A DNA stretch of 64,000 bases from assembly GCA_030527015.1 (NCBI GenBank), contig JAUNBR010000003.1, positions 28,624-92,623 on the forward strand. The letters run 5' to 3'. The translations under genes were made by a program, and so were the position numbers. Positions 1-64,000 of the stretch are shown piece after piece. The notes beneath the pieces are model-generated. The model was not told where the DNA came from. It worked only from the letters and a program-made list of their open reading frames with translations, and did no database searches. Within the stretch, counting starts at the first letter, position 1. Each line of letters opens with the position of its first letter. Source of the DNA: Planctomycetia bacterium. Its GTDB lineage: Bacteria > Planctomycetota > Planctomycetia > Pirellulales > Thermoguttaceae.

Positions 1-597
1 GAGGAAAACCTTCCACGCATTTTACGGGACGCGAATACGCTAATTGCGCTGGCTCTGGTACTGGGGCTTCATGACCAGCCGAACGATTATAAAGCATCTG
101 CGCCCGCGATTATTAAAACAGCACAGGCTTTAACGAAAAAAATTGAAGCATCTGGCGAAAAAACGCCTCTTGCTGATGTGCAAAAAGATGTAAAAGCACT
201 GCGCGCATCCTTTACCTCCACAGAAGGTGGTGACCTGGGCTGGGATACGCCCGTGGCCAGCATGAAACAGATGATGGTTCAGGTTCCGTTACTTGACAGT
301 AAATTAAAGGGATCTCTGCGACGATTTTCTCGGACAAAAGACGTTATGGCAGGCCAGGCGGCGACGATCGCAGTTTTATGTCAGGTAAGTACTGCGAATG
401 TCGCGGAAACAGAAGCACCGACAGAAGCGGAAAAATGGATCGAAGCATGTATTATCACTCGAGATGATGCGGCAGCACTTTACACAGCGATCGCGAATAA
501 TGATAAGGATGCTGCGAAAACTGCTTACGAAAAAATGGCGAAAAGTTGTGATGTATGTCACGAAACCTTCCATAAAGCGGCCATCGGCGCGAAATAA
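1..597 (+). CDS. class II cytochrome c-like protein (C-terminal CxxCH), 5' end outside window
   Basis: Frame 1 is open from base 1, with no stop before the listed GTG at 178, so the gene enters from upstream. Helical Ala/Lys-rich sequence ends with a CDVCH heme-c motif near the C terminus, as in cytochrome c'/c556. A hairpin plus T-run follows at 644-681. Confidence 0.55.
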   Translation, partial: EENLPRILRDANTLIALALVLGLHDQPNDYKASAPAIIKTAQALTKKIEASGEKTPLADVQKDVKALRASFTSTEGGDLGWDTPVASMKQMMVQVPLLDSKLKGSLRRFSRTKDVMAGQAATIAVLCQVSTANVAETEAPTEAEKWIEACIITRDDAAALYTAIANNDKDAAKTAYEKMAKSCDVCHETFHKAAIGAK

Positions 598-643
598 ACG
601 CATTTCACCATTTTTCCTCCGGGAAACCTAAACTGTTTTGTAT

Positions 644-681
644 CATGGGAAGGATTTTTTATCTTTCCCATGCTTTTTTTT
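644..681 (+). terminator. intrinsic terminator downstream of cytochrome-like gene
   Basis: CATGGGAAGG (644-653) pairs with CTTTCCCATG (663-672), giving a 10-bp stem with one G:U. A run of 8 T follows at 674-681. Confidence 0.65.
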
Positions 682-687
682 GAATTT

Positions 688-729
688 TATATCCGATGCA
701 TGGTAAATTTCCATTTCTCCGACATCTTT
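688..729 (+). repeat. SIR105 5'-arm fragment
   Basis: TATATCCGATGCATGGTAAATTTCCATTTCTCCGACATCTT matches consensus positions 1-41 and abuts the next full copy. Confidence 0.6.
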
Positions 730-836
730 TATACCCCAGATACACTACAAAATTCCGCTTCACCGGCATTTTGCTTCGCTGAAAAAACCTGCTTTTAGAG
801 CCGCACAAAACGAAATTTTAAATTGGAACCAGTATA
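730..836 (+). repeat. SIR105 full copy (subfamily B-like)
   Basis: TATACCCCAGATACAC...AAAATTCCGCTTCACCGGCATTTT..AAAAAACC..CGAAATTTTAAATTGGAACCAGTATA. Confidence 0.9.
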
Positions 837-985
837 ACCTGCTCTCTGTACGGCCGATATTTTCAGCGAGATAAACTGTATCTGATGCAATTATTTACTT
901 TTTAGCGTAAATGATACCGTGCCTGCCTAAACGCCAGAGGCATTAAAACCCATTTCTCCTGATTTCAGGGATTATCACTGTTTAT

Positions 986-2296
986 ATGCATTCTTCCGAC
1001 TTACGAATATTTTTCCGTTACGTCATTCCCTCCATGATTACCATGTTCATCGGAGGTTTATATAATATTATAGACTCATTTTTTATTGGTCAGGCCATGG
1101 GTTATGAAGCCCTGGCTGCAATAAATGTTACCTTTCCAATTTTTTGCCTGATTTTCGGTATGGGTGACATGATAAGTATGGGCGCATGCATTCTCATTTC
1201 TCAAAATCGCGGAGCGGGTAACACACAAGAAGAAAACACCGTCTTTTCAGCCATGTTCGGAACTGCCGCACTGGCTTCCATTTTACTTTCCGCATTACTT
1301 CTTTATTACGTGAATCCTATTCTCCTCTGGCTGGGTGCGGAACCAGAATTATTATCCATGGCCCGAGAATATTTAGTTATCATTCTTTTAGGATCCATTT
1401 TACAGATTATGGCCATCTGTTTTATGGCCGCGTTACGAAATGATAATCATCCTGTTCTTGCCATGTGGATCATCTCCACCGGCCTCATTTTTAACATTTT
1501 CCTCGATTTTATTCTCGTCTGGGTTTTACACTGGGAACTTTTCGGTGCCGCGCTGGCGACGATTCTGGCACAGATGGTTCCCCTGACGGTTTCCATCTGT
1601 TTTTTCTCCGGAAATCGCACTCCGTTAAAATTTCAGATCAAAAAATGTATTCCAGATTTACACCATATCCGCATTATCATTCAAAATGGTTTCCCTTCCC
1701 TGGGGGCACACATAACCATCGGCGCCATGCTTCTGTTTCATAATTGGCAGGCTCTGCGTTATGGCGGCATACCAGGTTTAGCCGCTTACGCAGTAATCTG
1801 TGAAACGGAGTCTGTCGCGTCCATGGTCATGCAGGGAATCGCGTCCGGGATGCAGCCGATCGCCAGCTATTTTTATGGTGCCCAGCAACATATGAGAAAT
1901 CGTAAAATACTTCGTTACGGCATTTCCCTGGCTCTTTTACTGGGAACCGTGGGAACCCTGGTTTCCATTCTTGGATGTCACTTTTTTCCTTCCATTCTTG
2001 GAGTAAAAGAAGAAGCGGCGAAAATCGCAGCACGTGGTTTAATTATCAGCTCTCCCATGTTTATCGCGCTGGGACTCATAAAAGTCGGAAGTCATTATTT
2101 TCAGGCCACACAGCGTATTTTGCCTGCCAGTATTTTAATTCATGGTGATTACGCGCTTATCCTTCCTCTCTGCCTTTTCGGATTACCACTCGTTTTTGGT
2201 CTGGATGGAGTCTGGGCCGCCATGCCGATTTCACGTTTTATCCTTTTAGGAATCCTCATTTTTTGTGCTCTCTTTTTACGTAATACACACCGATAA
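986..2296 (+). CDS. MATE family efflux transporter
   Basis: 436 aa, about 12 hydrophobic segments. N-terminal IIDSFFIGQ..G..ALAAINVTFPI block is typical of MATE/NorM-DinF proteins. Confidence 0.85.
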   Translation: MHSSDLRIFFRYVIPSMITMFIGGLYNIIDSFFIGQAMGYEALAAINVTFPIFCLIFGMGDMISMGACILISQNRGAGNTQEENTVFSAMFGTAALASILLSALLLYYVNPILLWLGAEPELLSMAREYLVIILLGSILQIMAICFMAALRNDNHPVLAMWIISTGLIFNIFLDFILVWVLHWELFGAALATILAQMVPLTVSICFFSGNRTPLKFQIKKCIPDLHHIRIIIQNGFPSLGAHITIGAMLLFHNWQALRYGGIPGLAAYAVICETESVASMVMQGIASGMQPIASYFYGAQQHMRNRKILRYGISLALLLGTVGTLVSILGCHFFPSILGVKEEAAKIAARGLIISSPMFIALGLIKVGSHYFQATQRILPASILIHGDYALILPLCLFGLPLVFGLDGVWAAMPISRFILLGILIFCALFLRNTHR

Positions 2297-2465
2297 TATT
2301 TTTTAGGAAATCGTGGAAATAAATTTTCCACTCACCGTATACCATCTCCATAATTTTACTTTCCATTTTCATTTTACGCAGCCAGAAAATCCCGATATTT
2401 TCGGGCCACCTACAGCTGAAAGGGTCAAATTATGAGAGGTAAAATTCAGGGTGCTTTAGGATAAT

Positions 2466-2572
2466 TAAATCCGACGCACTATAAATTTCCGCCTCTCCAG
2501 CATTTTACTTCTCGCTTAAAATGCCTGCTTTCAGAGCCACACAAAACGAAAATTTAAAGTGGAACCAGGTAT
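2466..2572 (+). repeat. SIR105 full copy
   Basis: CCGACGCACTATAAATTTCCGCCTCTCC...AAAATGCCTGCTTTCAGAGCCACACAAAACGAAAATTTAAAGTGGAACCAGGTAT. Confidence 0.85.
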
Positions 2573-2601
2573 CCCTTTATTCATGATAAAATTTTAGACC
2601 G

Positions 2602-2705
2602 TATACCCGATACACCTATAAAATTCCACTTCCGCGGCATTTCGTTTTACTGAAAATATCTGTTTTAGAATGCATAAAACGAAAATTTAAAGGAGAACCT
2701 GTAAA
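2602..2705 (+). repeat. SIR105 full copy, diverged
   Basis: TATACCCGATACACCTATAAAATTCCACTTCC...AAAACGAAAATTTAAAGGAGAACCTGTAAA. Confidence 0.75.
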
Positions 2706-2734
2706 AGAAAGAAAAATGCAGAAGAAGACATTTT

Positions 2735-2842
2735 CATACCCGATGCACTATAAATTTCCGCCTCTCCGGCATTTTTGCTTCTCTCTAAAATACCTGCTTT
2801 CAGAGCCACACAAAACGAAAATTTAAAGTGGAACCAGGATAA
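2735..2842 (+). repeat. SIR105 full copy
   Basis: CATACCCGATGCACTATAAATTTCCGCC...CAAAACGAAAATTTAAAGTGGAACCAGGATA. Confidence 0.9.
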
Positions 2843-2950
2843 TATCTGAATTCAAAAATGAATCTTCACTAAAAGAAAGAAAACGTTAGGCAGAAGGTGC
2901 ATAAAGAAAATGTAAGGTATCATAAGAGGAAAACACTCACAAAAAAAAGA

Positions 2951-3436
2951 TTATTTTTTCCCTAACTTCCTTTTTGCATCAAAAAAACGCGTCAAAATTT
3001 CGCCACAAGAAGTCTGTAATATTCCTGAAATTACTTCGCAGCGGTGATTTAGTCGCTCATCATTCAATAAATGATAAAGCGTATCCACGGCCCCTGCTTT
3101 TCCATCTTTTGCACCATACACCACCGAGGGAATACGCGCCTGAAGAATCGCACCGGCACACATGGGACATGGTTCCAGCGTAACATAAAGCACGCATTTT
3201 TCCAGACGCCAGCTCTCCAAAACGGCACCTGCCTGCGTGATGGCGATCATCTCCGCATGAGCTGTCGGATCATGCAGCTGCTGTCGCTGATTATGCGCAC
3301 GGGCAATTATTTTTCCCTCACAGACGATAACCGCCCCCACGGGTACTTCATCTTCACGCTGCGCATACTCGGCCTCCCGAAGCGCTTCTCGCATAAAATA
3401 CTCATGAATCTCCGTTTCTGTAAGAATATTTTTCAT
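2951..3436 (-). CDS. tadA: tRNA adenosine(34) deaminase
   Basis: HAEM...PCPMCAGAI zinc-deaminase motifs and the typical length. I prefer the ATG at 3436 (MKNILTE), which has GAGGAA upstream. The ORF track extends to 3481. Confidence 0.88.
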
Positions 3437-3572
3437 CCGTTTATTCCTCAGAGCAAAAATTTTATCCGCCGATCCAGTCAAAATACTGAGAGCCTATTTT
3501 AAATTTTCATCTCTCGTGGCCTCAAAAACAGATATTTTTCGTAAAACACAAAATACCGGTAAAGAGACAATT

Positions 3573-3784
3573 TATACCCGATGTACCTATAAATTTTCAC
3601 TTCTCCGGCATTTTTATACCCGATACACTATAAAATTCCGCTTCTCCGGCATTTAGCTTCGCCGAAAATGCCTGCAGTCAGAGTCACACAAAACGGAAAT
3701 TTAAAATGGAACCAGTATATACTTCGCTGAAAACGCCGGTTAAGAACCACTCAAAACTTAAATTTAAATTGGAATCAGAGTATC
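3573..3784 (+). mobile_element. SIR105 copy split by insertion of another SIR105 copy (nested composite)
   Basis: Outer 5' part 3573-3614 ends ...CTCCGGCATTTT. Outer 3' part 3720-3784 resumes TACTTCGCTGAAAACGCC...AATTTAAATTGGAATCAGAGTATC. A complete inner copy lies between them. Confidence 0.8.
3615..3719 (+). repeat. SIR105 full copy (inner element of nested pair)
   Basis: TATACCCGATACACTATAAAATTCCGCTTCTCCGGCATTTAGCTTCGCCGAAAATGCC...GGAAATTTAAAATGGAACCAGTATA. Confidence 0.92.
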
Positions 3785-3818
3785 ATTTAATATGAACACG
3801 ACATGTTTCACGGAAATT

Positions 3819-4421
3819 TTATTCCGTAACCACCGCATTATTTTTCATGTTCTGTCCCAGCCGAAAAGCCTGCAGATTTATGTCGACATATGCTGGTTTC
3901 ACACACCGGCGAATCGCATCCAGCCAAAACTGACCAGAAATATCTGTTAAGGCAGTCGCCAGCGCACCCAATAAAACGACATTCGCACTACGTGGGCTGC
4001 CCAGCTGAACCGCGATCTGATTCGCGTCAAAATAAATAAGATGAGAAAAAGCCGCACGGAGACGTTCTTCCGCGTTTTCAGGATACACAGCAGTTCCTGA
4101 AGAAACGGTAACCGGCACGATCACCTGAGAATTTACCACCGCTAAACCATCTGGTTTCAGAAATTCTGCGTACCGTAAGGCCTCTATTCGTTCCATGGAC
4201 ATAAGAACTTCCGCCTCTCCCCGAGAAACCAGCGGACTATGAACCTGCGCACCGTAACGAATCTGCGCCACGACAGATCCTCCACGCTGAGCCATTCCAT
4301 GCACTTCATTCGTTTTCACGTCAAAACCCGCAAAACTTGCCGCCTGAGCACAAATTTCACTGGCCAGTAAAATACCCTGTCCGCCGACTCCTGCCAGCAC
4401 GATACTTTTTGTGTGTAACAT
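3819..4421 (-). CDS. iorB: indolepyruvate:ferredoxin oxidoreductase, beta subunit
   Basis: IVLAGVGGQGILLAS motif of the IorB / 2-oxoacid oxidoreductase gamma family. Lies directly downstream of iorA. The track start at 4442 is TTG; I prefer the ATG at 4421 (MLHTKS). Confidence 0.82.
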   Translation of the reverse strand: MLHTKSIVLAGVGGQGILLASEICAQAASFAGFDVKTNEVHGMAQRGGSVVAQIRYGAQVHSPLVSRGEAEVLMSMERIEALRYAEFLKPDGLAVVNSQVIVPVTVSSGTAVYPENAEERLRAAFSHLIYFDANQIAVQLGSPRSANVVLLGALATALTDISGQFWLDAIRRCVKPAYVDINLQAFRLGQNMKNNAVVTE

Positions 4422-4444
4422 GATTTTTCTTATAATATCCAAAA

Positions 4445-4515
4445 TATACTGGTTTCAATTTAAAATTTCATTTATATCGCATTTCGTAAGAAAAATATTT
4501 TCTTGACAAAATATA
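4445..4515 (-). repeat. SIR105 degenerate partial copy
   Basis: TATACTGGTTTCAATTTAAAATTTCATTT... keeps only the terminal ~30 nt. Lies between iorA and iorB. Confidence 0.5.
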
Positions 4516-4547
4516 TTCAAAAAAACAGAAATTTACATTTCTGATAA

Positions 4548-4653
4548 TATACTGGTTCCACTTTAAATTTCCGTTTTGTACGGCTCTGAAAGCAGAGACA
4601 TTTTCTGCAAGAAAAATGCCGGGGAAGCGGAAATTTAACATGCATCAGGTATA
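4548..4653 (-). repeat. SIR105 full copy (inside the iorA-iorB spacer)
   Basis: TATACTGGTTCCACTTTAAATTTCCGTTTTGTACGGCTCTGAAAGCAG...GGAAATTTAACATGCATCAGGTATA. Ends 2 nt from the iorA stop codon. Confidence 0.92.
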
Positions 4654-4655
4654 AA

Positions 4656-6470
4656 TTAATACGAAATCGTCCCCTCAATTTCTGAAATGGCACCGAATTT
4701 ACACTCCTGATTACACAGACCACAGCCATTACAGACGATACTATTTACCGAAGGAATCCCTGCGGTGGCTTCTAGTGCCGGACAGCCAAGTTTTAAGCAG
4801 GCACGACACTTTTTACATTTCTCAGGATCAATTTTCCGTACATTCCCATGTCGGCGTTTTTGAGCCAAAACACATGGGGCTTCAGAAATCACCAGCCATG
4901 CTTCCTCAGAATCCACCGCGGTTTTTAATACGTCCTGTGCTTCTTTCTGATTCAGCGGATTAAATCTCGCGATATTTTTTATTCCACACGCCTTTCCTAA
5001 ATCAAAAATAGAAATCGCATCACTGGGCACTCCCATTAACGTCTGTCCAGAACCAGGATTATCCTGATGTCCAGTCATGGCGGTAATACGATTATCTAAA
5101 ACCATGACCGTCGCGCTACCATGATTCCACGCCATATGCATTAAACCTGTAATACCGGAATGAAAGAAGGTGGAGTCTCCGATCACTGCGACAACTTTCC
5201 TTTTTTGACCGCTTTTTTGCATTCCATGAGCCATGGGAATACTCGCCCCCATACAGATCGTGGTATCCATGCAGGTCAGCGGAGGGGACGCGCCAAGAGA
5301 ATAACAGCCGATATCTCCTGTCACATCACAATTTAATTTCTTTAATGCCCAAAACGCGCCCCGGTGAGGACATCCCGCACATAAAACTGGAGGCCGGCTG
5401 GGAATATCTCCATTTTCCGCCTTACACCCCTTCAGATGAAGCTGTGGTGCCGGATGCTCGTCATCTTCCGCATCTTCTGCACAGCTCCAGCCTGCCTCAT
5501 GCATTTTTATCCGCGTCTGACGCAAAACATCAGAAGTAAGCTCTCCTATTTTCGGGACAAACATTTTTCCTTCACACGGAATGCCTAAAGCCCGAATCTG
5601 CTGCTGCGTAAAATCCTCCAGTTCTTCCACGACAAGTATTTTTTCCACTTCTGACGCAAAATTCCGAATCAGATTTTCAGGAAGTGGAAATGGGCAGCCC
5701 AACTTTAAAACCGAAGCTCCGGGAAATATTTCTCGTACATATTCATACGCGATTCCTTCTGTAATAATCCCCAATTTTTTACTCCGATATTCCACCTGAT
5801 GAATTTCCCAGCGTGTTTCACTGTCTGACTGAATTTTTTGCAGTCTCTCTTCCAGTTTTACTCTTAACTGACGCGCCCAGGCCGGAATAAGCACAAATTG
5901 CTGCGGATTTTTCTGAAATGCTATTTCCCGTTCTGGAATGACCGGTTCTGAAAGTTTCACCAGTGACCGTGAATGACTCACACGTGTTACCGTCCTGACA
6001 ATAACTGGTGTACCATATTCTTCTGAAATCAGAAATGCTTTTTTCAGCATCTGACATGCCTGAGAAGAATCAGACGGTTCCAAAATAGGAATTTTGGCAA
6101 AACGGGCAAAATGGCGTGTGTCCTGTTCATTCTGAGATGAATGCATACCAGGATCATCTGCGACAATTATCACCAGACCACCTGGTGTGCCAGTATACGC
6201 CAGAGACATAAGAGGATCCGCCGCGACATTTAACCCCACATGTTTCATGGTGACCGCAGCGCGTGCACCTGTCATGGCGGTACCGATCGCCGTCTCCAGC
6301 GCGACTTTTTCATTCGGTGCCCATTCACAGTACACACTTTCCTTATAATATTTCGCCACATTCTCCAGAATCTCTGTGGACGGTGTACCAGGATACCCCA
6401 CCACCAGTTTCACTCCCGATTCATACATCCCACGCGCGAATGCTTCATTTCCAGAAAGAAGTTTCTGCAT
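4656..6470 (-). CDS. iorA: indolepyruvate:ferredoxin oxidoreductase, alpha subunit
   Basis: 604 aa. TPP-binding GDSTFFHSG region and a C-terminal double 4Fe-4S motif (CKKCRAC...CP, CNGCGLCNQEC). Confidence 0.9.
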   Translation of the reverse strand: MQKLLSGNEAFARGMYESGVKLVVGYPGTPSTEILENVAKYYKESVYCEWAPNEKVALETAIGTAMTGARAAVTMKHVGLNVAADPLMSLAYTGTPGGLVIIVADDPGMHSSQNEQDTRHFARFAKIPILEPSDSSQACQMLKKAFLISEEYGTPVIVRTVTRVSHSRSLVKLSEPVIPEREIAFQKNPQQFVLIPAWARQLRVKLEERLQKIQSDSETRWEIHQVEYRSKKLGIITEGIAYEYVREIFPGASVLKLGCPFPLPENLIRNFASEVEKILVVEELEDFTQQQIRALGIPCEGKMFVPKIGELTSDVLRQTRIKMHEAGWSCAEDAEDDEHPAPQLHLKGCKAENGDIPSRPPVLCAGCPHRGAFWALKKLNCDVTGDIGCYSLGASPPLTCMDTTICMGASIPMAHGMQKSGQKRKVVAVIGDSTFFHSGITGLMHMAWNHGSATVMVLDNRITAMTGHQDNPGSGQTLMGVPSDAISIFDLGKACGIKNIARFNPLNQKEAQDVLKTAVDSEEAWLVISEAPCVLAQKRRHGNVRKIDPEKCKKCRACLKLGCPALEATAGIPSVNSIVCNGCGLCNQECKFGAISEIEGTISY

Positions 6471-6537
6471 GATTTTTACTCCAAAATTATATCTATAAAT
6501 ATTATAGAAGCCTTCCTAAACGTAAGACTTCATGTGG

Positions 6538-6644
6538 TATACTGGTTCCACTTTAAATTTCCGTTTCATACGGTTCTTAAAGCAGGCATTTTCAGCCAGA
6601 AGCAAAATGCCGAGGAAGCGGAATTTTATAGTGTATCGGGTATA
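6538..6644 (-). repeat. SIR105 full copy
   Basis: TATACTGGTTCCACTTTAAATTTCCG...GGCATTTTCAGCCAGAAGCAAAATGCC...TATAGTGTATCGGGTATA. Confidence 0.95.
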
Positions 6645-6667
6645 AATTTCCATTTTAGGCTAAATAT

Positions 6668-6763
6668 ATGCCCTGCATTTTATTTTAAATTTCCATTTCA
6701 CGTGGCCATAAATCACAAGCAAAAAATAACGAAAAATCGTAAATTTATTATGCATGAGCATAA
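6668..6763 (-). repeat. SIR105 degenerate copy
   Basis: ...TTTTAAATTTCCATTTCACGTGGCC...CGTAAATTTATTATGCATGAGCATAA keeps both arms. The centre is decayed. Confidence 0.5.
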
Positions 6764-6805
6764 AAACCGCCATTTCAGACAGAAATATATACTGAGTACC
6801 ACAAT

Positions 6806-6910
6806 TATACTGTTTCCACTTTAAATTCCCGTTTCATACGGTTCTTAAAGCCGGCATTTTCAGCGAAGCAAAATACCGGAAAAACGGAAATTTATAGTGC
6901 ATCAGGTATA
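6806..6910 (-). repeat. SIR105 full copy
   Basis: TATACTGTTTCCACTTTAAATTCCCG...GGCATTTTCAGCGAAGCAAAATACC...TATAGTGCATCAGGTATA. Confidence 0.9.
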
Positions 6911-7097
6911 AAATGAAAAAATAAATTTAAATTTTTGCCCTCATACCAGCCACGGAAAACCAAAAAAGAATAAAAGAACCTGCATGGTACGTCACGTAAA
7001 AAAAATTATAGATAAACATTATATCATGACATCCGGGCAGAGCTAGGGGTGCCTCGGACACTCCCTCCATGCCTCATAAAGAAATTTTCATCGGGTC

Positions 7098-7125
7098 TTG
7101 ATTTTTTCTGAACGTGTGATATAAT
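7098..7125 (+). promoter_or_regulatory. candidate extended -10 promoter upstream of infA
   Basis: TTGATT (7098-7103), 16-nt spacer ending in TGA, then TATAAT (7120-7125). Confidence 0.4.
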
Positions 7126-7195
7126 AGAAAATGGTACCGGTTCCGCTTTTATTACACCCCATCCATGGCTAAAACTCTGTGCTCCATTTATTTTT

Positions 7196-7321
7196 TATAC
7201 TCGGATACACGATAATTTTCCGATTCTTTGGCGTTTTGTGAAGTTAAGAAATATCCAGCTTCTGTGGCCATAACGCGTTTAATTTAAACTGCACACACTA
7301 AATTTTAATTGAAACCAGTAC
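7196..7321 (+). repeat. SIR105 degenerate copy
   Basis: TATACTCGGATACACGATAATTTTCCGATTC...AAATTTTAATTGAAACCAGTA. The central part is replaced. Confidence 0.5.
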
Positions 7322-7386
7322 TTATAAGGTTTTTTATATTTCATAATACAAAATTCATAAAAAGTAAGAACTATTAAGGATTATTT

Positions 7387-7620
7387 ATGTCAGAAGACCA
7401 GAAAAAAAAAGAAGAAGCGATCGAAGTAACAGGTATCGTACTGGAAGCTGTACGGAATGGCTTTCGTGTCCAGCTGGAAAATAGCGAACATATCGTTTTA
7501 TGCCGGCTCGGTGGAAAAATGCGAAAAAATTATATCCGTGTCGTACCTGGGGATAAAGTAACAATTGAAGTCAGTCCATATGACCTCACTAAAGGACGTA
7601 TCGTGCACCGGGAACGTTAA
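7387..7620 (+). CDS. infA: translation initiation factor IF-1
   Basis: 77 aa S1-like protein. The G.V.E...N..F.V.L.N...V.....GKMRKN.IR...GD.V.VE.SPYDL.KGRI..R pattern is typical of IF-1. Confidence 0.95.
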
Positions 7621-7633
7621 TTTCCGGTATTTT

Positions 7634-7738
7634 TATACCCGATACACTATAAATTTTCGCTTCCCCAGCATTTTGCTTCGCTGAAAATGCCTGCGTTCAG
7701 AACCGCGCAAAACTAAAATTTAAAGTGGAATCAGTATA
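7634..7738 (+). repeat. SIR105 full copy
   Basis: Near-consensus copy starting 14 nt after the infA stop. Confidence 0.95.
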
Positions 7739-7754
7739 ACCATTACACGGCTTT

Positions 7755-7892
7755 TATATCCGAGGCTCAGAATAAATTTTCCATCCAGCATGTCTTTTTT
7801 GGTTAAAAGTGCTCAAGCTCTGGTATTCTTCATACAGAATATCTGACTTTTAAGACCATGCAAAACGAAAATTAAAAGTGAAATCTGGTATA
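7755..7892 (+). repeat. SIR105 degenerate copy with ~35-nt internal insertion
   Basis: TATATCCGAGGCTCAGAATAAATTTTCC...CAAAACGAAAATTAAAAGTGAAATCTGGTATA. Confidence 0.5.
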
Positions 7893-7945
7893 TTTAGTGA
7901 TCATATGATTTTTTGCGTTCAATTTAAAATGCCGGGAAACCTGAA

Positions 7946-9382
7946 ATGAATCTGTCTGCACTTCCTGATTTACCTCATATCGACTCAATTAATTTAACTT
8001 ATGACGCAGTCCACGGATACATTCCTTTTACCTCGAATGAAGGACTTCAGCCGGGCGAAACCTCTGAACGGATGTTAATTGACCATCCATGGGTACAGCG
8101 ATTACGTCAGATTCATCAGTTACAGACAGCTTGGTGGGTCTTTCCCACGGCCGAACATACTCGTTTTCAGCACGTCTTGGGTGTCATGCACCTGGCCTCT
8201 AAAGCCGTGGAAACCCTTTACGAAAGTTTACGGGAAGCTCTGCCCGACGAGAATGTGCCCAGCCGTGGTTATGTGGAAGCATTAATGCGCATTTCCGCTT
8301 TATTACATGATGTCGGACACGGTCCTTTCGGCCATTTTTTTGACCAGCATTTTTTGGCAAATTATGATTTAAACCATGAAAAATTAGGCGGGATCATTAT
8401 TCAGCAAGAACTGGGAGACATGATCCGTGGCATCCGGCGTACCGTTCGACATTCTTTGGCCACCGATGAAACGCTCTCTCCTGAACAGGTGGCATTTTTA
8501 ATAAAAAGACCCGCTCGTGATGAACAGCAAAATTCCACTCAGCCACGGTGGCTTAAATTTCTTCGGAGTCTTTTTTGTGGTATATATACAGTCGATAATA
8601 TGGATTTTGTCCTGCGAGACGCTTTCATGTCTGGGTATTCACAAAAAAGTATTGACGTGGAGCGCTTACTGCATTATACCCGATTCACACCAGCAGGATT
8701 AACCATTCACGATAAAGGATTTTCGTCTCTGGTCCGTTTTATCATGGTTCGGGCAGAACTTTTTCAGACTATTTATTTTCATCGTACCGTCAGGGCGATC
8801 GATCTGGAACTGGAGGATCTTTTCCGAAAATCAAAAGATTTTCTTTTCCCCGGTAATCCAGTGGATAATTTACAGGAATATTTATATTTTACCGAGTGGT
8901 CTCTTTTAATGCAGGTTTCTCAGTGGAGAAAAAGTCAGGATGCACATCTGCGTGAACTTTCGGAAGCATGGAACCGGGTTTTGACGCGTCATCTCCGCTG
9001 GCGACAAGTCGCACAGTGTACATTACAGTTTTCATCCTCACAGCCGGAGGGGGCAAGCATTTTTGCCAGACCAGAAACTTTTGAACTCGCGCTGCGTAAT
9101 TTACTTCCACCTGCGATTAAAGATATTCCACTGCGTTTTGATGTGGCAAGACATGTATTTCGTCCCGGGTCCGTGGCACCTGCTGCCAGACAGAATTTTC
9201 TTTATGATTCATCCACAGAAACCATTAAAGAACTGGAAACCGAGGATCTTTTCAGAAACATTCCCCAGACATTTCGCATCTGCCGAGTTTATGCTGAAAA
9301 TGATGTATACCAGCGAGAAATCGGACGGGCCATGGATATTTTATGTTCCAGACAGGGAGCGGATGACGTGACGAATGTCTGA
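7946..9382 (+). CDS. HD-domain dNTP triphosphohydrolase (dGTPase/SAMHD1-like)
   Basis: TRFQHVLGVMHLA and LLHDVGHGPFGHFFD motifs match the SAMHD1/dGTPase-like HD family. Confidence 0.8.
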   Translation: MNLSALPDLPHIDSINLTYDAVHGYIPFTSNEGLQPGETSERMLIDHPWVQRLRQIHQLQTAWWVFPTAEHTRFQHVLGVMHLASKAVETLYESLREALPDENVPSRGYVEALMRISALLHDVGHGPFGHFFDQHFLANYDLNHEKLGGIIIQQELGDMIRGIRRTVRHSLATDETLSPEQVAFLIKRPARDEQQNSTQPRWLKFLRSLFCGIYTVDNMDFVLRDAFMSGYSQKSIDVERLLHYTRFTPAGLTIHDKGFSSLVRFIMVRAELFQTIYFHRTVRAIDLELEDLFRKSKDFLFPGNPVDNLQEYLYFTEWSLLMQVSQWRKSQDAHLRELSEAWNRVLTRHLRWRQVAQCTLQFSSSQPEGASIFARPETFELALRNLLPPAIKDIPLRFDVARHVFRPGSVAPAARQNFLYDSSTETIKELETEDLFRNIPQTFRICRVYAENDVYQREIGRAMDILCSRQGADDVTNV

Positions 9383-9504
9383 TTCATGTCTGTCATTTTT
9401 CATTTTATGTTAAGTGTCCACCTTACATCAAATTTTATATCTGAGGCATATATTTTCATTTTTCCCATCCATTTTTTGATTTCATTATCTGCTGGCCTGC
9501 AAGC

Positions 9505-9596
9505 GATATTTCGTTTTATATACGGTTCTGTACGCAGGCATTTTCAGCGAAACAAAAATGTCGAAAAAGCGGAAATTTTTTACTGCTTCTGGTATA
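9505..9596 (-). repeat. SIR105 copy lacking the CCAGTATA-side terminus
   Basis: ...ATTTCGTTTTATATACGGTTCTGTACGCAGGCATTTTCAGCGAAACAAAAATG...GCGGAAATTTTTTACTGCTTCTGGTATA. Confidence 0.65.
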
Positions 9597-9606
9597 AAAT
9601 GTAACA

Positions 9607-9713
9607 TATCCTGGTTCCACTTTAAATTTCCGTTTTCTGCGGCTCTGAAAGCACAGGTATTTTAACGAAGCTAAATGCCCGGAGAAGCGGAAATTTATAG
9701 TGTATCGGGTATT
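9607..9713 (-). repeat. SIR105 full copy
   Basis: TATCCTGGTTCCACTTTAAATTTCCGTTTTCTGCGGCTCTGAAAGCAC...GCGGAAATTTATAGTGTATCGGGTATT. Confidence 0.9.
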
Positions 9714-9744
9714 AAACCGATCTTCTGTATATTTTAGGTGTAAA

Positions 9745-11094
9745 ATGGATAATTTCTTACTTCCGATATGCTGCGCAGTCGCCGCGTTTATATTTTTGTG
9801 CATGACATTTCTTTTGTGGAAAAAATTCGGTAAAAAGCGTACCTCCTCCCCGAAAAACTCCGTCACCGATATTTACGGCCAAAATACGGAGCCTGAATCC
9901 GTACCAGACTCACGGCTCTCGATTCCCATGCACCTATTTCAGTCAGAATGGATGCAGCATGTGAACAAAAACCTTTTAGAGGATTTTGTTCAGCAGGTTT
10001 CCGCCAGCACCACCATACAATTTTTAGATTCACTGAAAAAACATCCTCCTTTCGAAACAGACCATGAAAACTGGAGGAAAATAAGTCTTTACGACTTACG
10101 TAAAAATTTGTCCGAACGTGTTTTTTCCCCCGCTTTTTTTGAAATTCTTAACGCAGGAAAACCCATTACAGATAAACAGGCCAGATTTTTGAAAAATCAT
10201 CTGAACGAATTAATGCCCCCGATTCAGATTTCATCTCCGGTAATTGTAAAAGGTGAACTAAACACCTGGGTGATTAGTCTTTTGGCCGCAGGTGGTGCTC
10301 TTTTGGGAATTCTTGGTGGCGCGTCTGTCGTAAACTTTCTAACAAAAATACCCACAGAAACCGGTATGATGATGGGAAGTGCCATAAGTACTTTTCTGAC
10401 CGTGGCTTTTTGCATCTTTCTGATTAATCGTCCCGGATTAAGAAAATGGCTTTTAACTTCCGTGGGAATGACCGCAGGTGCCGACACTCTTTTTCAGATT
10501 TTAAAAATTCCATTTCCTATTTTTATTAAAGGAAAAAGTGGGTTTTTGAAGCGAATCTTCTTTTATATCGGAGCTTTTTTCATCATTTTTTTACTTAAGC
10601 GAAAAAATGAATATCAGCTGGAATTATATCACCCACAAGTTGAGCTGACCGTCCGCCAGTGGATCATGGCCGCCGCTTCCTTAACTGTCGTGCTGATGTA
10701 CCGTGCTCAAGAAATGGAGGAAAATCCTTTTAATCCTCACCGTGACGAACATGAACTATTAAATCAGATCACACGTTTAATAACGGATTCCATACACGCT
10801 GATAATGATACCCGCAGTAAAATTTTTAACACCATCATGGGAAAATTAGCCCTGGCGGGATATGCATTTCCCTTTTCGTCGGAAACAGAAGTGGACTCTC
10901 ATTTATCAAAAGATACTCCGAAAGCAAAAATCTTTCTTTGGGATAAATCCAGAGAAATGGAATACGATTTATATGAACCGATTTTTCCTGGAGAATGGGT
11001 ACGAGAAGAATCTCCGCCGATTTATAATAATGATGGAAAAGTTATCACGCGAGGAATCGTCAGAAAATCATATCATCATGACAGAAACGAATAA
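9745..11094 (+). CDS. hypothetical multi-pass membrane protein
   Basis: Long ORF with AGGTG 4 nt upstream of the ATG at 9745. One N-terminal TM and about 4 central TM segments. No family recognised. The track start at 9700 lies inside a repeat copy. Confidence 0.6.
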   Translation: MDNFLLPICCAVAAFIFLCMTFLLWKKFGKKRTSSPKNSVTDIYGQNTEPESVPDSRLSIPMHLFQSEWMQHVNKNLLEDFVQQVSASTTIQFLDSLKKHPPFETDHENWRKISLYDLRKNLSERVFSPAFFEILNAGKPITDKQARFLKNHLNELMPPIQISSPVIVKGELNTWVISLLAAGGALLGILGGASVVNFLTKIPTETGMMMGSAISTFLTVAFCIFLINRPGLRKWLLTSVGMTAGADTLFQILKIPFPIFIKGKSGFLKRIFFYIGAFFIIFLLKRKNEYQLELYHPQVELTVRQWIMAAASLTVVLMYRAQEMEENPFNPHRDEHELLNQITRLITDSIHADNDTRSKIFNTIMGKLALAGYAFPFSSETEVDSHLSKDTPKAKIFLWDKSREMEYDLYEPIFPGEWVREESPPIYNNDGKVITRGIVRKSYHHDRNE

Positions 11095-11137
11095 AAAAAG
11101 ACACGTTTTTTCATGTTTCGAATATATATGACTCACT

Positions 11138-11247
11138 TTATGCCCGACACATTATAAAATTTTCACTTTCCCGGACATTTTACTCCGCAAAAAATGCATG
11201 CATTTAGAGCCACACAAAATGAAAATTTAAAATAGCACCAGGTAAAT
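11138..11247 (+). repeat. SIR105 full copy, diverged
   Basis: TTATGCCCGACACATTATAAAATTTTCAC...CACAAAATGAAAATTTAAAATAGCACCAGGTAAATA. Confidence 0.7.
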
Positions 11248-11389
11248 ACTCGCTGAAAATGCCAGAGGAAACAAAATTTATACCTTCTCTGATGAGGGAT
11301 ACATTTTACATATACTTTCACACCACGATAAAATTTAAAAGAATATTCACGCTTTCACTTTAAATTTTTGTTTCACACGGCCAGAAAAG

Positions 11390-11492
11390 TATATGGTTCT
11401 CGTTTAAATTTCCGTTTTGTGCGGCGCTGAAAGCAGGTACTTTCAGCGAAACAAAAATGCCGGAAAAGCGAAATTTTATCGTGTATCGGGGA
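11390..11492 (-). repeat. SIR105 full copy
   Basis: TATATGGTTCTCGTTTAAATTTCCGTTTTGTGCGGCGCTGAAAGCAGG...GCGAAATTTTATCGTGTATCGGGGA. Further fragments lie at about 11250-11389. Confidence 0.85.
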
Positions 11493-11647
11493 CAAAACAT
11501 TTTTCCGTAATGGAAATGCCTGAAAATAAAATATTTAAAAACTGCTGAATATAAAATACAGAAACCCCGTCATCCCTCATTCGGACAGCAGACAAAACAG
11601 GCGAAAAGATTACTTTTCGTGTACCAGAGTATAAAGAAGAAATACAG

Positions 11648-13663
11648 ATGAACATCAATAAAATTTTAGCGATCGACTTCGGCACGACGAATACCTATTT
11701 AACCCTGTGTCCTGTGGATCAGATGAATAAAACGCCTTTATTCTTTGATCAAAAAACACCAGGAATAGACACCGCCATTCTTTACAGTACACGCACAGAA
11801 GTTCCGCCAGATACGTTTCCGATTATCGGTCAGCATGCGACGACTGCGTATGGCCAGTGCCCGAAGGAAATGATCCGTCAGTACGGATACCGGTATGAAT
11901 CCCACTTTAAACCGGATATCGTAAACAGCGAAACAGCACGCCAGAGCACAGTGGATTTTCTGCAGTGTATGTTAAGAAATATCGAAAAGACAAATAAATT
12001 TTTCCATCTGAAAACGGAACTCCAGAATACTCCACCTTCCTGTCAGGTTATCGTCGGAATTCCCAGTGAAGCCACCGAAGAATTTCGTGCCACACTAAAA
12101 ACTCTTTTCCGACAGTCGGGTTATGGAGAAATCGAATTAATCCATGAACCGAAAGGGGCTTTATTATATGATATGGGCCAGGGTATTTATCCCATCAGCA
12201 AAATTCTTTCTGGATATCTTGTCGTGGATTTTGGCGGCGGCACCTGTGATTTCGCATTTCTGCAAAACGGGGAAGTAAAACATCACTGGGGAAATATGCA
12301 CCTGGGCGGCAGACTTTTTGATGATCTCTTTTATCAGTGGTTCTGTGACCAAAAACCAGGACGTCAGCAGTATTTGGAGGAAAATGGACATGATTTTTAT
12401 GTTCGTACCGCGCTTTGTCGGAACGCAAAAGAAGAGTTTTCAAAAATGATTAATCAAAACATTCCACTTCTTTATAATTTTAGAATCGGCGACTACGGAT
12501 TTCTAGAAAACCCAACAAAAGAGGAATTTCTTGAACGCGCACGGCATTACCGACCATCCTCTTCCTTTTTGCGTTTTCTGGAAAATGCAAAAATACCGTG
12601 CCCTGAACGATTAAATCATGAAACGGATTTAATCGCATGGTTTCGCGAGGAACTTCACCACGGATTAAACATAAAAGGAATCTCGAATAAAAATGTTCAC
12701 TTTTTATCTCTGGCGGGCGGAAGCTCTCTGTGGTTTTTTGTCAAAGAATACTGTTTAGACGCCTTTCCTTCCGCAGTACACGCGAACTGCCTGAATCCAT
12801 ACGCCGCAATTTCTGAAGGTCTCGCCATTCTCCCTGCTTTACAATTAAAATTTGAAAAAATCAGACAGGAAATCCTTCAGACAAAAACAGATTTTCTTCA
12901 AAAAGAAATCAGAGCTCACCTTCAGGCCGGATTTAAAAGTGCATGTACGGAAGCCGTGGATGAAATCACATCCTTACTTTATCATAAAAAATTCATGCCT
13001 ATTTTTGAAGATTTTCGGAAAAACGGGGGCACGATTATTTCTCTGGAACAAAAAATGGAACAAGAAATTATCGCAAATAAAGATGCACTGAAAAAAATCG
13101 TCATAACCGCCTTTACGCGATATTTTGATAATCTTTATGAAACATCTTTATATAAAATACGAAACTGGCTAAAAAATCAGGGAATCGAAATGGGAGAATC
13201 ACAGCTCCAGGGGAACCTTTCCCGTCAGGATATTCAGCTTACTCCCGTGCAGCCGGTAAACGCGACTTTTTTCATGGATGCGATAAATGGCATTATTACC
13301 GTCATTACCACGACGATCGTCGGCAGCATCTGTGGTGGAACCGGAATGGCTCTTATCACTTCTGGACCAGTCGGAATTATTATCGGAGTCGCGCTGACAC
13401 TCGGAGTGGCCCTTCCCGCTTATTTCTTATATGGGCGCGAAAAATCGACTTCCTGGATAAAAGAAAATTTCGTTATTTCCTCTCGGTTTTCAAAATGGAT
13501 TCTTTCTCAAAAAAGAATTGCATCATGCGAAGAAACCATGAAAAAACAGCTTTTTCAGAAGGTAAACGAAGAAAGCCAAAAAGAAATTCAAAATCTTGAA
13601 GTCATTCTCGAAAAACTTATAGATTCTGAAGTCCAGCAGCTTGGCGCCGCGAATATATACTGA
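11648..13663 (+). CDS. Hsp70/actin-fold ATPase with C-terminal transmembrane hairpin
   Basis: AIDFGTTNT (phosphate-1), VVDFGGGTCDF (phosphate-2) and LAGGSS (adenosine) motifs. Hydrophobic stretch ITVITTTIVGSICGG...GVALPAYFLY near the C terminus. Confidence 0.75.
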   Translation: MNINKILAIDFGTTNTYLTLCPVDQMNKTPLFFDQKTPGIDTAILYSTRTEVPPDTFPIIGQHATTAYGQCPKEMIRQYGYRYESHFKPDIVNSETARQSTVDFLQCMLRNIEKTNKFFHLKTELQNTPPSCQVIVGIPSEATEEFRATLKTLFRQSGYGEIELIHEPKGALLYDMGQGIYPISKILSGYLVVDFGGGTCDFAFLQNGEVKHHWGNMHLGGRLFDDLFYQWFCDQKPGRQQYLEENGHDFYVRTALCRNAKEEFSKMINQNIPLLYNFRIGDYGFLENPTKEEFLERARHYRPSSSFLRFLENAKIPCPERLNHETDLIAWFREELHHGLNIKGISNKNVHFLSLAGGSSLWFFVKEYCLDAFPSAVHANCLNPYAAISEGLAILPALQLKFEKIRQEILQTKTDFLQKEIRAHLQAGFKSACTEAVDEITSLLYHKKFMPIFEDFRKNGGTIISLEQKMEQEIIANKDALKKIVITAFTRYFDNLYETSLYKIRNWLKNQGIEMGESQLQGNLSRQDIQLTPVQPVNATFFMDAINGIITVITTTIVGSICGGTGMALITSGPVGIIIGVALTLGVALPAYFLYGREKSTSWIKENFVISSRFSKWILSQKRIASCEETMKKQLFQKVNEESQKEIQNLEVILEKLIDSEVQQLGAANIY

Positions 13664-13666
13664 TTT

Positions 13667-13774
13667 TATACCCGATACACTATAAAATTCCGCTTCACCA
13701 GCATTTTTTTGCTTCGCTGAAAATGCCTGCTTTCAGAACCGCACAAAACGACAATTTAAAGTGGAACCAGTATA
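13667..13774 (+). repeat. SIR105 full copy
   Basis: Near-consensus copy starting 4 nt after the stop of the Hsp70-like gene. Confidence 0.95.
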
Positions 13775-13775
13775 C

Positions 13776-13852
13776 TTTCAAATTTCGTTTTATACCAGGT
13801 ATTTTCAGTGAAGTAAAATCCGAAAAACAAAATTTATTGTGCATCAGGCATA
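13776..13852 (-). repeat. SIR105 truncated copy, head-to-head with the previous copy
   Basis: TTTCAAATTTCGTTTTATACCAGGTATTTTCAGTGAAGTAAAATCCG...AAATTTATTGTGCATCAGGCATAA. Confidence 0.6.
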
Positions 13853-13906
13853 ATACTCAGACATGTTTTAAATTTTACGACTTTCCGAAGAACCACGCTA
13901 AATTTT

Positions 13907-14008
13907 TATACTCCGATTTACAATAAATTTTCATTTCTCTGAGATTTCACGATGAATGTTTATTTACGTAACTGCGCGAAACAGAAACTTAAAGAAAAAC
14001 CAGAATAC
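13907..14008 (+). repeat. SIR105 degenerate copy
   Basis: TATACTCCGATTTACAATAAATTTTCATTTCTC...GAAACTTAAAGAAAAACCAGAATA. Confidence 0.45.
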
Positions 14009-14121
14009 ATTTCTGATGACACTATAAAAAATGCATTTTGTGCCCCAAAAAACTGAAAAGTCAAATTATATCATACGCTAAGAAAAAACGAATTACCTCC
14101 GTTTTACTTATTTATTAGTTT

Positions 14122-14228
14122 TATATCTGATACACTATAAATTTCCGCTTCCTCGGCATTTTTGTTTCACTGAAAATACCTATTTTCAGAACGCAAAAAA
14201 CGAAAATTTAAAGTGGAACCAGCATATA
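14122..14228 (+). repeat. SIR105 full copy
   Basis: TATATCTGATACACTATAAATTTCCGCTTCCTCGGCATTTTTGTTTCACTGAAAATACC...TTTAAAGTGGAACCAGCATATA. Confidence 0.9.
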
Positions 14229-14261
14229 CAGCCGGACACAGAGCATTCATACACCACGACT

Positions 14262-14339
14262 TATCCCCGACACACAATAAAATTCCGATTTTTCTGGCGT
14301 TTTTTGCTTCACTGAAAAAATTGGAGAAGCGGAAATTTA
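14262..14339. repeat. SIR105 palindromised short derivative (left arm + loop + inverted left arm)
   Basis: TTATCCCCGACACACAATAAAATTCCGATTTTTCTGGCGTTTTTTGCTTCACTGAAAAAATTGGAGAAGCGGAAATTTA. Confidence 0.6.
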
Positions 14340-14446
14340 TATACCCGATACACACTATAAATTTCCGCTTCCTCGGCATTTTGTTTCACTGAAAATACCT
14401 GTTTTCAGAACCGCAAAAAACGGAAACTTAATGCGGAATCAGTATG
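14340..14446 (+). repeat. SIR105 full copy
   Basis: TATACCCGATACACACTATAAATTTCCGCTTCCTCGGCATTTTGTTTCACTGAAAATACC...GGAAACTTAATGCGGAATCAGTATG. Confidence 0.9.
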
Positions 14447-14528
14447 TGCATCAGGGACCATTAAACGGTAATCCGAAAAAAAACGGAATTCCCAAAACTC
14501 CATATTTCAGAAAATTCAAAGATTCTAT

Positions 14529-16316
14529 TTAAATCAGCTGACGTAAATCATTTTCCAGACAGACTAATCGCGCATCCAAGTCTTCTTCTGCACCTGGCGG
14601 ACAGGAAGCGAACAAATAAAATTTAATCTTCGGCTCCGTACCGCTGGGCCGGGCGGCGACAAAATCCCCCGATTCAGAAAGATCCCAAATCACGAGTTTT
14701 CCTCGTGGTCCCTGCAGCGCAGATTTCTTTCCCGTCAAAAGATCCGTCTGCGTTCCATGCTCATAATCACGAACACGAATAATTTTCATCCCACCAAGAT
14801 TCGCAGGAGGATTCTTCTGAAAACGCTCCAAAAGTTTAGACATTTTTGTCATTCCTTCTGAACCTGTCATCACGACAGAAAACGCTTTTTCAGTATGCTT
14901 ACCGTATTTCGCGTATATTTCATCCAATTTTTCATGAACGGTCTTTCCCTCTTCTTTTGCAGCTGCCGCAAGCTGACAGAAAATAAGTGCCGCCGCCGCC
15001 GCGTCCTTATCTCGGGCATGAGAACCTATTAAAAAACCATACGATTCTTCGGCTCCGAGAAGAAAATGATCGGGGCCATTTTCTTCGATCGTCCCTCCGA
15101 TATATTTAAATCCGACAAGTAAATCAAAAATTGCCCTGACTCCATATGCCTGCGCGATTTTCCTCACCAGTGGAGTGGTTACGAGTGTCTCCACCACATA
15201 ATCCTCCTGCGAAAGTTTCCCCTGCTCTTTCCGTGTTTTTAACAGATATTCCGTCATCAGTACCGCGATCTGATTTCCTGTCAGCGTTTTCCATGAACTG
15301 CCTTTCTGTGTGGAAAGTGGTGCCGCGACTCCCAGCCGATCTGCATCAGGATCCGTCGCGAGAATAATATCCACATTCCCTTTTTCTTCCGCATACTGAA
15401 TCATGCTGTCAAAAACAGCGGGATTTTCAGGATTCGAAACGTGACCAGGCACATTCGGAAAATCACCACTCGGCTCAGCGTGAGGCCCAAAAACTTCCAC
15501 CGCTTCAAAACCCGCCTGCCGCAAAACTGGTAAGACACAGCTGGCGCCCACTCCGTGTAAGGGTGAATAAAGAACATTCAGATCCCGACTTCCAGGCAAC
15601 ATAATTTTAAGTACTGCATCAAAAAATGCTTTATCCACTTCATCCTGGCAGTACTCCACATCTCCCGCCGCGAGTGCTTCCTGAAAAGGAACTTTCTTTA
15701 CATTTTCCATGGACATCACTTTCTCAATTATCCCTGTGTCATGAGGAGAAAGTGCCTGACCGCCCGTGTTCCAGTAAACTTTTACAGCATTATCACTCGG
15801 CGGATTATGACTGGCGGTAACCATAATGCCACAATCACACTTTTTATAACGTACCATGAAGGACATCTCAGGAGTACTCCGGTATCCATCTAAAAACCAC
15901 ACCTTAAATCCATTCGCCACCATAATACCAGCGCAAAGTTCGGCAAAATGCCGCGAACGGTGACGCGTATCATACGCGATCGCGCATGAAGGCCGGTGGC
16001 CTGACTGGCGTAAGTACTCCAGCGTATAAGACGCCAGCCCCTGAGCACTTTCTCCGATCGTAACATCATTTATCATGTTCGTCCCCACGGGAAACATTTT
16101 TCCCCGGCGCCCTCCCGTTCCAAAAGGAATGACTGTCCAAAAAGCATCATCCAGTTCTTTCCATTTTTTATCATGCACCAGCTGAATAATTTCATCTGTA
16201 TACGCAGCATACTGTGGTGATGTCAGCCATAACTGAATATTCTGTAAAGCGGAAGATGTCAGCTGCTGTTCCTCGACCGCTTTTTGAAGAGCACGCAGAG
16301 CTTCAGACTTATCCAT
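14529..16316 (-). CDS. alpha-D-phosphohexomutase (phosphoglucomutase/phosphomannomutase family)
   Basis: 595 aa. Active-site TASHNP loop (GIMVTASHNPPSDN) and DPDADR metal loop. Confidence 0.9.
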   Translation of the reverse strand: MDKSEALRALQKAVEEQQLTSSALQNIQLWLTSPQYAAYTDEIIQLVHDKKWKELDDAFWTVIPFGTGGRRGKMFPVGTNMINDVTIGESAQGLASYTLEYLRQSGHRPSCAIAYDTRHRSRHFAELCAGIMVANGFKVWFLDGYRSTPEMSFMVRYKKCDCGIMVTASHNPPSDNAVKVYWNTGGQALSPHDTGIIEKVMSMENVKKVPFQEALAAGDVEYCQDEVDKAFFDAVLKIMLPGSRDLNVLYSPLHGVGASCVLPVLRQAGFEAVEVFGPHAEPSGDFPNVPGHVSNPENPAVFDSMIQYAEEKGNVDIILATDPDADRLGVAAPLSTQKGSSWKTLTGNQIAVLMTEYLLKTRKEQGKLSQEDYVVETLVTTPLVRKIAQAYGVRAIFDLLVGFKYIGGTIEENGPDHFLLGAEESYGFLIGSHARDKDAAAAALIFCQLAAAAKEEGKTVHEKLDEIYAKYGKHTEKAFSVVMTGSEGMTKMSKLLERFQKNPPANLGGMKIIRVRDYEHGTQTDLLTGKKSALQGPRGKLVIWDLSESGDFVAARPSGTEPKIKFYLFASCPPGAEEDLDARLVCLENDLRQLI

Positions 16317-16372
16317 GATTTTCTCCTAAAAAAATAAAACGATTCGGATTCCACATAATAACCGACACAAAT

Positions 16373-16479
16373 TATATTACCTGATATACTATAAATCTCC
16401 ATTTTCTCAGCATTTTTGCTTCGCTGAAAACCCGTTTTCAGAACCGGCACAAAACGGAAATTAAAGGTGAATCAGAATA
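16373..16479 (+). repeat. SIR105 full copy
   Basis: TATATTACCTGATATACTATAAATCTCCATTTTCTCAGCATTTTTGCTTCGCTGAAAA...GGAAATTAAAGGTGAATCAGAATA. Confidence 0.8.
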
Positions 16480-16565
16480 AATATAACTCGCGGCACGGTG
16501 ACTGGCATTCTTTTAAACTTCATTTTGTATCGCCAGAAAACGAAAAGTTTAAGTCAGACCGATTT

Positions 16566-16670
16566 TATATCCGATACATGATGATTTTCACTTCCCCAGC
16601 ATTTTTACTTCGCTGAAAATGCCTGCTTTCAGAGCCACACAAAACGGAAATTTAAAGGAGAACCGATATA
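16566..16670 (+). repeat. SIR105 full copy
   Basis: TATATCCGATACATGATGATTTTCACTTCCCCAGCATTTTTACTTCGCTGAAAATGCC...GGAAATTTAAAGGAGAACCGATATA. Confidence 0.9.
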
Positions 16671-16749
16671 TTATACCATATGTCTCAAGAAAATATGAGT
16701 GGGGGATGAAAAACCAAATATTTCTTAACACAAGACACTATAAATCTGT

Positions 16750-17268
16750 TTAATCCACATCCAAAATCATACCGGACTGTGGATCCAGCGCGACTCCATG
16801 AGAATGATGTGTAAGTTTTTCCAATAAAAAAAGTAACATTCCCGGGTCATAATTTGAATCATCTTCACTAAATTCCTCTGCGATTTTTAGCGGTTTTACA
16901 AAATATTCAAAATAAACCAGTTCATAACACGCAGTGAAATTTAAAATTTCCTGCCATTTTAAACGTTCAGACATATCTAGAATCGCATACAGCCCATCAT
17001 AAAATTCACGGCTCTGACGTAAAACACTCTCTCCCTGATGAAAATACACCTCCACGACCGCCTTATTCAGAGGGGAGGAAAATAAAATACGACGAAAACC
17101 ACCCTCTGCTGCCGCACCAAAAATTTTCACCTCCAGACTGGAATACGGACTATCTTTCAGCATCCCACTTATTCTTTCAGATGTGAGTCGTGAACATTTT
17201 TTTTCATTAAACATAATAAAAAATGTCTCCCGCCACTCATATTCCGGATTATTAAAAAAAGATTTCAT
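16750..17268 (-). CDS. hypothetical protein
   Basis: ORF whose ATG (17268) overlaps the TGA of the upstream LRR gene (ATGA), suggesting translational coupling. No family recognised. Confidence 0.55.
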   Translation of the reverse strand: MKSFFNNPEYEWRETFFIMFNEKKCSRLTSERISGMLKDSPYSSLEVKIFGAAAEGGFRRILFSSPLNKAVVEVYFHQGESVLRQSREFYDGLYAILDMSERLKWQEILNFTACYELVYFEYFVKPLKIAEEFSEDDSNYDPGMLLFLLEKLTHHSHGVALDPQSGMILDVD

Positions 17269-18242
17269 GGCTGTCTTTCCTCTCCGCCACACGTAATGAT
17301 ATTACATTCCGGCAGGGATTTCCGCAGCTGAGCCACTCCCACGTCTGTAACTTCAGTACGATTTACATAAAGCGTCTTCAATTTTTTAAATTTTTCCAGC
17401 GTATTCACCACTTTATCCGTAATTCTTGTACCTCCCAGATGGAGAAAGATAAGATTCTCCGCCAGCGGCAGCAGTTTTTCCACGTCCGCATCCGTCACAG
17501 GAATATTATCCATATTTATTTTTTGTAACCCATCCATTTCCGCAAAAATTTCAGTAACTTCTCCGCCAACATATTTTGCATTATAAATATTTATATCCTC
17601 TAAAACACTTAAAGTAACAAGTTTCGAAAGTCCATCTACAGAAATCTTAGTATTACTTAAATCCAGAGACCGAAGAGCTGACATCTCAGACAAAATTTCA
17701 AGAGAAGCATCCGTAATTTGGGTACCTGCCAGCCGGATACGTATGAAGTTTTTATTTTTTGCCAAAACTTTCACTCCGCTGTCTGTAATCTTTACTCCAG
17801 ACAAAAAAAGCTGCTGGAGTTTTGGAAGTCGGGAAATCTGCGAAATTAATGTTTTATCCGTTATCCCGGTCTTATCCAGCGAAAGACTGGTTAAAGAAGA
17901 AAATGCAAAAAGTTTTTGCATGGTTATATCTGTTACCTGGGGACCTGTAAGTTTTAAATCACGCAAAAATGGCATTTCCGGCAAATATTCTCCCGTAATG
18001 TCCGTATTTCTTGCATCCACAGCAATTACCGCTCCCTGTGAATTCTTACGAATTTTAGCACCCGAAGCCTCCAGTTTTAAAATTTTCTCTGAAATCTCTT
18101 CCGCCACAAGATAATGAAAACAAAAAAATGAAAAAATGATACAAAAAAAAGAAAACAGAAAGTTCTTTTTACATTTCAGAAAAAAAAGAAATTTTTCACT
18201 AAATCTATTATTTAAAATAATGTTTTTCTTTATTTTTATCAT
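17265..18242 (-). CDS. leucine-rich repeat protein with N-terminal membrane anchor/signal
   Basis: About 10 repeats of 24 aa of the L..L.L..T.ITD type. AAGGTG precedes the ATG at 18242. The track start at 18251 is GTG. Confidence 0.75.
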   Translation of the reverse strand: MIKIKKNIILNNRFSEKFLFFLKCKKNFLFSFFCIIFSFFCFHYLVAEEISEKILKLEASGAKIRKNSQGAVIAVDARNTDITGEYLPEMPFLRDLKLTGPQVTDITMQKLFAFSSLTSLSLDKTGITDKTLISQISRLPKLQQLFLSGVKITDSGVKVLAKNKNFIRIRLAGTQITDASLEILSEMSALRSLDLSNTKISVDGLSKLVTLSVLEDINIYNAKYVGGEVTEIFAEMDGLQKINMDNIPVTDADVEKLLPLAENLIFLHLGGTRITDKVVNTLEKFKKLKTLYVNRTEVTDVGVAQLRKSLPECNIITCGGEERQP

Positions 18243-18256
18243 ATTTTTCACCTTTT

Positions 18257-18364
18257 AATACCCGATGCAAGTATAAATTTCCGTTTCCCTGGCATTTTTG
18301 CTTCACTGAAAATGTCTTGCTTTCAGAGCCACACAAAACAGAAATGTAAAGAAAAACTCGTATA
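18257..18364 (+). repeat. SIR105 full copy
   Basis: AATACCCGATGCAAGTATAAATTTCCGTTTCCCTGGCATTTTTGCTTCACTGAAAATG... Starts 15 nt upstream of the LRR gene ATG. Confidence 0.85.
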
Positions 18365-18373
18365 AATGGATTC

Positions 18374-18414
18374 TAAATCCGATGCACTATAAATACTCAC
18401 TTTCTCTGCCGTTT
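18374..18414 (+). repeat. SIR105 5'-arm fragment
   Basis: TAAATCCGATGCACTATAAATACTCACTTTCTCTGCCGTTT. Confidence 0.5.
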
Positions 18415-18467
18415 CCAGCACCTGCCGAGGCCAGATTCTCTCTCTGGAGATCCCTCACGACATCCCA

Positions 18468-19022
18468 TCATTCTCGCCAGGTATCCCCGACTACATTTTT
18501 GTGCTCAAAACCTGAAATAAGCCATTTTTCATCATTATATTTTTCGAATTTCAGAGAAACGCGCCGTACCAGACGCTCTCCAGGCACATTTCCATTTTTT
18601 CCACGATAAATAATCACAGCAAAAAATTCAGCTCTCGCCGAATGAGGACTGGTAAGCTCATTAATATAAATCTGTAAATCATTCGCACGGACTTTTTCGA
18701 AATGTACATTTCTGAAAACTGAATGAATCATGGGAGCATAACTCCTTTTCATTTCTGGCGATAATAGTTTAAAAACATCTTCCTCATTTTGAGACTCCAC
18801 CACACGGACCCCTTCCTGAATAACCAGACGCACCCTTTCTTTCGCCGTAATGACAAAAAAGTCCAACAAAAAAATACTGATCCCCATCAGCACAGAAACC
18901 AGTGCGCCCAGTAAACAGATTTTATAACGTGTAATATTAAAGGCCACACAAAAAAAAGCTGCCATTAACATACAGAAAATTAAAATCGGAAATGGATTTT
19001 CAAAAAGATACGTGGTTAACAT
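18468..19022 (-). CDS. hypothetical membrane protein
   Basis: 184 aa with three N-terminal hydrophobic segments and no competing ORF. No family recognised. Confidence 0.55.
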   Translation of the reverse strand: MLTTYLFENPFPILIFCMLMAAFFCVAFNITRYKICLLGALVSVLMGISIFLLDFFVITAKERVRLVIQEGVRVVESQNEEDVFKLLSPEMKRSYAPMIHSVFRNVHFEKVRANDLQIYINELTSPHSARAEFFAVIIYRGKNGNVPGERLVRRVSLKFEKYNDEKWLISGFEHKNVVGDTWRE

Positions 19023-19056
19023 TTTTTACGCCATTCCTTTTCGCCTTATCATAAAC

Positions 19057-20052
19057 TCAAGAAATACTTCGAAGCTCCTGCAGTGCCTGAATCGCCGCAT
19101 CATGTAAAAAATTATTTGACGCACAGATTCCGCGATTTTTTTTCAGCGTCCGTCCCTGAGTAAAATCCAATTTTTTCCCATCAAGATCCGTTATTTTTCC
19201 ACCCGCCTCTTCCAGTAAAATACTGCCCGCCGCCTGATCCCAGATTTTTTCCTCGTAATCAGGCATTTTTGCAGACAAAAGACGAAAAAGTAAATCTCCT
19301 TTTCCATCAGCCAAAATAACATATTTTGCCTGACTGTCCATCTGAACCGGAGAAGCACACACCTTCATTTTTTGCATCAAAACATCCAGCTGACTAACAT
19401 TCGTATGTCCAGACTCCACAGAACGCAGGATTCTTGCCTGCGAAATCTCTTTCTCCTGCGAAACATGTAACCGGCGAGAAAAATTACCCTTTTTTCCCTC
19501 CTCAGAAGAATTTTCCCTCAGAGGTGTTATCCATGCACCCTGTTCCCGACATGCATACGCCAGCACTCCATCCTGAATATCCTCCACCGACAGACTCGGG
19601 CATCCCAAAACTCCCAGTTTAACCACTCCGTTTTCCACCAGTGCCAGAGCCACCGCATACTGCTGACCACGTAAAAAACCTTTCGTACCGTCCACAGGAT
19701 CTAAAGTCCAAAACTTTTCTGAAGACGATATTTGCTCCTGCCCACGATTAATCCACCGGCATATATCATCTTCTCTTTTCCCCGGTAAAAATCTCTGGAC
19801 ATATTTCGTTACCACCGGCAGCAGTTTTTTCCCCTCCTCCGACTGAAAAACATCAGAGGATTCCTCCCCAATTAATGGAATTTCTGGAGTATATTCTTCC
19901 AGTTTAGCTGCCACATATGCCTGTACCGCTAAATCCGCCACCGTAACCGGCGAACGATCTGATTTATCTAAAACCACAGAAACCAGCTCTTTTTGCAGCT
20001 GAAGTGTTAATTCCGATGCATGACGCACAACTTCTAATGAAAATTCTAACAT
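19057..20052 (-). CDS. 3'(2'),5'-bisphosphate nucleotidase / inositol monophosphatase family (HAL2/CysQ-like)
   Basis: WTLDPVDGTKGF and IWDQAAG motifs of the IMPase superfamily. I prefer the ATG at 20052 (MLEFSLE). Confidence 0.8.
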   Translation of the reverse strand: MLEFSLEVVRHASELTLQLQKELVSVVLDKSDRSPVTVADLAVQAYVAAKLEEYTPEIPLIGEESSDVFQSEEGKKLLPVVTKYVQRFLPGKREDDICRWINRGQEQISSSEKFWTLDPVDGTKGFLRGQQYAVALALVENGVVKLGVLGCPSLSVEDIQDGVLAYACREQGAWITPLRENSSEEGKKGNFSRRLHVSQEKEISQARILRSVESGHTNVSQLDVLMQKMKVCASPVQMDSQAKYVILADGKGDLLFRLLSAKMPDYEEKIWDQAAGSILLEEAGGKITDLDGKKLDFTQGRTLKKNRGICASNNFLHDAAIQALQELRSIS

Positions 20053-20187
20053 AATATTATTTCTCTTTTTTAAATATTTTTTGTTTTTATATCCATACAT
20101 AATAAATAATCACGAATTCTCTGGCTTTAATTTTAACATATTATTCTTTCGCTGCAACTACTTTCATTCCAAGCTTTATCAGAATAA

Positions 20188-20216
20188 TTGACATCTGGGA
20201 AAAAATATGTAATAGT
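20188..20216 (+). promoter_or_regulatory. candidate sigma70-type promoter upstream of yjbQ-like gene
   Basis: TTGACA (20188-20193), 17-nt spacer, AATAGT. The -10 is weak. This is one of the few spacers without a SIR105 copy. Confidence 0.3.
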
Positions 20217-20291
20217 ACTTATATATACTGCATACTCAGATTACCTATTCTTCTCAGTCCTCTTTCCGCTATCATTTTTTATTATACTTAT

Positions 20292-20726
20292 ATGAAATTT
20301 TATCAAAAAATCATTTCTCTTCCAGCTTTTCCTCGTGGATGTCACCTAATCACATCATTTATATATAAGGAAATACCTGAAATTTCTCATATTAAAATCG
20401 GGATGTTTTCTGTTTTTATCCGTCACACATCCGCATCTTTAACCATAAACGAAAATGCAGATCCTGACGTCCCACATGATCTGGAAACGTTACTCTGCAG
20501 CTGGGCAAAAGATGATTTTCTGTACCGGCACACTGAAGAAGGGCCGGATGACATGTCCGCCCATGGAAAAGCCTCCCTCATGGGAGCTCAGCTTTCCATT
20601 CCAGTAAAAAATGGCCAACTTTTATTAGGAACATGGCAGGGAATTTATCTCTGTGAACACCGTCTCCACGCAGGGTGCCGTCAGTTAGTGCTGACACTCT
20701 GGGGAGAAGAACACCCAGATAAATGA
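20292..20726 (+). CDS. YjbQ/UPF0047 family protein (secondary thiamine-phosphate synthase)
   Basis: 144 aa. HTSASLTINENADPDV block is typical of UPF0047. Confidence 0.85.
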   Translation: MKFYQKIISLPAFPRGCHLITSFIYKEIPEISHIKIGMFSVFIRHTSASLTINENADPDVPHDLETLLCSWAKDDFLYRHTEEGPDDMSAHGKASLMGAQLSIPVKNGQLLLGTWQGIYLCEHRLHAGCRQLVLTLWGEEHPDK

Positions 20727-20731
20727 TTACA

Positions 20732-20836
20732 TATACGGGTTCCACATTAAACTTCCATTTTGTGCGGCTCTGAAACCAGGCTTTTTTAGCGAAGCAAAAT
20801 GCCGAGAAAGCGGAAATTCATAGTGCATCGAGTATA
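20732..20836 (-). repeat. SIR105 full copy
   Basis: TATACGGGTTCCACATTAAACTTCCATTTTGTGCGGCTCTGAAACCAGG...GCGGAAATTCATAGTGCATCGAGTATA. Starts 6 nt after the yjbQ-like stop. Confidence 0.85.
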
Positions 20837-20925
20837 TAAAAAACAAAAGATGAAAATCGAGCATTTTTGATATTTTCGGAGCCAAAACTCCCTGTTTTCA
20901 TAAATTTTGCGAATTTTTTCTAAAA

Positions 20926-21029
20926 TATACGGATTCCACTTTAAATTTCCGTTTAAGAGACTCTGAAAGCAGGCATTTTCAGCGAAATAAAATGCCGAGG
21001 AAGCGGAAATTTATAGTGTATCGGGTATA
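20926..21029 (-). repeat. SIR105 full copy
   Basis: Near-consensus copy: TATACGGATTCCACTTTAAATTTCCG...GGCATTTTCAGCGAAATAAAATGCC...TATAGTGTATCGGGTATA. Confidence 0.95.
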
Positions 21030-21103
21030 AACCCTGTCATATTTTGTAAAAAAACAAAAATCATCACTCTGAAACCTTTAAATTTTCTTTTTTTTACATA
21101 TAA

Positions 21104-21208
21104 TATACTGGATCCACTTTAAATTTCCGTTTTCTGCGGCTCTCGAAGCAGGCTTTTTCAGCGAAGCAAAATGCCGGGAAAGCGGAAATTTATAGTATAT
21201 CGGGTATA
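21104..21208 (-). repeat. SIR105 full copy
   Basis: Near-consensus copy: TATACTGGATCCACTTTAAATTTCCG...TATAGTATATCGGGTATA. Lies 139 nt upstream of rnc. Confidence 0.95.
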
Positions 21209-21347
21209 AATATTTATATCTGTAAGTCCAGAACTTTCAGACTTCACCAGCACAAATAACCATATTCTGTATTTACAAAAAACAGATTTTGAAAGTGAAA
21301 CCTGCGTATTTTTTATTTACAGTTTTTGATAATTTTAAATATAAATA

Positions 21348-22088
21348 ATGAACATATTAAATCTGGATCCAAAATCCATCCATAAACTTAATACCTGCCA
21401 GGAAGCAATTAATTATCAGTTTAAGAATCCTGAATTATTAATTGCCGCGCTGACTCATTCCTCCGGAGCCGTCACACCATTTTTTTCGAATGAACGTCTG
21501 GAATTTCTTGGTGACGCGGTTCTTGGAATGCTTATCGTGGAAATCCTGTATCACCGGTGTAAAGATATGATGGAAGGCCAGATGACTCAAATTAAATCGG
21601 TCGTAGTAAGCCGAGTTTCATGTTCAAAAATCTCAAAAACACAGGGTCTCGGTAAATTCCTTTTTTTGGGAAAAGGAATGGAGCATTTTAAATGTTTACC
21701 TGACTCTCTTTTAGCTAATGTTCAGGAATCAATTATCGGTGCAATTTACCTCGACGGAGGAATGAACGCGGCCAGAACATATGTAACGAATCATTTTGAA
21801 GAAGAAATTGAAGAAAATATTCGTGGAACCTCAGGTCAAAATTTCAAAACACTTTTACAGCAGTATTCACAGCAGAATATGCACCAAACTCCGCTTTATG
21901 TGGTTCTGGACGAGAGAGGTCCTGATCATAATAAATGTTTTAAAGTCTGCGTTTCGCTGGATGAAATAAATTATCAGGGCGCATGGGGAAAAAATAAAAA
22001 AGAAGCAGAACAGCGTGCAGCTCATAACGCCTATAATCAGATCATGGGTCTGCAGCCACCTTATCCATCCGATCAACAAAATATATAA
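21348..22088 (+). CDS. rnc: ribonuclease III
   Basis: NERLEFLGDAVLG signature and a C-terminal dsRBD (GPDH.K.F.V...). Confidence 0.92.
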   Translation: MNILNLDPKSIHKLNTCQEAINYQFKNPELLIAALTHSSGAVTPFFSNERLEFLGDAVLGMLIVEILYHRCKDMMEGQMTQIKSVVVSRVSCSKISKTQGLGKFLFLGKGMEHFKCLPDSLLANVQESIIGAIYLDGGMNAARTYVTNHFEEEIEENIRGTSGQNFKTLLQQYSQQNMHQTPLYVVLDERGPDHNKCFKVCVSLDEINYQGAWGKNKKEAEQRAAHNAYNQIMGLQPPYPSDQQNI

Positions 22089-22106
22089 GAAAGAGGAGGT
22101 TTACAG

Positions 22107-23111
22107 ATGAAAAAAAAGGTTATCGCCCTACTCTCCGGAGGTTTCGACAGTGCTCTGGCGGTGCGCATCATGCAGCGGGAGGGTTCTGAAGTGGAAGGAC
22201 TTCATGTCGTTACCCCTTTCGTAGAATCATACTCAGAAGCCAAAAAATGTGCCGATGATCTGGGAATTTTTTTTCACGCCGTATATACAGAGCCAACTTA
22301 TATCGAGATTCTTAAGCATCCACTTTTTGGATATGGAAAAGCGGCGAATCCCTGCCTGGACTGCCATCTTTTCATGTTAAAAATGGCAAAAAAACGTATG
22401 GAAGAAACAGGTGCCTGCGCTGTCATTACGGGAGAAGTGCTCGGGCAGCGGCCCATGAGCCAGAGGCGGCATCATTTAGAAATGCTGGAATTTCGTTCCG
22501 GCCTAAAAGGCAGATTACTGCGTCCGATCAGTGCAAAACTTTTACCCATCACGGAACCAGAAACCTCAGGAATGATTGACCGTGAAAAATTATATGGATT
22601 TCAGGGACGTGCCCGAGCTCCTTTACATTCTCTGGGGAAAAGCCTGGGTTTAACATATATCCCCGGTGCTTCTCCCGGATGCTGTCTGACCCAAAAATCT
22701 TTCGCTCCGCGCGTTTTTGACCTGATCCGTAACGCTCCACAGGCAAAAATGTGGGAATATGAGCTTTTACGCTTCGGCCGACATTTACGCCTGAATGATT
22801 CCACGCGCGTCATTATGGGGCGTAATGCAAAAGACTGTACCATCATTCGTGAAAAATTTCTTGAAAACTGTGCCGGCCGGAATGATCTGGCATATTTTGA
22901 ACCAGAAAATTATACTGGCCCCAGCATACTTTTAATAGGACAGATCACAGAAGAAACTCTGGTACAGGCAAAAATGCTTCAGATTCATTATTCCAAAAAT
23001 GCTCACATGGTTCCCGAAATCATTTTCAGACATTTTTCATCAAAAGAAGAAACGCTGGAAAAATTTATCCCTGTTACCGATATTTCTGTCTCAGAATATT
23101 CACCCCTGTAA
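22107..23111 (+). CDS. PP-loop ATPase, ThiI-like tRNA sulfurtransferase family (no THUMP domain)
   Basis: SGGFDS PP-loop at the N terminus and ITGEVLGQRPMSQ resembling ThiI TGESLGQVASQ. GAGGAGG RBS. Lies 18 nt after rnc. Confidence 0.7.
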   Translation: MKKKVIALLSGGFDSALAVRIMQREGSEVEGLHVVTPFVESYSEAKKCADDLGIFFHAVYTEPTYIEILKHPLFGYGKAANPCLDCHLFMLKMAKKRMEETGACAVITGEVLGQRPMSQRRHHLEMLEFRSGLKGRLLRPISAKLLPITEPETSGMIDREKLYGFQGRARAPLHSLGKSLGLTYIPGASPGCCLTQKSFAPRVFDLIRNAPQAKMWEYELLRFGRHLRLNDSTRVIMGRNAKDCTIIREKFLENCAGRNDLAYFEPENYTGPSILLIGQITEETLVQAKMLQIHYSKNAHMVPEIIFRHFSSKEETLEKFIPVTDISVSEYSPL

Positions 23112-23115
23112 CTTT

Positions 23116-23225
23116 TATTCCCGATATACTAATATAAATTTTCGCCTTCCCCGGCATTTTTGTTTCACTGAAAATACCTGCTTTCAGAACCGCATAAAAC
23201 GGAAATTTAAAGGAAAACCAGTATT
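23116..23225 (+). repeat. SIR105 full copy
   Basis: TATTCCCGATATACTAATATAAATTTTCGCC...GGAAATTTAAAGGAAAACCAGTATT. Starts 5 nt after the stop of the ThiI-like gene. Confidence 0.9.
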
Positions 23226-23300
23226 ATATACGTAAATTCCATATGTGATATTATAAAATTTATATAAAGTTAAATGTACCACAGGAAGGACTAAAACTGC

Positions 23301-24878
23301 ATGCATCCAAAATCTCCTCTAGATAACTCGGATCCCATTCCTACAGATACTCCTAATTTTTCGGAACCGACTTTTTTTCCGGAAAAGTTTCTTTCGAAAC
23401 CGAGTCCTCAAAAAATTTCCCGTTTCATAATCATCGGAGCGGCCACCGTCATTCTTCTGGCGGGAATTAAAGCGGCGAATGATATCGTCGCGCCGGTTTT
23501 ACTGGCGTTATTTGTAACGATCATCCTTTTAGTTCCCCTGCGCTGGCTCCAAAAAAAAGGATGTCCCAGTATTATTTCTCTTATTTTAGTTCTTGGAACG
23601 ACTTTAATGCTTTTTTTAGGAATCGCCATTTTCGTCGGACAGTCACTAAATAATTTTATCGGAGAAATTCCTGTATATCGAGAAAAAATCGCACTTAAAA
23701 TTCAGGTGCTGGAACAAAAATTAGAACAGTATGGTTTCGCTCTGGGATGGGATGAAGAAAAAGAATCTCTGGAAGAGACCGAAGAATCACAAAAAACCGA
23801 AGATTCACAAAAAAATGTTACGCCACAGGAAACAGGTACACGCGCTACAGAAAAAAATCCTTCTGCGGATCTTCCTCTAAACACGAACTCCACGAAAAAC
23901 ACAAAAAATTCAGATGGCATACCGCCTGAAAATTTAATTCCCTCTCAAAATGGTGAAACAGAAGAACTTCCGAGTAAAAAGTCTAAAAATCAGAGTCCCC
24001 CGTCCATGGAAAACCTTACGCAGAAAAAAAATCCTAAAAAAACAGGACTTTTTTCTGGTGAAGATACCTTATTTTCGGATTATTCTGAAACAGACTCGGA
24101 TTTTATAGCCTCTTATGACCCCGATAAATTTTTAGCGGAAATAAATGAAGAACAGTCTCTGATTCCCCTGGATACCAAAACGGTAATGTACTGGATCACA
24201 AAATCAGTCGTCGAAATAAAAAATTTAGCTGCGTATGGCTTTCTTGTCATGATTTTTACGCTGTTTATGATTTTTGAAGCGGCACGCTTCCCAGCTAAAG
24301 TGGATCTCGCTTTCGGAAAAGAAGCTCCGATCGGAAATAAACATTTCCATCATATCGCTCACGAAATCCGGCGTTACCTTTTCCTAAAAGCCATTTCCAG
24401 CTTACTGTCTGCAGCGGCCGCGACCATGGTTTACGTATTCTTCGGAGTACCCGCCGCCCTCTTTTGGGGTCTTGTCGCATTCTTCCTTTATTTCATACCA
24501 AATATCGGCGGAATCGTCGCCTCCATCATTCCCGGTCTACTCATTTTCATGACGTATGATGTACAGGGTGTAATTCTGTATATTCTGTGTCTGACGGCGA
24601 TCGAATGTACGATCGGTTACGGAATCGAGCCAAAAATGCTTGGACACGGTCTGGGAATTTCCACCGTGGTTATTCTTATGTCACTCTTTTTCTGGGGATG
24701 GATTCTCGGCCTGGTGGGATTTTTCCTTGCCGCGCCCTTAACTATTATGGTAAAAATCGTCCTCCAGGCCTTTAAAGAAACAGAATGGCTCGCGATTCTT
24801 ATCGGAGACCAGCCAAAACATACGACAAAACATTTTAGCTTTTTCACATCAGAAGAAGAATCGATTTCCGATGCATGA
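23301..24878 (+). CDS. AI-2E (PerM/UPF0118) family transporter with long acidic/low-complexity insert
   Basis: N- and C-terminal TM bundles with a GLGISTVVILMSLFFWGWILG..G..LAAPLT block. An insert of about 170 aa rich in E/K/S/T/N sits between them. Confidence 0.8.
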   Translation: MHPKSPLDNSDPIPTDTPNFSEPTFFPEKFLSKPSPQKISRFIIIGAATVILLAGIKAANDIVAPVLLALFVTIILLVPLRWLQKKGCPSIISLILVLGTTLMLFLGIAIFVGQSLNNFIGEIPVYREKIALKIQVLEQKLEQYGFALGWDEEKESLEETEESQKTEDSQKNVTPQETGTRATEKNPSADLPLNTNSTKNTKNSDGIPPENLIPSQNGETEELPSKKSKNQSPPSMENLTQKKNPKKTGLFSGEDTLFSDYSETDSDFIASYDPDKFLAEINEEQSLIPLDTKTVMYWITKSVVEIKNLAAYGFLVMIFTLFMIFEAARFPAKVDLAFGKEAPIGNKHFHHIAHEIRRYLFLKAISSLLSAAAATMVYVFFGVPAALFWGLVAFFLYFIPNIGGIVASIIPGLLIFMTYDVQGVILYILCLTAIECTIGYGIEPKMLGHGLGISTVVILMSLFFWGWILGLVGFFLAAPLTIMVKIVLQAFKETEWLAILIGDQPKHTTKHFSFFTSEEESISDA

Positions 24879-24881
24879 TTT

Positions 24882-25089
24882 TTATCCAGATGCATTATAA
24901 GAATGACGTATTACCGGCATTTTATACCCGATGCACTATGAATTTTCACTTTCCCGGCATTTTTGCTTCGCCGAAAATACCTGTTTTCTGAACCGCACAA
25001 AACGGAAATTTAATGCAGAACCAGTATTCTCGGTAAAATGCCGGCACCCAGAACCACGCAAAACGAAAATTTTACGTGGAGCCAAGATA
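24882..25089 (+). mobile_element. SIR105 copy split by insertion of another SIR105 copy (nested composite)
   Basis: Outer 5' part 24882-24922 ends ...TACCGGCATTT. Outer 3' part 25028-25089 resumes TCTCGGTAAAATGCCGGCACCCAGAACCACGCAAAACGAAAATTTTACGTGGAGCCAAGATA. Confidence 0.75.
24923..25027 (+). repeat. SIR105 full copy (inner element of nested pair)
   Basis: TATACCCGATGCACTATGAATTTTCACTTTCCCGGCATTTTTGCTTCGCCGAAAATACC...GGAAATTTAATGCAGAACCAGTAT. Confidence 0.9.
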
Positions 25090-25196
25090 AAGTAAAATTA
25101 CAGAATATGGCACTTTTCGAGGTAATGTACATTCCTAAATATAACCCCGGAAAATAACCACATACCGGCCAGGGAATCCGCATTTTAGGCCAAAAA

Positions 25197-27743
25197 TCAG
25201 GGAAGCATGATGACGCGGAACCCGAGATAATGCCGACGATTCGTGGGTTCTTCTTTAAGACGGCACGCAGAACGGCAGCGTCTTGTGGGAGACGTCCATC
25301 CACCACCACGCGCCACACGATCTGTACCCTCTGTCGGGCCAGTGGGATCCGTAACATCCTCCTCAGTAAAAGATTTATGCCAGTCGGCACTCCATTCCCA
25401 TACGTTTCCGTGCATATCATGGATTCCCCAGGCATTCGGCTTACGCATCCCCACCGGACAGGGTTTACCGTCAGTATTTTTCGTATACCATGCCACTTCA
25501 TTAAGATGATAACATGCCTCTTCTCTACTGGTAATATTTTTTCCATTATTAAGACTGGCGGTGGATCCCGCCCGACAGGCATACTCCCACTGTGCCTCCG
25601 TGGGAAGATAAATGTCGAAACCTTTCTCACGTAATTTCTCGCAAAATATTTGGCAGTCTTCCCAACTTACCTGTTCCACGGGAAAGTTCTGTGTGAGTAT
25701 TCCCTTCACTTTATAGGCACTGGTGCCCCAGCGCGAAAAACAGGCCGGATTATTACGCATAACAGTCGCCCACATTAACTGTGTAACCTCTGTCTCCATG
25801 ATCCAAAAACCTTCAGAAAAAGTAACCTTATGCTGTTTTTCGTCAGATTCCCGACCCAATTCATTTTTCGGTGACCCCATAATAAACTCACCCGGGGGAC
25901 ACCAGCGGAAGGCATACGTCACGCCATTAATTTTTTTTGTTATTCGGGTACCCGGTTTACGTTCTTTGGTACGTGCAGAAGTTTTTTTCTTCTCTCCGGA
26001 AGTTTTTATTTCTTCCGCAGACTCATTATCCGTTTTTCCAGAAGCTGCTTTCTCAGTTTTCGTTTCTTTCTCTGCAGAAGTTTTCGCTTCTTTCTCCGCC
26101 TCCCCAGTTTCGCTTTCCTTTTCCGTTCCCGATTCGGCTTTATCTTCTGGTTTAGCTTCCGCTTCTTTTTCCGCGGATCCAGCTTCTGCTTCCTTTTCCG
26201 TTTCAGCGCCAGCTTCCGCTTTCTTTTCTGTTTCAGATTCCGCTTTATCCTCTGTAGTTTCAGCCTCTGTTCCTTCGAATTTTATACCATTTTTTTCCGC
26301 GTACTTTTCCGCCACGGATCCATTCATTCCATGAATAATGAGTTTTGGACACCCGTCAAAAACCTTATCCTCAATTACCACCACGCTCTCTGGAACAGTA
26401 ACCGTATGAAGTGCCGAACATCCGTAAAACGCACGAGCCATTATCGTCGTAACGCCTTCAGGAATAAAAATTTCCTCAAGATGTGATCTGGAAAACGCAC
26501 GGCCTTCGATCGTCGTGACACCGTCAGGAATGACATAAGTTCCACTTTTCATCTGTGGACAGGCCAGTAAAGCTTTTCCATCTTTCGAGAAAAGTACGCC
26601 ATCATGAACAGCATAATGATGATTGTCAGACGCGAATTGGATTTTCTCCAGATTCCTGCAGTGCCCAAACACGCCGCTTTCAATATACGTAACACTATCA
26701 GGAATCGTAACACTCGTAAGCGTGTCACAGCCTCTAAACGTACTGGCATTAATCGCCTTTACGGGCAGATTCTCAATCATTTCGGGTATCTTAACTTCAG
26801 AATCAGAGCCCAAATATTTTGTTAAAATGACATAATCGGCACGGGTCGCATAATCATATTTTACCACGGAAACATCCTCTTCCGTTTCCGGAATGACAGA
26901 AGCTGGCTTATTATCCGTATCCGTGGCTTTCTCAGCAGATGTATTTTTTTCAGCAGACCTGTCTTTTTCAGAAGGAGAAACTTTTTCAGAAGATGTATTT
27001 TTTTCGATTTCCGGATTTCTTTGGACTATTTTTTCAGAAGTTCCCAGACCGCCCAGCAGCCAAATCAGCATGAGAAGTAACAGCACTCCCGCAGTAATAC
27101 CGCCCCCGAGAAACATCTGTGACTTCTTTTGTACCGTCGGGGCTTTTGGATGCAGCGGAGTTTTCTTTGTAGAAGGAAAGAGCGGAGAAACCGAATGTTT
27201 ATTCCCCTCTACAGACACATCTGGCGCCACAAAAAGAGAGGATAAAACATCCGACTCTGATTTCGTCTCAAGAGGGGGCACGGGAACAGTTTTTTTATTA
27301 ATCGCAGACGCAGAAACACTCGGCGGTAAATTCTTTTCTGCAGGAGACACACTCAGTACAGAACCGTCTTTCGGAGGAATTTTATTTTCCAGAGAAATCT
27401 TCGTCGAATGTAAGGAAACGTCCGCCGCTTCCACCGCCACCGCTTTCGGCGGACGAACGAATTCCAGCTCTTTCCTTAACTTGGCATCATACTCCTGTTT
27501 CTTTTCAGGATTTAAAAGAATGACCCGTGCCTGCGAAAGTTCATTCAAAATCTGCTGCGATTCCTGAGAGTATTTTCCCGTCTGAAAAGTCCGAATAAAC
27601 GTCATCTGTCGGTCCGCAGCATTAGAAATGACAGATTCCTGAGATTCAAGATTCTTGATTCCCAATAATCGATAATGACTGATAGGCCGTTCTTCCGGGG
27701 AAATACCGAGCCATTCGTGATATGGGTCAAAAGAAGCAGGCAT
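25197..27743 (-). CDS. multidomain protein: J-like domain, TM, BspA-type LRR, acidic linker, formylglycine-generating-enzyme (SUMF1) domain
   Basis: N-terminal DPYHEWLGI...HYRLLGI. One TM (GGGITAGVLLLLMLIWLLGG). IPD.VT.IE..AF repeats. EKEAE/KAE low-complexity linker. C-terminal FGE motifs (WEW.ADW, RGGGW, R.RSACR). Confidence 0.8.
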   Translation of the reverse strand: MPASFDPYHEWLGISPEERPISHYRLLGIKNLESQESVISNAADRQMTFIRTFQTGKYSQESQQILNELSQARVILLNPEKKQEYDAKLRKELEFVRPPKAVAVEAADVSLHSTKISLENKIPPKDGSVLSVSPAEKNLPPSVSASAINKKTVPVPPLETKSESDVLSSLFVAPDVSVEGNKHSVSPLFPSTKKTPLHPKAPTVQKKSQMFLGGGITAGVLLLLMLIWLLGGLGTSEKIVQRNPEIEKNTSSEKVSPSEKDRSAEKNTSAEKATDTDNKPASVIPETEEDVSVVKYDYATRADYVILTKYLGSDSEVKIPEMIENLPVKAINASTFRGCDTLTSVTIPDSVTYIESGVFGHCRNLEKIQFASDNHHYAVHDGVLFSKDGKALLACPQMKSGTYVIPDGVTTIEGRAFSRSHLEEIFIPEGVTTIMARAFYGCSALHTVTVPESVVVIEDKVFDGCPKLIIHGMNGSVAEKYAEKNGIKFEGTEAETTEDKAESETEKKAEAGAETEKEAEAGSAEKEAEAKPEDKAESGTEKESETGEAEKEAKTSAEKETKTEKAASGKTDNESAEEIKTSGEKKKTSARTKERKPGTRITKKINGVTYAFRWCPPGEFIMGSPKNELGRESDEKQHKVTFSEGFWIMETEVTQLMWATVMRNNPACFSRWGTSAYKVKGILTQNFPVEQVSWEDCQIFCEKLREKGFDIYLPTEAQWEYACRAGSTASLNNGKNITSREEACYHLNEVAWYTKNTDGKPCPVGMRKPNAWGIHDMHGNVWEWSADWHKSFTEEDVTDPTGPTEGTDRVARGGGWTSPTRRCRSACRLKEEPTNRRHYLGFRVIMLP

Positions 27744-27796
27744 GAGTAACCCTCATAATATATTTTATTTTTAAAATTGTCGCTGCAAAATAAAAT

Positions 27797-27909
27797 TTTA
27801 CCGATTCCACTTTAAACTTTATTTAATCCTGGAAGCTGGTATTTTCTGCAAAACAAAAATGCTGATAATGTGAAAATTTAAGAGTATCTTGTATCATATT
27901 TCGGGTATA
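27797..27909 (-). repeat. SIR105 degenerate copy
   Basis: ...TACCGATTCCACTTTAAACTTTATTT...GTGAAAATTTAAGAGTATCTTGTATCATATTTCGGGTATA. Confidence 0.5.
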
Positions 27910-28041
27910 AAATCATTCCACCCAAAAAAGCTCAACAATCATTCATTATTTTACCAAAAGAATACTCGTCTGTCAAGCAAAAAATAGCTTCACCGAAATT
28001 TTCTGATAATTAATTGAAATTTATAGGTTGCGTACGTATTT

Positions 28042-28083
28042 TATATCTATGATTTTTATAAATTTTCTCTTCCCTGGCATTTT
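28042..28083 (+). repeat. SIR105 5'-arm fragment
   Basis: TATATCTATGATTTTTATAAATTTTCTCTTCCCTGGCATTTT. Confidence 0.4.
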
Positions 28084-28179
28084 GTGATGTGTGAATGAGT
28101 TTTTTCTTTGGTTTTCTTAATAAAAATCTAAAATAAATTCGAGATGTCACGGAAACTCTGAAAAAACTCACATTATATT

Positions 28180-28878
28180 TCAATTATCTTCTTTAAGATT
28201 CGTGCGTACCCATCTCCATTCATACCGATTTTCTGTCGGGATCTGATTACACTCCACACAGACAAAAAATGGGCGAGACTTCTGCATTAAGCCTTCTCCC
28301 ACGACGACATTAAATTCATAAATGTATGCTCTCTGTTTTTTTAATATAAAAGTTTTCGACAGACGTACATACTCCGCACGGCCACCACAAAACTCTTTTA
28401 ACAGATACTGGGGGGCCTCCGCAGTCTGAAAATTTTTATACGCTTCAATAAACACAGGATTACTGGCATAACTGACATCTATTCCCCGTCCTTTAGCGCG
28501 CTGATAACTGCTTAAACCGAGCTGACAGGCCTCTTTTTCACGGCCCTGAAGCATTAAATCCAGCCACTGTCCCGCGAAAATTTGCCCATCATATACATCC
28601 ATCCTTTTATAAATCCATGAATCTGCCAGCGCAGCTGAAGAAAAAAACAAAGAAAAAAAGAATCCCCATACAGCTATTTTTTTTCCTGAAAGAACAGATG
28701 GATACATCATAAAAAGAATCGCTCCCCATGTAATCATCAGCAGAGAAAGAAAGGGAATCCATATAAAAAACGGATGCACCAGAGCCATGGGCGACAAAAA
28801 ACCGATCGTTCCACCAATTACTGCAGGAATACACAGAGGGTGATATTCATTTAAATGGCTTTCTTCATAAATATCCAT
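28180..28878 (-). CDS. hypothetical membrane protein
   Basis: 232 aa with about 3 N-terminal TM segments and a soluble C-terminal half. No family recognised. Confidence 0.5.
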   Translation of the reverse strand: MDIYEESHLNEYHPLCIPAVIGGTIGFLSPMALVHPFFIWIPFLSLLMITWGAILFMMYPSVLSGKKIAVWGFFFSLFFSSAALADSWIYKRMDVYDGQIFAGQWLDLMLQGREKEACQLGLSSYQRAKGRGIDVSYASNPVFIEAYKNFQTAEAPQYLLKEFCGGRAEYVRLSKTFILKKQRAYIYEFNVVVGEGLMQKSRPFFVCVECNQIPTENRYEWRWVRTNLKEDN

Positions 28879-29053
28879 TTTATTTCTCTTTCGTTTTATT
28901 CTCCATCCTCAAAACCACTAATTCCGAGATCACATCATCACTCATAAACAGAGGGTTTAACATCTGATTCCCAGAAAAAACTTCCACTTTCCAGAAAAAA
29001 CTTCCATTTCATACCGATAAAACAGACGCTTCCATGATAAAAATTCAAAAAAG

Positions 29054-29159
29054 TAATACTGTTTCCACTTTAAATTTCCGTTTTGTGCGGTTCTTAAAGT
29101 AAGCATTTCAGCGAAGCAAAAATGCCGGAGAAACGAAAATTCATAGTGCATCGGATATA
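29054..29159 (-). repeat. SIR105 full copy
   Basis: TAATACTGTTTCCACTTTAAATTTCCGTTTTGTGCGGTTCTTAAAG...CGAAAATTCATAGTGCATCGGATATA. Confidence 0.9.
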
Positions 29160-29422
29160 AAACCACTTAAACACACTCCGCTTCAGATTTCCAGCATTTA
29201 TCCTCCATACTCCACTTACATTTTGTCCCACGACATTTTACGAAGCACCAGCTTCTATTACGCGCTTCATTTAAAATAAAATTAGAATCACACTTTTATA
29301 TTTTTATGACTGTGCCTCCAGTATTTCCACGCCAAAAATATCAGGATCTCTAAATTTTTAGAGCATCAGACTTTAAACTAAAATTTTATCCCCCAAAAAA
29401 CAGCTCCTGTTACAAAATTTAA

Positions 29423-30049
29423 TCAGGGACGTTTTGGTGCGTATTTATCCGAATAATTCGCCACACCCAAAGCATTTTTTTCATTCGCATAAAGCTCTAA
29501 CATGGCCCGAAACCGAGAATAACGCTCTGCATATGTATTTTTAGGATCAAAACTCGAATTTTCATCCACGTTATACACACCCGAAGAAACCCAGACCATA
29601 TAATCATGCCACTGGCGATCAGGCGCTAAACCAAGACATAATCTGTCTTTATGATTAAATCCCAAAAAATTCTTATATAAAGGAGCCTGATGCATGGAAA
29701 ACGTCAAAAAACTTACAAAAACTGCCGCGACGATAGCCGCCATTACCTTTCCACCATAAACATTCGCCAGCGAATGAAATTTCACATTCACTTTACTCAG
29801 CTGCTGCGTGGTAAAACGGAAAAAAGCATAAGCCACAAGAAAAACGAACCAAATCGCGACAAAATTATAAAAGAAATATCCCTTAAGCATTAAGGACTCC
29901 ATTAATTTCGCCACCGGCTCACTTAAACTGGACGCGATCGTGGCCGAAAAAATCAGATTTATCAGCCGAAGCGTGTTCCCCCATAAGGTGTCCGTCATCG
30001 TCGTGCCAAAAACTCCCAGAAAAATCACGATTAAAAGAAATGTAAGCAT
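29423..30049 (-). CDS. membrane protein, CvpA-like (tentative)
   Basis: 208 aa with 4 TM segments. The N-terminal arrangement resembles colicin V production protein family members. Assignment by eye only. Confidence 0.5.
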   Translation of the reverse strand: MLTFLLIVIFLGVFGTTMTDTLWGNTLRLINLIFSATIASSLSEPVAKLMESLMLKGYFFYNFVAIWFVFLVAYAFFRFTTQQLSKVNVKFHSLANVYGGKVMAAIVAAVFVSFLTFSMHQAPLYKNFLGFNHKDRLCLGLAPDRQWHDYMVWVSSGVYNVDENSSFDPKNTYAERYSRFRAMLELYANEKNALGVANYSDKYAPKRP

Positions 30050-30136
30050 AATATTATAAATCTCTGTTTAATTAATAATGAAATAATCTAAAAAACACGT
30101 CTGTCAAAAATCCCACGCCTCCAGGCAATTATCTTT

Positions 30137-30199
30137 TCATATCCGATACATTTCTCCACTTCCGCTTTTATACCTGATTTCCACTTTAATTTTAAGTGT
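30137..30199. repeat. SIR105 terminal fragments
   Basis: CATATCCGATACATTTCTCCACTTCCGC followed by TTATACCTGATTTCCACTTTAATTTTAAG. Confidence 0.4.
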
Positions 30200-30304
30200 T
30201 ATACTGGTTCCACTTTAAATTTCCGTTTCTGCCGCTCTGAAAGCAGACATTTTCAGTAAAGCAAAAATACCAGGGAAGTGGAAATTTCTCGTGCATCGGA
30301 TATA
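30200..30304 (-). repeat. SIR105 full copy
   Basis: TATACTGGTTCCACTTTAAATTTCCGTTTCTGCCGCTCTGAAAGCAG...GTGGAAATTTCTCGTGCATCGGATATA. Ends 2 nt from the GspE-like gene stop codon. Confidence 0.9.
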
Positions 30305-30306
30305 AA

Positions 30307-32427
30307 TTACTCCAGCGCACGTTTTAGCTCCTGAATAGAAGTCGTGCCTTTCACCACCAGCTGAATCCCTTCCTCCATCATGGATCGGTTCCCATCTTTC
30401 CGCAGTGCTTTACGAACCAGCTCTAATTTAGGCTGTTTACTCAAAATTTCACGGGTGACGTCTCCCGGAACCGCCAATTCATAAATCGCGACACGCCCCT
30501 TATATCCGATTCCCCGACACTCCGGACAGGGAGTCTGCTTTTCATCGACCTGTGGTGGACGATAAAACATAACCTCTTTATCCGCAGGAAATCCCAGCTG
30601 CCGTAATAACTGCGGAGCTGGCTGATACATTTCCTTACAGTGATCACACAGCCGCCGCGCCAGACGCTGGGTTAAAACAGCATTCACATTTTCCACGAAT
30701 TTCTCCGCGTCACACTTCGTCAGCATGAGCCGTAAAAGAGCTTCCGCACCATCTTTAGCCCGCACCGAGGTAATAAAAAAACGGTCACTTTCCGATAACT
30801 CTTCCGTCACCGCATCCAGCATTTCACCACAAGTAATGTCTCGGAGTAAAACGACATTCGGCTCCTTTAAAAACACTGATCGTAAATACTGTTTCCATTC
30901 CTCCGGCGTCTTCGCAGGAGAAACCTCCACAGGAATATTTTCCACTTCTTCATAATGATGTTCCCCATCATCGATCGCGATAAAATCCCGACAGTAACGG
31001 TCCGTTTTTCCCAGCATGACCGTCATCGTCGTGCGCAGACCTCCCGCTTTCGGTGCAGCAAAAATAAATATCCCTTTCTCACTGGCTAAATGCGTAAGCA
31101 CTTCCTGCTGTGTCTTCTCATTCATTCCCAGCTCGGCCGGAGTTTTAAATACCGTTTTCTCCACCTCAAACTGAACGATTACCCGTTCCCCCGTCTGTGT
31201 TCCCTGCGAAATAAACTTCGGAGTAACGTCCTTTTTTCGTGTCTCCGGCGGACGTTTTGACTCTTTCGCCACCTGCATTTCACGCTTCAGCTCTTTATGT
31301 CGCACTAAATCATCTTCTGGAGTTCTCTCGATTTCCTCCTGTACCTGCTTTATCTTCAGCCGATCCTCCGGAAAAGTATACTGATATTCATAAGTCGCTT
31401 TAAATTTTCCCTCCTGCTTACGGCGACGTTCCTGAGAATTTAATCCACATAAAAGTTTTAACGCTTCCAGAGCTGGGTCCGCTTTTTCACGCTCCATGGA
31501 ATGCCCCGCATGCCACGCACCGTCCACCTGATATTTAATCGTTACCCCCGTCTGTGAAAAATCCAGGACGATAACTTCTGCTTCCTGTCCCAGACCATCC
31601 GCCAGTAACTGACGAGCATCACGAAATCCTGGGTGGTGCTGCGCCGCGATACGCCTCTGTTCATTTTCCTTAATCGTCCCACCAAAAGAATTCAGCACGA
31701 TCGGTGGCCCCGACGCATGTTTATCCTTTTTCGCTTTTACAGCCATCTTAATCCCCACCATACTCAGATGATCGGCCAGCCAGTACTGTAAGTGCTCCGC
31801 CGTCATGACCTTTTCTCCATCCGAGACCACCGCATTCCGTTTCCTTACATATATAATAAGAGGAACCAGATAAGTTAAAAGAAGCAGTGGAAATCCCACC
31901 CAAAAAACGGGAATAATCCAAAATAGCATCAGTGCGCCAAGAAAAGACCCATAAATAATCGGCACCCAGCGCCCGACACCAAATTTATATTCCTGACAGT
32001 CACTGCTGAGCCAGTCCGTGGTATGAACCCAACAAAGATAAACCAAAATGGCAAGAAAAACTTTCCACAGAGAAACGTATCCCCCTTTTCCGAAATCTTT
32101 TGTAGAAAAAAGATTCGTTTCCTCTGGTGTTACAGGAGTTTCCTCAGCCTCTTCTTCTGCATTTTCTTCCTCCTGCACCCCCTCCTCATTTTCGGCATTT
32201 TCCTCTCCATTACTCTCAGACTCGGTGCCCTGCCCTTCCGTATTTTCCTCGCCTGGCACCCCCTCTTCCGTATTCTCCTGCTCAGAATTCCTCTCTTCAC
32301 CACCTTCTTCCGGCTCCTCTTGTGAGTACGCCGAAGATAAAAAGAAAACCTTAAAATGATTCTCCGAAACTCCCCCAGCTAAAGTGAATGAGAAAACAAG
32401 GATAAATAGCAAAACACGATACATCAT
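30307..32427 (-). CDS. GspE/PilB-like secretion ATPase homologue, membrane-anchored, catalytic motifs degenerate
   Basis: C-terminal CDHC...CPEC..GYKGR..IYEL tetracysteine block of GspE. FAAPKAGGLRTTM replaces Walker A, NVVLLRDI replaces Walker B/GEIRD, FFITSVRA replaces the His box. N-terminal signal/TM, acidic E/N/G-rich tract and 3 TM. Confidence 0.75.
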   Translation of the reverse strand: MMYRVLLFILVFSFTLAGGVSENHFKVFFLSSAYSQEEPEEGGEERNSEQENTEEGVPGEENTEGQGTESESNGEENAENEEGVQEEENAEEEAEETPVTPEETNLFSTKDFGKGGYVSLWKVFLAILVYLCWVHTTDWLSSDCQEYKFGVGRWVPIIYGSFLGALMLFWIIPVFWVGFPLLLLTYLVPLIIYVRKRNAVVSDGEKVMTAEHLQYWLADHLSMVGIKMAVKAKKDKHASGPPIVLNSFGGTIKENEQRRIAAQHHPGFRDARQLLADGLGQEAEVIVLDFSQTGVTIKYQVDGAWHAGHSMEREKADPALEALKLLCGLNSQERRRKQEGKFKATYEYQYTFPEDRLKIKQVQEEIERTPEDDLVRHKELKREMQVAKESKRPPETRKKDVTPKFISQGTQTGERVIVQFEVEKTVFKTPAELGMNEKTQQEVLTHLASEKGIFIFAAPKAGGLRTTMTVMLGKTDRYCRDFIAIDDGEHHYEEVENIPVEVSPAKTPEEWKQYLRSVFLKEPNVVLLRDITCGEMLDAVTEELSESDRFFITSVRAKDGAEALLRLMLTKCDAEKFVENVNAVLTQRLARRLCDHCKEMYQPAPQLLRQLGFPADKEVMFYRPPQVDEKQTPCPECRGIGYKGRVAIYELAVPGDVTREILSKQPKLELVRKALRKDGNRSMMEEGIQLVVKGTTSIQELKRALE

Positions 32428-32481
32428 GGACTCCTAAAACATTCCCCAATGAAAAAATATATTCGACATTTTATAACTTTT

Positions 32482-32585
32482 TATATCCGATACACTATAA
32501 AATTCCGCTTCATCGGCATTTTACTTCGCTAAAAATGCCTGCTTTCAGAGCCGCATAAAACGGAAATTTAAAAGAGAACCAGTAT
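32482..32585 (+). repeat. SIR105 full copy
   Basis: Near-consensus copy: TATATCCGATACACTATAAAATTCCGCTTCATCGGCATTTTACTTCGCTAAAAATGCC... Confidence 0.95.
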
Positions 32586-32704
32586 TACATCTCCAGCATT
32601 TTTATGCTGCATGAAATATGATTTTTATCATCACACAAATTTCATAATCACACAAAATAAAAATTTATGTTTAACCAGCGCATCTCCGAAAATTTTATAC
32701 TTTT

Positions 32705-32814
32705 TATATCCGATACACGATAAATTTCCGCTTTCCCAGCATTTTTACTTCGCTGAAAATGCCGGCATTAAAAGCCGCACAGAACGGAAATTTAAACAAG
32801 AATCAGATGGTATA
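32705..32814 (+). repeat. SIR105 full copy
   Basis: TATATCCGATACACGATAAATTTCCGCTTTCCCAGCATTTTTACTTCGCTGAAAATGCC...GGAAATTTAAACAAGAATCAGATGGTATA. Confidence 0.85.
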
Positions 32815-32841
32815 ACATTTTCATCGAAAACCACTTTTCCC

Positions 32842-34302
32842 TTATTTCGCACGTTTCGCCAAAACCTGTGTAATGAGAATCGTAAGCTGTTTCATCGAAA
32901 CAGGCATCTGCACCACCACACGAAAATCATCACAGACTGCAGTTTCATTCCATGATTTTTGATTTTTTGCCAGCAGTAAAAACGCCGGTAATTTCCACGT
33001 GCCATGATCCAGCTCATGAGTACTATTAAATCCCTCCACAGCTAACATCCCAATATTTTGAGCATTTATCACCATGCAGTCCGCGACATGACGATCATCA
33101 TAAAAACGATCGATCGCTCGCTGCGGATCTGTCGTTAATAACACACGAAACCCGACTTTCTTAAACGACTCACGCAATATTTCCTGTAACTTCGGATCCG
33201 ACTCCACGATCATCACGGAATGCTCCACCAAAGAACGATTTCCCAGTAATACACTCTGATCCAAAATCTTTTCCGGATGCTCATGAATCTGCTGCTCAAT
33301 CAATTTTAAATCCCGCAAAAATTCTCCCGGTGTCTGATAACGTTTATGAACATCCAGGTTCATCGCCTTATTCACGACCATCGCGATCGCCAGCGGTAAT
33401 GAAGGCATCTTTTCCTGAACAGGCACCACCTCCCGAAAACGATTCGAGGAAATCCTCTGAATCCGATCTTTCGTTTCCAGTAACGGAGACTCCCCAGTCA
33501 ACATATGATAAAACATACACCCCGCAAAATAAATATCGCTGCGTGTATCATCTTTCTTCACCCCCGTGGCATTCTCTAAACCAGCGTAATCCAGTGTTCG
33601 CGGATTCGGAATCTCGATCACCATATCATCCAACTGTAAATTCTGATCCACCTGTGCCAGACCAAAATCCGCCAGTTTCGCCACTCCCCGACTGGTAACC
33701 ATAACATTCGTTAACTTCAAATCGCGGTGCGTCATCCCATGCTCAAAAGCATACTGTAAACCAGACACAATATTTTTCATAATGGATACCGCTTCTTTAT
33801 ACGCCACCTTTCCACGCAGACGTACAAAATCCGCCAAACTCTGCCCTTCTATAAATTCCATCGCCAGAAAATGTAGTTTCCCGCGAGAATAAACCTCCTT
33901 AATCTGAATAATATTCGGATGATTCAGAACTTTTCCCAGCTCTCCCTCACGCTGAAACTGTGTGCACGACTCCTGATTTTCACTGTATTTCGTCCTTAAA
34001 ACCTTTATCGCGACCACCTCTCCCGTCTCTCGGTGAACAGCCCGATATACGCGTGCAAAAGTTCCGCGCCCCACAAGATAAAGTGCTTTATAATCTCCAA
34101 AAAAGAAACCCGTGGTCCGCCCCTCCACTAAACGCTCCACCTGGTAATTCGTCAATAATTCACGACGAATTAATAAATTCGTAAATTCCTCCAGCGGAAC
34201 GTTTTTCGTCCCGATTTCTCCCCACGCCGCCTGTAACTGCCGCTCTGTCATTAAGCTCAGTTGAACGGCACGAATCCCTAATTGTTCAGCTGTCGGTGCC
34301 AT
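32842..34302 (-). CDS. Ser/Thr protein kinase with C-terminal receiver-like domain
   Basis: VGRGTFARVY...AIK, HRDLKLTNVMV and DFGLA motifs. C-terminal VMIVESDP...VLLTTDP resembles a CheY-like receiver. Confidence 0.85.
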   Translation of the reverse strand: MAPTAEQLGIRAVQLSLMTERQLQAAWGEIGTKNVPLEEFTNLLIRRELLTNYQVERLVEGRTTGFFFGDYKALYLVGRGTFARVYRAVHRETGEVVAIKVLRTKYSENQESCTQFQREGELGKVLNHPNIIQIKEVYSRGKLHFLAMEFIEGQSLADFVRLRGKVAYKEAVSIMKNIVSGLQYAFEHGMTHRDLKLTNVMVTSRGVAKLADFGLAQVDQNLQLDDMVIEIPNPRTLDYAGLENATGVKKDDTRSDIYFAGCMFYHMLTGESPLLETKDRIQRISSNRFREVVPVQEKMPSLPLAIAMVVNKAMNLDVHKRYQTPGEFLRDLKLIEQQIHEHPEKILDQSVLLGNRSLVEHSVMIVESDPKLQEILRESFKKVGFRVLLTTDPQRAIDRFYDDRHVADCMVINAQNIGMLAVEGFNSTHELDHGTWKLPAFLLLAKNQKSWNETAVCDDFRVVVQMPVSMKQLTILITQVLAKRAK

Positions 34303-34367
34303 ATTTTTCTCATCTTTATCTTTTTATCTTATCTTAAAAAAACCAAAAATCGTTCCGTTATTTCTTG

Positions 34368-34495
34368 TATACCCCGATCCCACTTTAAAATTCCTGAATT
34401 CCTCGGTCACAAAAGTACGCATTTTGTGAATCGCGAAATGCCGATCTGCCCGTCATCTGACCGCAGAAGCGGAAATTTAAAGGAAAACCAGTATA
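34368..34495 (-). repeat. SIR105 long variant (extra ~21-nt GC-rich block), termini ambiguous
   Basis: ...CCACTTTAAAATTCC...GCATTTTGTGAATCGCGAAATGCC + GATCTGCCCGTCATCTGACCGC + AGAAGCGGAAATTTAAAGGAAAACCAGTATA. Confidence 0.6.
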
Positions 34496-34596
34496 AATTA
34501 AAGTTTTGATCAGCCACAAAACTTGTGCGTTTTCAGTAAAATACAAAAACATCAAAAAAGGTGAAATTTCATCATTCAGTGAATATAACTCACTTA

Positions 34597-34740
34597 TATA
34601 CCCGATGCATTATAAAATTCCGTTTCATCTTTCTGCCGACAGGTCGGCCGGCATTTTTGCTTCGCTGCCAGCAGCAGGCTGAACTGAAAATGCTTCTTTC
34701 AGAGCCGCACAAAACGGAAATTTAAACGAAAACCAGTATA
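34597..34740 (+). repeat. SIR105 long variant (two extra blocks, 144 nt)
   Basis: Consensus arms plus ATCTTTCTGCCGACAGGTCGG inserted before CCGGCATTTTT, and CCAGCAGCAGGCTGAACTG inserted in the central loop. Confidence 0.85.
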
Positions 34741-34907
34741 TACATAAATATTCCGCTGCCAATAATTTTTTTGTATGCTTTTTTATTGTAGCATTTCTAC
34801 AAAAAAAACGCAAGCGTTCAGACAAAAATAGCGTCAAATTTCCTCCTTCGCCGACATCTCACTGTCCAGCACAGTCCCCCAAAGACCGACAGAATTTCAC
34901 ACCAAAA

Positions 34908-35612
34908 TCATTCTTCTGATTCAAAACACTGGATTTTTTCCCCCGGTGTCAGTACGCACGGCACCGCCTGAGTTTCTTTGCGTACCCGTATTTCCCATTC
35001 TTTCGTATCTTGTGCAATTAATTTCCATGTATCATAATGGCAGGGAATCACCACTTTCGGCTGCAAAAGCTGAATGGCTTTCAAAGATTCTTCTGGCCCC
35101 ATGGTGTATACATCACCGATCGGTAAAACCGCAATTTTTATCTGTTTTTCCGCCAAAAGTTTCATATCCCCAAAAACACCGGTGTCACACGCAAAATAAA
35201 TCGTTCCGCCCGACGCCACTTTAATCAGAAATCCACAAGGCACCCCTCCAGAAGAACCATCCGGGAGTGTCGACGAATGAAACGCTGGCGTCATTTCCAC
35301 TCTCCCAAAAAGCGTATTTACCCCACCTCCTACATTCATTCCAATTACTTTTTTTATACCCTGTTTTGACAGCCAGGCAGCAATTTCCGCCACAGTAATC
35401 ACTGCCGCACCAGTACGTTTTGCCAGTTTCAGCGTATCTCCCAGATGATCTTCATGTCCGTGTGAAACCAAAATAAAATCTGCCTTCACTGCATCCGCCG
35501 CCACGGCCGCTTTCGGATTTCCAGTCAAAAAGGGATCTACTAAAATTCGAAAACCTTTATGTTCAAATAACCATGCATTATGTCCTAACCACTGTAACGT
35601 ACTCTGCTCCAT
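34908..35612 (-). CDS. UPF0173 metallo-beta-lactamase-fold hydrolase
   Basis: LQWLGHNAWL....ILVDPF and SHGHEDH motifs. AAGGA RBS precedes the ATG at 35612. The track start at 35678 lies inside a repeat copy. Confidence 0.85.
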   Translation of the reverse strand: MEQSTLQWLGHNAWLFEHKGFRILVDPFLTGNPKAAVAADAVKADFILVSHGHEDHLGDTLKLAKRTGAAVITVAEIAAWLSKQGIKKVIGMNVGGGVNTLFGRVEMTPAFHSSTLPDGSSGGVPCGFLIKVASGGTIYFACDTGVFGDMKLLAEKQIKIAVLPIGDVYTMGPEESLKAIQLLQPKVVIPCHYDTWKLIAQDTKEWEIRVRKETQAVPCVLTPGEKIQCFESEE

Positions 35613-35627
35613 GCTCTTTTCCTTTTT

Positions 35628-35751
35628 TATATGGTTTTCCTTTAAATTCTCGTTTTGTACGGCTCTGAAAACAGACATTTTCAGCGAAAAAAATACTTGG
35701 CATGCCGGTCGGCGAACATGAGAAACGGAAATTTATCGTGCATCAGATATA
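35628..35751 (-). repeat. SIR105 long variant (one extra block)
   Basis: TATATGGTTTTCCTTTAAATTCTCGTTTTGTACGGCTCTGAAAACAG... plus the GC-rich block CTTGGCATGCCGGTCGGCGAACATG before AGAAACGGAAATTTATCGTGCATCAGATATA. Confidence 0.8.
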
Positions 35752-35975
35752 AATATACACGTTCCTTCAAAATTTTAAATTCGCCACCAGCTATTAAAAT
35801 TATCGTATCACACCACCAAGAGTCCATTATTATATAATAATTTTTCTGAAAAACAAGCGATATTTCCTGTTTAGACCGACTCCGCATTAAATTTCCTTTC
35901 ACCGCAGCTCTGACTGTTATGTTTCGGATTCACGAAACGCCGAATGGAGAAAAAATAGACAAAAAAGTAAAAAAT

Positions 35976-36113
35976 TATGCTGGTTCCACTTTAAATTTCC
36001 ATTTTGTGCTGCTCTAAAAGAGGCATTTTTAGCCCAGCCTGCTGCCGGCAGCGAAGCAAAATGTCAGTCTGTCGGCCGAAAGGTGAAATGAAATTTTATA
36101 GTATATCGGGTAA
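35976..36113 (-). repeat. SIR105 long variant (two extra blocks, 138 nt)
   Basis: TATGCTGGTTCCACTTTAAATTTCC... with CCCAGCCTGCTGCCGGC in the loop and TCAGTCTGTCGGCCGAAAGGT before the arm. Same positions as in 34597-34740. Confidence 0.85.
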
Positions 36114-36331
36114 AATATTAAAATATATAGTGTACCAGATAAATTACCTCTTTTTTTTGATTTTTTTCGAATTATTTATATACCAGCCAATTTTCCGCCG
36201 AAACTGTTTTTTGCGCAAAAATTATTACTCAAGAAATATTTATCTTTTAATATCAAAAAATTATAAATTTATTAAATTTTTCTTGACAAAAATTACACAT
36301 CATATAAAATATAATATCATCAGATTTAACA

Positions 36332-36438
36332 TATATCCTGGTTCCACTTTAAATTTCCGTTTTGTGCGGCTCTGAAAGCAGGTATTTCCAGCGAAGCAAA
36401 ATGCCTGAAAAGCGGAAATTTATTGTGTATCGGGTATA
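36332..36438 (-). repeat. SIR105 full copy
   Basis: Near-consensus copy: TATATCCTGGTTCCACTTTAAATTTCCGTTTTGTGCGGCTCTGAAAGCAGG...TTATTGTGTATCGGGTATA. Confidence 0.95.
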
Positions 36439-36445
36439 TAATTTT

Positions 36446-36530
36446 TTTATTTCTGATATACGACAAATTAAATTTCCGTGGTCTGCATAACCGACTAAAA
36501 TTTTTAGAATTTTGGTTCACTATTCTGATT
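36446..36530 (+). repeat. SIR105 degenerate copy
   Basis: TATTTCTGATATACGACAAATTAAATTTCCGTGG...TTTTTAGAATTTTGGTTCACTAT. Confidence 0.35.
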
Positions 36531-36579
36531 TTACATTAAGCTTTCATTTCCCGCGAGAAATTCAGAAAAATGTGATAAT

Positions 36580-36679
36580 CATACTGTTTTTTAATTTAAG
36601 TTCGTGTGATTCTAAACACAGGCAGTTTTAACGAAACAAAATACCAGAGAAGAGAAAATTTATTACACTTTTTGGTATA
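36580..36679 (-). repeat. SIR105 degenerate copy
   Basis: CATACTGTTTTTTAATTTAAGTTCGTGTGATTCTAAACACAGGCAGTTTTAACGAAACAAAATACC...AAAATTTATTACACTTTTTGGTATA. Confidence 0.5.
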
Positions 36680-36752
36680 AATATCGCGCGAAATACAGAA
36701 AAATAATAAAATTTATCGTATATCAGAGAAATAAAACCAGAAAGATCAAAAC

Positions 36753-37838
36753 ATGGGCACAGAAAGAAAATTTATTACACGTTATGACGCTCAGCCACCT
36801 TTTTTTGTCGGAGTCGATCTGGGAGGCACCGCCACAAAAATAGGTCTTGTCGACGATTATGGACGAATTCTTAACTGGTGTCAGGAAGCCACCGAGTGTG
36901 AAAATGGCCCGGAAGACACCATCCGAAGGATCGGAAAACGCATTATGGAGCTGACGAAAGAAGCCGATCTTTCATTATCACAGATCGCGCGGGTCGGGCT
37001 GGGAGCACCGGGAATTTTAAATTTTGCGGAAGGAAAAATGGTAAATCCCACCAATTTTCCCGGATGGAATAATTTCCCTGTCCGTGATATTCTCTCAAAT
37101 CACTGTGGAATGCCCGTCTCTTTTGTAAATGACGCTTCTGCTGCCGCTTATGGAGAATTTTGGGTGGGAAAAGGCCGTATGTTCCATTCCATGATCATGC
37201 TGACTCTCGGAACCGGCGTGGGCTGCGGAATTATCGTCGGGGACCTAATTTTAGAAGGCGAAAATGGACACGGAACGGAATGTGGACACATTATCGTGGA
37301 TTCTTCTGAATCCGCCAAAAAATGCTCCTGTGGTCAGCTGGGACATCTGGAATCTTACGCCTGTGCGAAAGCAGTGGTGCGTGATGCCCATGAAATATTA
37401 CTAAATCCTAAAATCCAAACATCCATACGTGCCCGTCTGGAAAATGGAGAACCATTAACCGCTTTAATTATCGGGGAAGAAGCGGAAAAGGGAGATGAAA
37501 TCGCGCTTTCGATCGTAATGAAAACAGCAAAATACATCGCCATCGGCCTGGTTTCTCTTCTGCATACGATAGACCCCTCCGGAATCTTACTCGGCGGGTC
37601 CATGACCTTTAACCAGCCACACTGGACACTCGGGGGACGTTTTCTGGAGCGTATTCGCCAGGAAATCTGCCAAAGAACTTTTCCCACGCTGGCAGAAAAT
37701 TTAGTACTGGAATTCGCCTCTTTAGGCGCAGATGCAGGTTTTCTGGGAGCCGCGGGAGTAGCGCGAATGGAATTTCGCCGGAGAAAAGGTCCGGAAGCGA
37801 CACGCCAGGCACAGCGAAGTACCTCTTCACTTATTTAA
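36753..37838 (+). CDS. ROK family sugar kinase (glucokinase-like)
   Basis: GVDLGGT..KIGLVD N terminus and ROK zinc motif GHGTECGH....C.CG..GHLE. Confidence 0.85.
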   Translation: MGTERKFITRYDAQPPFFVGVDLGGTATKIGLVDDYGRILNWCQEATECENGPEDTIRRIGKRIMELTKEADLSLSQIARVGLGAPGILNFAEGKMVNPTNFPGWNNFPVRDILSNHCGMPVSFVNDASAAAYGEFWVGKGRMFHSMIMLTLGTGVGCGIIVGDLILEGENGHGTECGHIIVDSSESAKKCSCGQLGHLESYACAKAVVRDAHEILLNPKIQTSIRARLENGEPLTALIIGEEAEKGDEIALSIVMKTAKYIAIGLVSLLHTIDPSGILLGGSMTFNQPHWTLGGRFLERIRQEICQRTFPTLAENLVLEFASLGADAGFLGAAGVARMEFRRRKGPEATRQAQRSTSSLI

Positions 37839-38004
37839 GTCCCGCCACTTCACCTTTAATTTTTAGTACGATCACTTTCACTATTTTTTAATTTTTGCTT
37901 TTCCTGTCACTCACCGAATAACGCAGGAATACTTTTTTTATTTTGTTATTTTTTATTTTTTTTTACAAAATATCTTTTTCTGTCTGCATTTTTTATGCCG
38001 TATA

Positions 38005-38110
38005 TATACTGGTTCCAATTTAAAATTTCGTTTTGTGCGGCTCTAAAAGCAGGCTTTTTCAGTGAAGCAAAAAAGCCGGTGAAGCTGAATTTTATAATGT
38101 ATCGTATATA
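38005..38110 (-). repeat. SIR105 full copy, subfamily B
   Basis: TATACTGGTTCCAATTTAAAATTTCG...CAGGCTTTTTCAGTGAAGCAAAAAAGCCGG...GCTGAATTTTATAATGTATCGTATATA. Confidence 0.9.
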
Positions 38111-38215
38111 AAATGCTTCGCTTTTAAATTTCCGTTTTATACGGCTCTGAATGCAGGTATTTTCAGTGAAGCAAAAATGCCGAGAAAGCGGAATTTTATC
38201 GTGCATCCGGATATA
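38111..38215 (-). repeat. SIR105 full copy (terminus diverged)
   Basis: ...CGCTTTTAAATTTCCGTTTTATACGGCTCTGAATGCAGGTATTTTCAGTGAAGCAAAAATGCC...GCGGAATTTTATCGTGCATCCGGATATA. Confidence 0.85.
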
Positions 38216-38220
38216 AAGTG

Positions 38221-38280
38221 TCAGAAAAGCAAAAATTTCGTGCCAGAAAAGCAAAAATTCATAGTGCATCGGATACAAAA
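38221..38280 (-). repeat. two SIR105 arm fragments
   Basis: CAGAAAAGCAAAAATTTCGTGC and CAGAAAAGCAAAAATTCATAGTGCATCGGATACA. Confidence 0.4.
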
Positions 38281-38324
38281 TAGAACCAGGGCACGCTGGA
38301 AAACACTTACTTTCTCCACATGTC

Positions 38325-39719
38325 ATGCAACTTATCGGACTTCTTGACTGTAACAGTTTTTTTGCTTCTTGTGAACAGGTTTTTGCCCCCCACCTGCTGG
38401 CAAAACCTGTCGTCGTTTTGTCGAATAATGACGGCTGTGTCGTGGCGCGATCTGCGGAGGCGAAAAAACTCGGCATCTCCATGGGTACACCGTTTTTTCA
38501 GATCAAAAAAATGTGCCAGCAGGGAGAAATTCATGCTTTTTCTAGTAATTTCCGGCTTTATGCTGACATGAGTCGCCGAGTCATGACCTGCCTCAGGCAG
38601 TGGACGCCGAAACTGGAAATTTATTCTATCGACGAAGCATTTATGGACTTTTCCGGTATGCTGAACGCGGAAACAGACGCTTTTCAGAGGAAAATCGTAG
38701 AAACGGTGAAAAAATGGACGGGAATTCCAGTTTCACTGGGCGTGGCACGAACGAAAACACTGGCGAAAATAGCGAATCATGTGGCTAAAAAAAATGGAGT
38801 GGGATTCTTCACTTTAAACTCACTCGGACAGGCACAGGAAATTCTCAGCGTGCTGCCGGTGGGGGAAGTCTGGGGAGTGGGAACACGTTCCGCACGAAAA
38901 TTCATGCAGCAGGGAATCCGTACCGGATGGGATCTTTTAAATACGGATCCACTGTGGGCACGAAAGAATTTTTCTGTCGTTCAGGAACGCATTATCCGAG
39001 AGCTGCGCGGAGAAAACTGTCTGGAAATGGAATATCTTCCTGCACCGAAACAGTCGATTCAGGTCTCCCGATCTTTTGGCGAAAAACTTACCACGCTGGA
39101 AGATCTGGAGAAGCCTGTTTCATCATTTCTTGTTCGTGCAGCCGAAAAATTACGGGCACAAAACAGTTTAGCCAGCGCTATTTTTTTAAGTGTTTCCGGA
39201 AAATGGACAGAACCACCTCTTTTTATACACACGGATAAGAATTCGGACAAAACAGACGCTCCCCCCTCCAGTATTTTTGGCTGGAAGACCTCATCTTATC
39301 AGGATAATACCGCCCCTACAGGAACTTATTACAGTAATTCTGTTACGCTTCCCCTGGGTTTTCCCTGTAATAACACATCTTATATGCTTCCTCTGACCTT
39401 AAAGGGGCTTCGTCAAATTTTTCATCCACAAATCGCCTTTAAAAAAGCCAGCGTTACACTTCTGGGAATTACCAGTCGGGGAGAAAACCAGCAGATCCAG
39501 CTTTTTGATAACGCTCCCACTCAAGACACACAGCGCAGCATCCGATTAATGGAAACTCTGGACGCACTGCATGCTCAGCTGGGCAAAGAATGTATCGTTT
39601 TTGGAACGGAAGAATTACCTCATCCAAAAAATGCTCCGCAAAATACATGGAAAAGTCTTTCGGAAAGACGCTCGCCTAATTACACTTCCGACTGGAATGA
39701 CCTGCCGGAAGTTCATTAA
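38325..39719 (+). CDS. umuC: Y-family DNA polymerase (UmuC-like)
   Basis: N terminus LLDCNSFFASCEQVF.P.L..KPVVVLSNNDGCVVARS.EAK..GI is typical of UmuC. No umuD-like gene upstream. Confidence 0.82.
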   Translation: MQLIGLLDCNSFFASCEQVFAPHLLAKPVVVLSNNDGCVVARSAEAKKLGISMGTPFFQIKKMCQQGEIHAFSSNFRLYADMSRRVMTCLRQWTPKLEIYSIDEAFMDFSGMLNAETDAFQRKIVETVKKWTGIPVSLGVARTKTLAKIANHVAKKNGVGFFTLNSLGQAQEILSVLPVGEVWGVGTRSARKFMQQGIRTGWDLLNTDPLWARKNFSVVQERIIRELRGENCLEMEYLPAPKQSIQVSRSFGEKLTTLEDLEKPVSSFLVRAAEKLRAQNSLASAIFLSVSGKWTEPPLFIHTDKNSDKTDAPPSSIFGWKTSSYQDNTAPTGTYYSNSVTLPLGFPCNNTSYMLPLTLKGLRQIFHPQIAFKKASVTLLGITSRGENQQIQLFDNAPTQDTQRSIRLMETLDALHAQLGKECIVFGTEELPHPKNAPQNTWKSLSERRSPNYTSDWNDLPEVH

Positions 39720-39800
39720 AATTTACTGGACATGAAACACCAGAATCTGACCGAAAAATCAGTATGTGCAAAATAAGAAACGATTTACCCCTGTTATTTT

Positions 39801-40008
39801 TATACCTGATACCATAAAAAAATTCATTTTCCGGCATCTTATACCCGATACACTGTAAATTTCCACTTCCTCCGTATTTTACTTCGCTGAAAATGTCTGT
39901 TTCAGAACCGCAAAAAATGGAATTTAAACGAAAACCTGTATATTTCGCGAAGAATATGTATATTTTCAGAGAAACAAAAAACGAAAATTTAAGGTAAAAC
40001 CGCCATAA
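39801..40008 (+). mobile_element. SIR105 copy split by insertion of another SIR105 copy (nested composite)
   Basis: Outer 5' part 39801-39839 ends ...TTCCGGCATCT. Outer 3' part 39943-40008 resumes TTTCGCGAAGAATATG...AAAAACGAAAATTTAAGGTAAAACCGCCATA. Confidence 0.65.
39840..39942 (+). repeat. SIR105 full copy (inner element of nested pair)
   Basis: TATACCCGATACACTGTAAATTTCCACTTCCTCCGTATTTTACTTCGCTGAAAATG...GGAATTTAAACGAAAACCTGTATA. Confidence 0.85.
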
Positions 40009-40053
40009 ATATTTTTCCATATAACCGAAACACATTTTACCCAGGCATATAAA

Positions 40054-40156
40054 TATACCCGATACACTATAAATTTCCACTTCTCATGCATTTTTGCTTC
40101 GAGAAAAATGTCTGTTTCAGAACCGTACAAAACGGAAATTTAAATAGAACCATATA
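40054..40156 (+). repeat. SIR105 full copy
   Basis: TATACCCGATACACTATAAATTTCCACTTCTCATGCATTTTTGCTTCGAGAAAAATG...GGAAATTTAAATAGAACCATATA. Confidence 0.85.
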
Positions 40157-40192
40157 ATAAAAAAGCCGTAATATTTCCAGAACATTACGGCC
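40157..40192 (-). terminator. intrinsic terminator downstream of GH2 gene
   Basis: GCCGTAAT (40165-40172) pairs with ATTACGGC (40184-40191). On the minus strand the hairpin is followed by TTTTTTAT. Confidence 0.6.
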
Positions 40193-40223
40193 ACAAAAAA
40201 TCATTTTTTGCTGCGAAGATAAA

Positions 40224-42575
40224 TTATTCTTCAAAAAGGATTCCCAGATCGATATACTGCAGTCCTCTTTTTTGATGAACATGAACCGCGATAACGTTCG
40301 GACCTTCTTTTAAGGCTTTTACAGCATTTTCATCCAGGCGAAACTCTTCATAATTCACGGTATAACCGGTGGTCTCAAATATTTTCACCCCATTCAGATA
40401 CACTTCCACATCATCATCGTGATGGATTCTTAAAGCCATTCCTTTCGGTAATTCTTCCGTAAAAGTGAAACTTTGGCGCATCCATATATCTCGGGTATCC
40501 CATTTCGTCCTTAACGCATCCGCACCAGGCGTTCCTTCCCTTCCGAATCCCGCAGGACCTTCCTGCCAGAGAGTGGCGTCAAAATCCAGCGTGGTCCAGG
40601 CATTTCCTTCTGGTTTTTCAAAAGTATATCGCCACACTCTCGGAGATTCTTCTGCGGTGGGAAGAAATACCTTATACTTCTTCGGCGCGGAGAAAAGCAT
40701 CTGATTTATTTCTTTTACGCGATCTTTTCCCATTTTATTCACTTTTCTGTCATACGTCAAAAGACCATTCGTCTCCGTTTCCACATCTGTCGTCTGTGTA
40801 TAAACCGCAGCAGAAAGTCCACGTGGAATTAATGACGCCGTTCTTTCGACTAATTTAGAATATCTCGTAGTGAGTGAATACACATGGGAAAAATTCACAT
40901 AACCCCAGTTTCGTTTCCCTGTCTGCCAAAGATGCTCCCGCACGGGAAGCCCCAGACCGCCGAATTCTCCAAGAACCATCGCGCGCTGTGACTGATAATC
41001 TGGTATATCTGGCCCCGGATAAGAGTGAACATCTTTCACGGAACCGCACCCTGGCACATCCGTCCATCCACTGGCACAATTCACCAGACGTGTCGGATCC
41101 AGAGCCTGTGTCCACTGCACCACCTGAGGCGTATCGAACTGTCCCCAGCCCTCATTAAACACCACCCACATAATAATAGACGGCGAATTACGCAGGGTTT
41201 TCACAATTTCTCCCCATTCTCGATAATAATTTCTTTTCCCTTCTTCTGAAATCGGAAAATCGCCAGAAACCATATCTTGCCACACTAAAATTCCCAGTTT
41301 ATCACACCAGGCATAATACCGCCGCGGCTCCACTTTTACATGTTTTCGCAGCATATTAAACCCCATGGCTTTCGTGATTTCCACATCATATTTCAGCGCG
41401 TCATCCGTCGGTGCCGTATATAATCCATCCGGCCACCATCCCTGATCCAAAAGTCCATACTGAAACATAAATTTATCATTCAGAAGAAGACGCATATGTC
41501 CATCTTCTGTTTTTTTCACAGAAGTCGTACGCACACCAAAATAACCTGTTATGGAATCCACCATTTTTGAATTCACCAGCACGTCCACCGTCAGCGTATA
41601 CAGATACGGATGATCCGGTGTCCATAATCTGGCTTCATCCAAAACCAGAACTCCGCTAAAACGCCTCAGAGGAACTTTTACATTCATCGTCAGATTCTGG
41701 ATGTCATTTTCCACTTCCGATTTCCCATCCAGCACCACAGAAAACGCCCCCACTTCCGCACCATCCATATCAGATGCAGTAATATTTATCAGCGCACCCT
41801 CTGGCGCAATCACCGTTCCCTCCACATACACTTTTCCATTAAGTGTCGGTATCAATTTTTCATTAAACTTTTCCGCCGCCGCGGTCCACACATCCACGAC
41901 TGCCCCCTCTGGCGAAACCGGCTCCAGCCACACGCTTCCCCAGATACCTGTTACCCCAGTATACCAGATTCCTTCCGGATTTAATGACTGCTTTCCCCGT
42001 GGCTGGTAACTTCCACGCGCACTGGTGGCATCATAAACCGTTACCTCCAAAAGCTGCTGACCTGAATCCTTCAGCTCCTGCGTAATATCCATGGAAAACG
42101 GTACATAACCTCCCCGGTGTACCCCCACCTCTCTTCCATTTACCCGCACTTCCGCTTCCCAGTCCACCGCCTCAAAATTCAGTAAAATCCGACTCCCTTT
42201 CCATTCCTCAGGAACCTCAAACATCCGACAATAATATATTTTTTCTTCAGAATTCACCGACTTCTTTACTCCCGAAAGTGCCGATTCGGGCGGAAATGGA
42301 ACCAGAATTTTTCCGTCATATTCTCCTGCTCCGACACTTTCTTTCGGGCGAATCGCATAATCCCACATACCATTCAGAGATTTCCAGTTCTTCCGTTCCA
42401 TCTGCGGACGCGGATATTCCCCATGACAATTTTCCGGATCCACTTTTACTCCCCAGTCCGTCAGCATCACTCCTTCAGGAATGTTCCACTGCTGAGCAAA
42501 AAGTAATGTCTGCGCACAAAACACGAATAAAAAAACCATTACTTTTCCCCAAAAAATTTCCCTGCTTTTTTGCAT
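40224..42575 (-). CDS. glycoside hydrolase family 2 protein
   Basis: 783 aa with a signal peptide. Sugar-binding/Ig/TIM layout with an IIMWVVFNEGWGQ catalytic-acid region and an extra C-terminal beta-sandwich. AGGAGG RBS. Confidence 0.85.
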   Translation of the reverse strand: MQKSREIFWGKVMVFLFVFCAQTLLFAQQWNIPEGVMLTDWGVKVDPENCHGEYPRPQMERKNWKSLNGMWDYAIRPKESVGAGEYDGKILVPFPPESALSGVKKSVNSEEKIYYCRMFEVPEEWKGSRILLNFEAVDWEAEVRVNGREVGVHRGGYVPFSMDITQELKDSGQQLLEVTVYDATSARGSYQPRGKQSLNPEGIWYTGVTGIWGSVWLEPVSPEGAVVDVWTAAAEKFNEKLIPTLNGKVYVEGTVIAPEGALINITASDMDGAEVGAFSVVLDGKSEVENDIQNLTMNVKVPLRRFSGVLVLDEARLWTPDHPYLYTLTVDVLVNSKMVDSITGYFGVRTTSVKKTEDGHMRLLLNDKFMFQYGLLDQGWWPDGLYTAPTDDALKYDVEITKAMGFNMLRKHVKVEPRRYYAWCDKLGILVWQDMVSGDFPISEEGKRNYYREWGEIVKTLRNSPSIIMWVVFNEGWGQFDTPQVVQWTQALDPTRLVNCASGWTDVPGCGSVKDVHSYPGPDIPDYQSQRAMVLGEFGGLGLPVREHLWQTGKRNWGYVNFSHVYSLTTRYSKLVERTASLIPRGLSAAVYTQTTDVETETNGLLTYDRKVNKMGKDRVKEINQMLFSAPKKYKVFLPTAEESPRVWRYTFEKPEGNAWTTLDFDATLWQEGPAGFGREGTPGADALRTKWDTRDIWMRQSFTFTEELPKGMALRIHHDDDVEVYLNGVKIFETTGYTVNYEEFRLDENAVKALKEGPNVIAVHVHQKRGLQYIDLGILFEE

Positions 42576-42665
42576 AAATCCTCCTAATATTTCTTCATTT
42601 CCGATTCCATTTTAAATCTCATTCATTATAACCATAAAACTGAAATTTCATTCACTGAAAATTCT

Positions 42666-42772
42666 TATATTCGGGCTCTCCTTTAAATTTCCTTTTTGTG
42701 CTGCTCTAAAATCAGGTATTTTCAGCAAAGCAAAATGCCGGAGAAACGGAATTTTATCGTACATCGGGTATA
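42666..42772 (-). repeat. SIR105 full copy
   Basis: TATATTCGGGCTCTCCTTTAAATTTCCTTTTTGTGCTGCTCTAAAATCAGGTATTTTCAGCAAAGCAAAATGCC...TTATCGTACATCGGGTATA. Confidence 0.85.
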
Positions 42773-42858
42773 AATATATCTGACTTCATTTATATGAAAA
42801 GAAGCCTGATATTACCATTCCTCTTAATTATACAGCTCCCAATTTTAAATTTCCATTT

Positions 42859-42963
42859 TATACAGGATCTTCTTTAAATTCCTTTTTGCGCTGCTCTGAA
42901 ATCAGGCTTTTTTTTAAAGAAAAAATGCCGTGGACGCGGAAATTTATCGTGCATCAGAGATAT
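42859..42963 (-). repeat. SIR105 full copy, diverged
   Basis: TATACAGGATCTTCTTTAAATTCCTTTTTGCGCTGCTCTGAAATCAGG...GCGGAAATTTATCGTGCATCAGAGATA. Confidence 0.75.
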
Positions 42964-43062
42964 GCGCAGCCATAAAAAGGCAGCATTTCATGCATCGCAA
43001 AAACAGAGAAAAGAAAAATTTATCGCACGCCGGGCCAGATTATTTATCACATGCGGAGCACA

Positions 43063-44250
43063 TTATTTATCATACCACAAATTTTGCTGTTTTTTACGAT
43101 ATTCTCCCGCCGTCATTTTCAGCTGACGTATGAAAACCGTATTCATATAAGAGGCACTACAAAATCCCGCACGTTTTGAAATCGTCTCAAGCGTTAAATC
43201 GGTTCCACTGAGTAATTCTTTGGCCCGGTGTAACTGTGTCTGTAAAATTTCATCTTTCAGTGTTCGTTTTAACACCAGCTGAAACTGCCTTTCCAGTGTA
43301 CGACGTACCACATTCAGTTCTCGCGCCAGGGCCTTCACGTTCAGTCCATGACACGCTTCTCGCTGAATGATTCTCAGAGCCTTTATCACGAGCGCATTTT
43401 CGATCGCCCAGGTATCTGTCGACTCTCGACATACCACCGAAATCGGTGAAACCTGTAAATGACGTTCCGGCATTTTTTCTCCGCGCATCATGGTATGGAG
43501 CATCAGCGCGGCCTGGTAACCCACCTGAAACGCATTCTGAGACACCGTCGTAAGACCAGGTGACGCCAGCATACAGTGAATTTCATCATCATCCACTCCC
43601 ACCACCGATAAATCATCCGGCACACGCAGTCCCACAGTCCTGCATGACTGTAAAACGTGTAAGCCCACTAAATCATCGCACGCCATAAGACCACACGGTT
43701 TCGGCAGATTCAGTAACCACTGTGGAAACGGCTTTTTTTTCTCCGTCCAGCACTGTGAAAGTTCTTGCTGAGAAAACTCAAAAACATGACATTCCCCTTT
43801 CACGTATTTTACAAAACTTGATTTCCGAAGTTCCGAAAACTTGCGTCCTCGAAGACCTACAAAAGCAAAATGTGGTAAAAACCGTTCTTTCAGATGCTCT
43901 GCCGCCATCCGGGATGTCTCCGCGTAATTCGAATGAACACTCGCCACCGACGGAGCGCTGTTATCTGATATATCCACCAGCGGTATCCCCCGCCCCTGGG
44001 CATGATGGACCGCATCTCCCATATCGCGAACGATAATTCCATCTCCACGCCATGCTTCCAGCCAAAACGGTGGCGGACTGCTCGGCCCCCGTTCCTCATA
44101 CGATATATCCCACGGACCATGCTCCTTTATATACTGCGTTATCCCCCTCATTAATGTCTTACTGTACGAATTAATTGTCTCCACAAGAATCGCCACCCTA
44201 AAATGACCTCGTCTTGACTTTCTCAGCGTCTTTTTTTTCTGTTTTTTCAT
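43063..44250 (-). CDS. XylR-like regulator (periplasmic-binding-protein-like sensor + AraC HTH)
   Basis: 395 aa. N-terminal LacI/PBP-type fold (VAILVE...) and a C-terminal AraC-type HTH (GF.S.SYM..VF....G.T..EYR). Confidence 0.85.
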   Translation of the reverse strand: MKKQKKKTLRKSRRGHFRVAILVETINSYSKTLMRGITQYIKEHGPWDISYEERGPSSPPPFWLEAWRGDGIIVRDMGDAVHHAQGRGIPLVDISDNSAPSVASVHSNYAETSRMAAEHLKERFLPHFAFVGLRGRKFSELRKSSFVKYVKGECHVFEFSQQELSQCWTEKKKPFPQWLLNLPKPCGLMACDDLVGLHVLQSCRTVGLRVPDDLSVVGVDDDEIHCMLASPGLTTVSQNAFQVGYQAALMLHTMMRGEKMPERHLQVSPISVVCRESTDTWAIENALVIKALRIIQREACHGLNVKALARELNVVRRTLERQFQLVLKRTLKDEILQTQLHRAKELLSGTDLTLETISKRAGFCSASYMNTVFIRQLKMTAGEYRKKQQNLWYDK

Positions 44251-44267
44251 CCCTTCTCACCTAAACA

Positions 44268-44372
44268 TATTCTCTGTTTCTACTTCCAATTTTCGTTTTG
44301 TACGGCTCTGAACGCAGACATTTCAGTGACACAAAATGCTGCGAAAACGAATTTTTTAGTAGATCGGGTTAC
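44268..44372 (-). repeat. SIR105 degenerate copy
   Basis: ...CTACTTCCAATTTTCGTTTTGTACGGCTCTGAACGCAGACATTTCAGTGACACAAAATGC...CGAATTTTTTAGTAGATCGGGTTA. Confidence 0.55.
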
Positions 44373-44460
44373 GTCCCCAATTCTTTTCATTTCCCCTTCT
44401 CCGACTCAATAAACACCGATGCTCCATACCCTCTTAATGGCTCACTTCATTTCACGGTTT

Positions 44461-44567
44461 TATATCTGATGCACTATAAAATTCCGCTTCCTCGGCATTT
44501 TTGCTTCGCTGAAAATGCCTGCATTCAGAACCGCACAAAATGGAAATTTAAAATGGAATCAGGTATA
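44461..44567 (+). repeat. SIR105 full copy
   Basis: Near-consensus copy: TATATCTGATGCACTATAAAATTCCGCTTCCTCGGCATTTTTGCTTCGCTGAAAATGCC...GGAAATTTAAAATGGAATCAGGTATA. Confidence 0.95.
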
Positions 44568-44637
44568 TTATACATTCTCCACCATTATACTCGTTTTTTA
44601 TTTTTAGAAAAAGGTTTAACATAAAAATATTTCCAAA

Positions 44638-44745
44638 TATACTGTTTTTCCTTTAAATTTTCATTTTATTCGGCCACGAAAGCCAGCATTTTCAGTTAAA
44701 AGTAAAAAATGCTGGAAAATGGAAATTTATAGTGTCTCGGATATA
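44638..44745 (-). repeat. SIR105 full copy, diverged
   Basis: TATACTGTTTTTCCTTTAAATTTTCATTTTATTCGGCCACGAAAGCCAGCATTTTCAG...ATGGAAATTTATAGTGTCTCGGATATA. Confidence 0.8.
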
Positions 44746-44788
44746 AAAAGTGAATCATTTAGTTAAAATCAGAAAATGTGGAAATAAT

Positions 44789-45997
44789 TTAAGGACAGGA
44801 AATGTTATTTCGCAGAAACTGGCAGGTTTCACGGAGATTCGTTCCATGAGAAAAAAGTCCGCCACCGATCAGAAGCATGACGTCTGTTCCATAAGTTTCG
44901 AGCATTCGGTTCACGTTTTCGATTTTCATTCCGCCAGCAGGACAGGGAAAAATGGGAGAAAGGTGCGCCATTTTTTGTGTTGCCGCGGCGGCGATTTCTT
45001 TACATTCCTGGTGTGAAAAGGAAAATCGGCCTCCAAAATTTGGGAAGATCGTGGCGTCCGCACCCGACAGACGCGCGATTTGGCCGAAAAGGCATCCGTG
45101 AGAGATTCCGGCAGTATTTAAGACGAAAGAACCGAGAAAAGCGGGGTGCATGAAAATAGGCAGTGAAAAGTCGGGGTCTGATGAAAGTTCGCGCAAAATA
45201 TCGAAACCAGTCAGGCCAGGTGAAATAAGAACTCCACCGGCACCACATTCTTGGGCATAACGGGCACGACGGATTATTTCAGAATGCGGCGCGGTAATAT
45301 TCGGGACATAAATGCTGCGGTAACCCGTTTCGTCGTTCGCACGGCGAATGGCTGCGGTACAGGCAGTGACACGCTGAGAGAAGGGAGAAAAAGTCTGATT
45401 ACTGATGCCGTGATCGTCTTTAATGATGTCCATTCCGCCGCGTGCAAAATCGTAAGCCAGAGAGGCCAGATCTTCAGCGGAAAGTCCCTGTGGTTTCAGA
45501 GCGGTAAAAAGCAGCGGACGCCCATGAACCTGCAAAAGATTACGTATTCCTGTGATTCCGAATCGCGGGCCAGGAAAATGCTGGATGAGATTTTCCGAAA
45601 GATTCAGAGAAAGAACACGAATCCCGGGTTTAATGCTAATATTTCCGTAAACGACATTTAACAGCTGAGGAAGCTCTGGTGTCAGAACTTCATCCGCAAA
45701 ACTGATGCGGACTTTCGCGGTCACTTTCGGTGGCACCGGCACGGAGTGAGGAATACCAAGAAAATTTTCGGAGTCATTTTCATATTCCAGTGATACGATC
45801 TGTCCCAGAATTTTTTCAGGAATCTCGCCGGGGGGTAATAAATTTACGGGAAACTCCACCGTCTGCTCTGCGCAAATATCCAGCGCTTTTTTATGAAGTT
45901 CTTCGGGCGTATCTGCGGTGATGGAATATGTTATCTGACTGCGGGAACCAGAAAGTTGGGCGGATAAAGCATGGTTACAAAAAGTTTCAAAAAACAT
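44789..45997 (-). CDS. RuBisCO large-subunit-like protein (form IV, RLP)
   Basis: ALKPQGLS, GGMDIIKDDHG and LLIGGGLFSHG blocks align by eye with RuBisCO KPKLGLS, GG.DF.KDDE and GGG..HP. I prefer the ATG at 45997 (MFFETF). The longer track ORF runs into a repeat copy. Confidence 0.8.
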   Translation of the reverse strand: MFFETFCNHALSAQLSGSRSQITYSITADTPEELHKKALDICAEQTVEFPVNLLPPGEIPEKILGQIVSLEYENDSENFLGIPHSVPVPPKVTAKVRISFADEVLTPELPQLLNVVYGNISIKPGIRVLSLNLSENLIQHFPGPRFGITGIRNLLQVHGRPLLFTALKPQGLSAEDLASLAYDFARGGMDIIKDDHGISNQTFSPFSQRVTACTAAIRRANDETGYRSIYVPNITAPHSEIIRRARYAQECGAGGVLISPGLTGFDILRELSSDPDFSLPIFMHPAFLGSFVLNTAGISHGCLFGQIARLSGADATIFPNFGGRFSFSHQECKEIAAAATQKMAHLSPIFPCPAGGMKIENVNRMLETYGTDVMLLIGGGLFSHGTNLRETCQFLRNNISCP

Positions 45998-46058
45998 GAA
46001 TCTTAGATAAAAATAAAAAGTAATTTTAGCACACAAGAAAATCTTAATTTTCAGATAA

Positions 46059-46166
46059 TATACCCGATGCATTATAAAATTCCACTTTTCTGGCATTTTT
46101 ACTTTTCGCTGAAAACATGTGCTTTTAGCGCGGTAAAAAACGGAAATTTAAAGCAGAATCATTATA
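46059..46166 (+). repeat. SIR105 full copy, diverged
   Basis: TATACCCGATGCATTATAAAATTCCACTTTTCTGGCATTTTTAC...AAAAACGGAAATTTAAAGCAGAATCATTATA. Confidence 0.8.
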
Positions 46167-46189
46167 AATTTACAGTAGAATCGAGTATT

Positions 46190-46293
46190 TATACCCGATA
46201 CATATAAATTTCCGCTTCCCCGGCATTTTGCTTCGCTGAAAATGCCTGCTTTCCGAGCAGCACAAAACGGAAATTTAAAGTGGGACCAGTATA
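46190..46293 (+). repeat. SIR105 full copy
   Basis: Near-consensus copy: TATACCCGATACATATAAATTTCCGCTTCCCCGGCATTTTGCTTCGCTGAAAATGCC...GGAAATTTAAAGTGGGACCAGTATA. Confidence 0.95.
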
Positions 46294-46310
46294 CCAGAGA
46301 CATAATTTTA

Positions 46311-48497
46311 TTATCTGCCAGAGAAATTATCTTCTGGATTTACCATATCCGGATGAAGATCAGGGTTTTCTTCCATTTTACGTAAAACATTAAAAATGGT
46401 TTCGATAAACGTCTTTTCTGTGTATGGTGTGCCGACAGTTTTAGAATATTTGAAAGATTCCATCGTATTCTTAATAACATGGGGGGAATCCCAATCTAAA
46501 AGTTCGCGGACAATCACAATTGGCGGTCTATGATCTGGGTATAATTCCCGAATATCATTAATAAAAGCGGTCTTTTGCTGATAATCAGTAATATCCGTCA
46601 CGGCGACTAACAAAAGGAGGTATGGCCTGTTGGCCAGCGAATGCTGAATTGACTCCAGCGCGTGTCTTCCTGAAAAAACGACATCCAGTTCACATCCCCT
46701 GCGGTGGAGAATTTCACGTAAAGTGTCGACATCTCGATTTTTAGGATCCACTAATAAAACATGCTGACCAAAAAGCACTCCAGAAACTCTTTTAACCGCT
46801 TCGATGAGCGTATCTGCATCCGAGGGAAGAACGACTCGCTGGCTTTCTGAAAAATTTTTGTTGGCATAAGAGATAAATTGTTCCGTGGCCTGCGAATCAC
46901 TTTTCTGCAGGAAAACAAAAGGGGGAATCATATTTGCGTCGGCATAAATCTCTTCCACTTCCTGGGTAAAATCGATCACGCTTTCATAATCAGAAAGTCC
47001 TTCTATATTTAGAAGAATCGTATAAAAAAATTCGTCATTAGTAAATGAGTTATGTAGCCAAGTAATGGCTTTTTGTCCAGATTCTGTGAAGTATACCTCC
47101 ATTCCATTTAGGGAGAGAATATTCCGAATTTCTTCATTATATTCATGGGAAGAATCGACATACAGGACACGGTTTCTGTCTTCGGAAACCGCTTCCAGAT
47201 TAGCGGGCAAAACCTTCCCATTACTCATCTGGTTCCCGATATGATGAATTAATCCTTCCACCTCTTTCGCATTTCGCATGATGGTATGTAACTGTAATTC
47301 GGCATTTACGATATTTTGCACGAAGGGATATAACAGCTGAGAGGCCTTTAAAATATTATTAACAGGAAGCGCGATCGTTCGGTGAATTGTTTCCACACTG
47401 GTCTGCTGGGTATGTTTTTGTTCTTCTTTTAAAAGGTGAAACGTATTCATGGCCACGGCGATATCCCGGGCAAAAATTTCCATATACATCTGGTCTGTTG
47501 TCGTAAATGCGCCGGGGCGCGTACTTTCCACATTTAAAACGCCCAATAATGTTTTCTGAAAGAGAATGGGAACAGTCAGAGAAGAGCAGGAATTAATTCC
47601 ACCAGGAAGATAATGAATATCGTGAGAAATGTCAGTGCATAAATAACTTTTTTTTGTCGCGGCGACGTAACCTATAATGCCGTACCCATGATGACTGATT
47701 TTTACTGTGCGATTCTGAATTTCAGGTGTCATTCCGTACTGGAGAATCAGGTCTAGCTGATTTGTCTCGGGGTTTAATTCCCGTAACTCCAGCATTTCGT
47801 ATTTTAATAATTGTTTTGCGGTCTGAAGAATTCCATCCGTCAGCAGCTCAAATTGCTGCTGGCGAGTAAGTTCCTGAATGTCACATGGTTCCAGTTCATT
47901 CAGATGGTTCCCGTGATCGTGTAATAAATGAAGTTTTTTAATCTGTTCATGGGTGGGCGTAACATCCAAAATCGTAATGAGTAAAAAATCTTTAGGAGGG
48001 TTTAAATTTGGTTTCCATGGAGAAACTTCCATTTCAAAAAACCGGTCAGAAGCATCATGAAATTTACATAAGACAGTCTGGTCGGTTTCTCGCGCTTCTT
48101 TAGTAGGAACAAGAATCGGTTTCTCGAATTCTGGGTTATCAAATAAATTAAAAAAATCTTGATGCAGTAATTCCTTTTCGGGCATACGCAGTAAAGTTTC
48201 TGCGTATTTATTGTTCCAGATGACTTCATCCTGAGCGTCAAGAATAAGTACGGCGACAGAAATACTATTTAAAATTTGTTTTGCACGTTCATTTCTTTGC
48301 TGCAGCTGGGCCCACAGCTTTAACTGTTTTCCGGAGATGATACAATAATCATGATCTTCCATGTTTTCAGGAAGAGGAACGTTTCCCGATGTATCTTGAA
48401 TAGGTATGTGGGTAATGTCAAAATTTGAAGTGAATAATGGATGGTCATTTTGGGAATGGTGAGTATCTGCAAGAAAGAATAGATTTCTGATATTCAT
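46311..48497 (-). CDS. PAS-GAF sensor protein with two receiver-like domains, no recognisable output domain
   Basis: PAS-like ISVAVLILDAQDEVIWNN. GAF-like GIIGYVAATKKSYLC.D...D...LPG...SSLTVPI....LLGVLNVES. Two CheY-like blocks (RVLYVDSS..., HVLLVDPK...). I prefer the ATG at 48497; the track start at 48566 is GTG. Confidence 0.7.
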   Translation of the reverse strand: MNIRNLFFLADTHHSQNDHPLFTSNFDITHIPIQDTSGNVPLPENMEDHDYCIISGKQLKLWAQLQQRNERAKQILNSISVAVLILDAQDEVIWNNKYAETLLRMPEKELLHQDFFNLFDNPEFEKPILVPTKEARETDQTVLCKFHDASDRFFEMEVSPWKPNLNPPKDFLLITILDVTPTHEQIKKLHLLHDHGNHLNELEPCDIQELTRQQQFELLTDGILQTAKQLLKYEMLELRELNPETNQLDLILQYGMTPEIQNRTVKISHHGYGIIGYVAATKKSYLCTDISHDIHYLPGGINSCSSLTVPILFQKTLLGVLNVESTRPGAFTTTDQMYMEIFARDIAVAMNTFHLLKEEQKHTQQTSVETIHRTIALPVNNILKASQLLYPFVQNIVNAELQLHTIMRNAKEVEGLIHHIGNQMSNGKVLPANLEAVSEDRNRVLYVDSSHEYNEEIRNILSLNGMEVYFTESGQKAITWLHNSFTNDEFFYTILLNIEGLSDYESVIDFTQEVEEIYADANMIPPFVFLQKSDSQATEQFISYANKNFSESQRVVLPSDADTLIEAVKRVSGVLFGQHVLLVDPKNRDVDTLREILHRRGCELDVVFSGRHALESIQHSLANRPYLLLLVAVTDITDYQQKTAFINDIRELYPDHRPPIVIVRELLDWDSPHVIKNTMESFKYSKTVGTPYTEKTFIETIFNVLRKMEENPDLHPDMVNPEDNFSGR

Positions 48498-49016
48498 ATT
48501 TTGCCCTGTGTATTTCCTGAAATATAAAACTAAAATGAGGACATTACGCGTACATGCTGGTCTCACACAAAATTTTAGCTTCTGCTGTACAAAATGGAAA
48601 TTTAGAATGTGTGACCAAGAACGGAAGAATTCCTTATAGCATACCAGCTACTTGACTTTTTTTCAACTGTTTTTTATAAATAATCTTAGTTTTTTATAAA
48701 TTTTATTTTTTTATATTATAATAATGTAGGATAAATTGAGAGGATATGTAAAGTAGTATATACTTTTTTACACGAGTCGATTTTTGTTTTTCATTTCGTT
48801 TTAAGAGAGATGATCTTTTTTATGCGTAATGACATTTTATTTTTTTAGTATTTTGTGTTACGGAAAGAATTCTGTGCTTTTGTGACTTTAAAACTGAAAT
48901 TTAAGGAGGGACCAGCGATAAAAGTTAAAATGAAACAGAGATAAATGGTGAGTGGTGTACAAAAAGAAACTTTGAAAGATGGAATAAAAATTTGAAAAAA
49001 CAGAAATGAGGTCTTC

Positions 49017-50027
49017 ATGCTAAATCTGGTTACAGGACCGGGTGGTTTTTTGGGACGGTACATTACGGAACAATTACTTTCTCGGGGTCAGAAAGTACGG
49101 GGTTTCTCGCGGGGGGATTATCCATACTTACAGGCCATGGGAGTGGAAATGGTCCGTGGAGATATTTCGGATGCTCAAAAATTGGAAGAAGCATGTCGGG
49201 GTGTGGATACGATTTATCATGTGGCAGGATTATGTGGAATCGGAGAGCCGTGGGAGCGGTTTTATCGTACGAATACGTATGGTACGCACTGTCTGCTGGA
49301 GGCAGCCAGAAAAGCAGGGGTAAAAAAGTTTATTTATACCAGCAGTTCCAGTGTATCTTTTGATGGATATGATCAGAAAAACGTAACGGTGGAGCCGGTT
49401 TACCCCACACGCTGGTTATGTCATTATTCGCACAGTAAAGCTCTTGCGGAACAGGAAGTGTTACAGATGAATGGAAAGGACGGTCTGCTGACCTGTTCCC
49501 TGCGGCCACATCTGGTGTGGGGACCGAGAGATAATTCTCTGATTCCGCGTCTTATTTCCAGGGCAGCTGCTGGAAGTCTAAAACGGGTGGGGTCAGGTAA
49601 AAATCTGGTGGATATGATTTATGTAGAAAACGCGGCGGCCGCACATCTTCAGGCGGCGGACGCTCTGGCGGTAAATTCTCCGGTGGCTGGAAATGTGTAT
49701 TTTCTTTCTCATGGTCAGCCGGTAAATTGTTGGGAATGGATCGACGAACTTTTGGAAATTTACCAGTTACCGCCGGTAAAACATCAGATTTCGTATGCGG
49801 CTGCATGGAGTGCCGGCTGGTTTTTTGAAAAAATATGGAAAATATTCTCGTGGGAAACTGATCCGCCCATGACGCGCTTTTTAGCAGGACAGCTGGCGAA
49901 AGATCATTATTATGATATTTCACCGGCAAAACGAGATTTCGGTTTTTCTCCCACGATTACAAAAGAACAGGGAATGGAGGCGCTAAAAAAAGAATTCTCG
50001 AAAACGAAAGGTGTGCCATTTTCATGA
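49017..50027 (+). CDS. NAD-dependent epimerase/dehydratase, 3-beta-hydroxysteroid dehydrogenase family
   Basis: VTGPGGFLGRYI Rossmann motif and YSHSK catalytic motif. Confidence 0.85.
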   Translation: MLNLVTGPGGFLGRYITEQLLSRGQKVRGFSRGDYPYLQAMGVEMVRGDISDAQKLEEACRGVDTIYHVAGLCGIGEPWERFYRTNTYGTHCLLEAARKAGVKKFIYTSSSSVSFDGYDQKNVTVEPVYPTRWLCHYSHSKALAEQEVLQMNGKDGLLTCSLRPHLVWGPRDNSLIPRLISRAAAGSLKRVGSGKNLVDMIYVENAAAAHLQAADALAVNSPVAGNVYFLSHGQPVNCWEWIDELLEIYQLPPVKHQISYAAAWSAGWFFEKIWKIFSWETDPPMTRFLAGQLAKDHYYDISPAKRDFGFSPTITKEQGMEALKKEFSKTKGVPFS

Positions 50028-50162
50028 TTAGTGAGAATTTTCGGAATCCATATCACACGGTACGAAAAATGTATGTATGATACACTGTGAATTTTTACTT
50101 CTCTGAATATATCCGTGTATAATCATTAAAAATGGAAATGAGAAACATGATATGTACGTATT

Positions 50163-50268
50163 TATACTGGTTCCAATTTAAAATTTCGTTTTGTGCGGCT
50201 CTGAAAGCAGGCTTTTTCAGCGAAGCAAAAAAGCCGGTGAAGCTGAATTTTATAATGTATCGGGTATA
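50163..50268 (-). repeat. SIR105 full copy, subfamily B
   Basis: Almost identical to 38005-38110. Carries CAGGCTTTTTCAGCGAAGCAAAAAAGCCGG and GCTGAATTTTATAATGTATCGGGTATA. Confidence 0.95.
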
Positions 50269-50357
50269 ATAGTCTTTCTTTTAAATAAACGGTGAGTGCC
50301 TGAATGAGATTTTTCATATCACGCGTCCCGCAGAAGCACAGTTTTCTGAAGTAACGA

Positions 50358-50391
50358 AAAATGAAAAAGCACGAAACGGAGTGTTTCGTGC
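50358..50391 (-). terminator. intrinsic terminator downstream of zinc metallopeptidase gene
   Basis: GCACGAAAC (50369-50377) pairs with GTTTCGTGC (50383-50391). On the minus strand it is followed by TTTTTCATTTTT. Confidence 0.65.
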
Positions 50392-50463
50392 CCGACGAAA
50401 TAATCATATATTCTGTACTGTAAATCATTTTCAGAGTAAAATGAAGTCCGGAATGAAATCAGG

Positions 50464-51162
50464 TCACTCACCACGAGGTAAAAGAAGGTAAACCAGGGTC
50501 ATAATACTCTGGAGAGTAGCGGCGACATAAGTCATCGCGGCGGCACGTAAAACGCGATTTACACTGCCGAGAGCATCTGAGGTAAAAATACCCATATTCG
50601 CCAGTTCGGCTTTTGCACGTGTGCTGGCATTAAATTCCACAGGTAAATTGATAATCTGGAAAAAGACGACAGCTGAAAAAAGGACGATTCCGGCCAAGAT
50701 AAGAGGCGGAAAGGAAAAGAGGATGCCTAAAATGAACATCCAGATACCCGCACCACTTCCAAAACCCGCCAGCGGAACGACAAGATTTCGGATGGTTAAG
50801 GGGGCGTACTTATGAGCGTGCTGAAGGGCGTGGCCCGCTTCGTGAGCCGCGACTCCCACGGCGGAGGCGGTAAATCCATGATAAACTTCTGGACTGAGGC
50901 GTAAAACTCGGGCAGAAGGGTCATAATGATCTGATAATGTGCCTTCCACCTGCTCGATCGCGACATCCATTAAACCCGCATTATCCAAAATCCGTCGCGC
51001 GGCCTGCGCTCCGGAGATGGAAGTCGGATGGCTCTGCCCAGACATAAACGCGGATTTCACCCATACTTGAGCCAGGAGTCCTAAAAGAAGAAATGGACCG
51101 ACCAAAATAAAATAAAGCGGATCCAAAACAATAAACGAAAAAATGGGGATTCCTGTAAACAT
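50464..51162 (-). CDS. zinc metallopeptidase (Zn_peptidase_2 / YugP-like)
   Basis: HEAGHALQH motif, membrane segments and AAGGAG RBS. Confidence 0.85.
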   Translation of the reverse strand: MFTGIPIFSFIVLDPLYFILVGPFLLLGLLAQVWVKSAFMSGQSHPTSISGAQAARRILDNAGLMDVAIEQVEGTLSDHYDPSARVLRLSPEVYHGFTASAVGVAAHEAGHALQHAHKYAPLTIRNLVVPLAGFGSGAGIWMFILGILFSFPPLILAGIVLFSAVVFFQIINLPVEFNASTRAKAELANMGIFTSDALGSVNRVLRAAAMTYVAATLQSIMTLVYLLLPRGE

Positions 51163-51485
51163 ACGAAAGTCTCCTTAAAAAAGAATTTTAATTGTGTAAA
51201 AAAAGAAATGACAAGTATTCTTATTCTAACAAAAAATCAGTATGCTGGCAAGAGGTGATTTAAAATCGCGTGTTTCAGTACCGTTTTAAATCTTATTTTT
51301 GAAATTTCCGCGACAATTAGCTATAATAGGTGCCAAAATATTAGCATATTCATGATTATGAAAAAGTGAACGAGTAAATGGAGGATATTTACGGAATAAC
51401 ATAAAGTGATGTGCGAAAAAATATCGTTTCCGTGGTAATCCCTGGAATAACTGACGACATACGCCTATTTATATATTACGGATTT

Positions 51486-51592
51486 TATACTGGTTCTGCT
51501 TTAAAATTCCGTTTTATACGGTTCTGAAAGGAGGCTTTTTCAGCGAAAGTAAAAATGCCGGAGAAGCGGAAATTCATAGTGTATCGGGTATA
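51486..51592 (-). repeat. SIR105 full copy
   Basis: TATACTGGTTCTGCTTTAAAATTCCGTTTTATACGGTTCTGAAAGGAGGCTTTTTCAGCGAAAGTAAAAATGCC...TCATAGTGTATCGGGTATA. Confidence 0.9.
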
Positions 51593-51652
51593 AATCATTT
51601 TTGTTGAAAAAATGATTTAAAACTTAATTAGAGAAAAAAGGTTATGCACAGG

Positions 51653-51756
51653 CATACTGACTCCCCATTAAATTTTCAGTTTTCGTGACGAAAAGCTCGG
51701 TGTTTTCCATGAAGAAAAATGTTTGGGAAAATGAAAATTTACCATGAACCAGATAA
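51653..51756 (-). repeat. SIR105 degenerate copy
   Basis: CATACTGACTCCCCATTAAATTTTCAGTTTTCGTGACG...ATGAAAATTTACCATGAACCAGATAA. Confidence 0.45.
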
Positions 51757-51813
51757 AAAATATAAATGAAAAAGTTTTATGCTGGTCAGATTTCGAATTT
51801 TAAGGAAATTTGC

Positions 51814-52509
51814 TCATATCCGCCCATTTTGCTGCGAAGTTCCTCTGAAAATGAGTAGGATATAATACAGAAGTGTCATGACGATTTGGAGCGTCGCCGC
51901 GATATAAGTCATGGCGGCAGCATTCAGTACCCGACTTACATGAAACTGCGCATCTTGAGAAAAAGCACCCATGTTAGCCAGCTGGGTTTTTGCACGAGAA
52001 CTGGCGTTAAATTCCACAGGTAAATTAATAATTTGAAATAAAACAGCAGCAGAAAAAAAGATTAAACCCGTTACCGCGAGAGGTTTCAGGGATATGATTA
52101 GTCCGAGGAAAAACATAATTAAACCGAGATTACTCCCGAAACCCGCAGCAGGAACGATTAAATTACGGAGTTTCAGAGGAAGATAATTCGTGGCGTGCTG
52201 CAGTGCATGGCCCGCTTCATGGGCAGCGACACCCACGGCGGAAGCGTCATAATTATTATAAACATCAGGACTTAATCGCAGAACCCGAGCTGTGGGATCA
52301 TAATGATCGGAAAGTGTTCCGGAAATCATTTCGATTTTTATATGATGTAAGCCGGCTTTATCTAAAATTTTTCGTGCTGTCTGATAACCGGATAAAACGG
52401 TATGATATTTTTGTCCAGATATAAAAGCAGATCTTACCCATGCCTGAGCGAAGATGCCTAAAAGAAAAAATGGACCGACAAGAATGAAATAAATGGGGTC
52501 TAATATCAT
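51814..52509 (-). CDS. zinc metallopeptidase (Zn_peptidase_2 / YugP-like), paralogue
   Basis: Collinear with 50464-51162: same HEAGHALQH, INLPVEFNAS and AAMTY.AATLQ blocks. Confidence 0.85.
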   Translation of the reverse strand: MILDPIYFILVGPFFLLGIFAQAWVRSAFISGQKYHTVLSGYQTARKILDKAGLHHIKIEMISGTLSDHYDPTARVLRLSPDVYNNYDASAVGVAAHEAGHALQHATNYLPLKLRNLIVPAAGFGSNLGLIMFFLGLIISLKPLAVTGLIFFSAAVLFQIINLPVEFNASSRAKTQLANMGAFSQDAQFHVSRVLNAAAMTYIAATLQIVMTLLYYILLIFRGTSQQNGRI

Positions 52510-52588
52510 TTTTGAAATTCCTTCAGAAATAAAGTGATAAAAAATGAAAAAAATAATGATTTTCTAATATGAATGTGTGATTCCATTT

Positions 52589-52693
52589 CCTGACCGACAC
52601 ACGAGAAATTTCCACTTACTCAGTATTTTTTTCGCTGAAAATGCCTGGCTTTCAGAGCCGCACAAAACGGAAATTTAATGTGGAACCAGTATA
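52589..52693 (+). repeat. SIR105 full copy (left end diverged)
   Basis: ...GACCGACACACGAGAAATTTCCACTTAC...CGCTGAAAATGCCTGGCTTTCAGAGCCGCACAAAACGGAAATTTAATGTGGAACCAGTATA. Confidence 0.8.
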
Positions 52694-52808
52694 TTATAGA
52701 GGAAATCAAAATTTGAAGAGGAAATGAAATAAAAAAATGAAATGGGTGCTTGAAGAGAAAAGTTGGCCGAGATATAATAAATAATGAGAAAGAAGAGACG
52801 TATTTTTT

Positions 52809-52897
52809 GGATGACACATTAATAAATTTCCACTTTCTCGACATTTTCAGTGAAGTAAAAATGCCGGTGTGAGTAAAATTCACAGTATATCGGCCAA
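52809..52897. repeat. SIR105 palindromised short derivative
   Basis: GATGACACATTAATAAATTTCCACTTTCTCGACATTTTCAGTGAAGTAAAAATGCCGGTGTGAGTAAAATTCACAGTATATCGGCC. Left arm, loop and inverted left arm. Confidence 0.5.
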
Positions 52898-52925
52898 ACA
52901 TCATTTATATTTAAAAGGACAAAAT

Positions 52926-53588
52926 ATGTGGGAGAAATTCATTACACATACGGGAATTGTGGCACCGATGGATCGGGCGAATGTGGATACAGATCAGATC
53001 ATGCCGAAACAGTTTTTAAAACGTGTCGAACGTTCAGGTTTTGGTCAGTATCTGTTTTATGACTGGAGATTTATGGAAGATGGAAAAGAAGATCCTTGTT
53101 TTGTGCTGAATCATCCAGATTACAGAAACGCGACGATTCTTCTTGCGCGGAGTAATTTTGGTTCAGGATCCAGCCGAGAACACGCACCGTGGGGATTAAA
53201 AGATTATGGGTTTCGAATATTAATTGCACCAAGTTTCGCAGATATATTTTTAAATAATTGTTTTAAAAATGGCATTTTGCCGATACAGCTGCCTGAAGCG
53301 TGTGTGGATGAGCTTTTTGTTCGAGAAAAGAAATATATGGTTTACCATCTTACGGTGGATCTGGAACAACAGAAAATTTCAGATGAATTCGGACTCATGA
53401 TGCATTTTGAAGTGGACGAATTTCGTAAATACTGCCTGTTAAACGCACTGGATGATATTAGTTTAACTCTGCAGCACGAAGATGAAATTTTGTCATGGGA
53501 AAAAGATAATATGGAAGTCGCTTTTTCTGGAAAATATTTTCAGGATATGAATTTTAAATTTCTTTTTGCTGACCAAAATGAAAAATGA
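52926..53588 (+). CDS. leuD: 3-isopropylmalate dehydratase small subunit
   Basis: [38 protein letters not shown] is the typical LeuD N terminus. ATG at 52926 with AAGGA upstream. The track start lies in a repeat derivative. Confidence 0.85.
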
Positions 53589-53658
53589 TAGCTTTTTTGA
53601 TGTAAAATTTTGGTATTTAAGTACGTATGACGGGAAATTTTAAGGAAATTTAACTTCA

Positions 53659-53763
53659 TATACCCGATACATTATAAAATTCAGCTTCACCGGCTTTTTT
53701 GCTTCACTGAAAAAGCCTGCTTTTAGAGCCGCACAAAACGAAATTTTAAATTGGAACCAGTAT
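53659..53763 (+). repeat. SIR105 full copy, subfamily B
   Basis: TATACCCGATACATTATAAAATTCAGCTTCACCGGCTTTTTTGCTTCACTGAAAAAGCC...CGAAATTTTAAATTGGAACCAGTAT. Confidence 0.95.
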
Positions 53764-53824
53764 TACATGATAAAACTGAATACGGAGCGAAAGATAAAAA
53801 AACTTTTTACTGGGTTTCCGATAC

Positions 53825-53853
53825 TTGACACTCTGTAAAGATAACGTTAAAAT
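53825..53853 (+). promoter_or_regulatory. candidate sigma70-type promoter upstream of tatA
   Basis: TTGACA (53825-53830), 17-nt spacer, TAAAAT (53848-53853). Confidence 0.45.
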
Positions 53854-54027
53854 TATACTGAAAATAGCATGATATGAAATTTTAAAGTAAAAAAATACAT
53901 GGGGTTTATTTTTAGAAAAAATTTTGAGTATTCTTTATGCTGTCCACCGATTACAGAATTACTTGAGCCTTATGTAAGATATTTCCCACCTGGATTTTAA
54001 GATCAGTTTTTTATAGAAAGGTTAATA

Positions 54028-54234
54028 ATGAACATTATATTAGGTTTTTTGTCTCCCAGTCCAATTCAATTAGCGATCGTTGCGCTGATAGCGCTGTTAT
54101 TATTTGGGAACCGCCTCCCGGGAGTCGCGCGATCTTTTGGAAAAAGTATTATGGAATTTAAAAAGGGAATGAAGGAAATAGAGGAAGACGTTAACTCAGA
54201 TACTGAAAATAAAGACAAAAAATCTGAAGAATAA
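54028..54234 (+). CDS. tatA: twin-arginine translocase TatA/E family protein
   Basis: 68 aa. TM followed by LLFG..LP...R..G....EFKKG amphipathic helix. Confidence 0.9.
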   Translation: MNIILGFLSPSPIQLAIVALIALLLFGNRLPGVARSFGKSIMEFKKGMKEIEEDVNSDTENKDKKSEE

Positions 54235-54320
54235 TAATTTAGCATCTTATTCCAGGCGCATTTATAATTTCTATTTTTCTGTCTGCTGACTGGCTGGTTT
54301 TTCGCGGAGTATGAAAGAGT

Positions 54321-54368
54321 CTGCTTTTTCAGGTTACACAAAACGGAAATTTAAAGTGGAACCTGATA
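54321..54368 (+). repeat. SIR105 3'-arm fragment (between the two tat genes)
   Basis: CTGCTTTTTCAGGTTACACAAAACGGAAATTTAAAGTGGAACCTGATA. Confidence 0.6.
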
Positions 54369-54407
54369 TTTTAAGATGAGTGACGGATGTAGTCAGAGAG
54401 GTGTTTC

Positions 54408-54722
54408 ATGGAATTTCCTTTTGCAGGGATCAGTTTTGGAGGAATCGTTCTGCTGGGAGCGGTGGCCGTGATGCTTTTTGGGAAAGATTTACCTAAAATG
54501 GGCAGAAAATTGGGAAAATTTTACGCGGATCTAAAACGAGGATACCAAAATGTACAGCAGGAAGTTCACTCGGTGATACGGGATATGGAAGAATCCAGCG
54601 AATCTTCAGTTAAAAATGAAAAATCTTTCAAAAGTTATGGGACTTCTTCTGAGCCGAAAGAAGATGAGGAGGATCAGGTGGAATCGGTGGCTCCGCGTTT
54701 TGAGCCGCCGCGAGAATCCTGA
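54408..54722 (+). CDS. twin-arginine translocase TatA/TatB family protein
   Basis: 104 aa. TM + MLFGKDLPKMGRKLGKFYADLKRG helix + acidic tail. Second Tat paralogue; no tatC in the window. Confidence 0.8.
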   Translation: MEFPFAGISFGGIVLLGAVAVMLFGKDLPKMGRKLGKFYADLKRGYQNVQQEVHSVIRDMEESSESSVKNEKSFKSYGTSSEPKEDEEDQVESVAPRFEPPRES

Positions 54723-54957
54723 AGCGGAAGAATCATCCAGAGAGGCTCTGAAACTCGGCCCAATTTTCCTCGAAACGTTACTAAAATATACGTGCGTTTA
54801 TTATTTTATCCGCATTTCGTATAAAGATGGAATGCTTGCGAACAGATCATGAAAACTGAAATTTAATACGAAATTCGGCATATTCACTGAATTTCGTTTC
54901 TTCAGAAAATAATACTGAGGAATTCAGAGTAAACGGATATTTAAAGAAAATATCGTT

Positions 54958-56037
54958 ATGAAAATCTTTTTGTTATTTCAAAAAATCGTTATTCTTTTTG
55001 TGATTTTTGTAAAAATATCTTTTTTGTCCGTGTTTTCTTATGGTCAGGACAAATATTCATCTCATGTGATTCCGGCATCTGAAATTTCAAAATTAATTTC
55101 TCCCGAGGTGGATACGCATATACAGAAAGGGCTGGATCATTTTCGGCGAAAGATGGATGCAGGGCAGACGCTGGGAGATGGTGGATTTCAGGATCATCCG
55201 GCAATAATCGCGCTGGTGGGAATGGCCTTTCTCTCTGCGGGAAGTACGCCGATGGAAGGAGAGGACGCGAAATATGTGGCAAAATGTGTGGAAATGCTTC
55301 TGTCGCAGGCGCGTGTGAATGGGGTAATTGCGCGTGAGGGGATTTCTGGTCAGAGTCTGATGTATGGAAATGGTTTTGCGCTGACATTTCTTGCAGAATG
55401 TTATGGAATGTCTTCAGAAGATGAAAAGATTCGTGTCGTAATTCAAAAATCGGTGGAAATGCTGATTCGTGCCCAGAATGAAGAAGGAGGCTGGCGTTAT
55501 ACTCCCACGCGTTCAGAGGCAGATGTTTCGGTTACTGCGTGCGTGGTAATGGCATTTCGTGCGGCCAGGAATGCAGGTTTTTCTGTTTCTACAGATGTAA
55601 TGAAAAAGGCGGAAGCGTATATTCGGCGGTGTCAGAATCATGACGGAGGTTACCGTTATCGTGGGATAATAGAGGGAGAAAGTGCTTTTCCCCGAACTGC
55701 TGCGGCTCTGGCTGCCTTATGTGCCGCAGGACATTATCGCGGTGAGGACTTACGAAAAGGATTATTATATCTGCAGAATTCAGCTTGTCCGACAGAAGAT
55801 GGATATTATTTTTATGCACATTATTACGCAGTCCAGGCGTTTTGGCTTTATCAGGATGAAGAAAATAAAGATGAATTTTTGTGGCAAAAATGGTATTCTC
55901 GGGTGCGGGATGAACTTTTGAGTCTGCAGAAGCCTGATGGAACGTGGATCTCCACGATCAGTCTGGATCATGCCACGGCCATGGCTTTAATTGTTTTACA
56001 GGTGCCGAATCATTCTTTGCCGATACTTCAGAGGTAA
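54958..56037 (+). CDS. prenyltransferase/squalene-oxidase repeat protein (terpenoid cyclase-like fold), secreted
   Basis: Signal peptide. Repeated aromatic-Gly motifs (EEGGWRY, HDGGYRY, PDGTW) typical of alpha-alpha toroid repeat proteins common in PVC bacteria. Confidence 0.72.
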   Translation: MKIFLLFQKIVILFVIFVKISFLSVFSYGQDKYSSHVIPASEISKLISPEVDTHIQKGLDHFRRKMDAGQTLGDGGFQDHPAIIALVGMAFLSAGSTPMEGEDAKYVAKCVEMLLSQARVNGVIAREGISGQSLMYGNGFALTFLAECYGMSSEDEKIRVVIQKSVEMLIRAQNEEGGWRYTPTRSEADVSVTACVVMAFRAARNAGFSVSTDVMKKAEAYIRRCQNHDGGYRYRGIIEGESAFPRTAAALAALCAAGHYRGEDLRKGLLYLQNSACPTEDGYYFYAHYYAVQAFWLYQDEENKDEFLWQKWYSRVRDELLSLQKPDGTWISTISLDHATAMALIVLQVPNHSLPILQR

Positions 56038-56192
56038 AAATGAGCGGCTCCTGGATTATCCTGGTTTACACGGCTTTTTTTAGAATTTTTAGAATAAAAC
56101 AAAATAAAAATGGGTTTTCACGAATTATGCTTAAAATTTATCTTGTAATATGGAAAACAAAATATTTCCTCATAAATTAAATTATAAATTAT

Positions 56193-56298
56193 TATGCCCG
56201 ATACACTATAAAATTCCACTTCTCCGGCATTTTGTTTCGCGCTGAAAATGCCTGTTTTTAGAACCGCATAAAACGGAAATTAAAATGGAGCCAGTATA
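56193..56298 (+). repeat. SIR105 full copy
   Basis: TATGCCCGATACACTATAAAATTCCACTTCTCCGGCATTTTGTTTCGCGCTGAAAATGCC...GGAAATTAAAATGGAGCCAGTATA. Confidence 0.9.
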
Positions 56299-56317
56299 TA
56301 AGAAAAGAAAACGGATC

Positions 56318-56833
56318 ATGAAGTATTCATTTTATGTACCTGTATTTTGGGTTATTTTAGGAGCGAATATTGTTTTTTCACAAGAAAAGATTTTTGCTGT
56401 TTACTCTCCGGAAAATATTTCTGTTCCTCATGCGGTTCTAGTGTCCGAAACACAAACATTTTTTGCAGGAGAAATTTTGGAAATTAAAAATGATTGTGTG
56501 GAAATGGAAACGCTGGAAGGTGAGATTCTTCAGAAAAAGCTGGAATCTTTAGCAGGAATCATTTTTACTCCACCAGGTACGAAAAAAGAATGGGATATTT
56601 TCATAAAAATAGTTTTCACGGCCAGGAAAAATACGCAGACAGACATACTGTGGCTGGAAAATGGAGATTACGTACATGGTTTTTTTGTAGAAATGAAAGA
56701 TGGGGTAATTTTTTTTGAAAAATTGGATGCCAGAGAGAAGGTAAAGCTGGAGATTCCAGCAAAAAGAATAAAAGCGGTAATTTTTGCTGGTTTTGTAGAT
56801 GATGAAAATCAGGAGAAGAAAAGTGGTGCATGA
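56318..56833 (+). CDS. hypothetical secreted protein
   Basis: ORF with an N-terminal hydrophobic signal (MKYSFYVPVFWVILGANIVFS). The track start at 56285 lies inside a repeat copy. Confidence 0.5.
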   Translation: MKYSFYVPVFWVILGANIVFSQEKIFAVYSPENISVPHAVLVSETQTFFAGEILEIKNDCVEMETLEGEILQKKLESLAGIIFTPPGTKKEWDIFIKIVFTARKNTQTDILWLENGDYVHGFFVEMKDGVIFFEKLDAREKVKLEIPAKRIKAVIFAGFVDDENQEKKSGA

Positions 56834-56892
56834 GAGAAATATTTTTTGATAGCACGACTCAGATTTTATGTGTGTCGTGCGGTAACGTTTTT

Positions 56893-57010
56893 TCCTGATA
56901 TTTAAATTTTTCTTTCCTGTCTGTGCAGCAGATTTCATATTTACAGAAGCAGACATTTTTCATGAAAAAAATGGACAGGAAAGAGAAATTTAAACTGTCT
57001 CTGATGTAAT
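56893..57010 (-). repeat. SIR105 degenerate copy
   Basis: CCTGATATTTAAATTTTTCTTTCCTGTC...GACAGGAAAGAGAAATTTAAACTGTCTCTGATGTAATA. The arms stay mutually complementary. Confidence 0.4.
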
Positions 57011-57017
57011 ACTTTTT

Positions 57018-57911
57018 TTAGTTTTCGCTTTTCTTTTGCCTTTTAGGAGCTTTTTTAACAGTTTTTTTAGCGGGAATTTCTTTTTGGGGGTCTGTGAAAA
57101 CAGTTTTTGTTTTTACCGGGGGAGTGTTTTGCGCGACAGGAAGTTTTAAGGTAAATGCGGTACCTTTTCCGACTGTACTGTCCACCCGGATTTTTCCATG
57201 ATGTTTTTCGATAATGTCTCGGCACATGGAAAGCCCGAGTCCTGTACCACCTTTTCCACTTTCATCGGTTTTTTTTGTCGAGAAAAATGTCTCAAAAATA
57301 TGTGGCAGAATATCTTTCGGAATGCCGGTGCCAAAATCACGTATGACCAGATCCACGAAGGATGTTTCCGGATCATGGTTTATTTTAATAATCAGGCGTC
57401 CTCCAGTATTCATGGCTTGGCGCGCATTTATGATTAAATTTAGAAGAACCTGTAAAATTTGGTTTCCATTAATGAGAACCTCTGGAATGTTTGTGCCGTA
57501 CTCTTTTTCTACTGAAATGCGATATTTATTCATTTCACGTTCCAGTAATAAAAGTGCGTCTTCTGTTAACTGTATTAAATCCGTAGGCTCTGCACCGGAA
57601 GATCGGTTTCGTGACATTCCTAAAATGCTGCTGGTAAGTTTTGCGGCACGATTTCCTGCGGAGAGAATCGTGTTAAACGCTTTTTCCCGCGTGGAGGCAT
57701 CTGAATGGCGTAATCCGATTTTTGCGTAATTTAGAATCGTGGTGAGAATATTATTAAATTCATGAGTCGTCGTACTGACCAGCTCTCCCAGTGAAATCAT
57801 AGTCGCGGCGGCCTGTAACTGAGCGTGTAAAGCCTGGTTTTCTTTGCGCAATTTTTGGATTTCCAGGTCTAATTCTTCATTTTTTTGTGTTACTTCCATG
57901 TTCCTTCTCAT
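57018..57911 (-). CDS. cytoplasmic sensor histidine kinase (HisKA + HATPase_c)
   Basis: H-box STTTHEFNNILT, N-box and G-box GTGLGLSMCRDIIEKHHG. Coiled-coil N terminus, no TM. Confidence 0.85.
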   Translation of the reverse strand: MRRNMEVTQKNEELDLEIQKLRKENQALHAQLQAAATMISLGELVSTTTHEFNNILTTILNYAKIGLRHSDASTREKAFNTILSAGNRAAKLTSSILGMSRNRSSGAEPTDLIQLTEDALLLLEREMNKYRISVEKEYGTNIPEVLINGNQILQVLLNLIINARQAMNTGGRLIIKINHDPETSFVDLVIRDFGTGIPKDILPHIFETFFSTKKTDESGKGGTGLGLSMCRDIIEKHHGKIRVDSTVGKGTAFTLKLPVAQNTPPVKTKTVFTDPQKEIPAKKTVKKAPKRQKKSEN

Positions 57912-57919
57912 TTTAGTGG

Positions 57920-58024
57920 TATACTGGTTCCATTTTAAATTTCCGTTTTATGCGGCTCTGAAAGCAGGCATTTTTAGCGAAGTAAAATGCCGGGAAAGCG
58001 GAATTTTATAGTATATCGGGTATA
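57920..58024 (-). repeat. SIR105 full copy
   Basis: Near-consensus copy starting 9 nt upstream of the histidine kinase ATG. Confidence 0.95.
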
Positions 58025-58157
58025 AAACTCTGATTTTTTTATTTTTCGACGAAAATGACTGGAAAACTGAAGGAGAAGTCGGTATAATCTATTTTTTATA
58101 AAATGATAATTTCTTTTATAGCTTTTATAGAGTTTTAGTAAAAATGGGTAGAGTTTA

Positions 58158-58364
58158 ATGAATTTACTGGAATACCTGGAAGAAGTCTTAAAAAAAATTA
58201 AAGCCCATGGATACCAGATTCGAGAAGAATGGCTGGACGGTGGGCATGGAGGAGGGTGTGTTCTGCGGGGAAAAAAAATTTTTTTCTCTGATCAGACACT
58301 TCCGTTACCAGAACGTTTAGAGCAGGCGGAGGAATTTTTACGGGAATTAAATACAAAAGAATAA
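58158..58364 (+). CDS. small hypothetical protein
   Basis: 68-aa ORF in otherwise unexplained unique sequence. No family recognised. Coding status uncertain. Confidence 0.4.
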   Translation: MNLLEYLEEVLKKIKAHGYQIREEWLDGGHGGGCVLRGKKIFFSDQTLPLPERLEQAEEFLRELNTKE

Positions 58365-58386
58365 AAAATAGCTGTTTTTTTGAATT

Positions 58387-58657
58387 TATATTCGACGTAT
58401 GATAAATTTTCGTTTTCTCGACATTTTTTATCGGATACACGATAAATTTCGCTTCTCTGATATTTTTGTGCTAAAAATATTTGCGTTTCTGCTGATTCTC
58501 CTGTAAATTTCCGTTTCATGCGGCTTTTAACGCAGACATTTTCAGCGAGAAAAAAATGCCAGAAAAGCGGAAATTTATCGTGCATCGGGTATAAAACCGC
58601 ATAAAATGAAAATTTAAAGGAGAGCCGGTATAAGGAAATTTATCGTGTATCAGTATA
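58387..58657. repeat. mosaic of at least 5 SIR105 pieces in both orientations
   Basis: Left-arm fragment 58387-58428. Left arm plus hairpin 58429-58495. Nearly full minus-orientation copy 58495-58593. Right-arm fragment 58596-58632. Left-arm fragment (inverted) 58633-58657. Confidence 0.7.
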
Positions 58658-58667
58658 AAACCCCTCC

Positions 58668-58696
58668 TTGACTTAATTTTGCTGATAATTTACACT
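58668..58696 (+). promoter_or_regulatory. candidate sigma70-type promoter upstream of NifU-like/GGGtGRT pair
   Basis: TTGACT (58668-58673), 17-nt spacer, TACACT (58691-58696). Confidence 0.4.
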
Positions 58697-58779
58697 AAAT
58701 ACTGGTGAAACAGTTTTCATCATGGACAGTTTTTCTGTCTTTATTTTGGGAGACCTTATATTTTAGGAGAGTATTTAAG

Positions 58780-59472
58780 ATGCAGTATTCGCACGAAGTG
58801 GAAAACATGGTGTGTATCGCGAAGGGGGCGAACCATGGTCCGGCACCGATTCCGGAAGAGGGACGCTGGGTTAAAGTGAAGGAAGTTGGAGACATTTCTG
58901 GTTTTACGCACGGAATCGGATGGTGTGCTCCTCAGCAAGGAACGTGTAAACTTTCGTTAAATATTAAAAATGGGATTATTGAAGAAGCTCTGGTCGAAAC
59001 GATCGGATGTTCTGGCATGACGCATTCTGCTGCCATGGCGGCGGAAATTTTACCGGGGAAAACGGTTCTGGAAGCTCTGAATACGGATCTGGTATGTGAT
59101 GCTATTAATACTGCCATGCGTGAACTGTTTTTACAAATTGTGTACGGTCGCAGTCAGTCCGCTTTTTCTGAAGATGGCTTACCTGTCGGCGCAGGGCTGG
59201 AGGATCTGGGAAAGGGGTTACGTTCTCAGATCGGGACGATGTATGGTACGAAAATAAAAGGTGCCCGGTATCTTGAAATGGCGGAAGGGTATGTCCTAAA
59301 AATTGCCTTGGATGCGGATGATGAAATTATTGGTTATCAGTTCGTCAGTCTCGGAAAAATGATGGATGCTATTAAAAAAGGTGTGGATCCTAAAGAGGCT
59401 TATGAAAAAAATATTGGAACGTACGGACGTTTTGCGGACGGCGTGAAATTTATTGATCCGCGTCATGAATAA
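58780..59472 (+). CDS. IscU/NifU N-terminal-like iron-sulfur scaffold domain protein
   Basis: GWCAP..GTC.LSL.IKNGIIEEA..ETIGCSGM..SAAMAAE.L.GKT..EA follows the three-Cys IscU pattern. GGAGAG RBS precedes the ATG at 58780. Confidence 0.7.
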   Translation: MQYSHEVENMVCIAKGANHGPAPIPEEGRWVKVKEVGDISGFTHGIGWCAPQQGTCKLSLNIKNGIIEEALVETIGCSGMTHSAAMAAEILPGKTVLEALNTDLVCDAINTAMRELFLQIVYGRSQSAFSEDGLPVGAGLEDLGKGLRSQIGTMYGTKIKGARYLEMAEGYVLKIALDADDEIIGYQFVSLGKMMDAIKKGVDPKEAYEKNIGTYGRFADGVKFIDPRHE

Positions 59473-59497
59473 TGCCGAATGAACCCGGTGCATTTTT

Positions 59498-59600
59498 TGT
59501 ACTGGTTTTGCTTAAAATTTCTGTTTTTCGCGGTTACTCCCGCATGTGTTTCCTGTTTTGGGAAATGCCAAGAATGTGAGGTTTTTAACGTATCGGGTTT
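59498..59600 (-). repeat. SIR105 degenerate copy
   Basis: TGTACTGGTTTTGCTTAAAATTTCTGTTTTTCGCGGTTAC...GGAAATGCC...TTTTTAACGTATCGGGTTTAA. Confidence 0.45.
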
Positions 59601-59657
59601 AATCAGTTTAAACATAATCAAAACATTTTATATAATATTTTAGTGAAGGAAAATAAG

Positions 59658-60659
59658 ATGCCATTATTTGAGAGTTATGAACGAAGAATTGGCCAGATTA
59701 CTCCTGTGCTGGAGGAATATGGTTTTAAAAATATTGAGGAAGTCCGTGATTTTTGTCTTGAACGGGGCGTGGATCCTGCAGGAATTACGAAGAGCATTCA
59801 GCCGATCGCTTTTGAAAATGCGCTCTGGGCATACACACTGGGGTGTGGAATCGCGCTGAAGAAGGAGTGCAAAAAAGCGGCGGACGCGGCGGAGGCGATC
59901 GGTCTGGGTTTACAGGCTTTTTGTATTCCCGGTTCCGTGGCGGACCAGCGGCAGGTGGGGCTGGGCCATGGAAATCTTGCGGCCATGCTTTTAAGGGAAG
60001 AGACGAAATGTTTCTGTTTTTTGGCCGGGCATGAATCTTTTGCCGCTGCGGAGGGGGCGATCGGAATCGCGCGTTCTGCCAATAAAGTTCGCCAGACTCC
60101 TCTGCGTGTGATTCTGAATGGTCTGGGAAAAGACGCCGCTTTAATTATTAGTCGTATTAATGGTTTTACATATGTTCAGACGGAATACGATTACGCCACG
60201 GGCACTTTAAAAATCATTCGGGAAAAACCATATTCGGATGGTGAGCGTTCAAAAGTTCGTTGTTTTGGTGCCGATGATGTCAGTGAAGGTGTGGCGATCA
60301 TGCGTCATGAAGATGTGGACGTTTCGATTACAGGAAATTCCACGAATCCCACGCGTTTTCAGCATCCGGTGGCTGGAACGTATAAAAAATGGAGTGTCGA
60401 TAATGGGAAAAAATACTTTTCCGTCGCCTCCGGTGGTGGAACTGGGCGTACATTGCACCCGGATAATATGGCCGCGGGGCCGGCGTCTTATGGGATGACG
60501 GACACCATGGGCCGTATGCATTCCGACGCACAATTTGCGGGTTCCTCTTCTGTCCCGGCTCACGTGGAAATGATGGGGCTTATCGGAATGGGAAATAATC
60601 CCATGGTCGGCGCGACTGTGGCGGTGGCGGTGGCGGTGGAAGAATCATTTTCATCTTAA
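59658..60659 (+). CDS. GGGtGRT family protein
   Basis: Contains the name-giving ASGGGTGRTLHPDNMAAGPASYGMTD block. ATG at 59658 with GAAGGA upstream. The track start at 59643 is GTG. Confidence 0.8.
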   Translation: MPLFESYERRIGQITPVLEEYGFKNIEEVRDFCLERGVDPAGITKSIQPIAFENALWAYTLGCGIALKKECKKAADAAEAIGLGLQAFCIPGSVADQRQVGLGHGNLAAMLLREETKCFCFLAGHESFAAAEGAIGIARSANKVRQTPLRVILNGLGKDAALIISRINGFTYVQTEYDYATGTLKIIREKPYSDGERSKVRCFGADDVSEGVAIMRHEDVDVSITGNSTNPTRFQHPVAGTYKKWSVDNGKKYFSVASGGGTGRTLHPDNMAAGPASYGMTDTMGRMHSDAQFAGSSSVPAHVEMMGLIGMGNNPMVGATVAVAVAVEESFSS

Positions 60660-60766
60660 TAAATGAAATCTGATTTTCTGGTTTCTGATTTACCTCCGTC
60701 TTTTTTACTTCAGCGGTTTTATCTTTTGTAAAAATATAAAGTGGAAAAATATTTTTGATTCCACTT

Positions 60767-60872
60767 TATATCCGATATACCATAAATTCCGCTTCCCAGG
60801 CATTTTTACTTCGCTGAAAATGCCTGGCTTTCAGAGCCGCACAAAATGGAAATTTAAACGAAAACCAGATAA
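60767..60872 (+). repeat. SIR105 full copy
   Basis: TATATCCGATATACCATAAATTCCGCTTCCCAGGCATTTTTACTTCGCTGAAAATGCC... Preceded by a 10-bp inverted repeat, TAAAGTGGAA (60737-60746) / TTCCACTTTA (60759-60768), built from right-arm sequence. Confidence 0.9.
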
Positions 60873-61011
60873 ATTTCCATTTTATGTGGCCACGAAAGTA
60901 GGATTCCCAGTCCAGTCTGTTCCGGCAGAGGGTATGGGCTGGTGATTTCCATTCATTTACGTGCCCCATCCGTCAGCGTGAATGCAGCGAGAAGCCTGGA
61001 GTTCCGGAAAA

Positions 61012-61155
61012 GATTTACCGGCGATTTTCTGCTCTTTTTAGACTCTGAAAAAACTTACGGCCCAGTGACGGCGGATTTACCGGCGACTTTCTGCGTTTTT
61101 TGTATTCTGAAAAATTAAGGCCGAATAACGGAAGATTTAACGCGACTTTCCGCGG
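61012..61155. repeat. tandem repeat, about 61-nt unit, about 2.4 copies
   Basis: GATTTACCGGCGA(T/C)TTTCTGC...TCTGAAAAA...GGCC...ACGG units start at 61012, 61074 and 61134 (partial). Confidence 0.7.
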
Positions 61156-61223
61156 ATCATGCGTCGTAACGTAATGCAGACGGTTTTATAGTGTGCCCTT
61201 CATTTTCAGTCATACCATTCCGC

Positions 61224-61252
61224 TTGACACCGCGACTTCCTCAGATTACAAT
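61224..61252 (+). promoter_or_regulatory. candidate sigma70-type promoter
   Basis: TTGACA (61224-61229), 17-nt spacer, TACAAT (61247-61252). It would read through two SIR105 copies into the gene at 61653. Confidence 0.45.
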
Positions 61253-61278
61253 AATTTATTGAAGCTCAAACTTTACTT

Positions 61279-61385
61279 TATGCAGATTTTCCCTTAAATT
61301 TCCATTTCACGCGGTTCAGGAAGCAGGCATTTTCCGTGAAAAGCAAAATTCCGGGAAAGCGGAAATTTACCGTGCTTCGGGTATA
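61279..61385 (-). repeat. SIR105 full copy, local variant
   Basis: TATGCAGATTTTCCCTTAAATTTCCATTTCACGCGGTTCAGGAAGCAGGCATTTTCCGTGAAAAGCAAAATTCCGGGAAAGCGGAAATTTACCGTGCTTCGGGTATA. Confidence 0.85.
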
Positions 61386-61451
61386 ACTTTCGTTTTCCGC
61401 GGCCACACGAAGGTCTGGTTTTCACGCGATCAAAATACCGAAAGGTGAAAT

Positions 61452-61559
61452 TATGTTTTGATTTTCCCTTAAATTTCCATTTCACGCGGTTCTGGAAGCA
61501 GGCATTTTCCGTGAAAAGTAAAATTCCGGGAAAGCGGAAATTTACCGTGCATCGGGTAT
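61452..61559 (-). repeat. SIR105 full copy, local variant (near-identical to 61279-61385)
   Basis: Differs from the copy 170 nt upstream at only a few positions by eye. Shares its private changes (CCCTTAAATTTCCATTTCACGCGG, TTTTCCGTGAAAAG, TTTACCGTGC). Confidence 0.85.
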
Positions 61560-61652
61560 GATTCGGTGCATGGAGCACAAAACCTTAAAAAGTGTGGTGT
61601 TTTCATAAGTAGTCATAAATTTATTACGGATCATGAGAAAGGACTTTTGGAG

Positions 61653-62888
61653 ATGGCAAAAAATTTTTCATTTTTATTTTATGTATTTTTTGTAGTATTT
61701 TCCGTTTCATTTTGTTGGGCTGACGAGGATATTACTGACAAATTGGAAGATCTGGGCATTCCCCACAAGGAGCGTTATCCAGACGGGGAAATGGCCTACG
61801 CACGAAATATCTGGGACATGATTCCGTATCGTGGAAGGATTTATCTCGGCTGCGGCGGATACGACAATTCTCCGCCGGCGGCCAACGCAGGACCGGTTCC
61901 CGTTATCGCGTTCGACACGAAAAGCAAAAAGTTTGTGACCGAGGAGAAAGGTTTACCGGACGAGCAGCTGGACAATTTTAAAATCTTTTCTGACGGTTTA
62001 CTTTATGCCCCAGGAATCGATCCGCGGCAGGGATGGGAGCTTGGGAATTTTTACCGAAGAACCCCTAACGGAAAATGGGAGGTCGTGCGCACGATGCCAA
62101 AAGGCATTCATAATTTTGACATGACCGAGTTCGACGGAAAAATTTTCTGCTGCGGATACGGAATCGCCATTTCCGAGGACAGAGGGAAAACCATGGTGCT
62201 GCGTGAAATGGGGCTGAAAGATATTCGAACCACTGCGTTTTTGCGATTTCCCAAGCGGTTATTTAGCGTTCGTGCTTTTAATTTTTTGGTTGAAGGGGAA
62301 GATTTTGTCTCCGAAATGAACGTCTATAATCCTAAAAAAAAGGACTTCGACGCGATGAAAATCTCTTGCGAAGAACTTTTTCCTGATTTACAGAAAACCT
62401 TTGTGCTTCCTAATGGACAGAGGCCGAAGCCTGAACACCGAATAATTTTCGGGGTTTCGATCACGAAAACGTGTAAGTATAAAAATCGCGTTCTTTATAT
62501 CGCCACCCGAAAAGACCACTTCCTTTTTAGCGCCGAAAATCCAAAAGGCAATCATTTTAAAGCCGTCCAGATTCCTCTTCCTGAAAACACTCGGGCAGAA
62601 GACTTATTCGCGAATAAAAACGCGGTTTACCTTCTCACCAGCTCGCCGGCCGAGCCTACCGCCGAGACAAAAGAATACACCAACCAAATTTGGAAATCTA
62701 AGGACGGCGTGCATTTTAAGCCCCTGTTTCATTTTCGGGCACCACAATTTGCCCGTTCCTTCGCCGTGGCAGGAAAGGATTTTTATTTCGGTTTAGGCGC
62801 ACGGTATAAGCGAGACATGAAAACCTATAAATGGGACGGTGCCCCGATTCCTGCCGACTGTGGGAGAATTTATCGTTATAAACCCTAA
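61653..62888 (+). CDS. hypothetical secreted protein
   Basis: Signal peptide MAKNFSFLFYVFFVVFSVSFCWA. Long ORF with visibly higher GC than the window average. No family recognised. Confidence 0.6.
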   Translation: MAKNFSFLFYVFFVVFSVSFCWADEDITDKLEDLGIPHKERYPDGEMAYARNIWDMIPYRGRIYLGCGGYDNSPPAANAGPVPVIAFDTKSKKFVTEEKGLPDEQLDNFKIFSDGLLYAPGIDPRQGWELGNFYRRTPNGKWEVVRTMPKGIHNFDMTEFDGKIFCCGYGIAISEDRGKTMVLREMGLKDIRTTAFLRFPKRLFSVRAFNFLVEGEDFVSEMNVYNPKKKDFDAMKISCEELFPDLQKTFVLPNGQRPKPEHRIIFGVSITKTCKYKNRVLYIATRKDHFLFSAENPKGNHFKAVQIPLPENTRAEDLFANKNAVYLLTSSPAEPTAETKEYTNQIWKSKDGVHFKPLFHFRAPQFARSFAVAGKDFYFGLGARYKRDMKTYKWDGAPIPADCGRIYRYKP

Positions 62889-62914
62889 TTCTACTTTTCA
62901 TTTTCAGTTTCCGT

Positions 62915-62976
62915 GACTCTGAAAATATCCGCGTTTAGTACCCCACAAAATGGAAATTTAAAGTAAGTGCAGTAAA
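62915..62976 (+). repeat. SIR105 3' two-thirds fragment
   Basis: GACTCTGAAAATATCCGCGTTTAGTACCCCACAAAATGGAAATTTAAAGTAAGTGCAGTAAA. Confidence 0.5.
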
Positions 62977-63023
62977 ATCCACCGGAAAAACATGGAAGGA
63001 AACGCGAAAGGAGGAAAAAATAA

Positions 63024-63977
63024 ATGAGAGTTGTTGTAATTGGTGCCGCAGGGCATATCGGCACGTATCTCATTCCCATGTTCGTCAGCGCGGGTTACGA
63101 AACCATCGCCATCACTCGAGGAATGTCCATGCCTTACGAGCCTCACCCCGCTTGGGACAAGGCGCGACGAGTTTTCCTGGACAGAGATGACCCAGACTTT
63201 ATCCAGAAACTCACGACGGTAGAGCCTGATATTATCGTCGACCTGGTGAACTTTCACCTCCAGGACACAAAGAAAATTGTGAATGCCTTTCAGGGCACTC
63301 GGCTTTCCCATTATCTTTACTGTTCCTCCTGTTGGGCGCACGGAATGGCGGAGACGATTCCTCTGGATCCAGACGATCTTCGTAAAGAGCCGCTGGACGC
63401 TTACGGAAAAGATAAGTTCGCCAGTGAAACATACCTGAAGGAGCAGTATCGGCAAAACGGATTTCCTGCGACAATCATCATGCCCGGGCAGATTTCCGGC
63501 CCTGGCTGGACGATCATTAATCCTTGGGGTAACACTTCGACGCGAGTGTTTCAGGACATCGCCGACGGGAAGGAAATCGCGCTGCCGAACTTCGGGCAAG
63601 AGATCCTTCACCACGTGCATGGATATGACGTGGCGCAAGTCTTCTTTTTAGCTGTCCGGCACCGTAATCAGGCCATGGGCGAATCTTTTGACGCAGAGGC
63701 AGAAACTCATATCACCCTTTATGGTTTCGCCAAACATCTGTATGAATATTTCGGGCACGCGCCGAAAATTCGATTTCTCCCTTGGCCCCAGTGGTGCGAA
63801 TACGTGGGAAATGCCCAGCAGTGCGAGCACTCTTATTACCATCTTACCCGCAGCGGCGTTTTCAGTATCGAAAAGACGCGCCGACTACTGGAGTATCAGC
63901 CGAAATATTCTTGCCTCGAAACGATCGACTTGGCCGTGAAAAGTTATATTGACCGAAAATTGATCAAGATAAATTAA
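63024..63977 (+). CDS. NAD-dependent epimerase/dehydratase family protein
   Basis: MRVVVIGAAGHIGTYL Rossmann motif and AAAGGAGGA RBS. Higher GC than the window average. Confidence 0.8.
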   Translation: MRVVVIGAAGHIGTYLIPMFVSAGYETIAITRGMSMPYEPHPAWDKARRVFLDRDDPDFIQKLTTVEPDIIVDLVNFHLQDTKKIVNAFQGTRLSHYLYCSSCWAHGMAETIPLDPDDLRKEPLDAYGKDKFASETYLKEQYRQNGFPATIIMPGQISGPGWTIINPWGNTSTRVFQDIADGKEIALPNFGQEILHHVHGYDVAQVFFLAVRHRNQAMGESFDAEAETHITLYGFAKHLYEYFGHAPKIRFLPWPQWCEYVGNAQQCEHSYYHLTRSGVFSIEKTRRLLEYQPKYSCLETIDLAVKSYIDRKLIKIN

Positions 63978-64000
63978 TTAAGATAAAAGGCAAAAGAGCT

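Follow-up and report, generated by a model that had tools for sequence, protein, structure and literature searches.

Census and architecture of the repeat family

Which kind of element occupies nearly every intergenic spacer in a 64,000-nt stretch of DNA (hereafter the window) from an uncultured Planctomycetia (Thermoguttaceae-like) metagenome-assembled genome (MAG), and how did it spread? An earlier note had assigned about 50 near-full copies and about 30 fragments, covering 7-8 kb or about 12% of the window, to one family of structured repeats. The window was searched with an nhmmer profile seeded with the consensus from that note and iterated once, copies spanning at least 85 of the 103 model positions being classed as near-full and the rest as fragments. 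This search located 83 non-overlapping loci of a single ~103-nt family in both orientations, comprising 63 near-full copies (32 on the + and 31 on the - strand) and 20 fragments (Table 1). These loci total 7,699 bp, or 12.0% of the window, which bears out the manual estimates, and take up 43% of the intergenic DNA. At least one copy was present in 35 of 40 spacers; the repeat-free spacers were three very short ones (-28, 34 and 18 nt), 20101-20291 and 54723-54957, and spacer 48567-49016 held only two traces (12 and 15 bits), much as had been listed by hand.

Table 1. Repeat copies located by nhmmer in the window
Location	Strand	Type	Model positions	Bits	Remarks
689..727	+	fragment	1-39	18	left part of host split by 736-835
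736..835	+	near-full, young subfamily	4-103	93	93% identical to 50164, 53660
2470..2568	+	near-full	4-100	85	
2603..2703	+	near-full	1-102	68	
2736..2840	+	near-full	1-103	89	
3491..3576	-	fragment	14-97	30	
3574..3614	+	left half of split host	1-40	20	excising 3616-3718 gives 57-bit copy
3616..3718	+	near-full		95	nested in central hairpin loop of another copy
3721..3778	+	right half of split host	41-100	30	
4549..4652	-	near-full		88	between iorA and iorB, within presumed operon; site empty in L048
6539..6643	-	near-full	1-103	98	
6679..6755	-	degenerate	8-95	16	
6807..6909	-	near-full	1-103	94	
7202..7319	+	degenerate	5-101	26	
7635..7737	+	near-full		99	directly after infA terminator-like hairpin and T-run (7607-7634)
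7757..7887	+	degenerate	2-100	20	internal insertion
9509..9595	-	fragment	1-83	54	
9608..9712	-	near-full	1-103	86	
11140..11241	+	near-full	1-100	61	
11394..11491	-	near-full	3-99	89	
13668..13773	+	near-full		96	begins 4 nt past TGA stop codon (TGA-TTTT-ATAC)
13773..13851	-	copy with deletion	1-93	32	
13912..14005	+	degenerate	4-102	28	
14123..14224	+	near-full	1-102	82	
14263..14339	+	truncated copy		33	truncated at model 88
14341..14445	+	near-full	1-103	90	
16378..16477	+	near-full	2-102	63	
16567..16668	+	near-full	1-102	82	
18258..18362	+	near-full	1-102	74	
20733..20835	-	near-full	1-103	96	
20927..21028	-	near-full	1-103	92	
21105..21207	-	near-full	1-103	104	best score of all copies
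23118..23224	+	near-full	2-103	81	
24924..25027	+	near-full		91	nested in hairpin loop of degenerate host; excision gives 41-bit host
25034..25085	+	right part of split host	49-100	26	split by 24924-25027
27799..27893	-	degenerate	2-102	39	
29056..29158	-	near-full	1-103	88	
30201..30303	-	near-full		87	ends 3 nt from stop codon
32483..32585	+	near-full	1-103	98	
32706..32806	+	near-full	1-100	82	
34374..34494	-	degenerate	1-100	42	insertion
34598..34739	+	copy with insertion	1-103	71	internal insertion of about 40 nt
35632..35750	-	copy with insertion	1-99	69	internal insertion
35875..35944	-	fragment	30-101	17	
35977..36112	-	copy with insertion	2-103	66	internal insertion
36335..36437	-	near-full	1-103	103	
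36594..36663	-	fragment	15-85	36	
38006..38108	-	near-full, young subfamily		87	98% identical to 53660
38114..38210	-	near-full	4-99	84	
38221..38275	-	fragment	2-50	16	
39841..39941	+	near-full		73	nested in hairpin loop of degenerate host; excision gives 39-bit host
39947..40003	+	right part of split host	44-100	16	split by 39841-39941
40055..40150	+	near-full	1-97	71	
42670..42771	-	near-full	1-102	90	
42860..42960	-	near-full	2-103	66	
44274..44369	-	near-full	3-100	63	
44462..44562	+	near-full	1-100	96	
44639..44744	-	near-full	1-103	61	
46060..46163	+	near-full	1-101	74	
46191..46292	+	near-full	1-103	100	
48559..48608	+	weak trace	40-92	12	
48839..48915	+	weak trace	25-100	15	
50164..50267	-	near-full, young subfamily		95	98% identical to 53660
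51487..51591	-	near-full	1-103	89	
51654..51754	-	degenerate	3-103	36	
52594..52692	+	near-full	5-103	81	
52823..52893	-	fragment	5-88	24	
53660..53763	+	near-full, young subfamily		91	98% identical to 50164 and 38006
54252..54365	+	degenerate	4-100	33	
56194..56297	+	near-full	1-103	88	
56945..57005	-	fragment	3-64	15	
57921..58023	-	near-full	1-103	101	
58388..58428	+	fragment	1-41	12	
58430..58487	+	left part of split host	3-63	21	excising 58489-58592 gives 53-bit copy
58490..58592	-	near-full		86	nested in opposite orientation at host model 63/64
58593..58631	+	right part of split host	65-103	17	split by 58490..58592
59500..59598	-	degenerate	3-102	25	
60768..60868	+	near-full	1-100	78	
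60870..60902	-	fragment	56-88	14	
61281..61384	-	near-full	1-102	79	97% identical to 61459
61385..61452	-	weak fragment	18-86	12	
61459..61559	-	near-full	1-99	79	
62909..62974	+	fragment	37-102	37	

The imperfect 26-nt terminal inverted repeats (TIRs; 21 of 26 positions match) and the central hairpin, GGCATTTT/AAAATGCC, were read directly from the consensus, as previously described. The TIR is conserved across copies, its five mismatched positions being identical in nearly all of them, and is most conserved in an inner core, TAAATTTCCG/CGGAAATTTA; TAAATTTCCG occurs 45 times in the window as compared to a chance expectation of 0.44. No match to the family was obtained in Rfam, plasmids, phages, IMG/VR or JGI metagenomes, and literature searches found no published description, in keeping with the claim that the sequence is new. 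Repeats of this type (i.e. MITEs) are well known; the family itself is undescribed. Its density is far above any bacterial MITE figure found in the reviews consulted, and a 2024 review (PMC10969869) is in line with its earlier description as extreme. The family is notable both for this density and for a one-sided T-run beside the insertion site.

Evidence for mobility

At least four copies are nested inside other copies, and when the nested copy (i.e. 3616-3718, 24924-25027, 39841-39941 or 58489-58592) is cut out, the flanking pieces rejoin as an uninterrupted host copy scoring 39-57 bits. One spot, GGCATTTT^ in the hairpin loop, received three of these four insertions, and the fourth lies in opposite orientation within a + host copy. 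The host copy at 689..727 is also split. A filled and an empty site were observed for the iorA-iorB spacer, which measures 213 nt with a copy in the window and 70 nt without one in the related MAG GCA_030527105.1 (L048). Sister families occur in two related MAGs; their ends are of the same kind as those of the window family, their interiors different. Family B, with about 14 copies in 41 kb of GCA_030527105.1, has the ends ATACT.CG...AAATTTCCG and an unrelated, GC-rich interior. It forms head-to-tail arrays in which adjacent copies have exactly one TA in common, the pattern predicted if a new copy enters the TA flanking an older one. Variant C of GCA_030527705.1 resembles the window family in its ends, and its central hairpin has another sequence, GTCGTTTC..GAAACGAC. 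Together, nested copies, a site filled in the window and empty in a relative, and sister families in related MAGs show that the repeat is mobile.

Copies have a mean pairwise identity of 80% and a mean divergence from the consensus of 12.5%. The best pairs (98%) are separated by 3.5 to 16 kb and neighbours resemble each other no more closely than distant copies do (identities of 0.81 and 0.80, respectively), indicating spread by transposition and not by local duplication. Copies of the young subfamily, about 98% identical, suggest that the family was active recently.

Target site and candidate mobilising enzyme

The repeat is most probably a non-autonomous DNA transposon (i.e. a MITE) of ~101-103 bp plus flanking TA, moved by a transposase encoded elsewhere in the genome. 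TA flanks most ends: T was present at -1 in 76% of ends and A at +1 in 59%; TA was found on both sides of 23 of 40 anchored copies, and the A was missing after 41% of 3' ends. A variable-sequence duplication of 2-5 bp was sought at the flanks and none was found. A duplication of TA on insertion is presumed; as the flanking dinucleotide is always the same, it is not provable from the flanks, and for the nested copy at 3616-3718 a reading with no duplication (element TATAC...GTATA) fits equally well or better. TT preceded the left TA in 39 of 79 ends as compared to a background of 22% (P = 5e-8), and AA followed the right TA in only 5 of 58. Such a one-sided target preference is unusual for a symmetric DDE transpososome. 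The context of family B is symmetric (tt|TA...TA|aa), whereas that of the window family is one-sided.

No transposase domain was detected in 38 ORFs scanned against Pfam or NCBIfam, as the earlier note had stated from the sequence, and a search of the window plus about 110 kb of related loci found neither an autonomous element nor a transposase bounded by matching ends. With no transposase in the window, we infer the mobilising enzyme; the TA target is consistent with an IS630/Tc1-mariner-type DDE enzyme specific for TA, suggesting a TA-targeting DDE mobiliser such as IS630. Small size, TIRs, TA termini, target-site duplication and a long stem-loop define a known class, of which the pneumococcal RUP is linked to IS630-Spn1, the proposed mobiliser type (PMC2229807, PMC10969869). 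The likeness to Correia, REPIN, ERIC and RPE elements suggested in the note was borne out and can be made more specific: this is a small intergenic repeat and, like Correia and RUP elements, a MITE of the TIR type whose ends carry TA. An identity as REP/REPIN was rejected because the arms are not self-palindromic and lack the GTAG/CGTC tag of the two large REP superfamilies (PMC3733652).

The one-sided context raises a second mechanism, namely movement as single-stranded DNA by an HUH/Y1 enzyme, either a RAYT (as for REP/REPIN) or an IS200/IS605 TnpA (as for PATEs). This very unlikely mechanism predicts no duplication, a fixed orientation and insertion 3' of a short T-rich target, which would suit the left-only T-run, the three nested copies inserted at GGCATTTT^ in a specific orientation and the want of a variable target duplication; the entire element can also form one long single-stranded DNA hairpin (-17 kcal/mol, z -3.8). 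However, the ends are inverted repeats and not direct subterminal hairpins, and the separate arms do not fold (-0.3 and 0 kcal/mol, no better than shuffles). The GTAG/CGTC head is missing, and no Y1 transposase domain was among the 38 ORFs scanned. IS200/IS605 insertions follow the direction of replication, whereas the strands of the repeat are balanced on each side of the GC-skew switch (21+/20- and 6+/6-). The single shared TA of the family B arrays and the symmetric TT-TA-AA context of that family also argue against an HUH/Y1 enzyme.

Relationship to genes and host function

None of the 83 loci lies inside a gene, as the note had claimed for coding regions; overlaps with ORFs were of 8-47 nt only, all at the 5' ends of longest-ORF calls, and are due to start-codon choice in those calls. 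TTTTA occurs 337 times within coding sequence and 204 times in free intergenic DNA, yet genes contain no copies, as expected if selection removes such insertions. Orientation relative to genes was unbiased in tandem spacers (14 vs 20), at gene 3' ends (18 vs 14) and at gene 5' ends (15 vs 15).

Alternatively, the repeat could be mainly a host-selected structured RNA or DNA signal (e.g. a terminator, an insulator, a stabiliser of mRNA or a site for protein binding) whose abundance arises from function and recombination spread and not from selfish transposition. This reading, to which we give scant probability, draws on copies near stop codons and within a presumed operon and on the stable RNA folds of the consensus (-29.4 kcal/mol, z -4.3 for the + strand; -37.2 kcal/mol, z -4.4 for the - strand). 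Families A (i.e. that of the window), B and C all retain a central hairpin despite its sequence change, and double changes at paired positions are in slight excess over shuffles (37 cells vs 21.6). Covariation among copies is nevertheless weak, with 84.6% of cells paired as compared to 83.5% in shuffles, and RNAalifold returned no consensus structure. The gene-orientation bias expected of a terminator or stabiliser was not found, copies were not conspicuous in a terminator/promoter scan of the first 20 kb, nested insertions destroyed host copies and many copies are decayed or truncated. The central hairpin is inherited from the palindromic design and, with covariation weak, the label 'structured' should be toned down. 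A secondary, co-opted role may exist at some loci.

Assembly soundness and implications

The source is a MAG, and the earlier note had named an assembly artefact as a possible refutation; the pattern is not an assembly artefact because copies differ (an artefact would give identical ones) and three short-read contigs, each assembled independently, are 100% matches to the window and terminate within copies. An assembly or binning artefact or a local oddity of the window is improbable in the extreme given also the sister families in relatives and a separate 4.6-kb contig of the same sample with a copy in each of its three spacers. This contig, with 43% GC and AT-rich amino-acid usage as in the window, is probably from the same genome and likewise saturated. 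The earlier observation is thus confirmed and its interpretation supported.

For a MITE of this kind, the enzyme would bind both 26-nt imperfect TIRs and the element would enter a TA dinucleotide, leaving TA on both sides. The preferred TA would follow a T-run on the left side of the element, and such sites are offered by terminator T-tails, by positions just past stop codons and by the loop of the element's own hairpin. Insertions into genes would be purged by selection, so that copies would accumulate in spacers until nearly all are filled; old copies would decay, with recent transposition in the ~98% subfamily. As copies lie beside genes in either orientation, at least one of them in a presumed operon, many are probably transcribed as parts of mRNAs, where a long hairpin (-29 to -37 kcal/mol) would be expected to form. 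By analogy with Correia elements, for which such effects are documented, the copies may plausibly alter mRNA processing or stability.

Abundance, structure and authenticity of the repeat

The 10-mer core TAAATTTCCG of the ~103-nt intergenic repeat (i.e. family A) occurred 45 times on the two strands as compared to 0.44 expected from shuffles. An nhmmer profile was seeded with the consensus of the earlier note, iterated once and applied with removal of overlaps. This search detected 83 loci in the window, comprising 63 near-full copies (i.e. ≥85 of the 103 model positions covered; 32 on the + strand and 31 on the - strand) and 20 fragments. The combined span was 7,699 bp, equivalent to 12.0% of the window and 1.3 loci per kb. 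The proposal of one dense family was borne out, and the majority consensus, TTTT-ATACCCGATACACTATAAATTTCCGCTTCCCCGGCATTTT(T)GCTTCGCTGAAAATGCCTGCTTTCAGAGCCGCACAAAACGGAAATTTAAAGTGGAACCAGTAT-A, was the one put forward earlier. With (T)ATAC... at one end and ...GTAT(A) at the other, the element has an imperfect terminal inverted repeat (TIR) with 21 of 26 positions complementary, a pairing kept across 49 aligned copies. The centre contains an 8-bp hairpin with the stem GGCATTTT/AAAATGCC and there is a second, minor hairpin of 4 bp. Both the TIR and the central hairpin, as previously described, could be read straight off the consensus. The consensus folded into a single long hairpin, with energies of -29.4 kcal/mol (z = -4.3) for the + strand RNA, -37.2 kcal/mol (z = -4.4) for the - strand RNA and -17 kcal/mol as DNA. 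Family A has no coding capacity; stop-free frames outside genes extended to at most 135 codons and passed through copies. Four copies exceeded the model (Table) and represent either a length variant, comparable to the 107-bp and 155-bp forms of Correia elements, or separate indels.

An assembly artefact had been raised as a potential objection to the repeat and was not upheld. The copies are non-identical, with a mean pairwise identity of 80% and a mean identity to the consensus of 87.5%. In an independent short-read assembly of run SRR24915838, three contigs matched 2.3-4.0 kb of the window with 100% identity, and all of them began and terminated within a high-scoring copy. A real dispersed repeat should behave in this way, as it breaks de Bruijn graphs. 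Family A is real and is no artefact of assembly.

Table. Positions of features in the window and, in the last three lines, in locus L050 of the relative GCA_030527705.1
Position	Feature	Observation
644-672; 7607-7628	T-run	T-tail of a terminator-like hairpin
3616-3718	Nested copy	Host 57 bits after excision
4549-4652	Copy in iorA-iorB spacer	
6471-7945	Spacer	Really two spacers, both occupied
7387-7620	infA	Absent from the spacer census
7757-7887; 34598-34739; 35632-35750; 35977-36112	Long copies	15-40 nt beyond the model (internal insertions)
13661-13667	T-run	Directly after a TGA stop codon
20101-20291; 54723-54957	Spacers	No copy
20733-20835; 20927-21028; 21105-21207	Three strong copies	Same orientation, preceding the RNase III gene
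21348-22088	RNase III gene	
24924-25027	Nested copy	Host 41 bits after excision
25197-27743	Gene for a large protein	BspA-type leucine-rich repeats and C-terminal FGE-sulfatase (formylglycine-generating enzyme-like) domain
25978-27005	Several short tandem repeats	Within the preceding gene
38006; 50164; 53660	Most alike copies	98% identity; 3.5 to 16 kb apart
39841-39941	Nested copy	Host 39 bits after excision
44000-49100	GC-skew switch region	Negative to positive at ~45-48 kb; cumulative minimum ~44-47 kb
48407; 49118; 49202	DnaA-box-like 9-mers	One mismatch; mildly clustered
48567-49016	Divergent 450-nt spacer adjoining the skew switch	Two weak family A traces only; AT-rich (32% GC for 48-49 kb)
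48669-48715	20-nt AT-rich tandem repeat	Within the preceding spacer
50464-51162; 51814-52509	Zn_peptidase_2 (PF04298) paralogues	Adjacent; 651-nt spacer between them with two copies
58489-58592	Nested copy	Host 53 bits after excision
61010-61154	62-nt tandem repeat	2.4 copies, 77% match; upstream of 61566-62888; unrelated to family A
11786-13729 (L050)	Block inserted between iorA and iorB	HindIII-like restriction enzyme, small ORF, N6/N4 methyltransferase
12725-12787 (L050)	Family C copy	Within the inserted block
14505-14604 (L050)	Family C copy	After iorB

Evidence of mobility and a presumed shared transposase

Excision of four nested copies restored contiguous host copies (Table). Three of these, beginning at 3616, 24924 and 39841, occupy the same site, right after GGCATTTT in the hairpin loop of the host, and share the orientation of the host; the fourth lies opposite to the host orientation at model position 63/64. 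The spacer between iorA and iorB measures 213 nt in the window, including one copy, as compared to 70 nt and no copy in the metagenome-assembled genome (MAG) GCA_030527105.1. This MAG contains a sister element (family B) whose ends, TATAATACTTCGCGTTGAAATTTCCG ... CGGAATTTTAAAGGAGAACGAGTATA, are of the same kind as those of family A and whose interior is unrelated and GC-rich. In a third MAG, GCA_030527705.1, the ends are again kept and the central hairpin GGCATTTT/AAAATGCC is replaced by GTCGTTTC/GAAACGAC (family C). Constant ends with swappable interiors would be expected if one shared transposase bound the elements by their ends, and family A is best read as a TA-targeting MITE moved by a transposase, presumably IS630-like, encoded elsewhere. 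The similarity of neighbouring copies (0.81) was close to that of distant copies (0.80), and the distances separating the most alike copies point to a young subfamily with recent activity. Locus L050 of GCA_030527705.1 additionally contains an inserted gene block with family C copies within and beyond it (Table).

Target site and its asymmetry

The left end of family A is preceded by a T-run with ~50-76% T per position (58, 57, 68 and 76% of ends at -4 to -1), and the base following the right end is A in 59% and T in 28%. With the junctions written as T^A-TAC...GTA-T^A, 23 of the 40 anchored copies had TA at both borders. When every end offset was searched for variable target duplications of 2-5 bp, nothing but the constant TA emerged. 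As the flanking TA is invariant, a TA duplication cannot be proven, or separated from ends that read TATA, using family A alone. In head-to-tail arrays of family B, adjacent copies overlap by exactly one TA, as expected if a new copy enters and duplicates the flanking TA of an older copy. These arrays would favour TA duplication; the nested cases of family A are mixed.

Solitary family B copies are found in the context tt^TA...TA^aa. For family A, TT preceded the left TA at 39 of 79 ends as compared to 22% of free intergenic TA sites (P = 5e-8) and AA followed the right TA at only 5 of 58 ends. The context of family A is thus one-sided, which is atypical for an IS630/Tc1-mariner-type element and is the second notable feature of the family besides its density. 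The T-run is part of the target and lies outside the element: nested copies have the GGCATTTT of their host copy in this place, and other T-runs are the T-tail of a terminator-like hairpin or follow a stop codon (Table).

Confinement to spacers

Genes were called as greedy longest ORFs and checked against Pfam and NCBIfam. They are ordinary chromosomal genes, including iorAB, phosphoglucomutase (PGM), RNase III, infA, UmuC, a type II/IV secretion ATPase, GH2 and an OleD-like reductase. At least one copy was present in 35 of 40 spacers; the exceptions were two spacers listed in the Table and three that are very short (-28, 34 and 18 nt). Intergenic DNA amounts to 17.8 kb (28% of the window) and family A fills 43% of it. 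No gene was interrupted, the sole overlaps (8-47 nt) lying at the 5' end of genes called as longest ORFs, and the strict intergenic confinement reported earlier therefore stood. TTTTA sites numbered 337 in coding DNA and 204 in free intergenic DNA. With zero copies in genes despite the 337 coding sites, the restriction of family A to spacers is a result of selection.

Copy orientation exhibited no relation to the flanking genes (14 versus 20, 18 versus 14 and 15 versus 15), no significant runs along the window (runs test, P = 0.11) and no change where the GC skew switches sign. Apart from a 62-nt tandem repeat (Table), no second repeat family was found in the 10.4 kb of intergenic DNA left outside the copies, and family B was absent from the window. 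The three copies preceding the RNase III gene are probably a coincidence given the saturation of the spacers. The skew switch does not simply follow gene strand, and the divergent spacer adjoining it is among the few long spacers devoid of a real copy. This region could be a replication origin; no dnaA gene was found near the switch.

Hairpin structure and a possible host role

Selection for an RNA structure was considered as the main explanation for family A. Across 49 aligned copies, 84.6% of cells were paired as compared to 83.5% in column shuffles, and two-sided changes at paired positions were found in 37 cells versus 21.6 expected, a surplus that can be explained by shared descent. RNAalifold returned no consensus structure for the 49 copies. 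This explanation was dropped because of the RNAalifold result and the weak covariation obtained by pair counting. The hairpin is part of the design of the element, and the alignment gives weak signs of its upkeep by selection. Across the first 20 kb, a simple scan for promoters and terminators detected no enrichment at copies. Correia elements are bound or cleaved by RNase III, bind IHF and create promoters (PMC2649163). By analogy with Correia elements and RNase III, family A may have a role in mRNA processing or stability.

Search for a transposase and comparison with known elements

The earlier note had seen no transposase-like gene in the window. A scan of 38 ORFs (Pfam and NCBIfam) and of the open frames of spacers agreed, finding no transposase, and none was found in the related loci of relatives. 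No RAYT gene was present in the window (Pfam, NCBIfam). A comparison with Rfam, as suggested earlier, matched no known RNA family to family A: the whole window gave 0 hits at the gathering score, and E-value mode over 20-40 kb gave only a mir-95 hairpin match whose 28 bits fell short of the cut-off of 67.5 (i.e. nothing real). A degenerate 26-mer probe, which matches 18 window copies, found 17 loci in the JGI metagenome collection and one in IMG/VR, all chance matches; family A appears to be absent from both. No match was obtained by blastn against plasmid and phage collections. Scanning GTDB genomes for TAAATTTCCG-N50-58-CGGAAATTTA yielded at least 16 loci with no true copy among the matches listed, which says nothing either way. 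Literature on Planctomycetes MITEs, Thermoguttaceae repeats and the sample and assembly accessions contained no description of family A.

As a working definition in reviews (PMC2229807, PMC10969869), bacterial MITEs are non-coding elements of <200 bp that have a long stem-loop, TIRs and 5'-TA-3' ends. Family A fits this definition, being 103 nt in size and non-coding, with TIRs and many dispersed copies that exhibit evidence of mobility; it also lies within the wider size range of ~50-500 bp for prokaryotic MITEs.

RUP elements (repeat unit of pneumococcus) are the closest mechanistic model by analogy. Like family A, they are of similar size (107 bp), possess TIRs and insert at TA, and an IS630-family transposase (IS630-Spn1) has been proposed to act on them in trans (PMC2229807). 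RUP TIRs match a known IS, whereas family A has no known partner IS; RUP targets IS elements, whereas family A targets T-run plus TA sites, its own hairpin loop included. Correia elements resemble family A in being mostly intergenic, in the long stem-loop predicted for their transcripts and in the lack of a cognate transposase identified beside the copies. Presumably, both ends of the two elements start with TATA and contain a AAATTTAAA-like run, which we take as a lead only. Further likenesses of Correia/CREE/NEMIS elements are a length of ~105-155 bp, absence of coding capacity, TIRs of ~24-26 bp and TA termini (PMC2229807); a 24-bp TIR, TA and a target site duplication are described for Correia (PMC2229807, PMC10969869). 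More than 120 copies occur in one Neisseria gonorrhoeae genome (PMC10969869) as compared to 63 near-full copies of family A in 64 kb alone. Correia hosts belong to an unrelated phylum, and the Rfam comparison, which gave no hit, offered no sign of a sequence relation. With an unrelated host phylum, no sequence match and no known partner IS, family A works like Correia and RUP yet belongs to neither.

RPE (Rickettsia) and ERIC elements resemble family A in size (105-146 bp for RPE), in having TIRs and a long stem-loop and in their high copy number. With the Photorhabdus genome taken as ~5.7 Mb, ERIC reaches ~0.1 per kb there versus 1.3 per kb for family A. The underlying count, 711 copies in a Photorhabdus genome, is the highest for ERIC and the top bacterial figure of the review (PMC10969869). 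In-frame fusion to genes is frequent for RPE (PMC2229807) and was seen for no copy of family A. REP/REPIN-RAYT systems of Pseudomonas and enterobacteria likewise form hairpins, lie between genes in very large numbers and depend for their movement on a single-copy gene that acts in trans from another locus. REP units are individually palindromic with a GTAG or CGTC tag (PMC3733652); the arms of family A fold at -0.3 (left) and 0 kcal/mol (right), no better than shuffles, and its ends read TATAC with neither tag (PMC3733652), and this assignment was rejected. IS200/IS605-derived PATEs lack TIRs and have separate subterminal hairpins at the left and right ends, whereas family A has TIRs and one central hairpin and in this respect does not fit. 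PATE insertion is oriented, 3' of a fixed tetra- or pentanucleotide and free of duplication; for family A, the T-run on the left is enriched, albeit with only ~50-76% T per position, and TA is present at both borders.

Distribution among relatives

The next relatives of the window PGM are labelled Planctomycetia or Thermoguttaceae. The closest, GCA_030527105.1 (78% PGM identity, same sample, GC 52-54%), contained 2 family A and ~14 family B copies in two loci totalling 41 kb, and GCA_030527705.1 (GC 48%) contained 2 copies of family C. The element was absent from relatives at 68-71% PGM identity, including another MAG from the same sample; these have a GC of 47-52% and visibly tighter gene spacing. 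These counts, together with the null metagenome, virus, plasmid, phage and Rfam searches, show that the element is of a narrow clade and that the bloom is specific to the genome of the window. A 4.6-kb contig from the same sample (43% GC, no overlap with the window) has a family A copy in all 3 spacers and terminates inside the third. It encodes a transketolase homologue (P0259) with AT-rich amino-acid usage as in window proteins and was recovered, as for window genes, as a short Logan contig. We infer that this contig derives from the same genome, and the density of family A is probably not confined to the window. The GC of this genome is ~41% as compared to 48-54% in the closest relatives (loci L020, L048 and L046), and FYMINK relative to GARP is 0.90-0.92 in window proteins versus 0.84-0.86 in orthologues of the closest relative. 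The MITE bloom thus coincides with a genome-wide AT shift.

Implications of the repeat

Compact genomes are usual in bacteria, where a MITE family seldom numbers more than a few hundred copies. Elements of this kind are known, and family A itself is undescribed; its stand-out trait is density, with one family reaching 12% of the DNA at 1.3 loci per kb. Family A fragments short-read assemblies into pieces of 2-5 kb, and the lineage will consequently be under-recovered in metagenomes. Families A, B and C, with ends in common and unlike interiors, provide a clean system to find the transposase and define its recognition.

It seems rather doubtful that genome-wide saturation, asymmetric and oriented target recognition and host co-option for RNA processing all hold together. 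If the one-sided T-run reflects asymmetric recognition, the transposase would be unlike typical IS630 enzymes, and with a hairpin at nearly every transcript boundary the host may use copies in RNA processing. If genome-wide, one MITE family would constitute ~6-12% of a free-living bacterial genome, a share on a par with or higher than the 8-10% cited for plants. This would be a natural bacterial MITE burst on a plant scale and a test case for the tolerance of selfish DNA by a streamlined genome, opening to study the link of such a burst to a fall in GC and longer spacers and the effects of inter-gene hairpins on transcription and mRNA decay.

Follow-up and report, generated by a model that had tools for sequence, protein, structure and literature searches.

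At positions 3573 to 3784 of a 64-kb planctomycete sequence (the whole stretch of DNA analyzed, hereafter the window), one copy of a 105-bp repeat lies within another. This arrangement raises the question of whether the repeat is, or was, a mobile element and, if so, what directs its insertion. A 105-nt family profile was made from 35 full copies, and all family counts refer to this one 64-kb window. Profile search returned 87 non-overlapping matches at E<=0.05 and 77 at E<1e-3, with 35 of full length. The ~77 copies and fragments found at E<1e-3 cover 11.5% of the window's bases, a load of ~1.1 copies per kb, and a family 17-mer matched 71 times against an expected 1.6. Copies occupied 35 of 43 intergenic intervals, with up to six per spacer, and made up ~40% of intergenic DNA, while only 138 nt overlapped ORFs. 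Both strands carried them (36 on -, 30 on +).

The element ends in 5'-TATAC...GTATA-3', with TATAC and GTATA pairing perfectly, and has imperfect terminal inverted repeats of ~26 bp (21 of 26 nt match when the consensus, which starts TATACCCGATACAC..., is compared with the reverse complement of its last 26). When folded, the whole 105-bp unit forms one long imperfect hairpin with a single central stem-loop (-16.8 and -18.6 kcal/mol for the single-stranded consensus on its two strands; z = -3.4 and -4.0). The consensus fold showed no separate hairpin near either end, and neither half folded alone. A GTAG or CGTC tag is likewise missing from the consensus, as is a GC-rich REP palindrome in each half. 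No Rfam family matched the window at gathering thresholds. The window holds no tRNAs.

The preliminary description held that a complete copy is nested in a second one at 3573-3784, and both the profile search and flank alignment bear this out (Table 1). The inner copy is 91% identical to the consensus and has its own central hairpin (3648-3672). The outer copy is broken exactly between consensus positions 41 and 42. Its 3' part, which matched model positions 42-101 at 3721-3778, opens with the loop TACTTCGCTG, and the right arm AAAACGCCGG comes next. Anchored alignment of the flanks of the inner copy gave scores of 59 and 48 against a shuffled-flank 99th percentile of 23, identifying the flanking pieces as complementary halves of one copy rather than two unrelated fragments. 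After the inner copy was excised in silico, the joined outer copy aligned over the whole consensus with 80% identity, and nothing was missing or duplicated at the junction. The restored junction, CATTTT/TACTTCGCTG, had been given as that of intact copies; copy 16566-16670 has the same loop variant, but copy 32482 has one T fewer. The 337-bp spacer around this locus (3482-3818) consists of element copies almost throughout.

Table 1. Coordinates of nested copies and related features in the window. A slash marks a junction or break.
Feature	Position	Strand	Sequence and parts	Consensus, model or profile match	Flank scores	Logan contig
Outer (older) copy, 5' part	3573..3614	+	TATACCCGATGTACCTATAAATTTTCACTTCTCCGGCATTTT; ends CCGGCATTTT (left arm of the central hairpin)	consensus 1-41; E 3.5e-6		
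Inner (younger) complete copy	3615..3719	+	TATACCCGAT...GGAACCAGTATA	model 1-105; E 2e-29		
Outer copy, 3' part	3720..3784	+	TACTTCGCTGAAAACGCC...GGAATCAGAGTATC	consensus 42-105		
Degraded opposite-orientation copy adjoining the outer copy	3493..3576	-		model 15-96; E 8e-9		
Intact reference copy	16566..16670	+	loop variant CATTTTTACTTCGCTG; uninterrupted form of site 3614/3720			
Second nested case, same site	24883..25090	+	outer 5' 24883-24922, ends CCGGCATTT; inner 24923-25028; outer 3' 25029-25090 (CTCGGTAAAATGCCGG...)		32 and 46	within L023
Third nested case, same site	39801..40007	+	outer 5' 39801-39839, ends CCGGCATCT; inner 39840-39942; outer 3' 39943-40007		31 and 32	
Fourth nested case, same 5' break	688..882	+	outer 5' 688-729, ends GACATCTTT; inner 730-836; outer 3' remnant 837-882	model 1-40 at 688-727		
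Fifth nested case, same 5' break, doubly nested	58387..58631	+	outer 5' 58387-58428, ends CGACATTTTT; inner (+) 58429-58631			
Inverted copy splitting the inner copy of the fifth case	58490..58593	-		split at ~64-66	43 and 37	
Nested case at a different position	42829..43034	-	copy 42860-42962, same orientation, in old copy 43034-42963 + 42859-42829	break at consensus 76/77	27 and 35	within L003

Seven nested cases were found in the window in all. In the fourth, the outer 3' remnant restarts only near consensus position 56, with ~14 nt lost, and for the fifth an outer 3' part could not be clearly identified. The joined host of 42860-42962 aligns to consensus 5-105, and the left flank of this nested copy is GCGCA, not T-rich. 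The Logan assembly of the same run (SRR24915838) reproduced two of the nested cases in contigs 100% identical to the window.

Identity to the consensus was 65-80% for outer copies and 84-91% for inner copies, and in the four cleanest cases the outer copies share just 58-67% identity with one another. These values indicate that the nested cases are separate events, not copies of one composite. The proposal that nesting is evidence of mobility thus gains the weight of seven cases with older hosts. The family is, or was, mobile, and the presence of copies within older copies implies mobility over a long period. Neither an empty site nor an autonomous partner was found, so it is nesting itself that points to movement. 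The repeat shows the generic features of a MITE (reviewed in PMC3184786 and PMC10969869): it is small and non-coding, has many dispersed copies and terminal inverted repeats, and has moved, as shown by nesting. The family is a previously undescribed one among the small non-autonomous mobile repeats, a known kind of element.

Two other accounts of the locus were weighed. A nested composite copied as a unit, an assembly artefact or a local tandem duplication might be suspected in a repeat-rich metagenome-assembled genome (MAG), and Tandem Repeats Finder does report 3571-3654 as two 41-nt units. The outer copies, however, differ not only in overall identity but also in their junction bases (CATTTT/, CATTT/, CATCT/) and loops. 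The locus contains two 3' halves besides two 5' halves, which duplication of a 5' half cannot yield. Repeat collapse cannot account for the nesting either, given the 23-47% divergence between inner and outer copies, and the independent Logan assembly matches two cases exactly. This account is already contradicted, and we consider it scarcely credible. Alternatively, the repeat could be an immobile conserved regulatory or structural site (a terminator, protein-binding site or small RNA), as its strictly intergenic location and the covariation of its conserved hairpin might suggest. Yet its orientation is unrelated to that of flanking genes (18 co-oriented and 20 anti-oriented copies in tandem gene contexts), one spacer can hold six copies, nested and decayed copies occur, Rfam has no match, and the hairpin is not followed by the T-tract that a terminator needs. 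We judge a static site very improbable. Nesting argues against a purely static role, and a host function may have been added secondarily.

Two further patterns were considered and set aside. Apparent solo halves broken at 41/42 (18375, 48560, 54311 and 62913) proved on alignment to be old full copies with one half decayed. Tandem amplification behind the same-orientation clusters was rejected, as no long-period arrays were found.

A contig scan for the family returned at least 18 loci, and the matches listed included three sister MAGs and six chance hits. The related families in these three planctomycete MAGs keep both termini and hairpin, and four species-level families have the conserved termini TATACCCGAT... 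and ...GTGGAAnCnGTATA in common. Compensatory pairs were observed in the central stem (G-C in 12 sequences versus T-A in 9; A-T in 14 versus G-C in 3), and 83.7% of cells were paired, compared to at most 54% with partner columns shifted. The hairpin is kept by these compensatory changes, which points to functional constraint. A further nested case, inserted directly after GAATTT, occurs in the sister family of another MAG (locus L012). A comparison of orthologous spacers in sister MAGs found just one shared gene; the element lies downstream of this gene in each of the two species, giving no presence/absence contrast. Genes of the window were found in short Logan contigs of one run only (SRR24915838), which supplied no second strain and no empty site. 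Metagenome scans for the nested junction and for a family-specific 25-mer gave no match, and neither did a viral contig scan or a plasmid collection.

Insertion is directional and a one-sided sequence rule is clearly present. T occupies positions -3 to -1 before the 5' end in 71, 80, and 80% of copies, respectively. TTT precedes 24 of 54 copies (44%, versus 5.5% expected; p = 1e-16) and NTT precedes 36 of 54. The right flank is unbiased, save that base +1 is never G. Three other MAG families share the T-rich left flank. The upstream run contains 3-4 T and never five or more, despite 195 longer runs being free. T's often carry on into the right flank, which places the cut within T-tracts. The nested copy flanked by GCGCA indicates that a T-run is preferred but not obligatory. 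We also considered poly-T as part of the element or as a retroposon-like tail. This was ruled out: in nested cases the T's are exactly the ones required for base pairing with the A-run of the host hairpin, and none are added. At insertion, the 5' end of the element is attached to the last base of a short run of T (NTTT in the typical case), which as a rule lies within a longer T-tract or at its end, and the base next to the 3' end is A or T, never G. Elements probably accumulate only between genes because selection removes insertions within them. The repeat is very probably a small (~105 bp), mobile, non-autonomous transposable element with directional targeting guided by T-tracts.

No copy-specific target duplication was found at any offset among copies in the window. 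Profile scores of the rebuilt hosts were divided: those of 3573-3784 and 42860 scored better with no duplication (by 3.7 and 2.1 bits), and those of 24923 and 39840 scored better with a TA duplication (by 3.5 and 0.7 bits). A 4-bp TATA duplication was rejected, as it would lengthen every rebuilt host and was lowest-scoring in 4 of 5 added-base variants tested. An invariant TA duplication is inseparable from the element termini by sequence.

The break points within resident copies are not randomly spread along the element in this window. Five of the seven fall at consensus 40-43, in the T-run closing the left arm of the central hairpin, and all five insertions share one orientation (p ~5e-6 under a uniform null; ~2e-3 if only nine T-runs per copy are allowed). 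The remaining two lie at 76/77 and, in inverted orientation, at ~64-66, making the loop-edge site a hot spot rather than an exclusive target. The initial suggestion of a structure- or sequence-specific target holds for sequence, through the TTT rule. The data do not support hairpin loops as generally preferred targets: of 26 ordinary (non-nested) targets that were reconstructed, none folded across the junction, compared to 26% of control TTT sites, which rules out loop targeting as a general rule. Insertions at the loop edge nevertheless far outnumber those at other TTT/A sites in the element, so this site must enjoy some extra local preference, possibly structural.

In a fully structural account, the insertion machinery would recognize a resident copy by its extruded hairpin or cruciform loop, or the DNA would break there, and the T-run sequence would not be what is recognized. 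It would explain why five of seven breaks lie at a stem-loop boundary, why use of that site far exceeds that of three TTT/A sites present in every copy, and why the site is favored although A/T follows the loop T-run in just ~20% of copies. Longer T-runs are not generally preferred, making run length alone insufficient, and precedents exist in the insertion of IS1397 into REP palindromes (PMC3184786) and of Haloquadratum SMR-A into palindromes of other mobile elements (PMC3119063). We nonetheless find this account rather unlikely. Besides the unfolded ordinary targets, a site of identical geometry, the mirror image on the opposite strand (GGCATTTT/CAGCG), was used 0 times versus 5, and a simple loop break would not impose one orientation on all five loop-edge insertions. 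The hot spot is the T4-5 run at the boundary of left arm and loop, above all in loop variants reading TTTT-TA/AT. The strand polarity of this run sets the orientation, such that nested copies there all point the same way, head-to-head. Once disrupted, the outer copy decays.

An enzyme encoded elsewhere in the genome would have to move the element. NCBIfam and Pfam scans of 40 ORFs revealed housekeeping genes only, with no transposase and no Y1/HUH or RAYT gene in the window. A candidate autonomous element in a sister MAG, where two inward-facing TATACCCGAT ends 1.77 kb apart flank glgC (locus L011), was rejected; the two ends are partial copies. Neither textbook mechanism cleanly accommodates inverted ends together with a one-sided T-tract target and the lack of a detectable duplication. 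A classical MITE, moved as double-stranded DNA through cut-and-paste by a TA-specific DDE transposase (IS630/Tc1-mariner-like), is a real possibility, though a little short of an even chance. The outer TA of each terminal TATA would then be an invariant target duplication, as proposed for Correia elements, and the loop would be targeted because its variants carry TTTT-TA. The imperfect inverted ends, which are the most conserved part across the four families, fit such an enzyme, as does the resemblance of TATAC...GTATA to Correia TATAG...CTATA, as that sequence is generally given. A duplication that is always TA would leave no copy-specific trace, and hosts 24923 and 39840 match the loop variants TTTTAC and TTTTATTTC once TA is restored. 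However, a strong left/right asymmetry of the target is unexpected for a symmetric TA target and a transposase binding inverted ends. Hosts 3573-3784 and 42860 fit better without the added TA, TTTA sites present in every copy (86-89 on each strand, antisense 15-18) are hardly used, and the window encodes no such transposase.

An HUH/Y1 transposase (RAYT/TIRYT or IS200/IS605-like) that moves the element in single-stranded form is plausible but clearly short of an even chance. Such an enzyme would recognize the folded hairpin and cut 3' of a T-rich tetranucleotide (NTTT) without target duplication, and the element would be the counterpart of a REPIN or PATE. This agrees with the T-rich target on the 5' side only, the lack of a copy-specific duplication (with the duplication-free model better in 2 of 4 rebuilt hosts), and the whole-unit hairpin kept by compensatory changes across species. 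Species-specific sister families with common termini suggest long vertical persistence, as described for REPIN-RAYT systems in bioRxiv 10.1101/2021.07.10.451892. The planctomycete R. baltica is reported to have many tyrosine transposases as well as RAYT-like enzymes with inverted repeats on either side ('TIRYT') (PMC3733652). Against this stand the missing GTAG or CGTC tag, the lack of a separate hairpin near each end, and the 26-bp inverted ends, which are not an IS200/IS605 feature. The copies show no strand bias, two rebuilt hosts score better with TA added, and no Y1 or HUH gene lies in the window. The rest of the probability falls to an enzyme of some other class.

More speculatively, and in our estimate improbably, the element could be duplication-free and strand-polar, moved by an enzyme class new to inverted-end repeats (e.g. 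RAYT/TIRYT-like) that recognizes the element's own hairpin and lands 3' of NTTT, with the loop edge of resident copies serving as a harmless landing pad. If so, one 105-bp family could take over ~40% of intergenic DNA and persist through speciation. The nesting shows that the family tends to land in itself, which would blunt its cost to the host and may help explain the exceptional copy load. Nesting provides a built-in relative clock, as the host copy is older than its guest, and supplies reconstructed 'empty sites' for a repeat of an uncultured, genetically intractable organism. The repeat also breaks short-read assemblies every 2-5 kb. The identity of the enzyme would inform how REP-, REPIN-, and MITE-like repeats spread, and bears on both Correia elements and Haloquadratum SMR-A.

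To our knowledge, the open-access literature reports no bacterial MITE with a recurrent self-insertion hot spot at the same position and in the same orientation. Nested plant MITEs were reportedly described by Jiang and Wessler in 2001. Pneumococcal BOX, RUP, and SPRITE repeats are likewise small repeats inserted in one another (PMC3049150), and IS1397 and IS621, which insert into REPs, are insertion sequences homing to palindromic repeats (PMC3184786). In contrast to the repeat described here, nesting in these systems mostly places one family inside another, or full insertion sequences take part in it.

The Correia elements of Neisseria (NEMIS/CREE) are similar in many respects: they are ~100-155 bp long, with ~26-bp inverted ends and TATA(G/C)...(C/G)TATA termini, are intergenic, form a long hairpin over the whole unit, and have no cognate transposase beside their copies. 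They occur in hundreds of copies, constitute ~2% of Neisseria genomes, and are assumed to be moved by a TA-specific DDE transposase. The planctomycete repeat shares only TATA with the generally given Correia end, reaches 11.5% of the window versus that ~2%, and has a one-sided, T-run-directed target.

Like our repeat, IS200/IS605 elements and PATEs insert one-sidedly 3' of a short T-rich motif; they leave no target duplication, and their hairpins are essential. Their targets include TTTAA (IS605), TTTAT (IS606), and TTAC (IS608). Elements of the IS200/IS605 group differ in that their ends are not inverted repeats and each end has its own hairpin nearby; their target is near-invariant and they show strand bias, whereas ours has inverted ends, one central hairpin, a degenerate target (TTT in 44%), and no visible strand bias. 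PATEs are described in PMC3119063.

REPIN/REP-RAYT and TIR-TIRYT systems, as portrayed in passages of PMC3116915 and PMC3733652, also combine two inverted conserved ends with one hairpin of ~70-110 nt, are strictly extragenic and often clustered, and have diverged related families in related species. In Anabaena variabilis, REP dimers lie in the center of TATAGG...CCTATA palindromes, according to part of PMC3733652. By the definitions in passages of that paper, our repeat differs, as its halves have no GC-rich palindromes and a GTAG/CGTC tag is missing. The passages of PMC3116915 and PMC3733652 drawn on here do not describe nested self-insertion.

SMR-A of Haloquadratum walsbyi is ~110 bp long, has prominent inverted terminal repeats, and is likewise mobilized by an enzyme that is unknown (PMC3119063). 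It causes no target duplication and inserts preferentially into palindromes of other mobile elements (PMC3119063). SMR-A differs in being archaeal, in attacking PATEs and IS605-type transposons rather than itself, and in numbering a few dozen copies at most (PMC3119063). Compared by description, the two repeats agree in size, inverted ends, and a palindrome hot spot.

The nested insertion at 3573-3784 was confirmed. As the preliminary description had read directly from the sequence, a complete inner copy of the repeat lies within an outer copy, and profile matches followed one another as model positions 1-41, 1-105, and 42-101. Excision of the inner copy restored a normal element, with the rebuilt outer copy aligning at 80% identity over the entire consensus and the joint showing neither loss nor doubling. 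This joint, CATTTT|TACTTCGCTG, was also as claimed, matching an uninterrupted form of the same loop variant at 16566-16670. A check set beforehand identified the flanking pieces as halves of one copy: junction-anchored alignment of the inner-copy flanks gave scores of 59 and 48, versus 23 for the 99th percentile of shuffled flanks.

Features of the window and of one sister-MAG locus (L007). Guests are inserted copies and hosts the copies they split; breaks are in consensus positions.
Feature	Position	Details
Outer copy, 5' part	3573-3614	TATACCCGATGTACCTATAAATTTTCACTTCTCCGGCATTTT
Inner complete unit	3615-3719	TATACCCGAT...GGAACCAGTATA
Outer copy, 3' part	3720-3784	TACTTCGCTGAAAACGCCGG...GGAATCAGAGTATC
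Guest	3615	break 41|42; both flanks verified
Guest	24923	break 40|43; both flanks verified
Guest	39840	break 40|43; both flanks verified
Guest	42860	minus strand; break 76|77; orientation as host; left flank GCGCA; both flanks verified
Guest	58490	break ~64-66; inverted relative to host; both flanks verified
Host 5' half	688-729	terminates at same T-run; 3' part shortened or obscured
Host 5' half	58387-58428	terminates at same T-run; doubly nested; 3' part shortened or obscured
Downstream copy	23116-23225	same-orientation copy next to the gene at 22107-23111
Downstream copy	L007 3926-4030	same-orientation copy next to the JAUNBK MAG ortholog
RuBisCO-large-subunit-like protein	44789-46096	
GGGtGRT-family protein	59643-60659	
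848-aa protein	25197-27743	LRR_5 repeats and formylglycine-generating (FGE-sulfatase) domain

The profile was built on 35 full-length copies (consensus TATACCCGATACACTATAAATTTCCGCTTCCCCGGCATTTTGCTTCGCTGAAAATGCCTGCTTTCAGAGCCGCACAAAACGGAAATTTAAAGTGGAACCAGTATA). The unit has termini TATAC/GTATA and imperfect inverted repeats of ~26 bp, and is predicted to fold into a single long hairpin whose central stem, GGCATTTT/AAAATGCC, carries a loop of 9 nt. Non-overlapping matches in the window numbered 87 at E<=0.05 (77 at E<1e-3; 35 full length). They occupy 11.5% of the window and 40% of the DNA between its genes, and hardly touch ORFs. Pairwise identity averaged 80% (range 67-97%), indicating an old, still heterogeneous population. 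No Rfam family, tRNA, or transposase was found within the window, which derives from a 93.9-kb contig of a metagenome-assembled 'Planctomycetia bacterium' (proteins including MDO4549782-802). Short-read contigs from the same run stop at family repeats every 2-5 kb.

Within the window, copy orientation was independent of that of adjacent genes, and adjacent copies shared orientation in 22 cases versus 9 opposite (p = 0.03). Nor did it relate clearly to a GC-skew sign change at ~44000-48000 (~-0.26 to +0.15-0.19), which coincides with a gene-orientation switch and may reflect a replication origin or terminus, or nothing more than a switched coding strand. Two copies occupy the spacer between tandem paralogous Zn_peptidase_2 genes (50464-51162 and 51814-52509). 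A 62-nt tandem repeat (2.4 copies, 61010-61154) in the spacer before 61566 is not related to the family.

Several variants were observed. A longer subfamily of 120-144 bp (34597-34740, 35976-36112, and 35632-35751) has unchanged termini and additions on both central-hairpin arms. Lone 3'-end fragments of ~25 nt lie directly 5' of full copies in the window (16541-16565|16566 and 46167-46189|46190) and in sister-MAG loci (L007 ~3901-3925|3926; L013 minus strand, immediately upstream of 7885). Fragment and copy run head to tail, 0-2 nt apart; both JAUNBK MAG copies seen carry such a fragment. The fragments may be left over from tandem dimers or circle junctions. Internal duplications of ~20 nt in the 5' arm of single copies (window 38218-38259, where AATTTTTGCTTTTCTG(G/A)CAC is present twice; sister locus L012 ~7420-7455) are small slippage-type rearrangements within old copies.

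Nesting was recurrent. The left flanks of two further full copies, CGGCATTT and CGGCATCT, led to additional cases, giving seven in the window. Five of the seven breaks fall at the left arm/loop boundary, every one in the host's orientation (p ~5e-6 under a uniform null; ~2e-3 when only the copy's nine T-runs are allowed). The proposed break at the 5' edge of the hairpin loop was thus upheld as the prevailing site, with 76|77 and ~64-66 lying elsewhere. Identity to the consensus was 65-80% for hosts and 84-91% for guests; among themselves, hosts reached only 58-67% and differed in their junction bases. The events are thus independent, each having struck an older copy, and they support the interpretation that the family is or was mobile. 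The cases at 24883-25090 and 42829-43034 fall within contigs from an independent assembly that match the window at 100% identity, which excludes mis-assembly for both; repeat collapse in general is excluded by an inner/outer divergence of 23-47%.

The target had been proposed to be structure- or sequence-specific. Among the 35 full copies, the three bases preceding the 5' end were T in 71, 80, and 80%, while the 3' flank was just A/T-rich, with G absent at +1. TTT preceded 24 of 54 complete 5' ends, versus 5.5% expected. In nested cases the upstream T's were all the host's own, pairing with the A-run of its right arm, and none were added, so that the T-run is target rather than cargo. Although 195 longer runs were free in the window, the upstream run was 3-4 T and never more; the right flank frequently carries it onward, which places the cut within T-tracts. 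Two copies also lie on the T-tail of terminator-like hairpins or <=15 nt after (644-672 then 688; 7607-7628 then 7634), and insertions may often land in the T-tracts of terminators. Rebuilt ordinary target sites folded across the junction in 0 of 26 cases, compared with 26% of control TTT sites, which does not support a general hairpin-loop preference. The sequence rule stood, and the structure-specific alternative was weakened against that rule plus a residual hot spot. The loop-edge site was over-used relative to the three TTT|A sites present in each copy, and no nested case in the window used its mirror image on the opposite strand (GGCATTTT|CAGCG). Part of this excess reflects the need for A/T at +1, since the hosts apparently belong to the loop variants with TTTT-TA/AT.

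No copy-specific direct repeat of 2 to 5 nt was found at any offset. This leaves two options: no duplication at all, or a TA that never varies and corresponds to the outer TA of each TATA, the arrangement of Correia elements. When rebuilt hosts were scored against the family profile both ways, 3573-3784 and 42860 scored better without a TA duplication (by 3.7 and 2.1 bits), and 24923 and 39840 with it (by 3.5 and 0.7 bits).

A search covering one genome per species revealed related copies in at least three other planctomycete MAGs (JAUNBK01, JAUNAI01, and CAYTLK01); nothing similar was found in JGI metagenome contigs, viral contigs, or a plasmid collection. Among the matches listed, sister copies kept the T-rich left flank and the ends TATACCCGAT(G/A)CAC... 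and ...GTGGAAnCnGTATA. Their central stem differs in sequence but retains pairing: at one pair, 12 sequences have G-C and 9 have T-A; at another, 14 have A-T and 3 have G-C. Of all cells, 83.7% were paired, versus <=54% with partner columns shifted. Copy density in sister loci was far lower (~one per 4-8 kb), and one sister family showed a same-orientation nested self-insertion after GAATTT|. The gene at 22107-23111 and its 57%-identical JAUNBK MAG ortholog each have a same-orientation copy directly downstream, through either pre-split insertion or coincidence given density. A candidate autonomous element in CAYTLK (locus L011, 6022-7792), with two inward-facing partial copies around a 439-aa ORF, was rejected, as the ORF is glgC (glucose-1-phosphate adenylyltransferase).

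The analysis shows a non-coding, mobile element that inserts directionally and tends to land in itself. Of two main readings, neither of them above even odds, we place very slightly ahead mobilization by a DDE transposase with a TA target: the 26-bp inverted ends kept across species suit a protein binding both ends, as is typical of such enzymes, and an invariant TA duplication would make the element a Correia-like MITE. Target asymmetry fits this reading poorly. A single-strand HUH/Y1 enzyme (RAYT/TIRYT-like or IS200/IS605-like) would instead suit the T-rich target on one side only, a duplication that is possibly absent, the conserved hairpin, and sister families that are each specific to a species. 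We rate this reading almost as high; against it, the ends are inverted repeats without separate end hairpins, and no strand bias was seen. A mechanism other than these two is less likely.

Nested MITEs are commonplace in plants. Self-nesting was absent from the passages searched in prokaryotic MITE reviews. Small pneumococcal repeats are reported to have inserted into each other (PMC3049150), and Anabaena REP dimers are described at the centre of TATAGG...CCTATA palindromes (PMC3733652). The closest functional parallel is the SMR-A class of Haloquadratum walsbyi: these elements of ~110 bp have inverted ends, lack a duplication, and target palindromes of other mobile elements (PMC3119063). The 105-bp repeat is a new family of an already known kind of element, unusual in its very high load, its one-sided T-tract target together with inverted ends, and its hot spot for self-insertion.

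Follow-up and report, generated by a model that had tools for sequence, protein, structure and literature searches.

A complete copy of a hairpin-forming, MITE-like repeat nested inside an older copy of the same family in a Planctomycetia bacterium

Results

A composite repeat lies between two convergent genes

The DNA analysed here is a single stretch of 64,000 nucleotides (the window). At positions 24879-25196 it contains a 318-nt gap separating the stop codons of two convergent genes, of which a composite repeat at 24882-25089 takes up 208 nt. The genes and the parts of the composite are listed below.

23301-24878, plus strand: AI-2E family transporter (PerM-like) gene, Pfam PF01594, 100% identity to MDO4549798.1
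24882-24922, plus strand: 5' part of the outer (older) copy, with a decayed left terminal inverted repeat and the 5' arm of the central hairpin
24914-24923, plus strand: 5' arm of the outer central hairpin, CCGGCATTTT; the T-run of this arm leads at its 3' end into the inner copy
24923-25027, plus strand: inner (younger) complete copy of ~105 nt in the same orientation as the outer copy, TATACCCGATGCAC...GAACCAGTAT
25028-25089, plus strand: 3' part of the outer copy, with the hairpin loop, the 3' arm and the right terminal inverted repeat, TCTCGGTAAAATGCCGG...GTGGAGCCAAGATA
25035-25044, plus strand: 3' arm of the outer central hairpin, AAAATGCCGG, with 10-bp perfect pairing to 24914-24923 once the outer copy is rejoined
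25197-27743, minus strand: gene for an 848-aa protein with LRR_5 and FGE-sulfatase domains, from the ORF list and Pfam matches

The record matching the transporter is annotated as "MAG: AI-2E family transporter [Planctomycetia bacterium]". After this exact match the next relatives of the protein are only ~57% identical; the host is therefore an uncultured planctomycete without a close sequenced relative. The outer 5' part begins 4 nt past the transporter stop codon, and its 3' end reads ...TTACCGGCATTT on direct reading (also given as ...CCGGCATTT). A sequence-only reading of the window had proposed this nested anatomy, and direct reading agrees with its coordinates within ~2 nt. The exact boundary between outer and inner sequence in the 24922/24923 region can be placed only to within 1-3 nt, as the outer T-run adjoins the inner TATA and the inner copy ends in ...CAGTATT, not ...CAGTATA. 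A scan of the 24882-25089 locus for promoters and terminators returned nothing above shuffles.

The repeat family is short, non-coding and extremely dense

Both components of the composite belong to a family of hairpin-forming, non-coding elements of 105-106 nt that bear terminal inverted repeats. Profile search of the 64 kb detected 50 full copies (27 plus, 23 minus) and ~20 fragments, a density of ~0.8 full copies per kb. Together they amount to 7,331 nt, or 11.5% of the window; of the non-coding DNA, which makes up 30% of the window, they account for 38%. The family sequence is 98% non-coding and occupies 32 of the 36 intergenic gaps. Tandem and abutting copies are common in the window, and solo halves broken near the same position as the outer copy at 24882-25089 also occur, as 5' halves at 18374-18413 and 28057-28083 and as 3' halves at 54301-54365 and 62913-62973.

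The 106-nt consensus, TATACCCGATACACTATAAATTTCCGCTTCCCCGGCATTTTTGCTTCGCTGAAAATGCCTGCTTTCAGAGCCGCACAAAACGGAAATTTAAAGTGGAACCAGTATA, carries imperfect terminal inverted repeats of 26-27 nt with a TATA start (TATACCCGATACACTATAAATTTCCG... and ...CGGAAATTTAAAGTGGAACCAGTATA), which are paired in the predicted fold, and a central hairpin, GGCATTTT-loop-AAAATGCC. Folded as single-stranded DNA, the consensus falls well below its shuffles (z = -3.8). With the stems specified by hand, 84% of the cells in both stems across 54 copies were paired, versus 23-56% when the partner columns were slid. Compensatory stem variants comprise GGCATTTT/AAAATGCC, GGCTTTTT/AAAAAGCC in a subfamily of the window and GTCATTTC/GAAATGAC in another species, and through such changes the hairpins are maintained between subfamilies and species. 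RNAalifold run on a MAFFT alignment, which contained gaps, predicted no structure.

A family-pattern scan of genome contigs located the family in at least two other Planctomycetia MAGs (JAUNBK01 and JAUNAI01), at seven or more loci. The copies of S1R_St_39 are close to the window consensus, S19M_St_30 possesses a subfamily with the same termini and a different interior, and the density in both MAGs is far lower than in the window (1-3 copies per 8 kb). Conserved termini with a divergent interior across species are typical of ends recognised by a transposase. Among JGI metagenome contigs the junction-specific pattern gave 0 matches and the family pattern one partial, chance-like match; blastn against plasmids and phages gave no family match, and Rfam gave no match at the gathering threshold anywhere in the window. 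Searches of the literature, by topic or by sequence string, returned no description of the family, which is a previously undescribed, extremely dense MITE-like hairpin family of Planctomycetia.

The two outer parts rejoin into a single copy

The composite was evaluated with a profile HMM derived from 43 further full-length copies, none of them involved in a composite. The inner copy (24923-25027) scored 98.9 bits over HMM positions 1-105. On its own, the outer 3' part gave 24 bits over positions 46-104, and the outer 5' part, which is ~70% identical to the consensus, was too decayed to give a significant local match. When the inner copy was excised in silico, the outer parts aligned as a single continuous copy over positions 5-104 with 40.3 bits, the joined 5' part mapping to consensus 5-41 and contributing ~16 bits beyond the 3' part alone. 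The consensus extents of the two halves are ~1-41 and ~43-105, in line with the earlier suggestion that they are the two sides of one interrupted element.

When the left piece was replaced by 2,000 random 53-mers taken from non-element parts of the window, the best score was 38.7 bits, and with 2,000 shuffled versions of that piece it was 39.1, so that neither set contained a case reaching 40.3 bits. Excision of each of the 50 full copies in turn gave no junction-spanning match in 42 cases. The rejoined outer copy also regains a perfect 10-bp central stem (CCGGCATTTT/AAAATGCCGG), one arm of which is contributed from either side of the inner copy. An empty site, that is, an intact outer copy without the inner one, was not found among the nearest relatives, which have ~57% protein identity and no synteny; the loci of two relatives encoding a ~57% identical transporter are not syntenic and have no element downstream of it. 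The nested copies supply in-silico empty sites in which an intact element is restored.

Given the extreme abundance of the repeat, and with contigs assembled from short reads of the same run ending within its copies, a false chimera that joins reads of separate copies was weighed as a source of the arrangement. An independent Logan assembly contig (SRR24915838, 5.9 kb), however, spans the composite together with both flanking genes at 100% identity, the stretch 24860-25210 included. Look-ups with exact proteins to extend the contig yielded at most a 1.7-kb Logan contig. The inner and outer sequences are only ~63% identical, so an assembler would not collapse or confuse them, and the probability of an assembly artefact is close to negligible. 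The nested arrangement at 24882-25089 is confirmed as real, a complete copy lying inside an older, decayed copy.

The order of the parts could also have arisen with no insertion at all, if a 5' half, a full copy and a 3' half had come to lie side by side independently, or by recombination or replication slippage. The solo halves and the abutting copies described above are what such a history would draw on, but it does not readily give two halves that are exactly complementary (~1-41 and ~43-105), lie in the same orientation with no spacer to the inner copy, and jointly restore the perfect 10-bp stem using the rare GCCGG variant of the 3' arm. Moreover, the arrangement is seen four times, and unequal exchange of tandem copies yields the order 5'-3'-5'-3', not 5'-5'-3'-3'. 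We consider chance juxtaposition or recombination highly improbable.

The same break recurs in other nests

Four further composites were characterised in the window.

3573-3783, plus strand: nest with the same internal site; outer copy 3573-3614 and 3720-3783, inner copy 3615-3719
39801-40008, plus strand: third nest, same site; outer copy 39801-39839 and ~39942-40008, inner copy ~39840-39941
58386-58634, plus strand: triple nest; 5' half 58386-58428, broken at the same T-run by a second copy
14261-14462, no strand assigned: nest at another T-run; plus-strand copy 14340-14445 within a decayed minus-strand copy

For brevity the nests at 24882-25089, 3573-3783 and 39801-40008 are termed A, B and C. 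The rejoined outer halves of nest B score 64-65 bits, and its junction, with GGCATTTT before and TACTTCGCTG after the inner copy, restores, without loss or duplication of any base, the consensus variant GGCATTTTTACTTCGCTG; this variant is present in three other copies (16564-16669, 32703-32809 and 60765-60871). In nest C, where the break is at 39839/39840, the rejoined halves score 33.5 bits. The 5' half of the triple nest ends in ...GACATTTT and the second copy directly follows (break 58428/58429). This second copy, composed of 58429-58489 and 58596-58634, is in turn interrupted at consensus ~66/67. The interrupting third copy (58490-58595) is inverted, on the minus strand, and adjoins a GGTTT run on its own strand; the score across the junction in this nest is 52.6 bits. 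At 14261-14462 the plus copy sits in the terminal repeat of its host, directly after GGAAATTTA, with 26 bits across the junction.

Nests A, B and C and the triple nest share a host break at the end of the T-run, at consensus ~41-43. The identity of the break in A and B had already been pointed out from the letters and is upheld here: GGCATTT is followed by TATACCC in the former and GGCATTTT by TATACCC in the latter, the inner copy starting right after the T-run. In two nests at other internal positions the left end of the incoming copy also lies against a T-run, GCGGTTT and GGAAATTTA, respectively.

Identical architecture and an identical break, in the same orientation, at A, B and C would be expected if a 208-nt composite had been copied whole, either as a "double element" or as a segmental duplicate of the 3573-3784 composite. 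The matching parts are too divergent for such an origin, the inner copy of A being 79% and 77% identical to those of B and C, and the outer copy 63% and 54%, respectively. Each part is most closely related to other single copies dispersed in the window, and the inner copy of every composite lies much nearer to the consensus than its outer copy, a pattern that copying of the unit would not show. Whole-unit copying is thus extremely improbable in our assessment. Judged by these sequence relationships, the nest events are shown to be independent of one another, as the sequence-only reading had maintained for A and B.

Identity to the consensus was compared between the inner and outer copies of six nests.

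Nest 24882-25089: inner 0.875, outer 0.713
Nest 3573-3783: inner 0.905, outer 0.816
Nest 39801-40008: inner 0.829, outer 0.683
Fourth nest: inner 0.816, outer 0.716
Fifth nest: inner 0.716, outer 0.714 (tie)
Sixth nest: inner 0.885, outer 0.587

The inner copy is nearer to the consensus than its host in five of the six nests, with one tie, which is the outcome anticipated by the age test that the sequence-only reading had suggested. The outer copies of the three same-site nests rank 47th, 52nd and 53rd among 53. Identity to the consensus is an imperfect clock where subfamilies exist, and with this qualification the outer copies are shown to be older than the inner copies.

Copies lie with their left end against T-runs

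In element orientation, T occupies the three positions preceding the TATA start at frequencies of 66%, 74% and 80% among the 50 copies. The left flank is TT in 32 of 50 copies (5.0 expected, p = 2e-20) and TTT in 21 of 50 (1.6 expected). The right flank is AA in only 10 of 50 (5.6 expected), indicating that the preference is one-sided and belongs to the left end. Every element carries a T4-5 run of its own at the hairpin break position.

Attribution of the flanking T-run to the element itself was ruled out. Four near-identical recent copies (730, 38006, 50164 and 53657) differ in their left flanks, and in nests A and B the T-run is required for pairing with the AAAA arm of the outer copy; the T-run therefore belongs to the target.

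The history that best explains the composite would begin with an old copy of a ~105-nt non-coding mobile repeat situated right after the transporter gene. Into this copy, and in the same orientation, a younger family member would later have transposed, its point of entry being the 3' end of the T-run, which forms the last part of the 5' arm of the old copy's central hairpin. The family would insert with its left end against T-runs in an orientation-specific manner, and each resident element offers a T4-5 run at this very place. The recurring break would then follow from the left-end preference together with the crowding of elements in intergenic space, hits on existing copies being expected because the elements make up more than one third of the non-coding DNA. 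That a younger, same-orientation copy entered the older one at its hairpin T-run, and that T-run preference and crowding account for the recurrence, we regard as very probable.

Central loops contribute ~60 of the 804 runs of at least four T in non-coding DNA (7.5%), and loop hits number 4-5 among ~70 insertions; targeting of T-runs would by itself lead to about this frequency of self-hits. The element has two more T4 runs on its minus strand, neither of which received an insertion, and the small numbers give hints of an additional preference for the loop junction beyond the plain T-run rule.

Such a preference is central to a different account, which accepts the nest and departs from the explanation above only in what selects the site. 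Here the target would be chosen by structure, the element moving as single-stranded DNA and entering extruded hairpins, its own central hairpin among them, by preference where stem and loop meet, through an HUH/Y1 enzyme of the IS200/IS605 or RAYT kind, for which REPINs and IS608 are precedents (PMC3116915). The one-sided, orientation-specific flank preference and the lack of a variable target duplication are compatible with it, as is the location of 4 of ~6-8 nests at the loop junction despite the other T4 runs in the element; the compensatory changes in both stems likewise imply selection on intrastrand pairing. Generic, non-nested sites, however, show the T-run with no sign of a hairpin, and the element's long terminal inverted repeats stay conserved between species whose copies differ in the interior, as is typical of transposase-bound ends. 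The arms are not self-palindromic and have no GTAG or CGTC heads, the ends of the element are similar to the TA-flanked Correia repeat, and the ORFs scanned include no Y1 gene. We judge selection of the site by structure possible but unlikely, and retain the T-run of the target as the preferred determinant.

Target duplication and the mobilising enzyme

A search for variable target duplications of 2-9 bp, at all boundary offsets, gave nothing above permutation. An invariant TA duplication may be hidden in the TATA ends. The loop lengths at junctions A and C are slightly nearer to the consensus if a TA is counted as duplicated, and junction B (3573-3783) fits no duplication.

Pfam searches found no transposase among the 38 ORFs of the window (150 aa or longer) or among 20 ORFs from the loci of related genomes, and no RAYT/Y1 gene was found in the 112 kb examined, comprising the window and six loci of related genomes. 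Since the ORFs scanned include no transposase, the enzyme that moves the family would have to act in trans, its gene lying in another part of the genome. For a cut-and-paste transposase that uses a TA target, as is assumed for MITEs of the Correia, ERIC and RUP types, with the TA hidden in the ends, we put the chance slightly below even. For a single-strand, hairpin-dependent reaction of the HUH/Y1 type, as in IS200/IS605 and REPIN-RAYT, we would likewise stop a little below even; it is favoured on one count, since it better fits the one-sided T-run and the absence of a visible duplication.

Discussion

In so crowded a family, a preference for certain targets can be expected to yield nested copies as a by-product. 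The nest represents no new mechanism, and its main use is to reveal how targets are chosen and which copy is older. The family consensus supplies the host sequence, and the nest can therefore be read as a small natural experiment that gives the integration point within 1-3 nt, the orientation and the order of the copies, with no second genome needed.

The family matches MITEs in its small size (105-106 nt), the absence of a transposase gene, and its many copies dispersed on both strands, and it has the terminal inverted repeats of such elements, here 26-27 nt and imperfect. It is a bacterial MITE in form, the defining target duplication not having been detected at 2-9 bp. Among the closest known systems are the TA-flanked bacterial MITEs, in particular the Correia elements of Neisseria, and also ERIC and RUP. 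Correia elements (CREE) occur at roughly 0.1 per kb, and the present family, with 0.8 full copies per kb, is much denser. To our knowledge no transposase mobilising Correia elements has been identified, and we know of no report of a strong one-sided T-run preference in them like that of the present family. They are similar to the family in being non-coding, mostly intergenic, present in both orientations and in high copy number, and able to form a long hairpin, and they also have ~26-nt terminal repeats starting with TATA. Their length of 104-157 nt (PMC3184786) compares with ~105 nt here. The two differ in host phylum, the present family occurring in Planctomycetota, and their interior sequences are unrelated. 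Correia elements are further characterised by a TA target duplication, an internal IHF site and promoters; the promoter scan at 24882-25089 was null.

With the 26-bp Correia terminal repeat of the type TATAGTGGATTAA... as reference, the comparison of termini gave a weak similarity that rests on 20 bases: against the repeat tatagtggattaaatttaaa... (PMC5039591), the right end of the element agrees at 15 of 20 positions and the left end at 13 of 20, in register. Among 437 TATA-starting control 26-mers, one does as well as the right end and six as well as the left, placing the ends in the top 0.2% and 1.4%, respectively. This terminal likeness is taken as a lead, not as membership. If it is real, genome comparison could help to find the enzyme that moves such elements.

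Resemblance to two further systems is mixed. REPINs, mobilised with RAYT, are like the family very abundant, intergenic and persistent through vertical descent; both consist of two inverted arms that form a hairpin of ~100 nt. A visible target duplication is absent from the family as it is from REPIN/RAYT and IS200/IS605. A REP arm consists of an imperfect palindrome, short and GC-rich, that is headed by GTAG or CGTC (PMC3733652, PMC3116915), whereas the arms of the present family are AT-rich, start with TATA and pair with each other, not with themselves. The signature of IS200/IS605 is insertion beside a short specific sequence at one end (PMC3116915, PMC2817692). The family behaves likewise in that it inserts 3' of a T-run in one orientation and shows no variable duplication, a resemblance in behaviour and not membership. 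IS200/IS605 elements have no terminal inverted repeats, possess subterminal hairpins and encode TnpA, while the family has clear terminal inverted repeats and no coding capacity.

A broader proposal, which we hold to be doubtful, is that the family moves through a single-stranded intermediate handled by an HUH/Y1-type or other non-DDE enzyme, which would pick T-runs at stem-loop junctions and leave no target duplication, the element's own hairpin thereby becoming a landing pad. Were it true, the Correia-like termini would link the family to the Correia elements of Neisseria, and genes common to these Planctomycetia and Neisseria would be candidates for the mobilising enzyme.

Nested transposable elements have been informative elsewhere. 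In plants, nested MITEs have revealed which sites are preferred for insertion and which copies are older (reviewed in PMC5172404), and Drosophila provides double insertions in which an element enters its own target (PMC5932611). Those nests are eukaryotic and involve defined TA or TAA duplications, whereas the present ones lie in a compact bacterial genome, at a T-run on a stem-loop junction. In bacteria, insertion sequences that target REP or BIME sequences, including IS1397, the IS110-family ISPpu9 and IS621, enter a palindromic repeat at a fixed position (PMC1525189, PMC12288879). These are autonomous elements whose target repeat is unrelated to them; at 24882-25089 the inserted element and its target are members of the same non-autonomous family.

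Density and insertion at the T-run

Across positions 1-64000 the repeat family accounts for 11.5% of the sequence and for 38% of all non-coding DNA, and it occurs in 32 of the 36 intergenic gaps. The non-coding share of the window is 30%, which is high for a bacterium.

Besides the nests, in which one copy of the element is split by another, the window holds an array and several isolated halves:

38006-38276, minus strand: 5' partial copy, then a pair of full copies arranged head to tail
18374-18413, 28057-28083, 54301-54365 and 62913-62973: solo halves (5' and 3') of the element

In the array, the penultimate copy has a degenerate 3' end with a TTT, against which the final copy lies; here again an element has inserted next to a T-run at or within a copy already in place. 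The solo halves break near consensus position ~41-47, the same position as in the nests, and they could be the leftovers of nests following deletion.

Longer and chimeric variants

Longer and chimeric copies of the element lie at these positions:

34595-34739, plus strand: longer element variant
35977-36116, minus strand: longer element variant
35628-35753, minus strand: longer element variant
14261-14339: chimeric palindromic copy, in the order 5' half, loop, reverse complement of a 5' half

The three longer variants carry added GC-rich palindromic segments beside the central hairpin, e.g. TTTCTGCCGACAGGTCGGCC and GCTGCCAGCAGCAGGCTGAA; they could represent a subfamily, or a second tiny element could have inserted into them. 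The chimeric copy was later struck by the insertion at 14340-14445.

Termini and occurrence in other genomes

The terminal repeats of the element, e.g. those at 7634-7659 and 7712-7737, resemble the Neisseria Correia repeat (tatagtggattaaatttaaa...). Aligned in register, the termini match the Correia repeat at 15/20 and 13/20 positions, a level of agreement that was rare among control 26-mers starting with TATA.

The family is also present, at much lower density, in two further Planctomycetia genomes:

MAG S19M_St_30: family loci L003, L004, L007 and L008
MAG S1R_St_39: family loci L002 and L005

In the copies of S19M_St_30 the termini are conserved and the central hairpin reads GTCATTTC/GAAATGAC; compared with GGCATTTT/AAAATGCC, the changes in its two arms are compensatory. 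Short-read contigs from the same sample as the window terminate within repeat copies, as seen in L009, a Logan contig of SRR24915838 that matches the MatE-family gene at 986-2296; the family therefore fragments assemblies of this organism.

Genes near the elements

Element copies separate two tandem paralogous genes:

50464-51162 and 51814-52509, minus strand: Zn_peptidase_2 genes

The AI-2E transporter gene (23301-24878) encodes a long charged low-complexity insert at roughly residues 150-290. This insert is absent from most homologues, which are ~435-500 aa long compared with 525 aa for the protein in the window.
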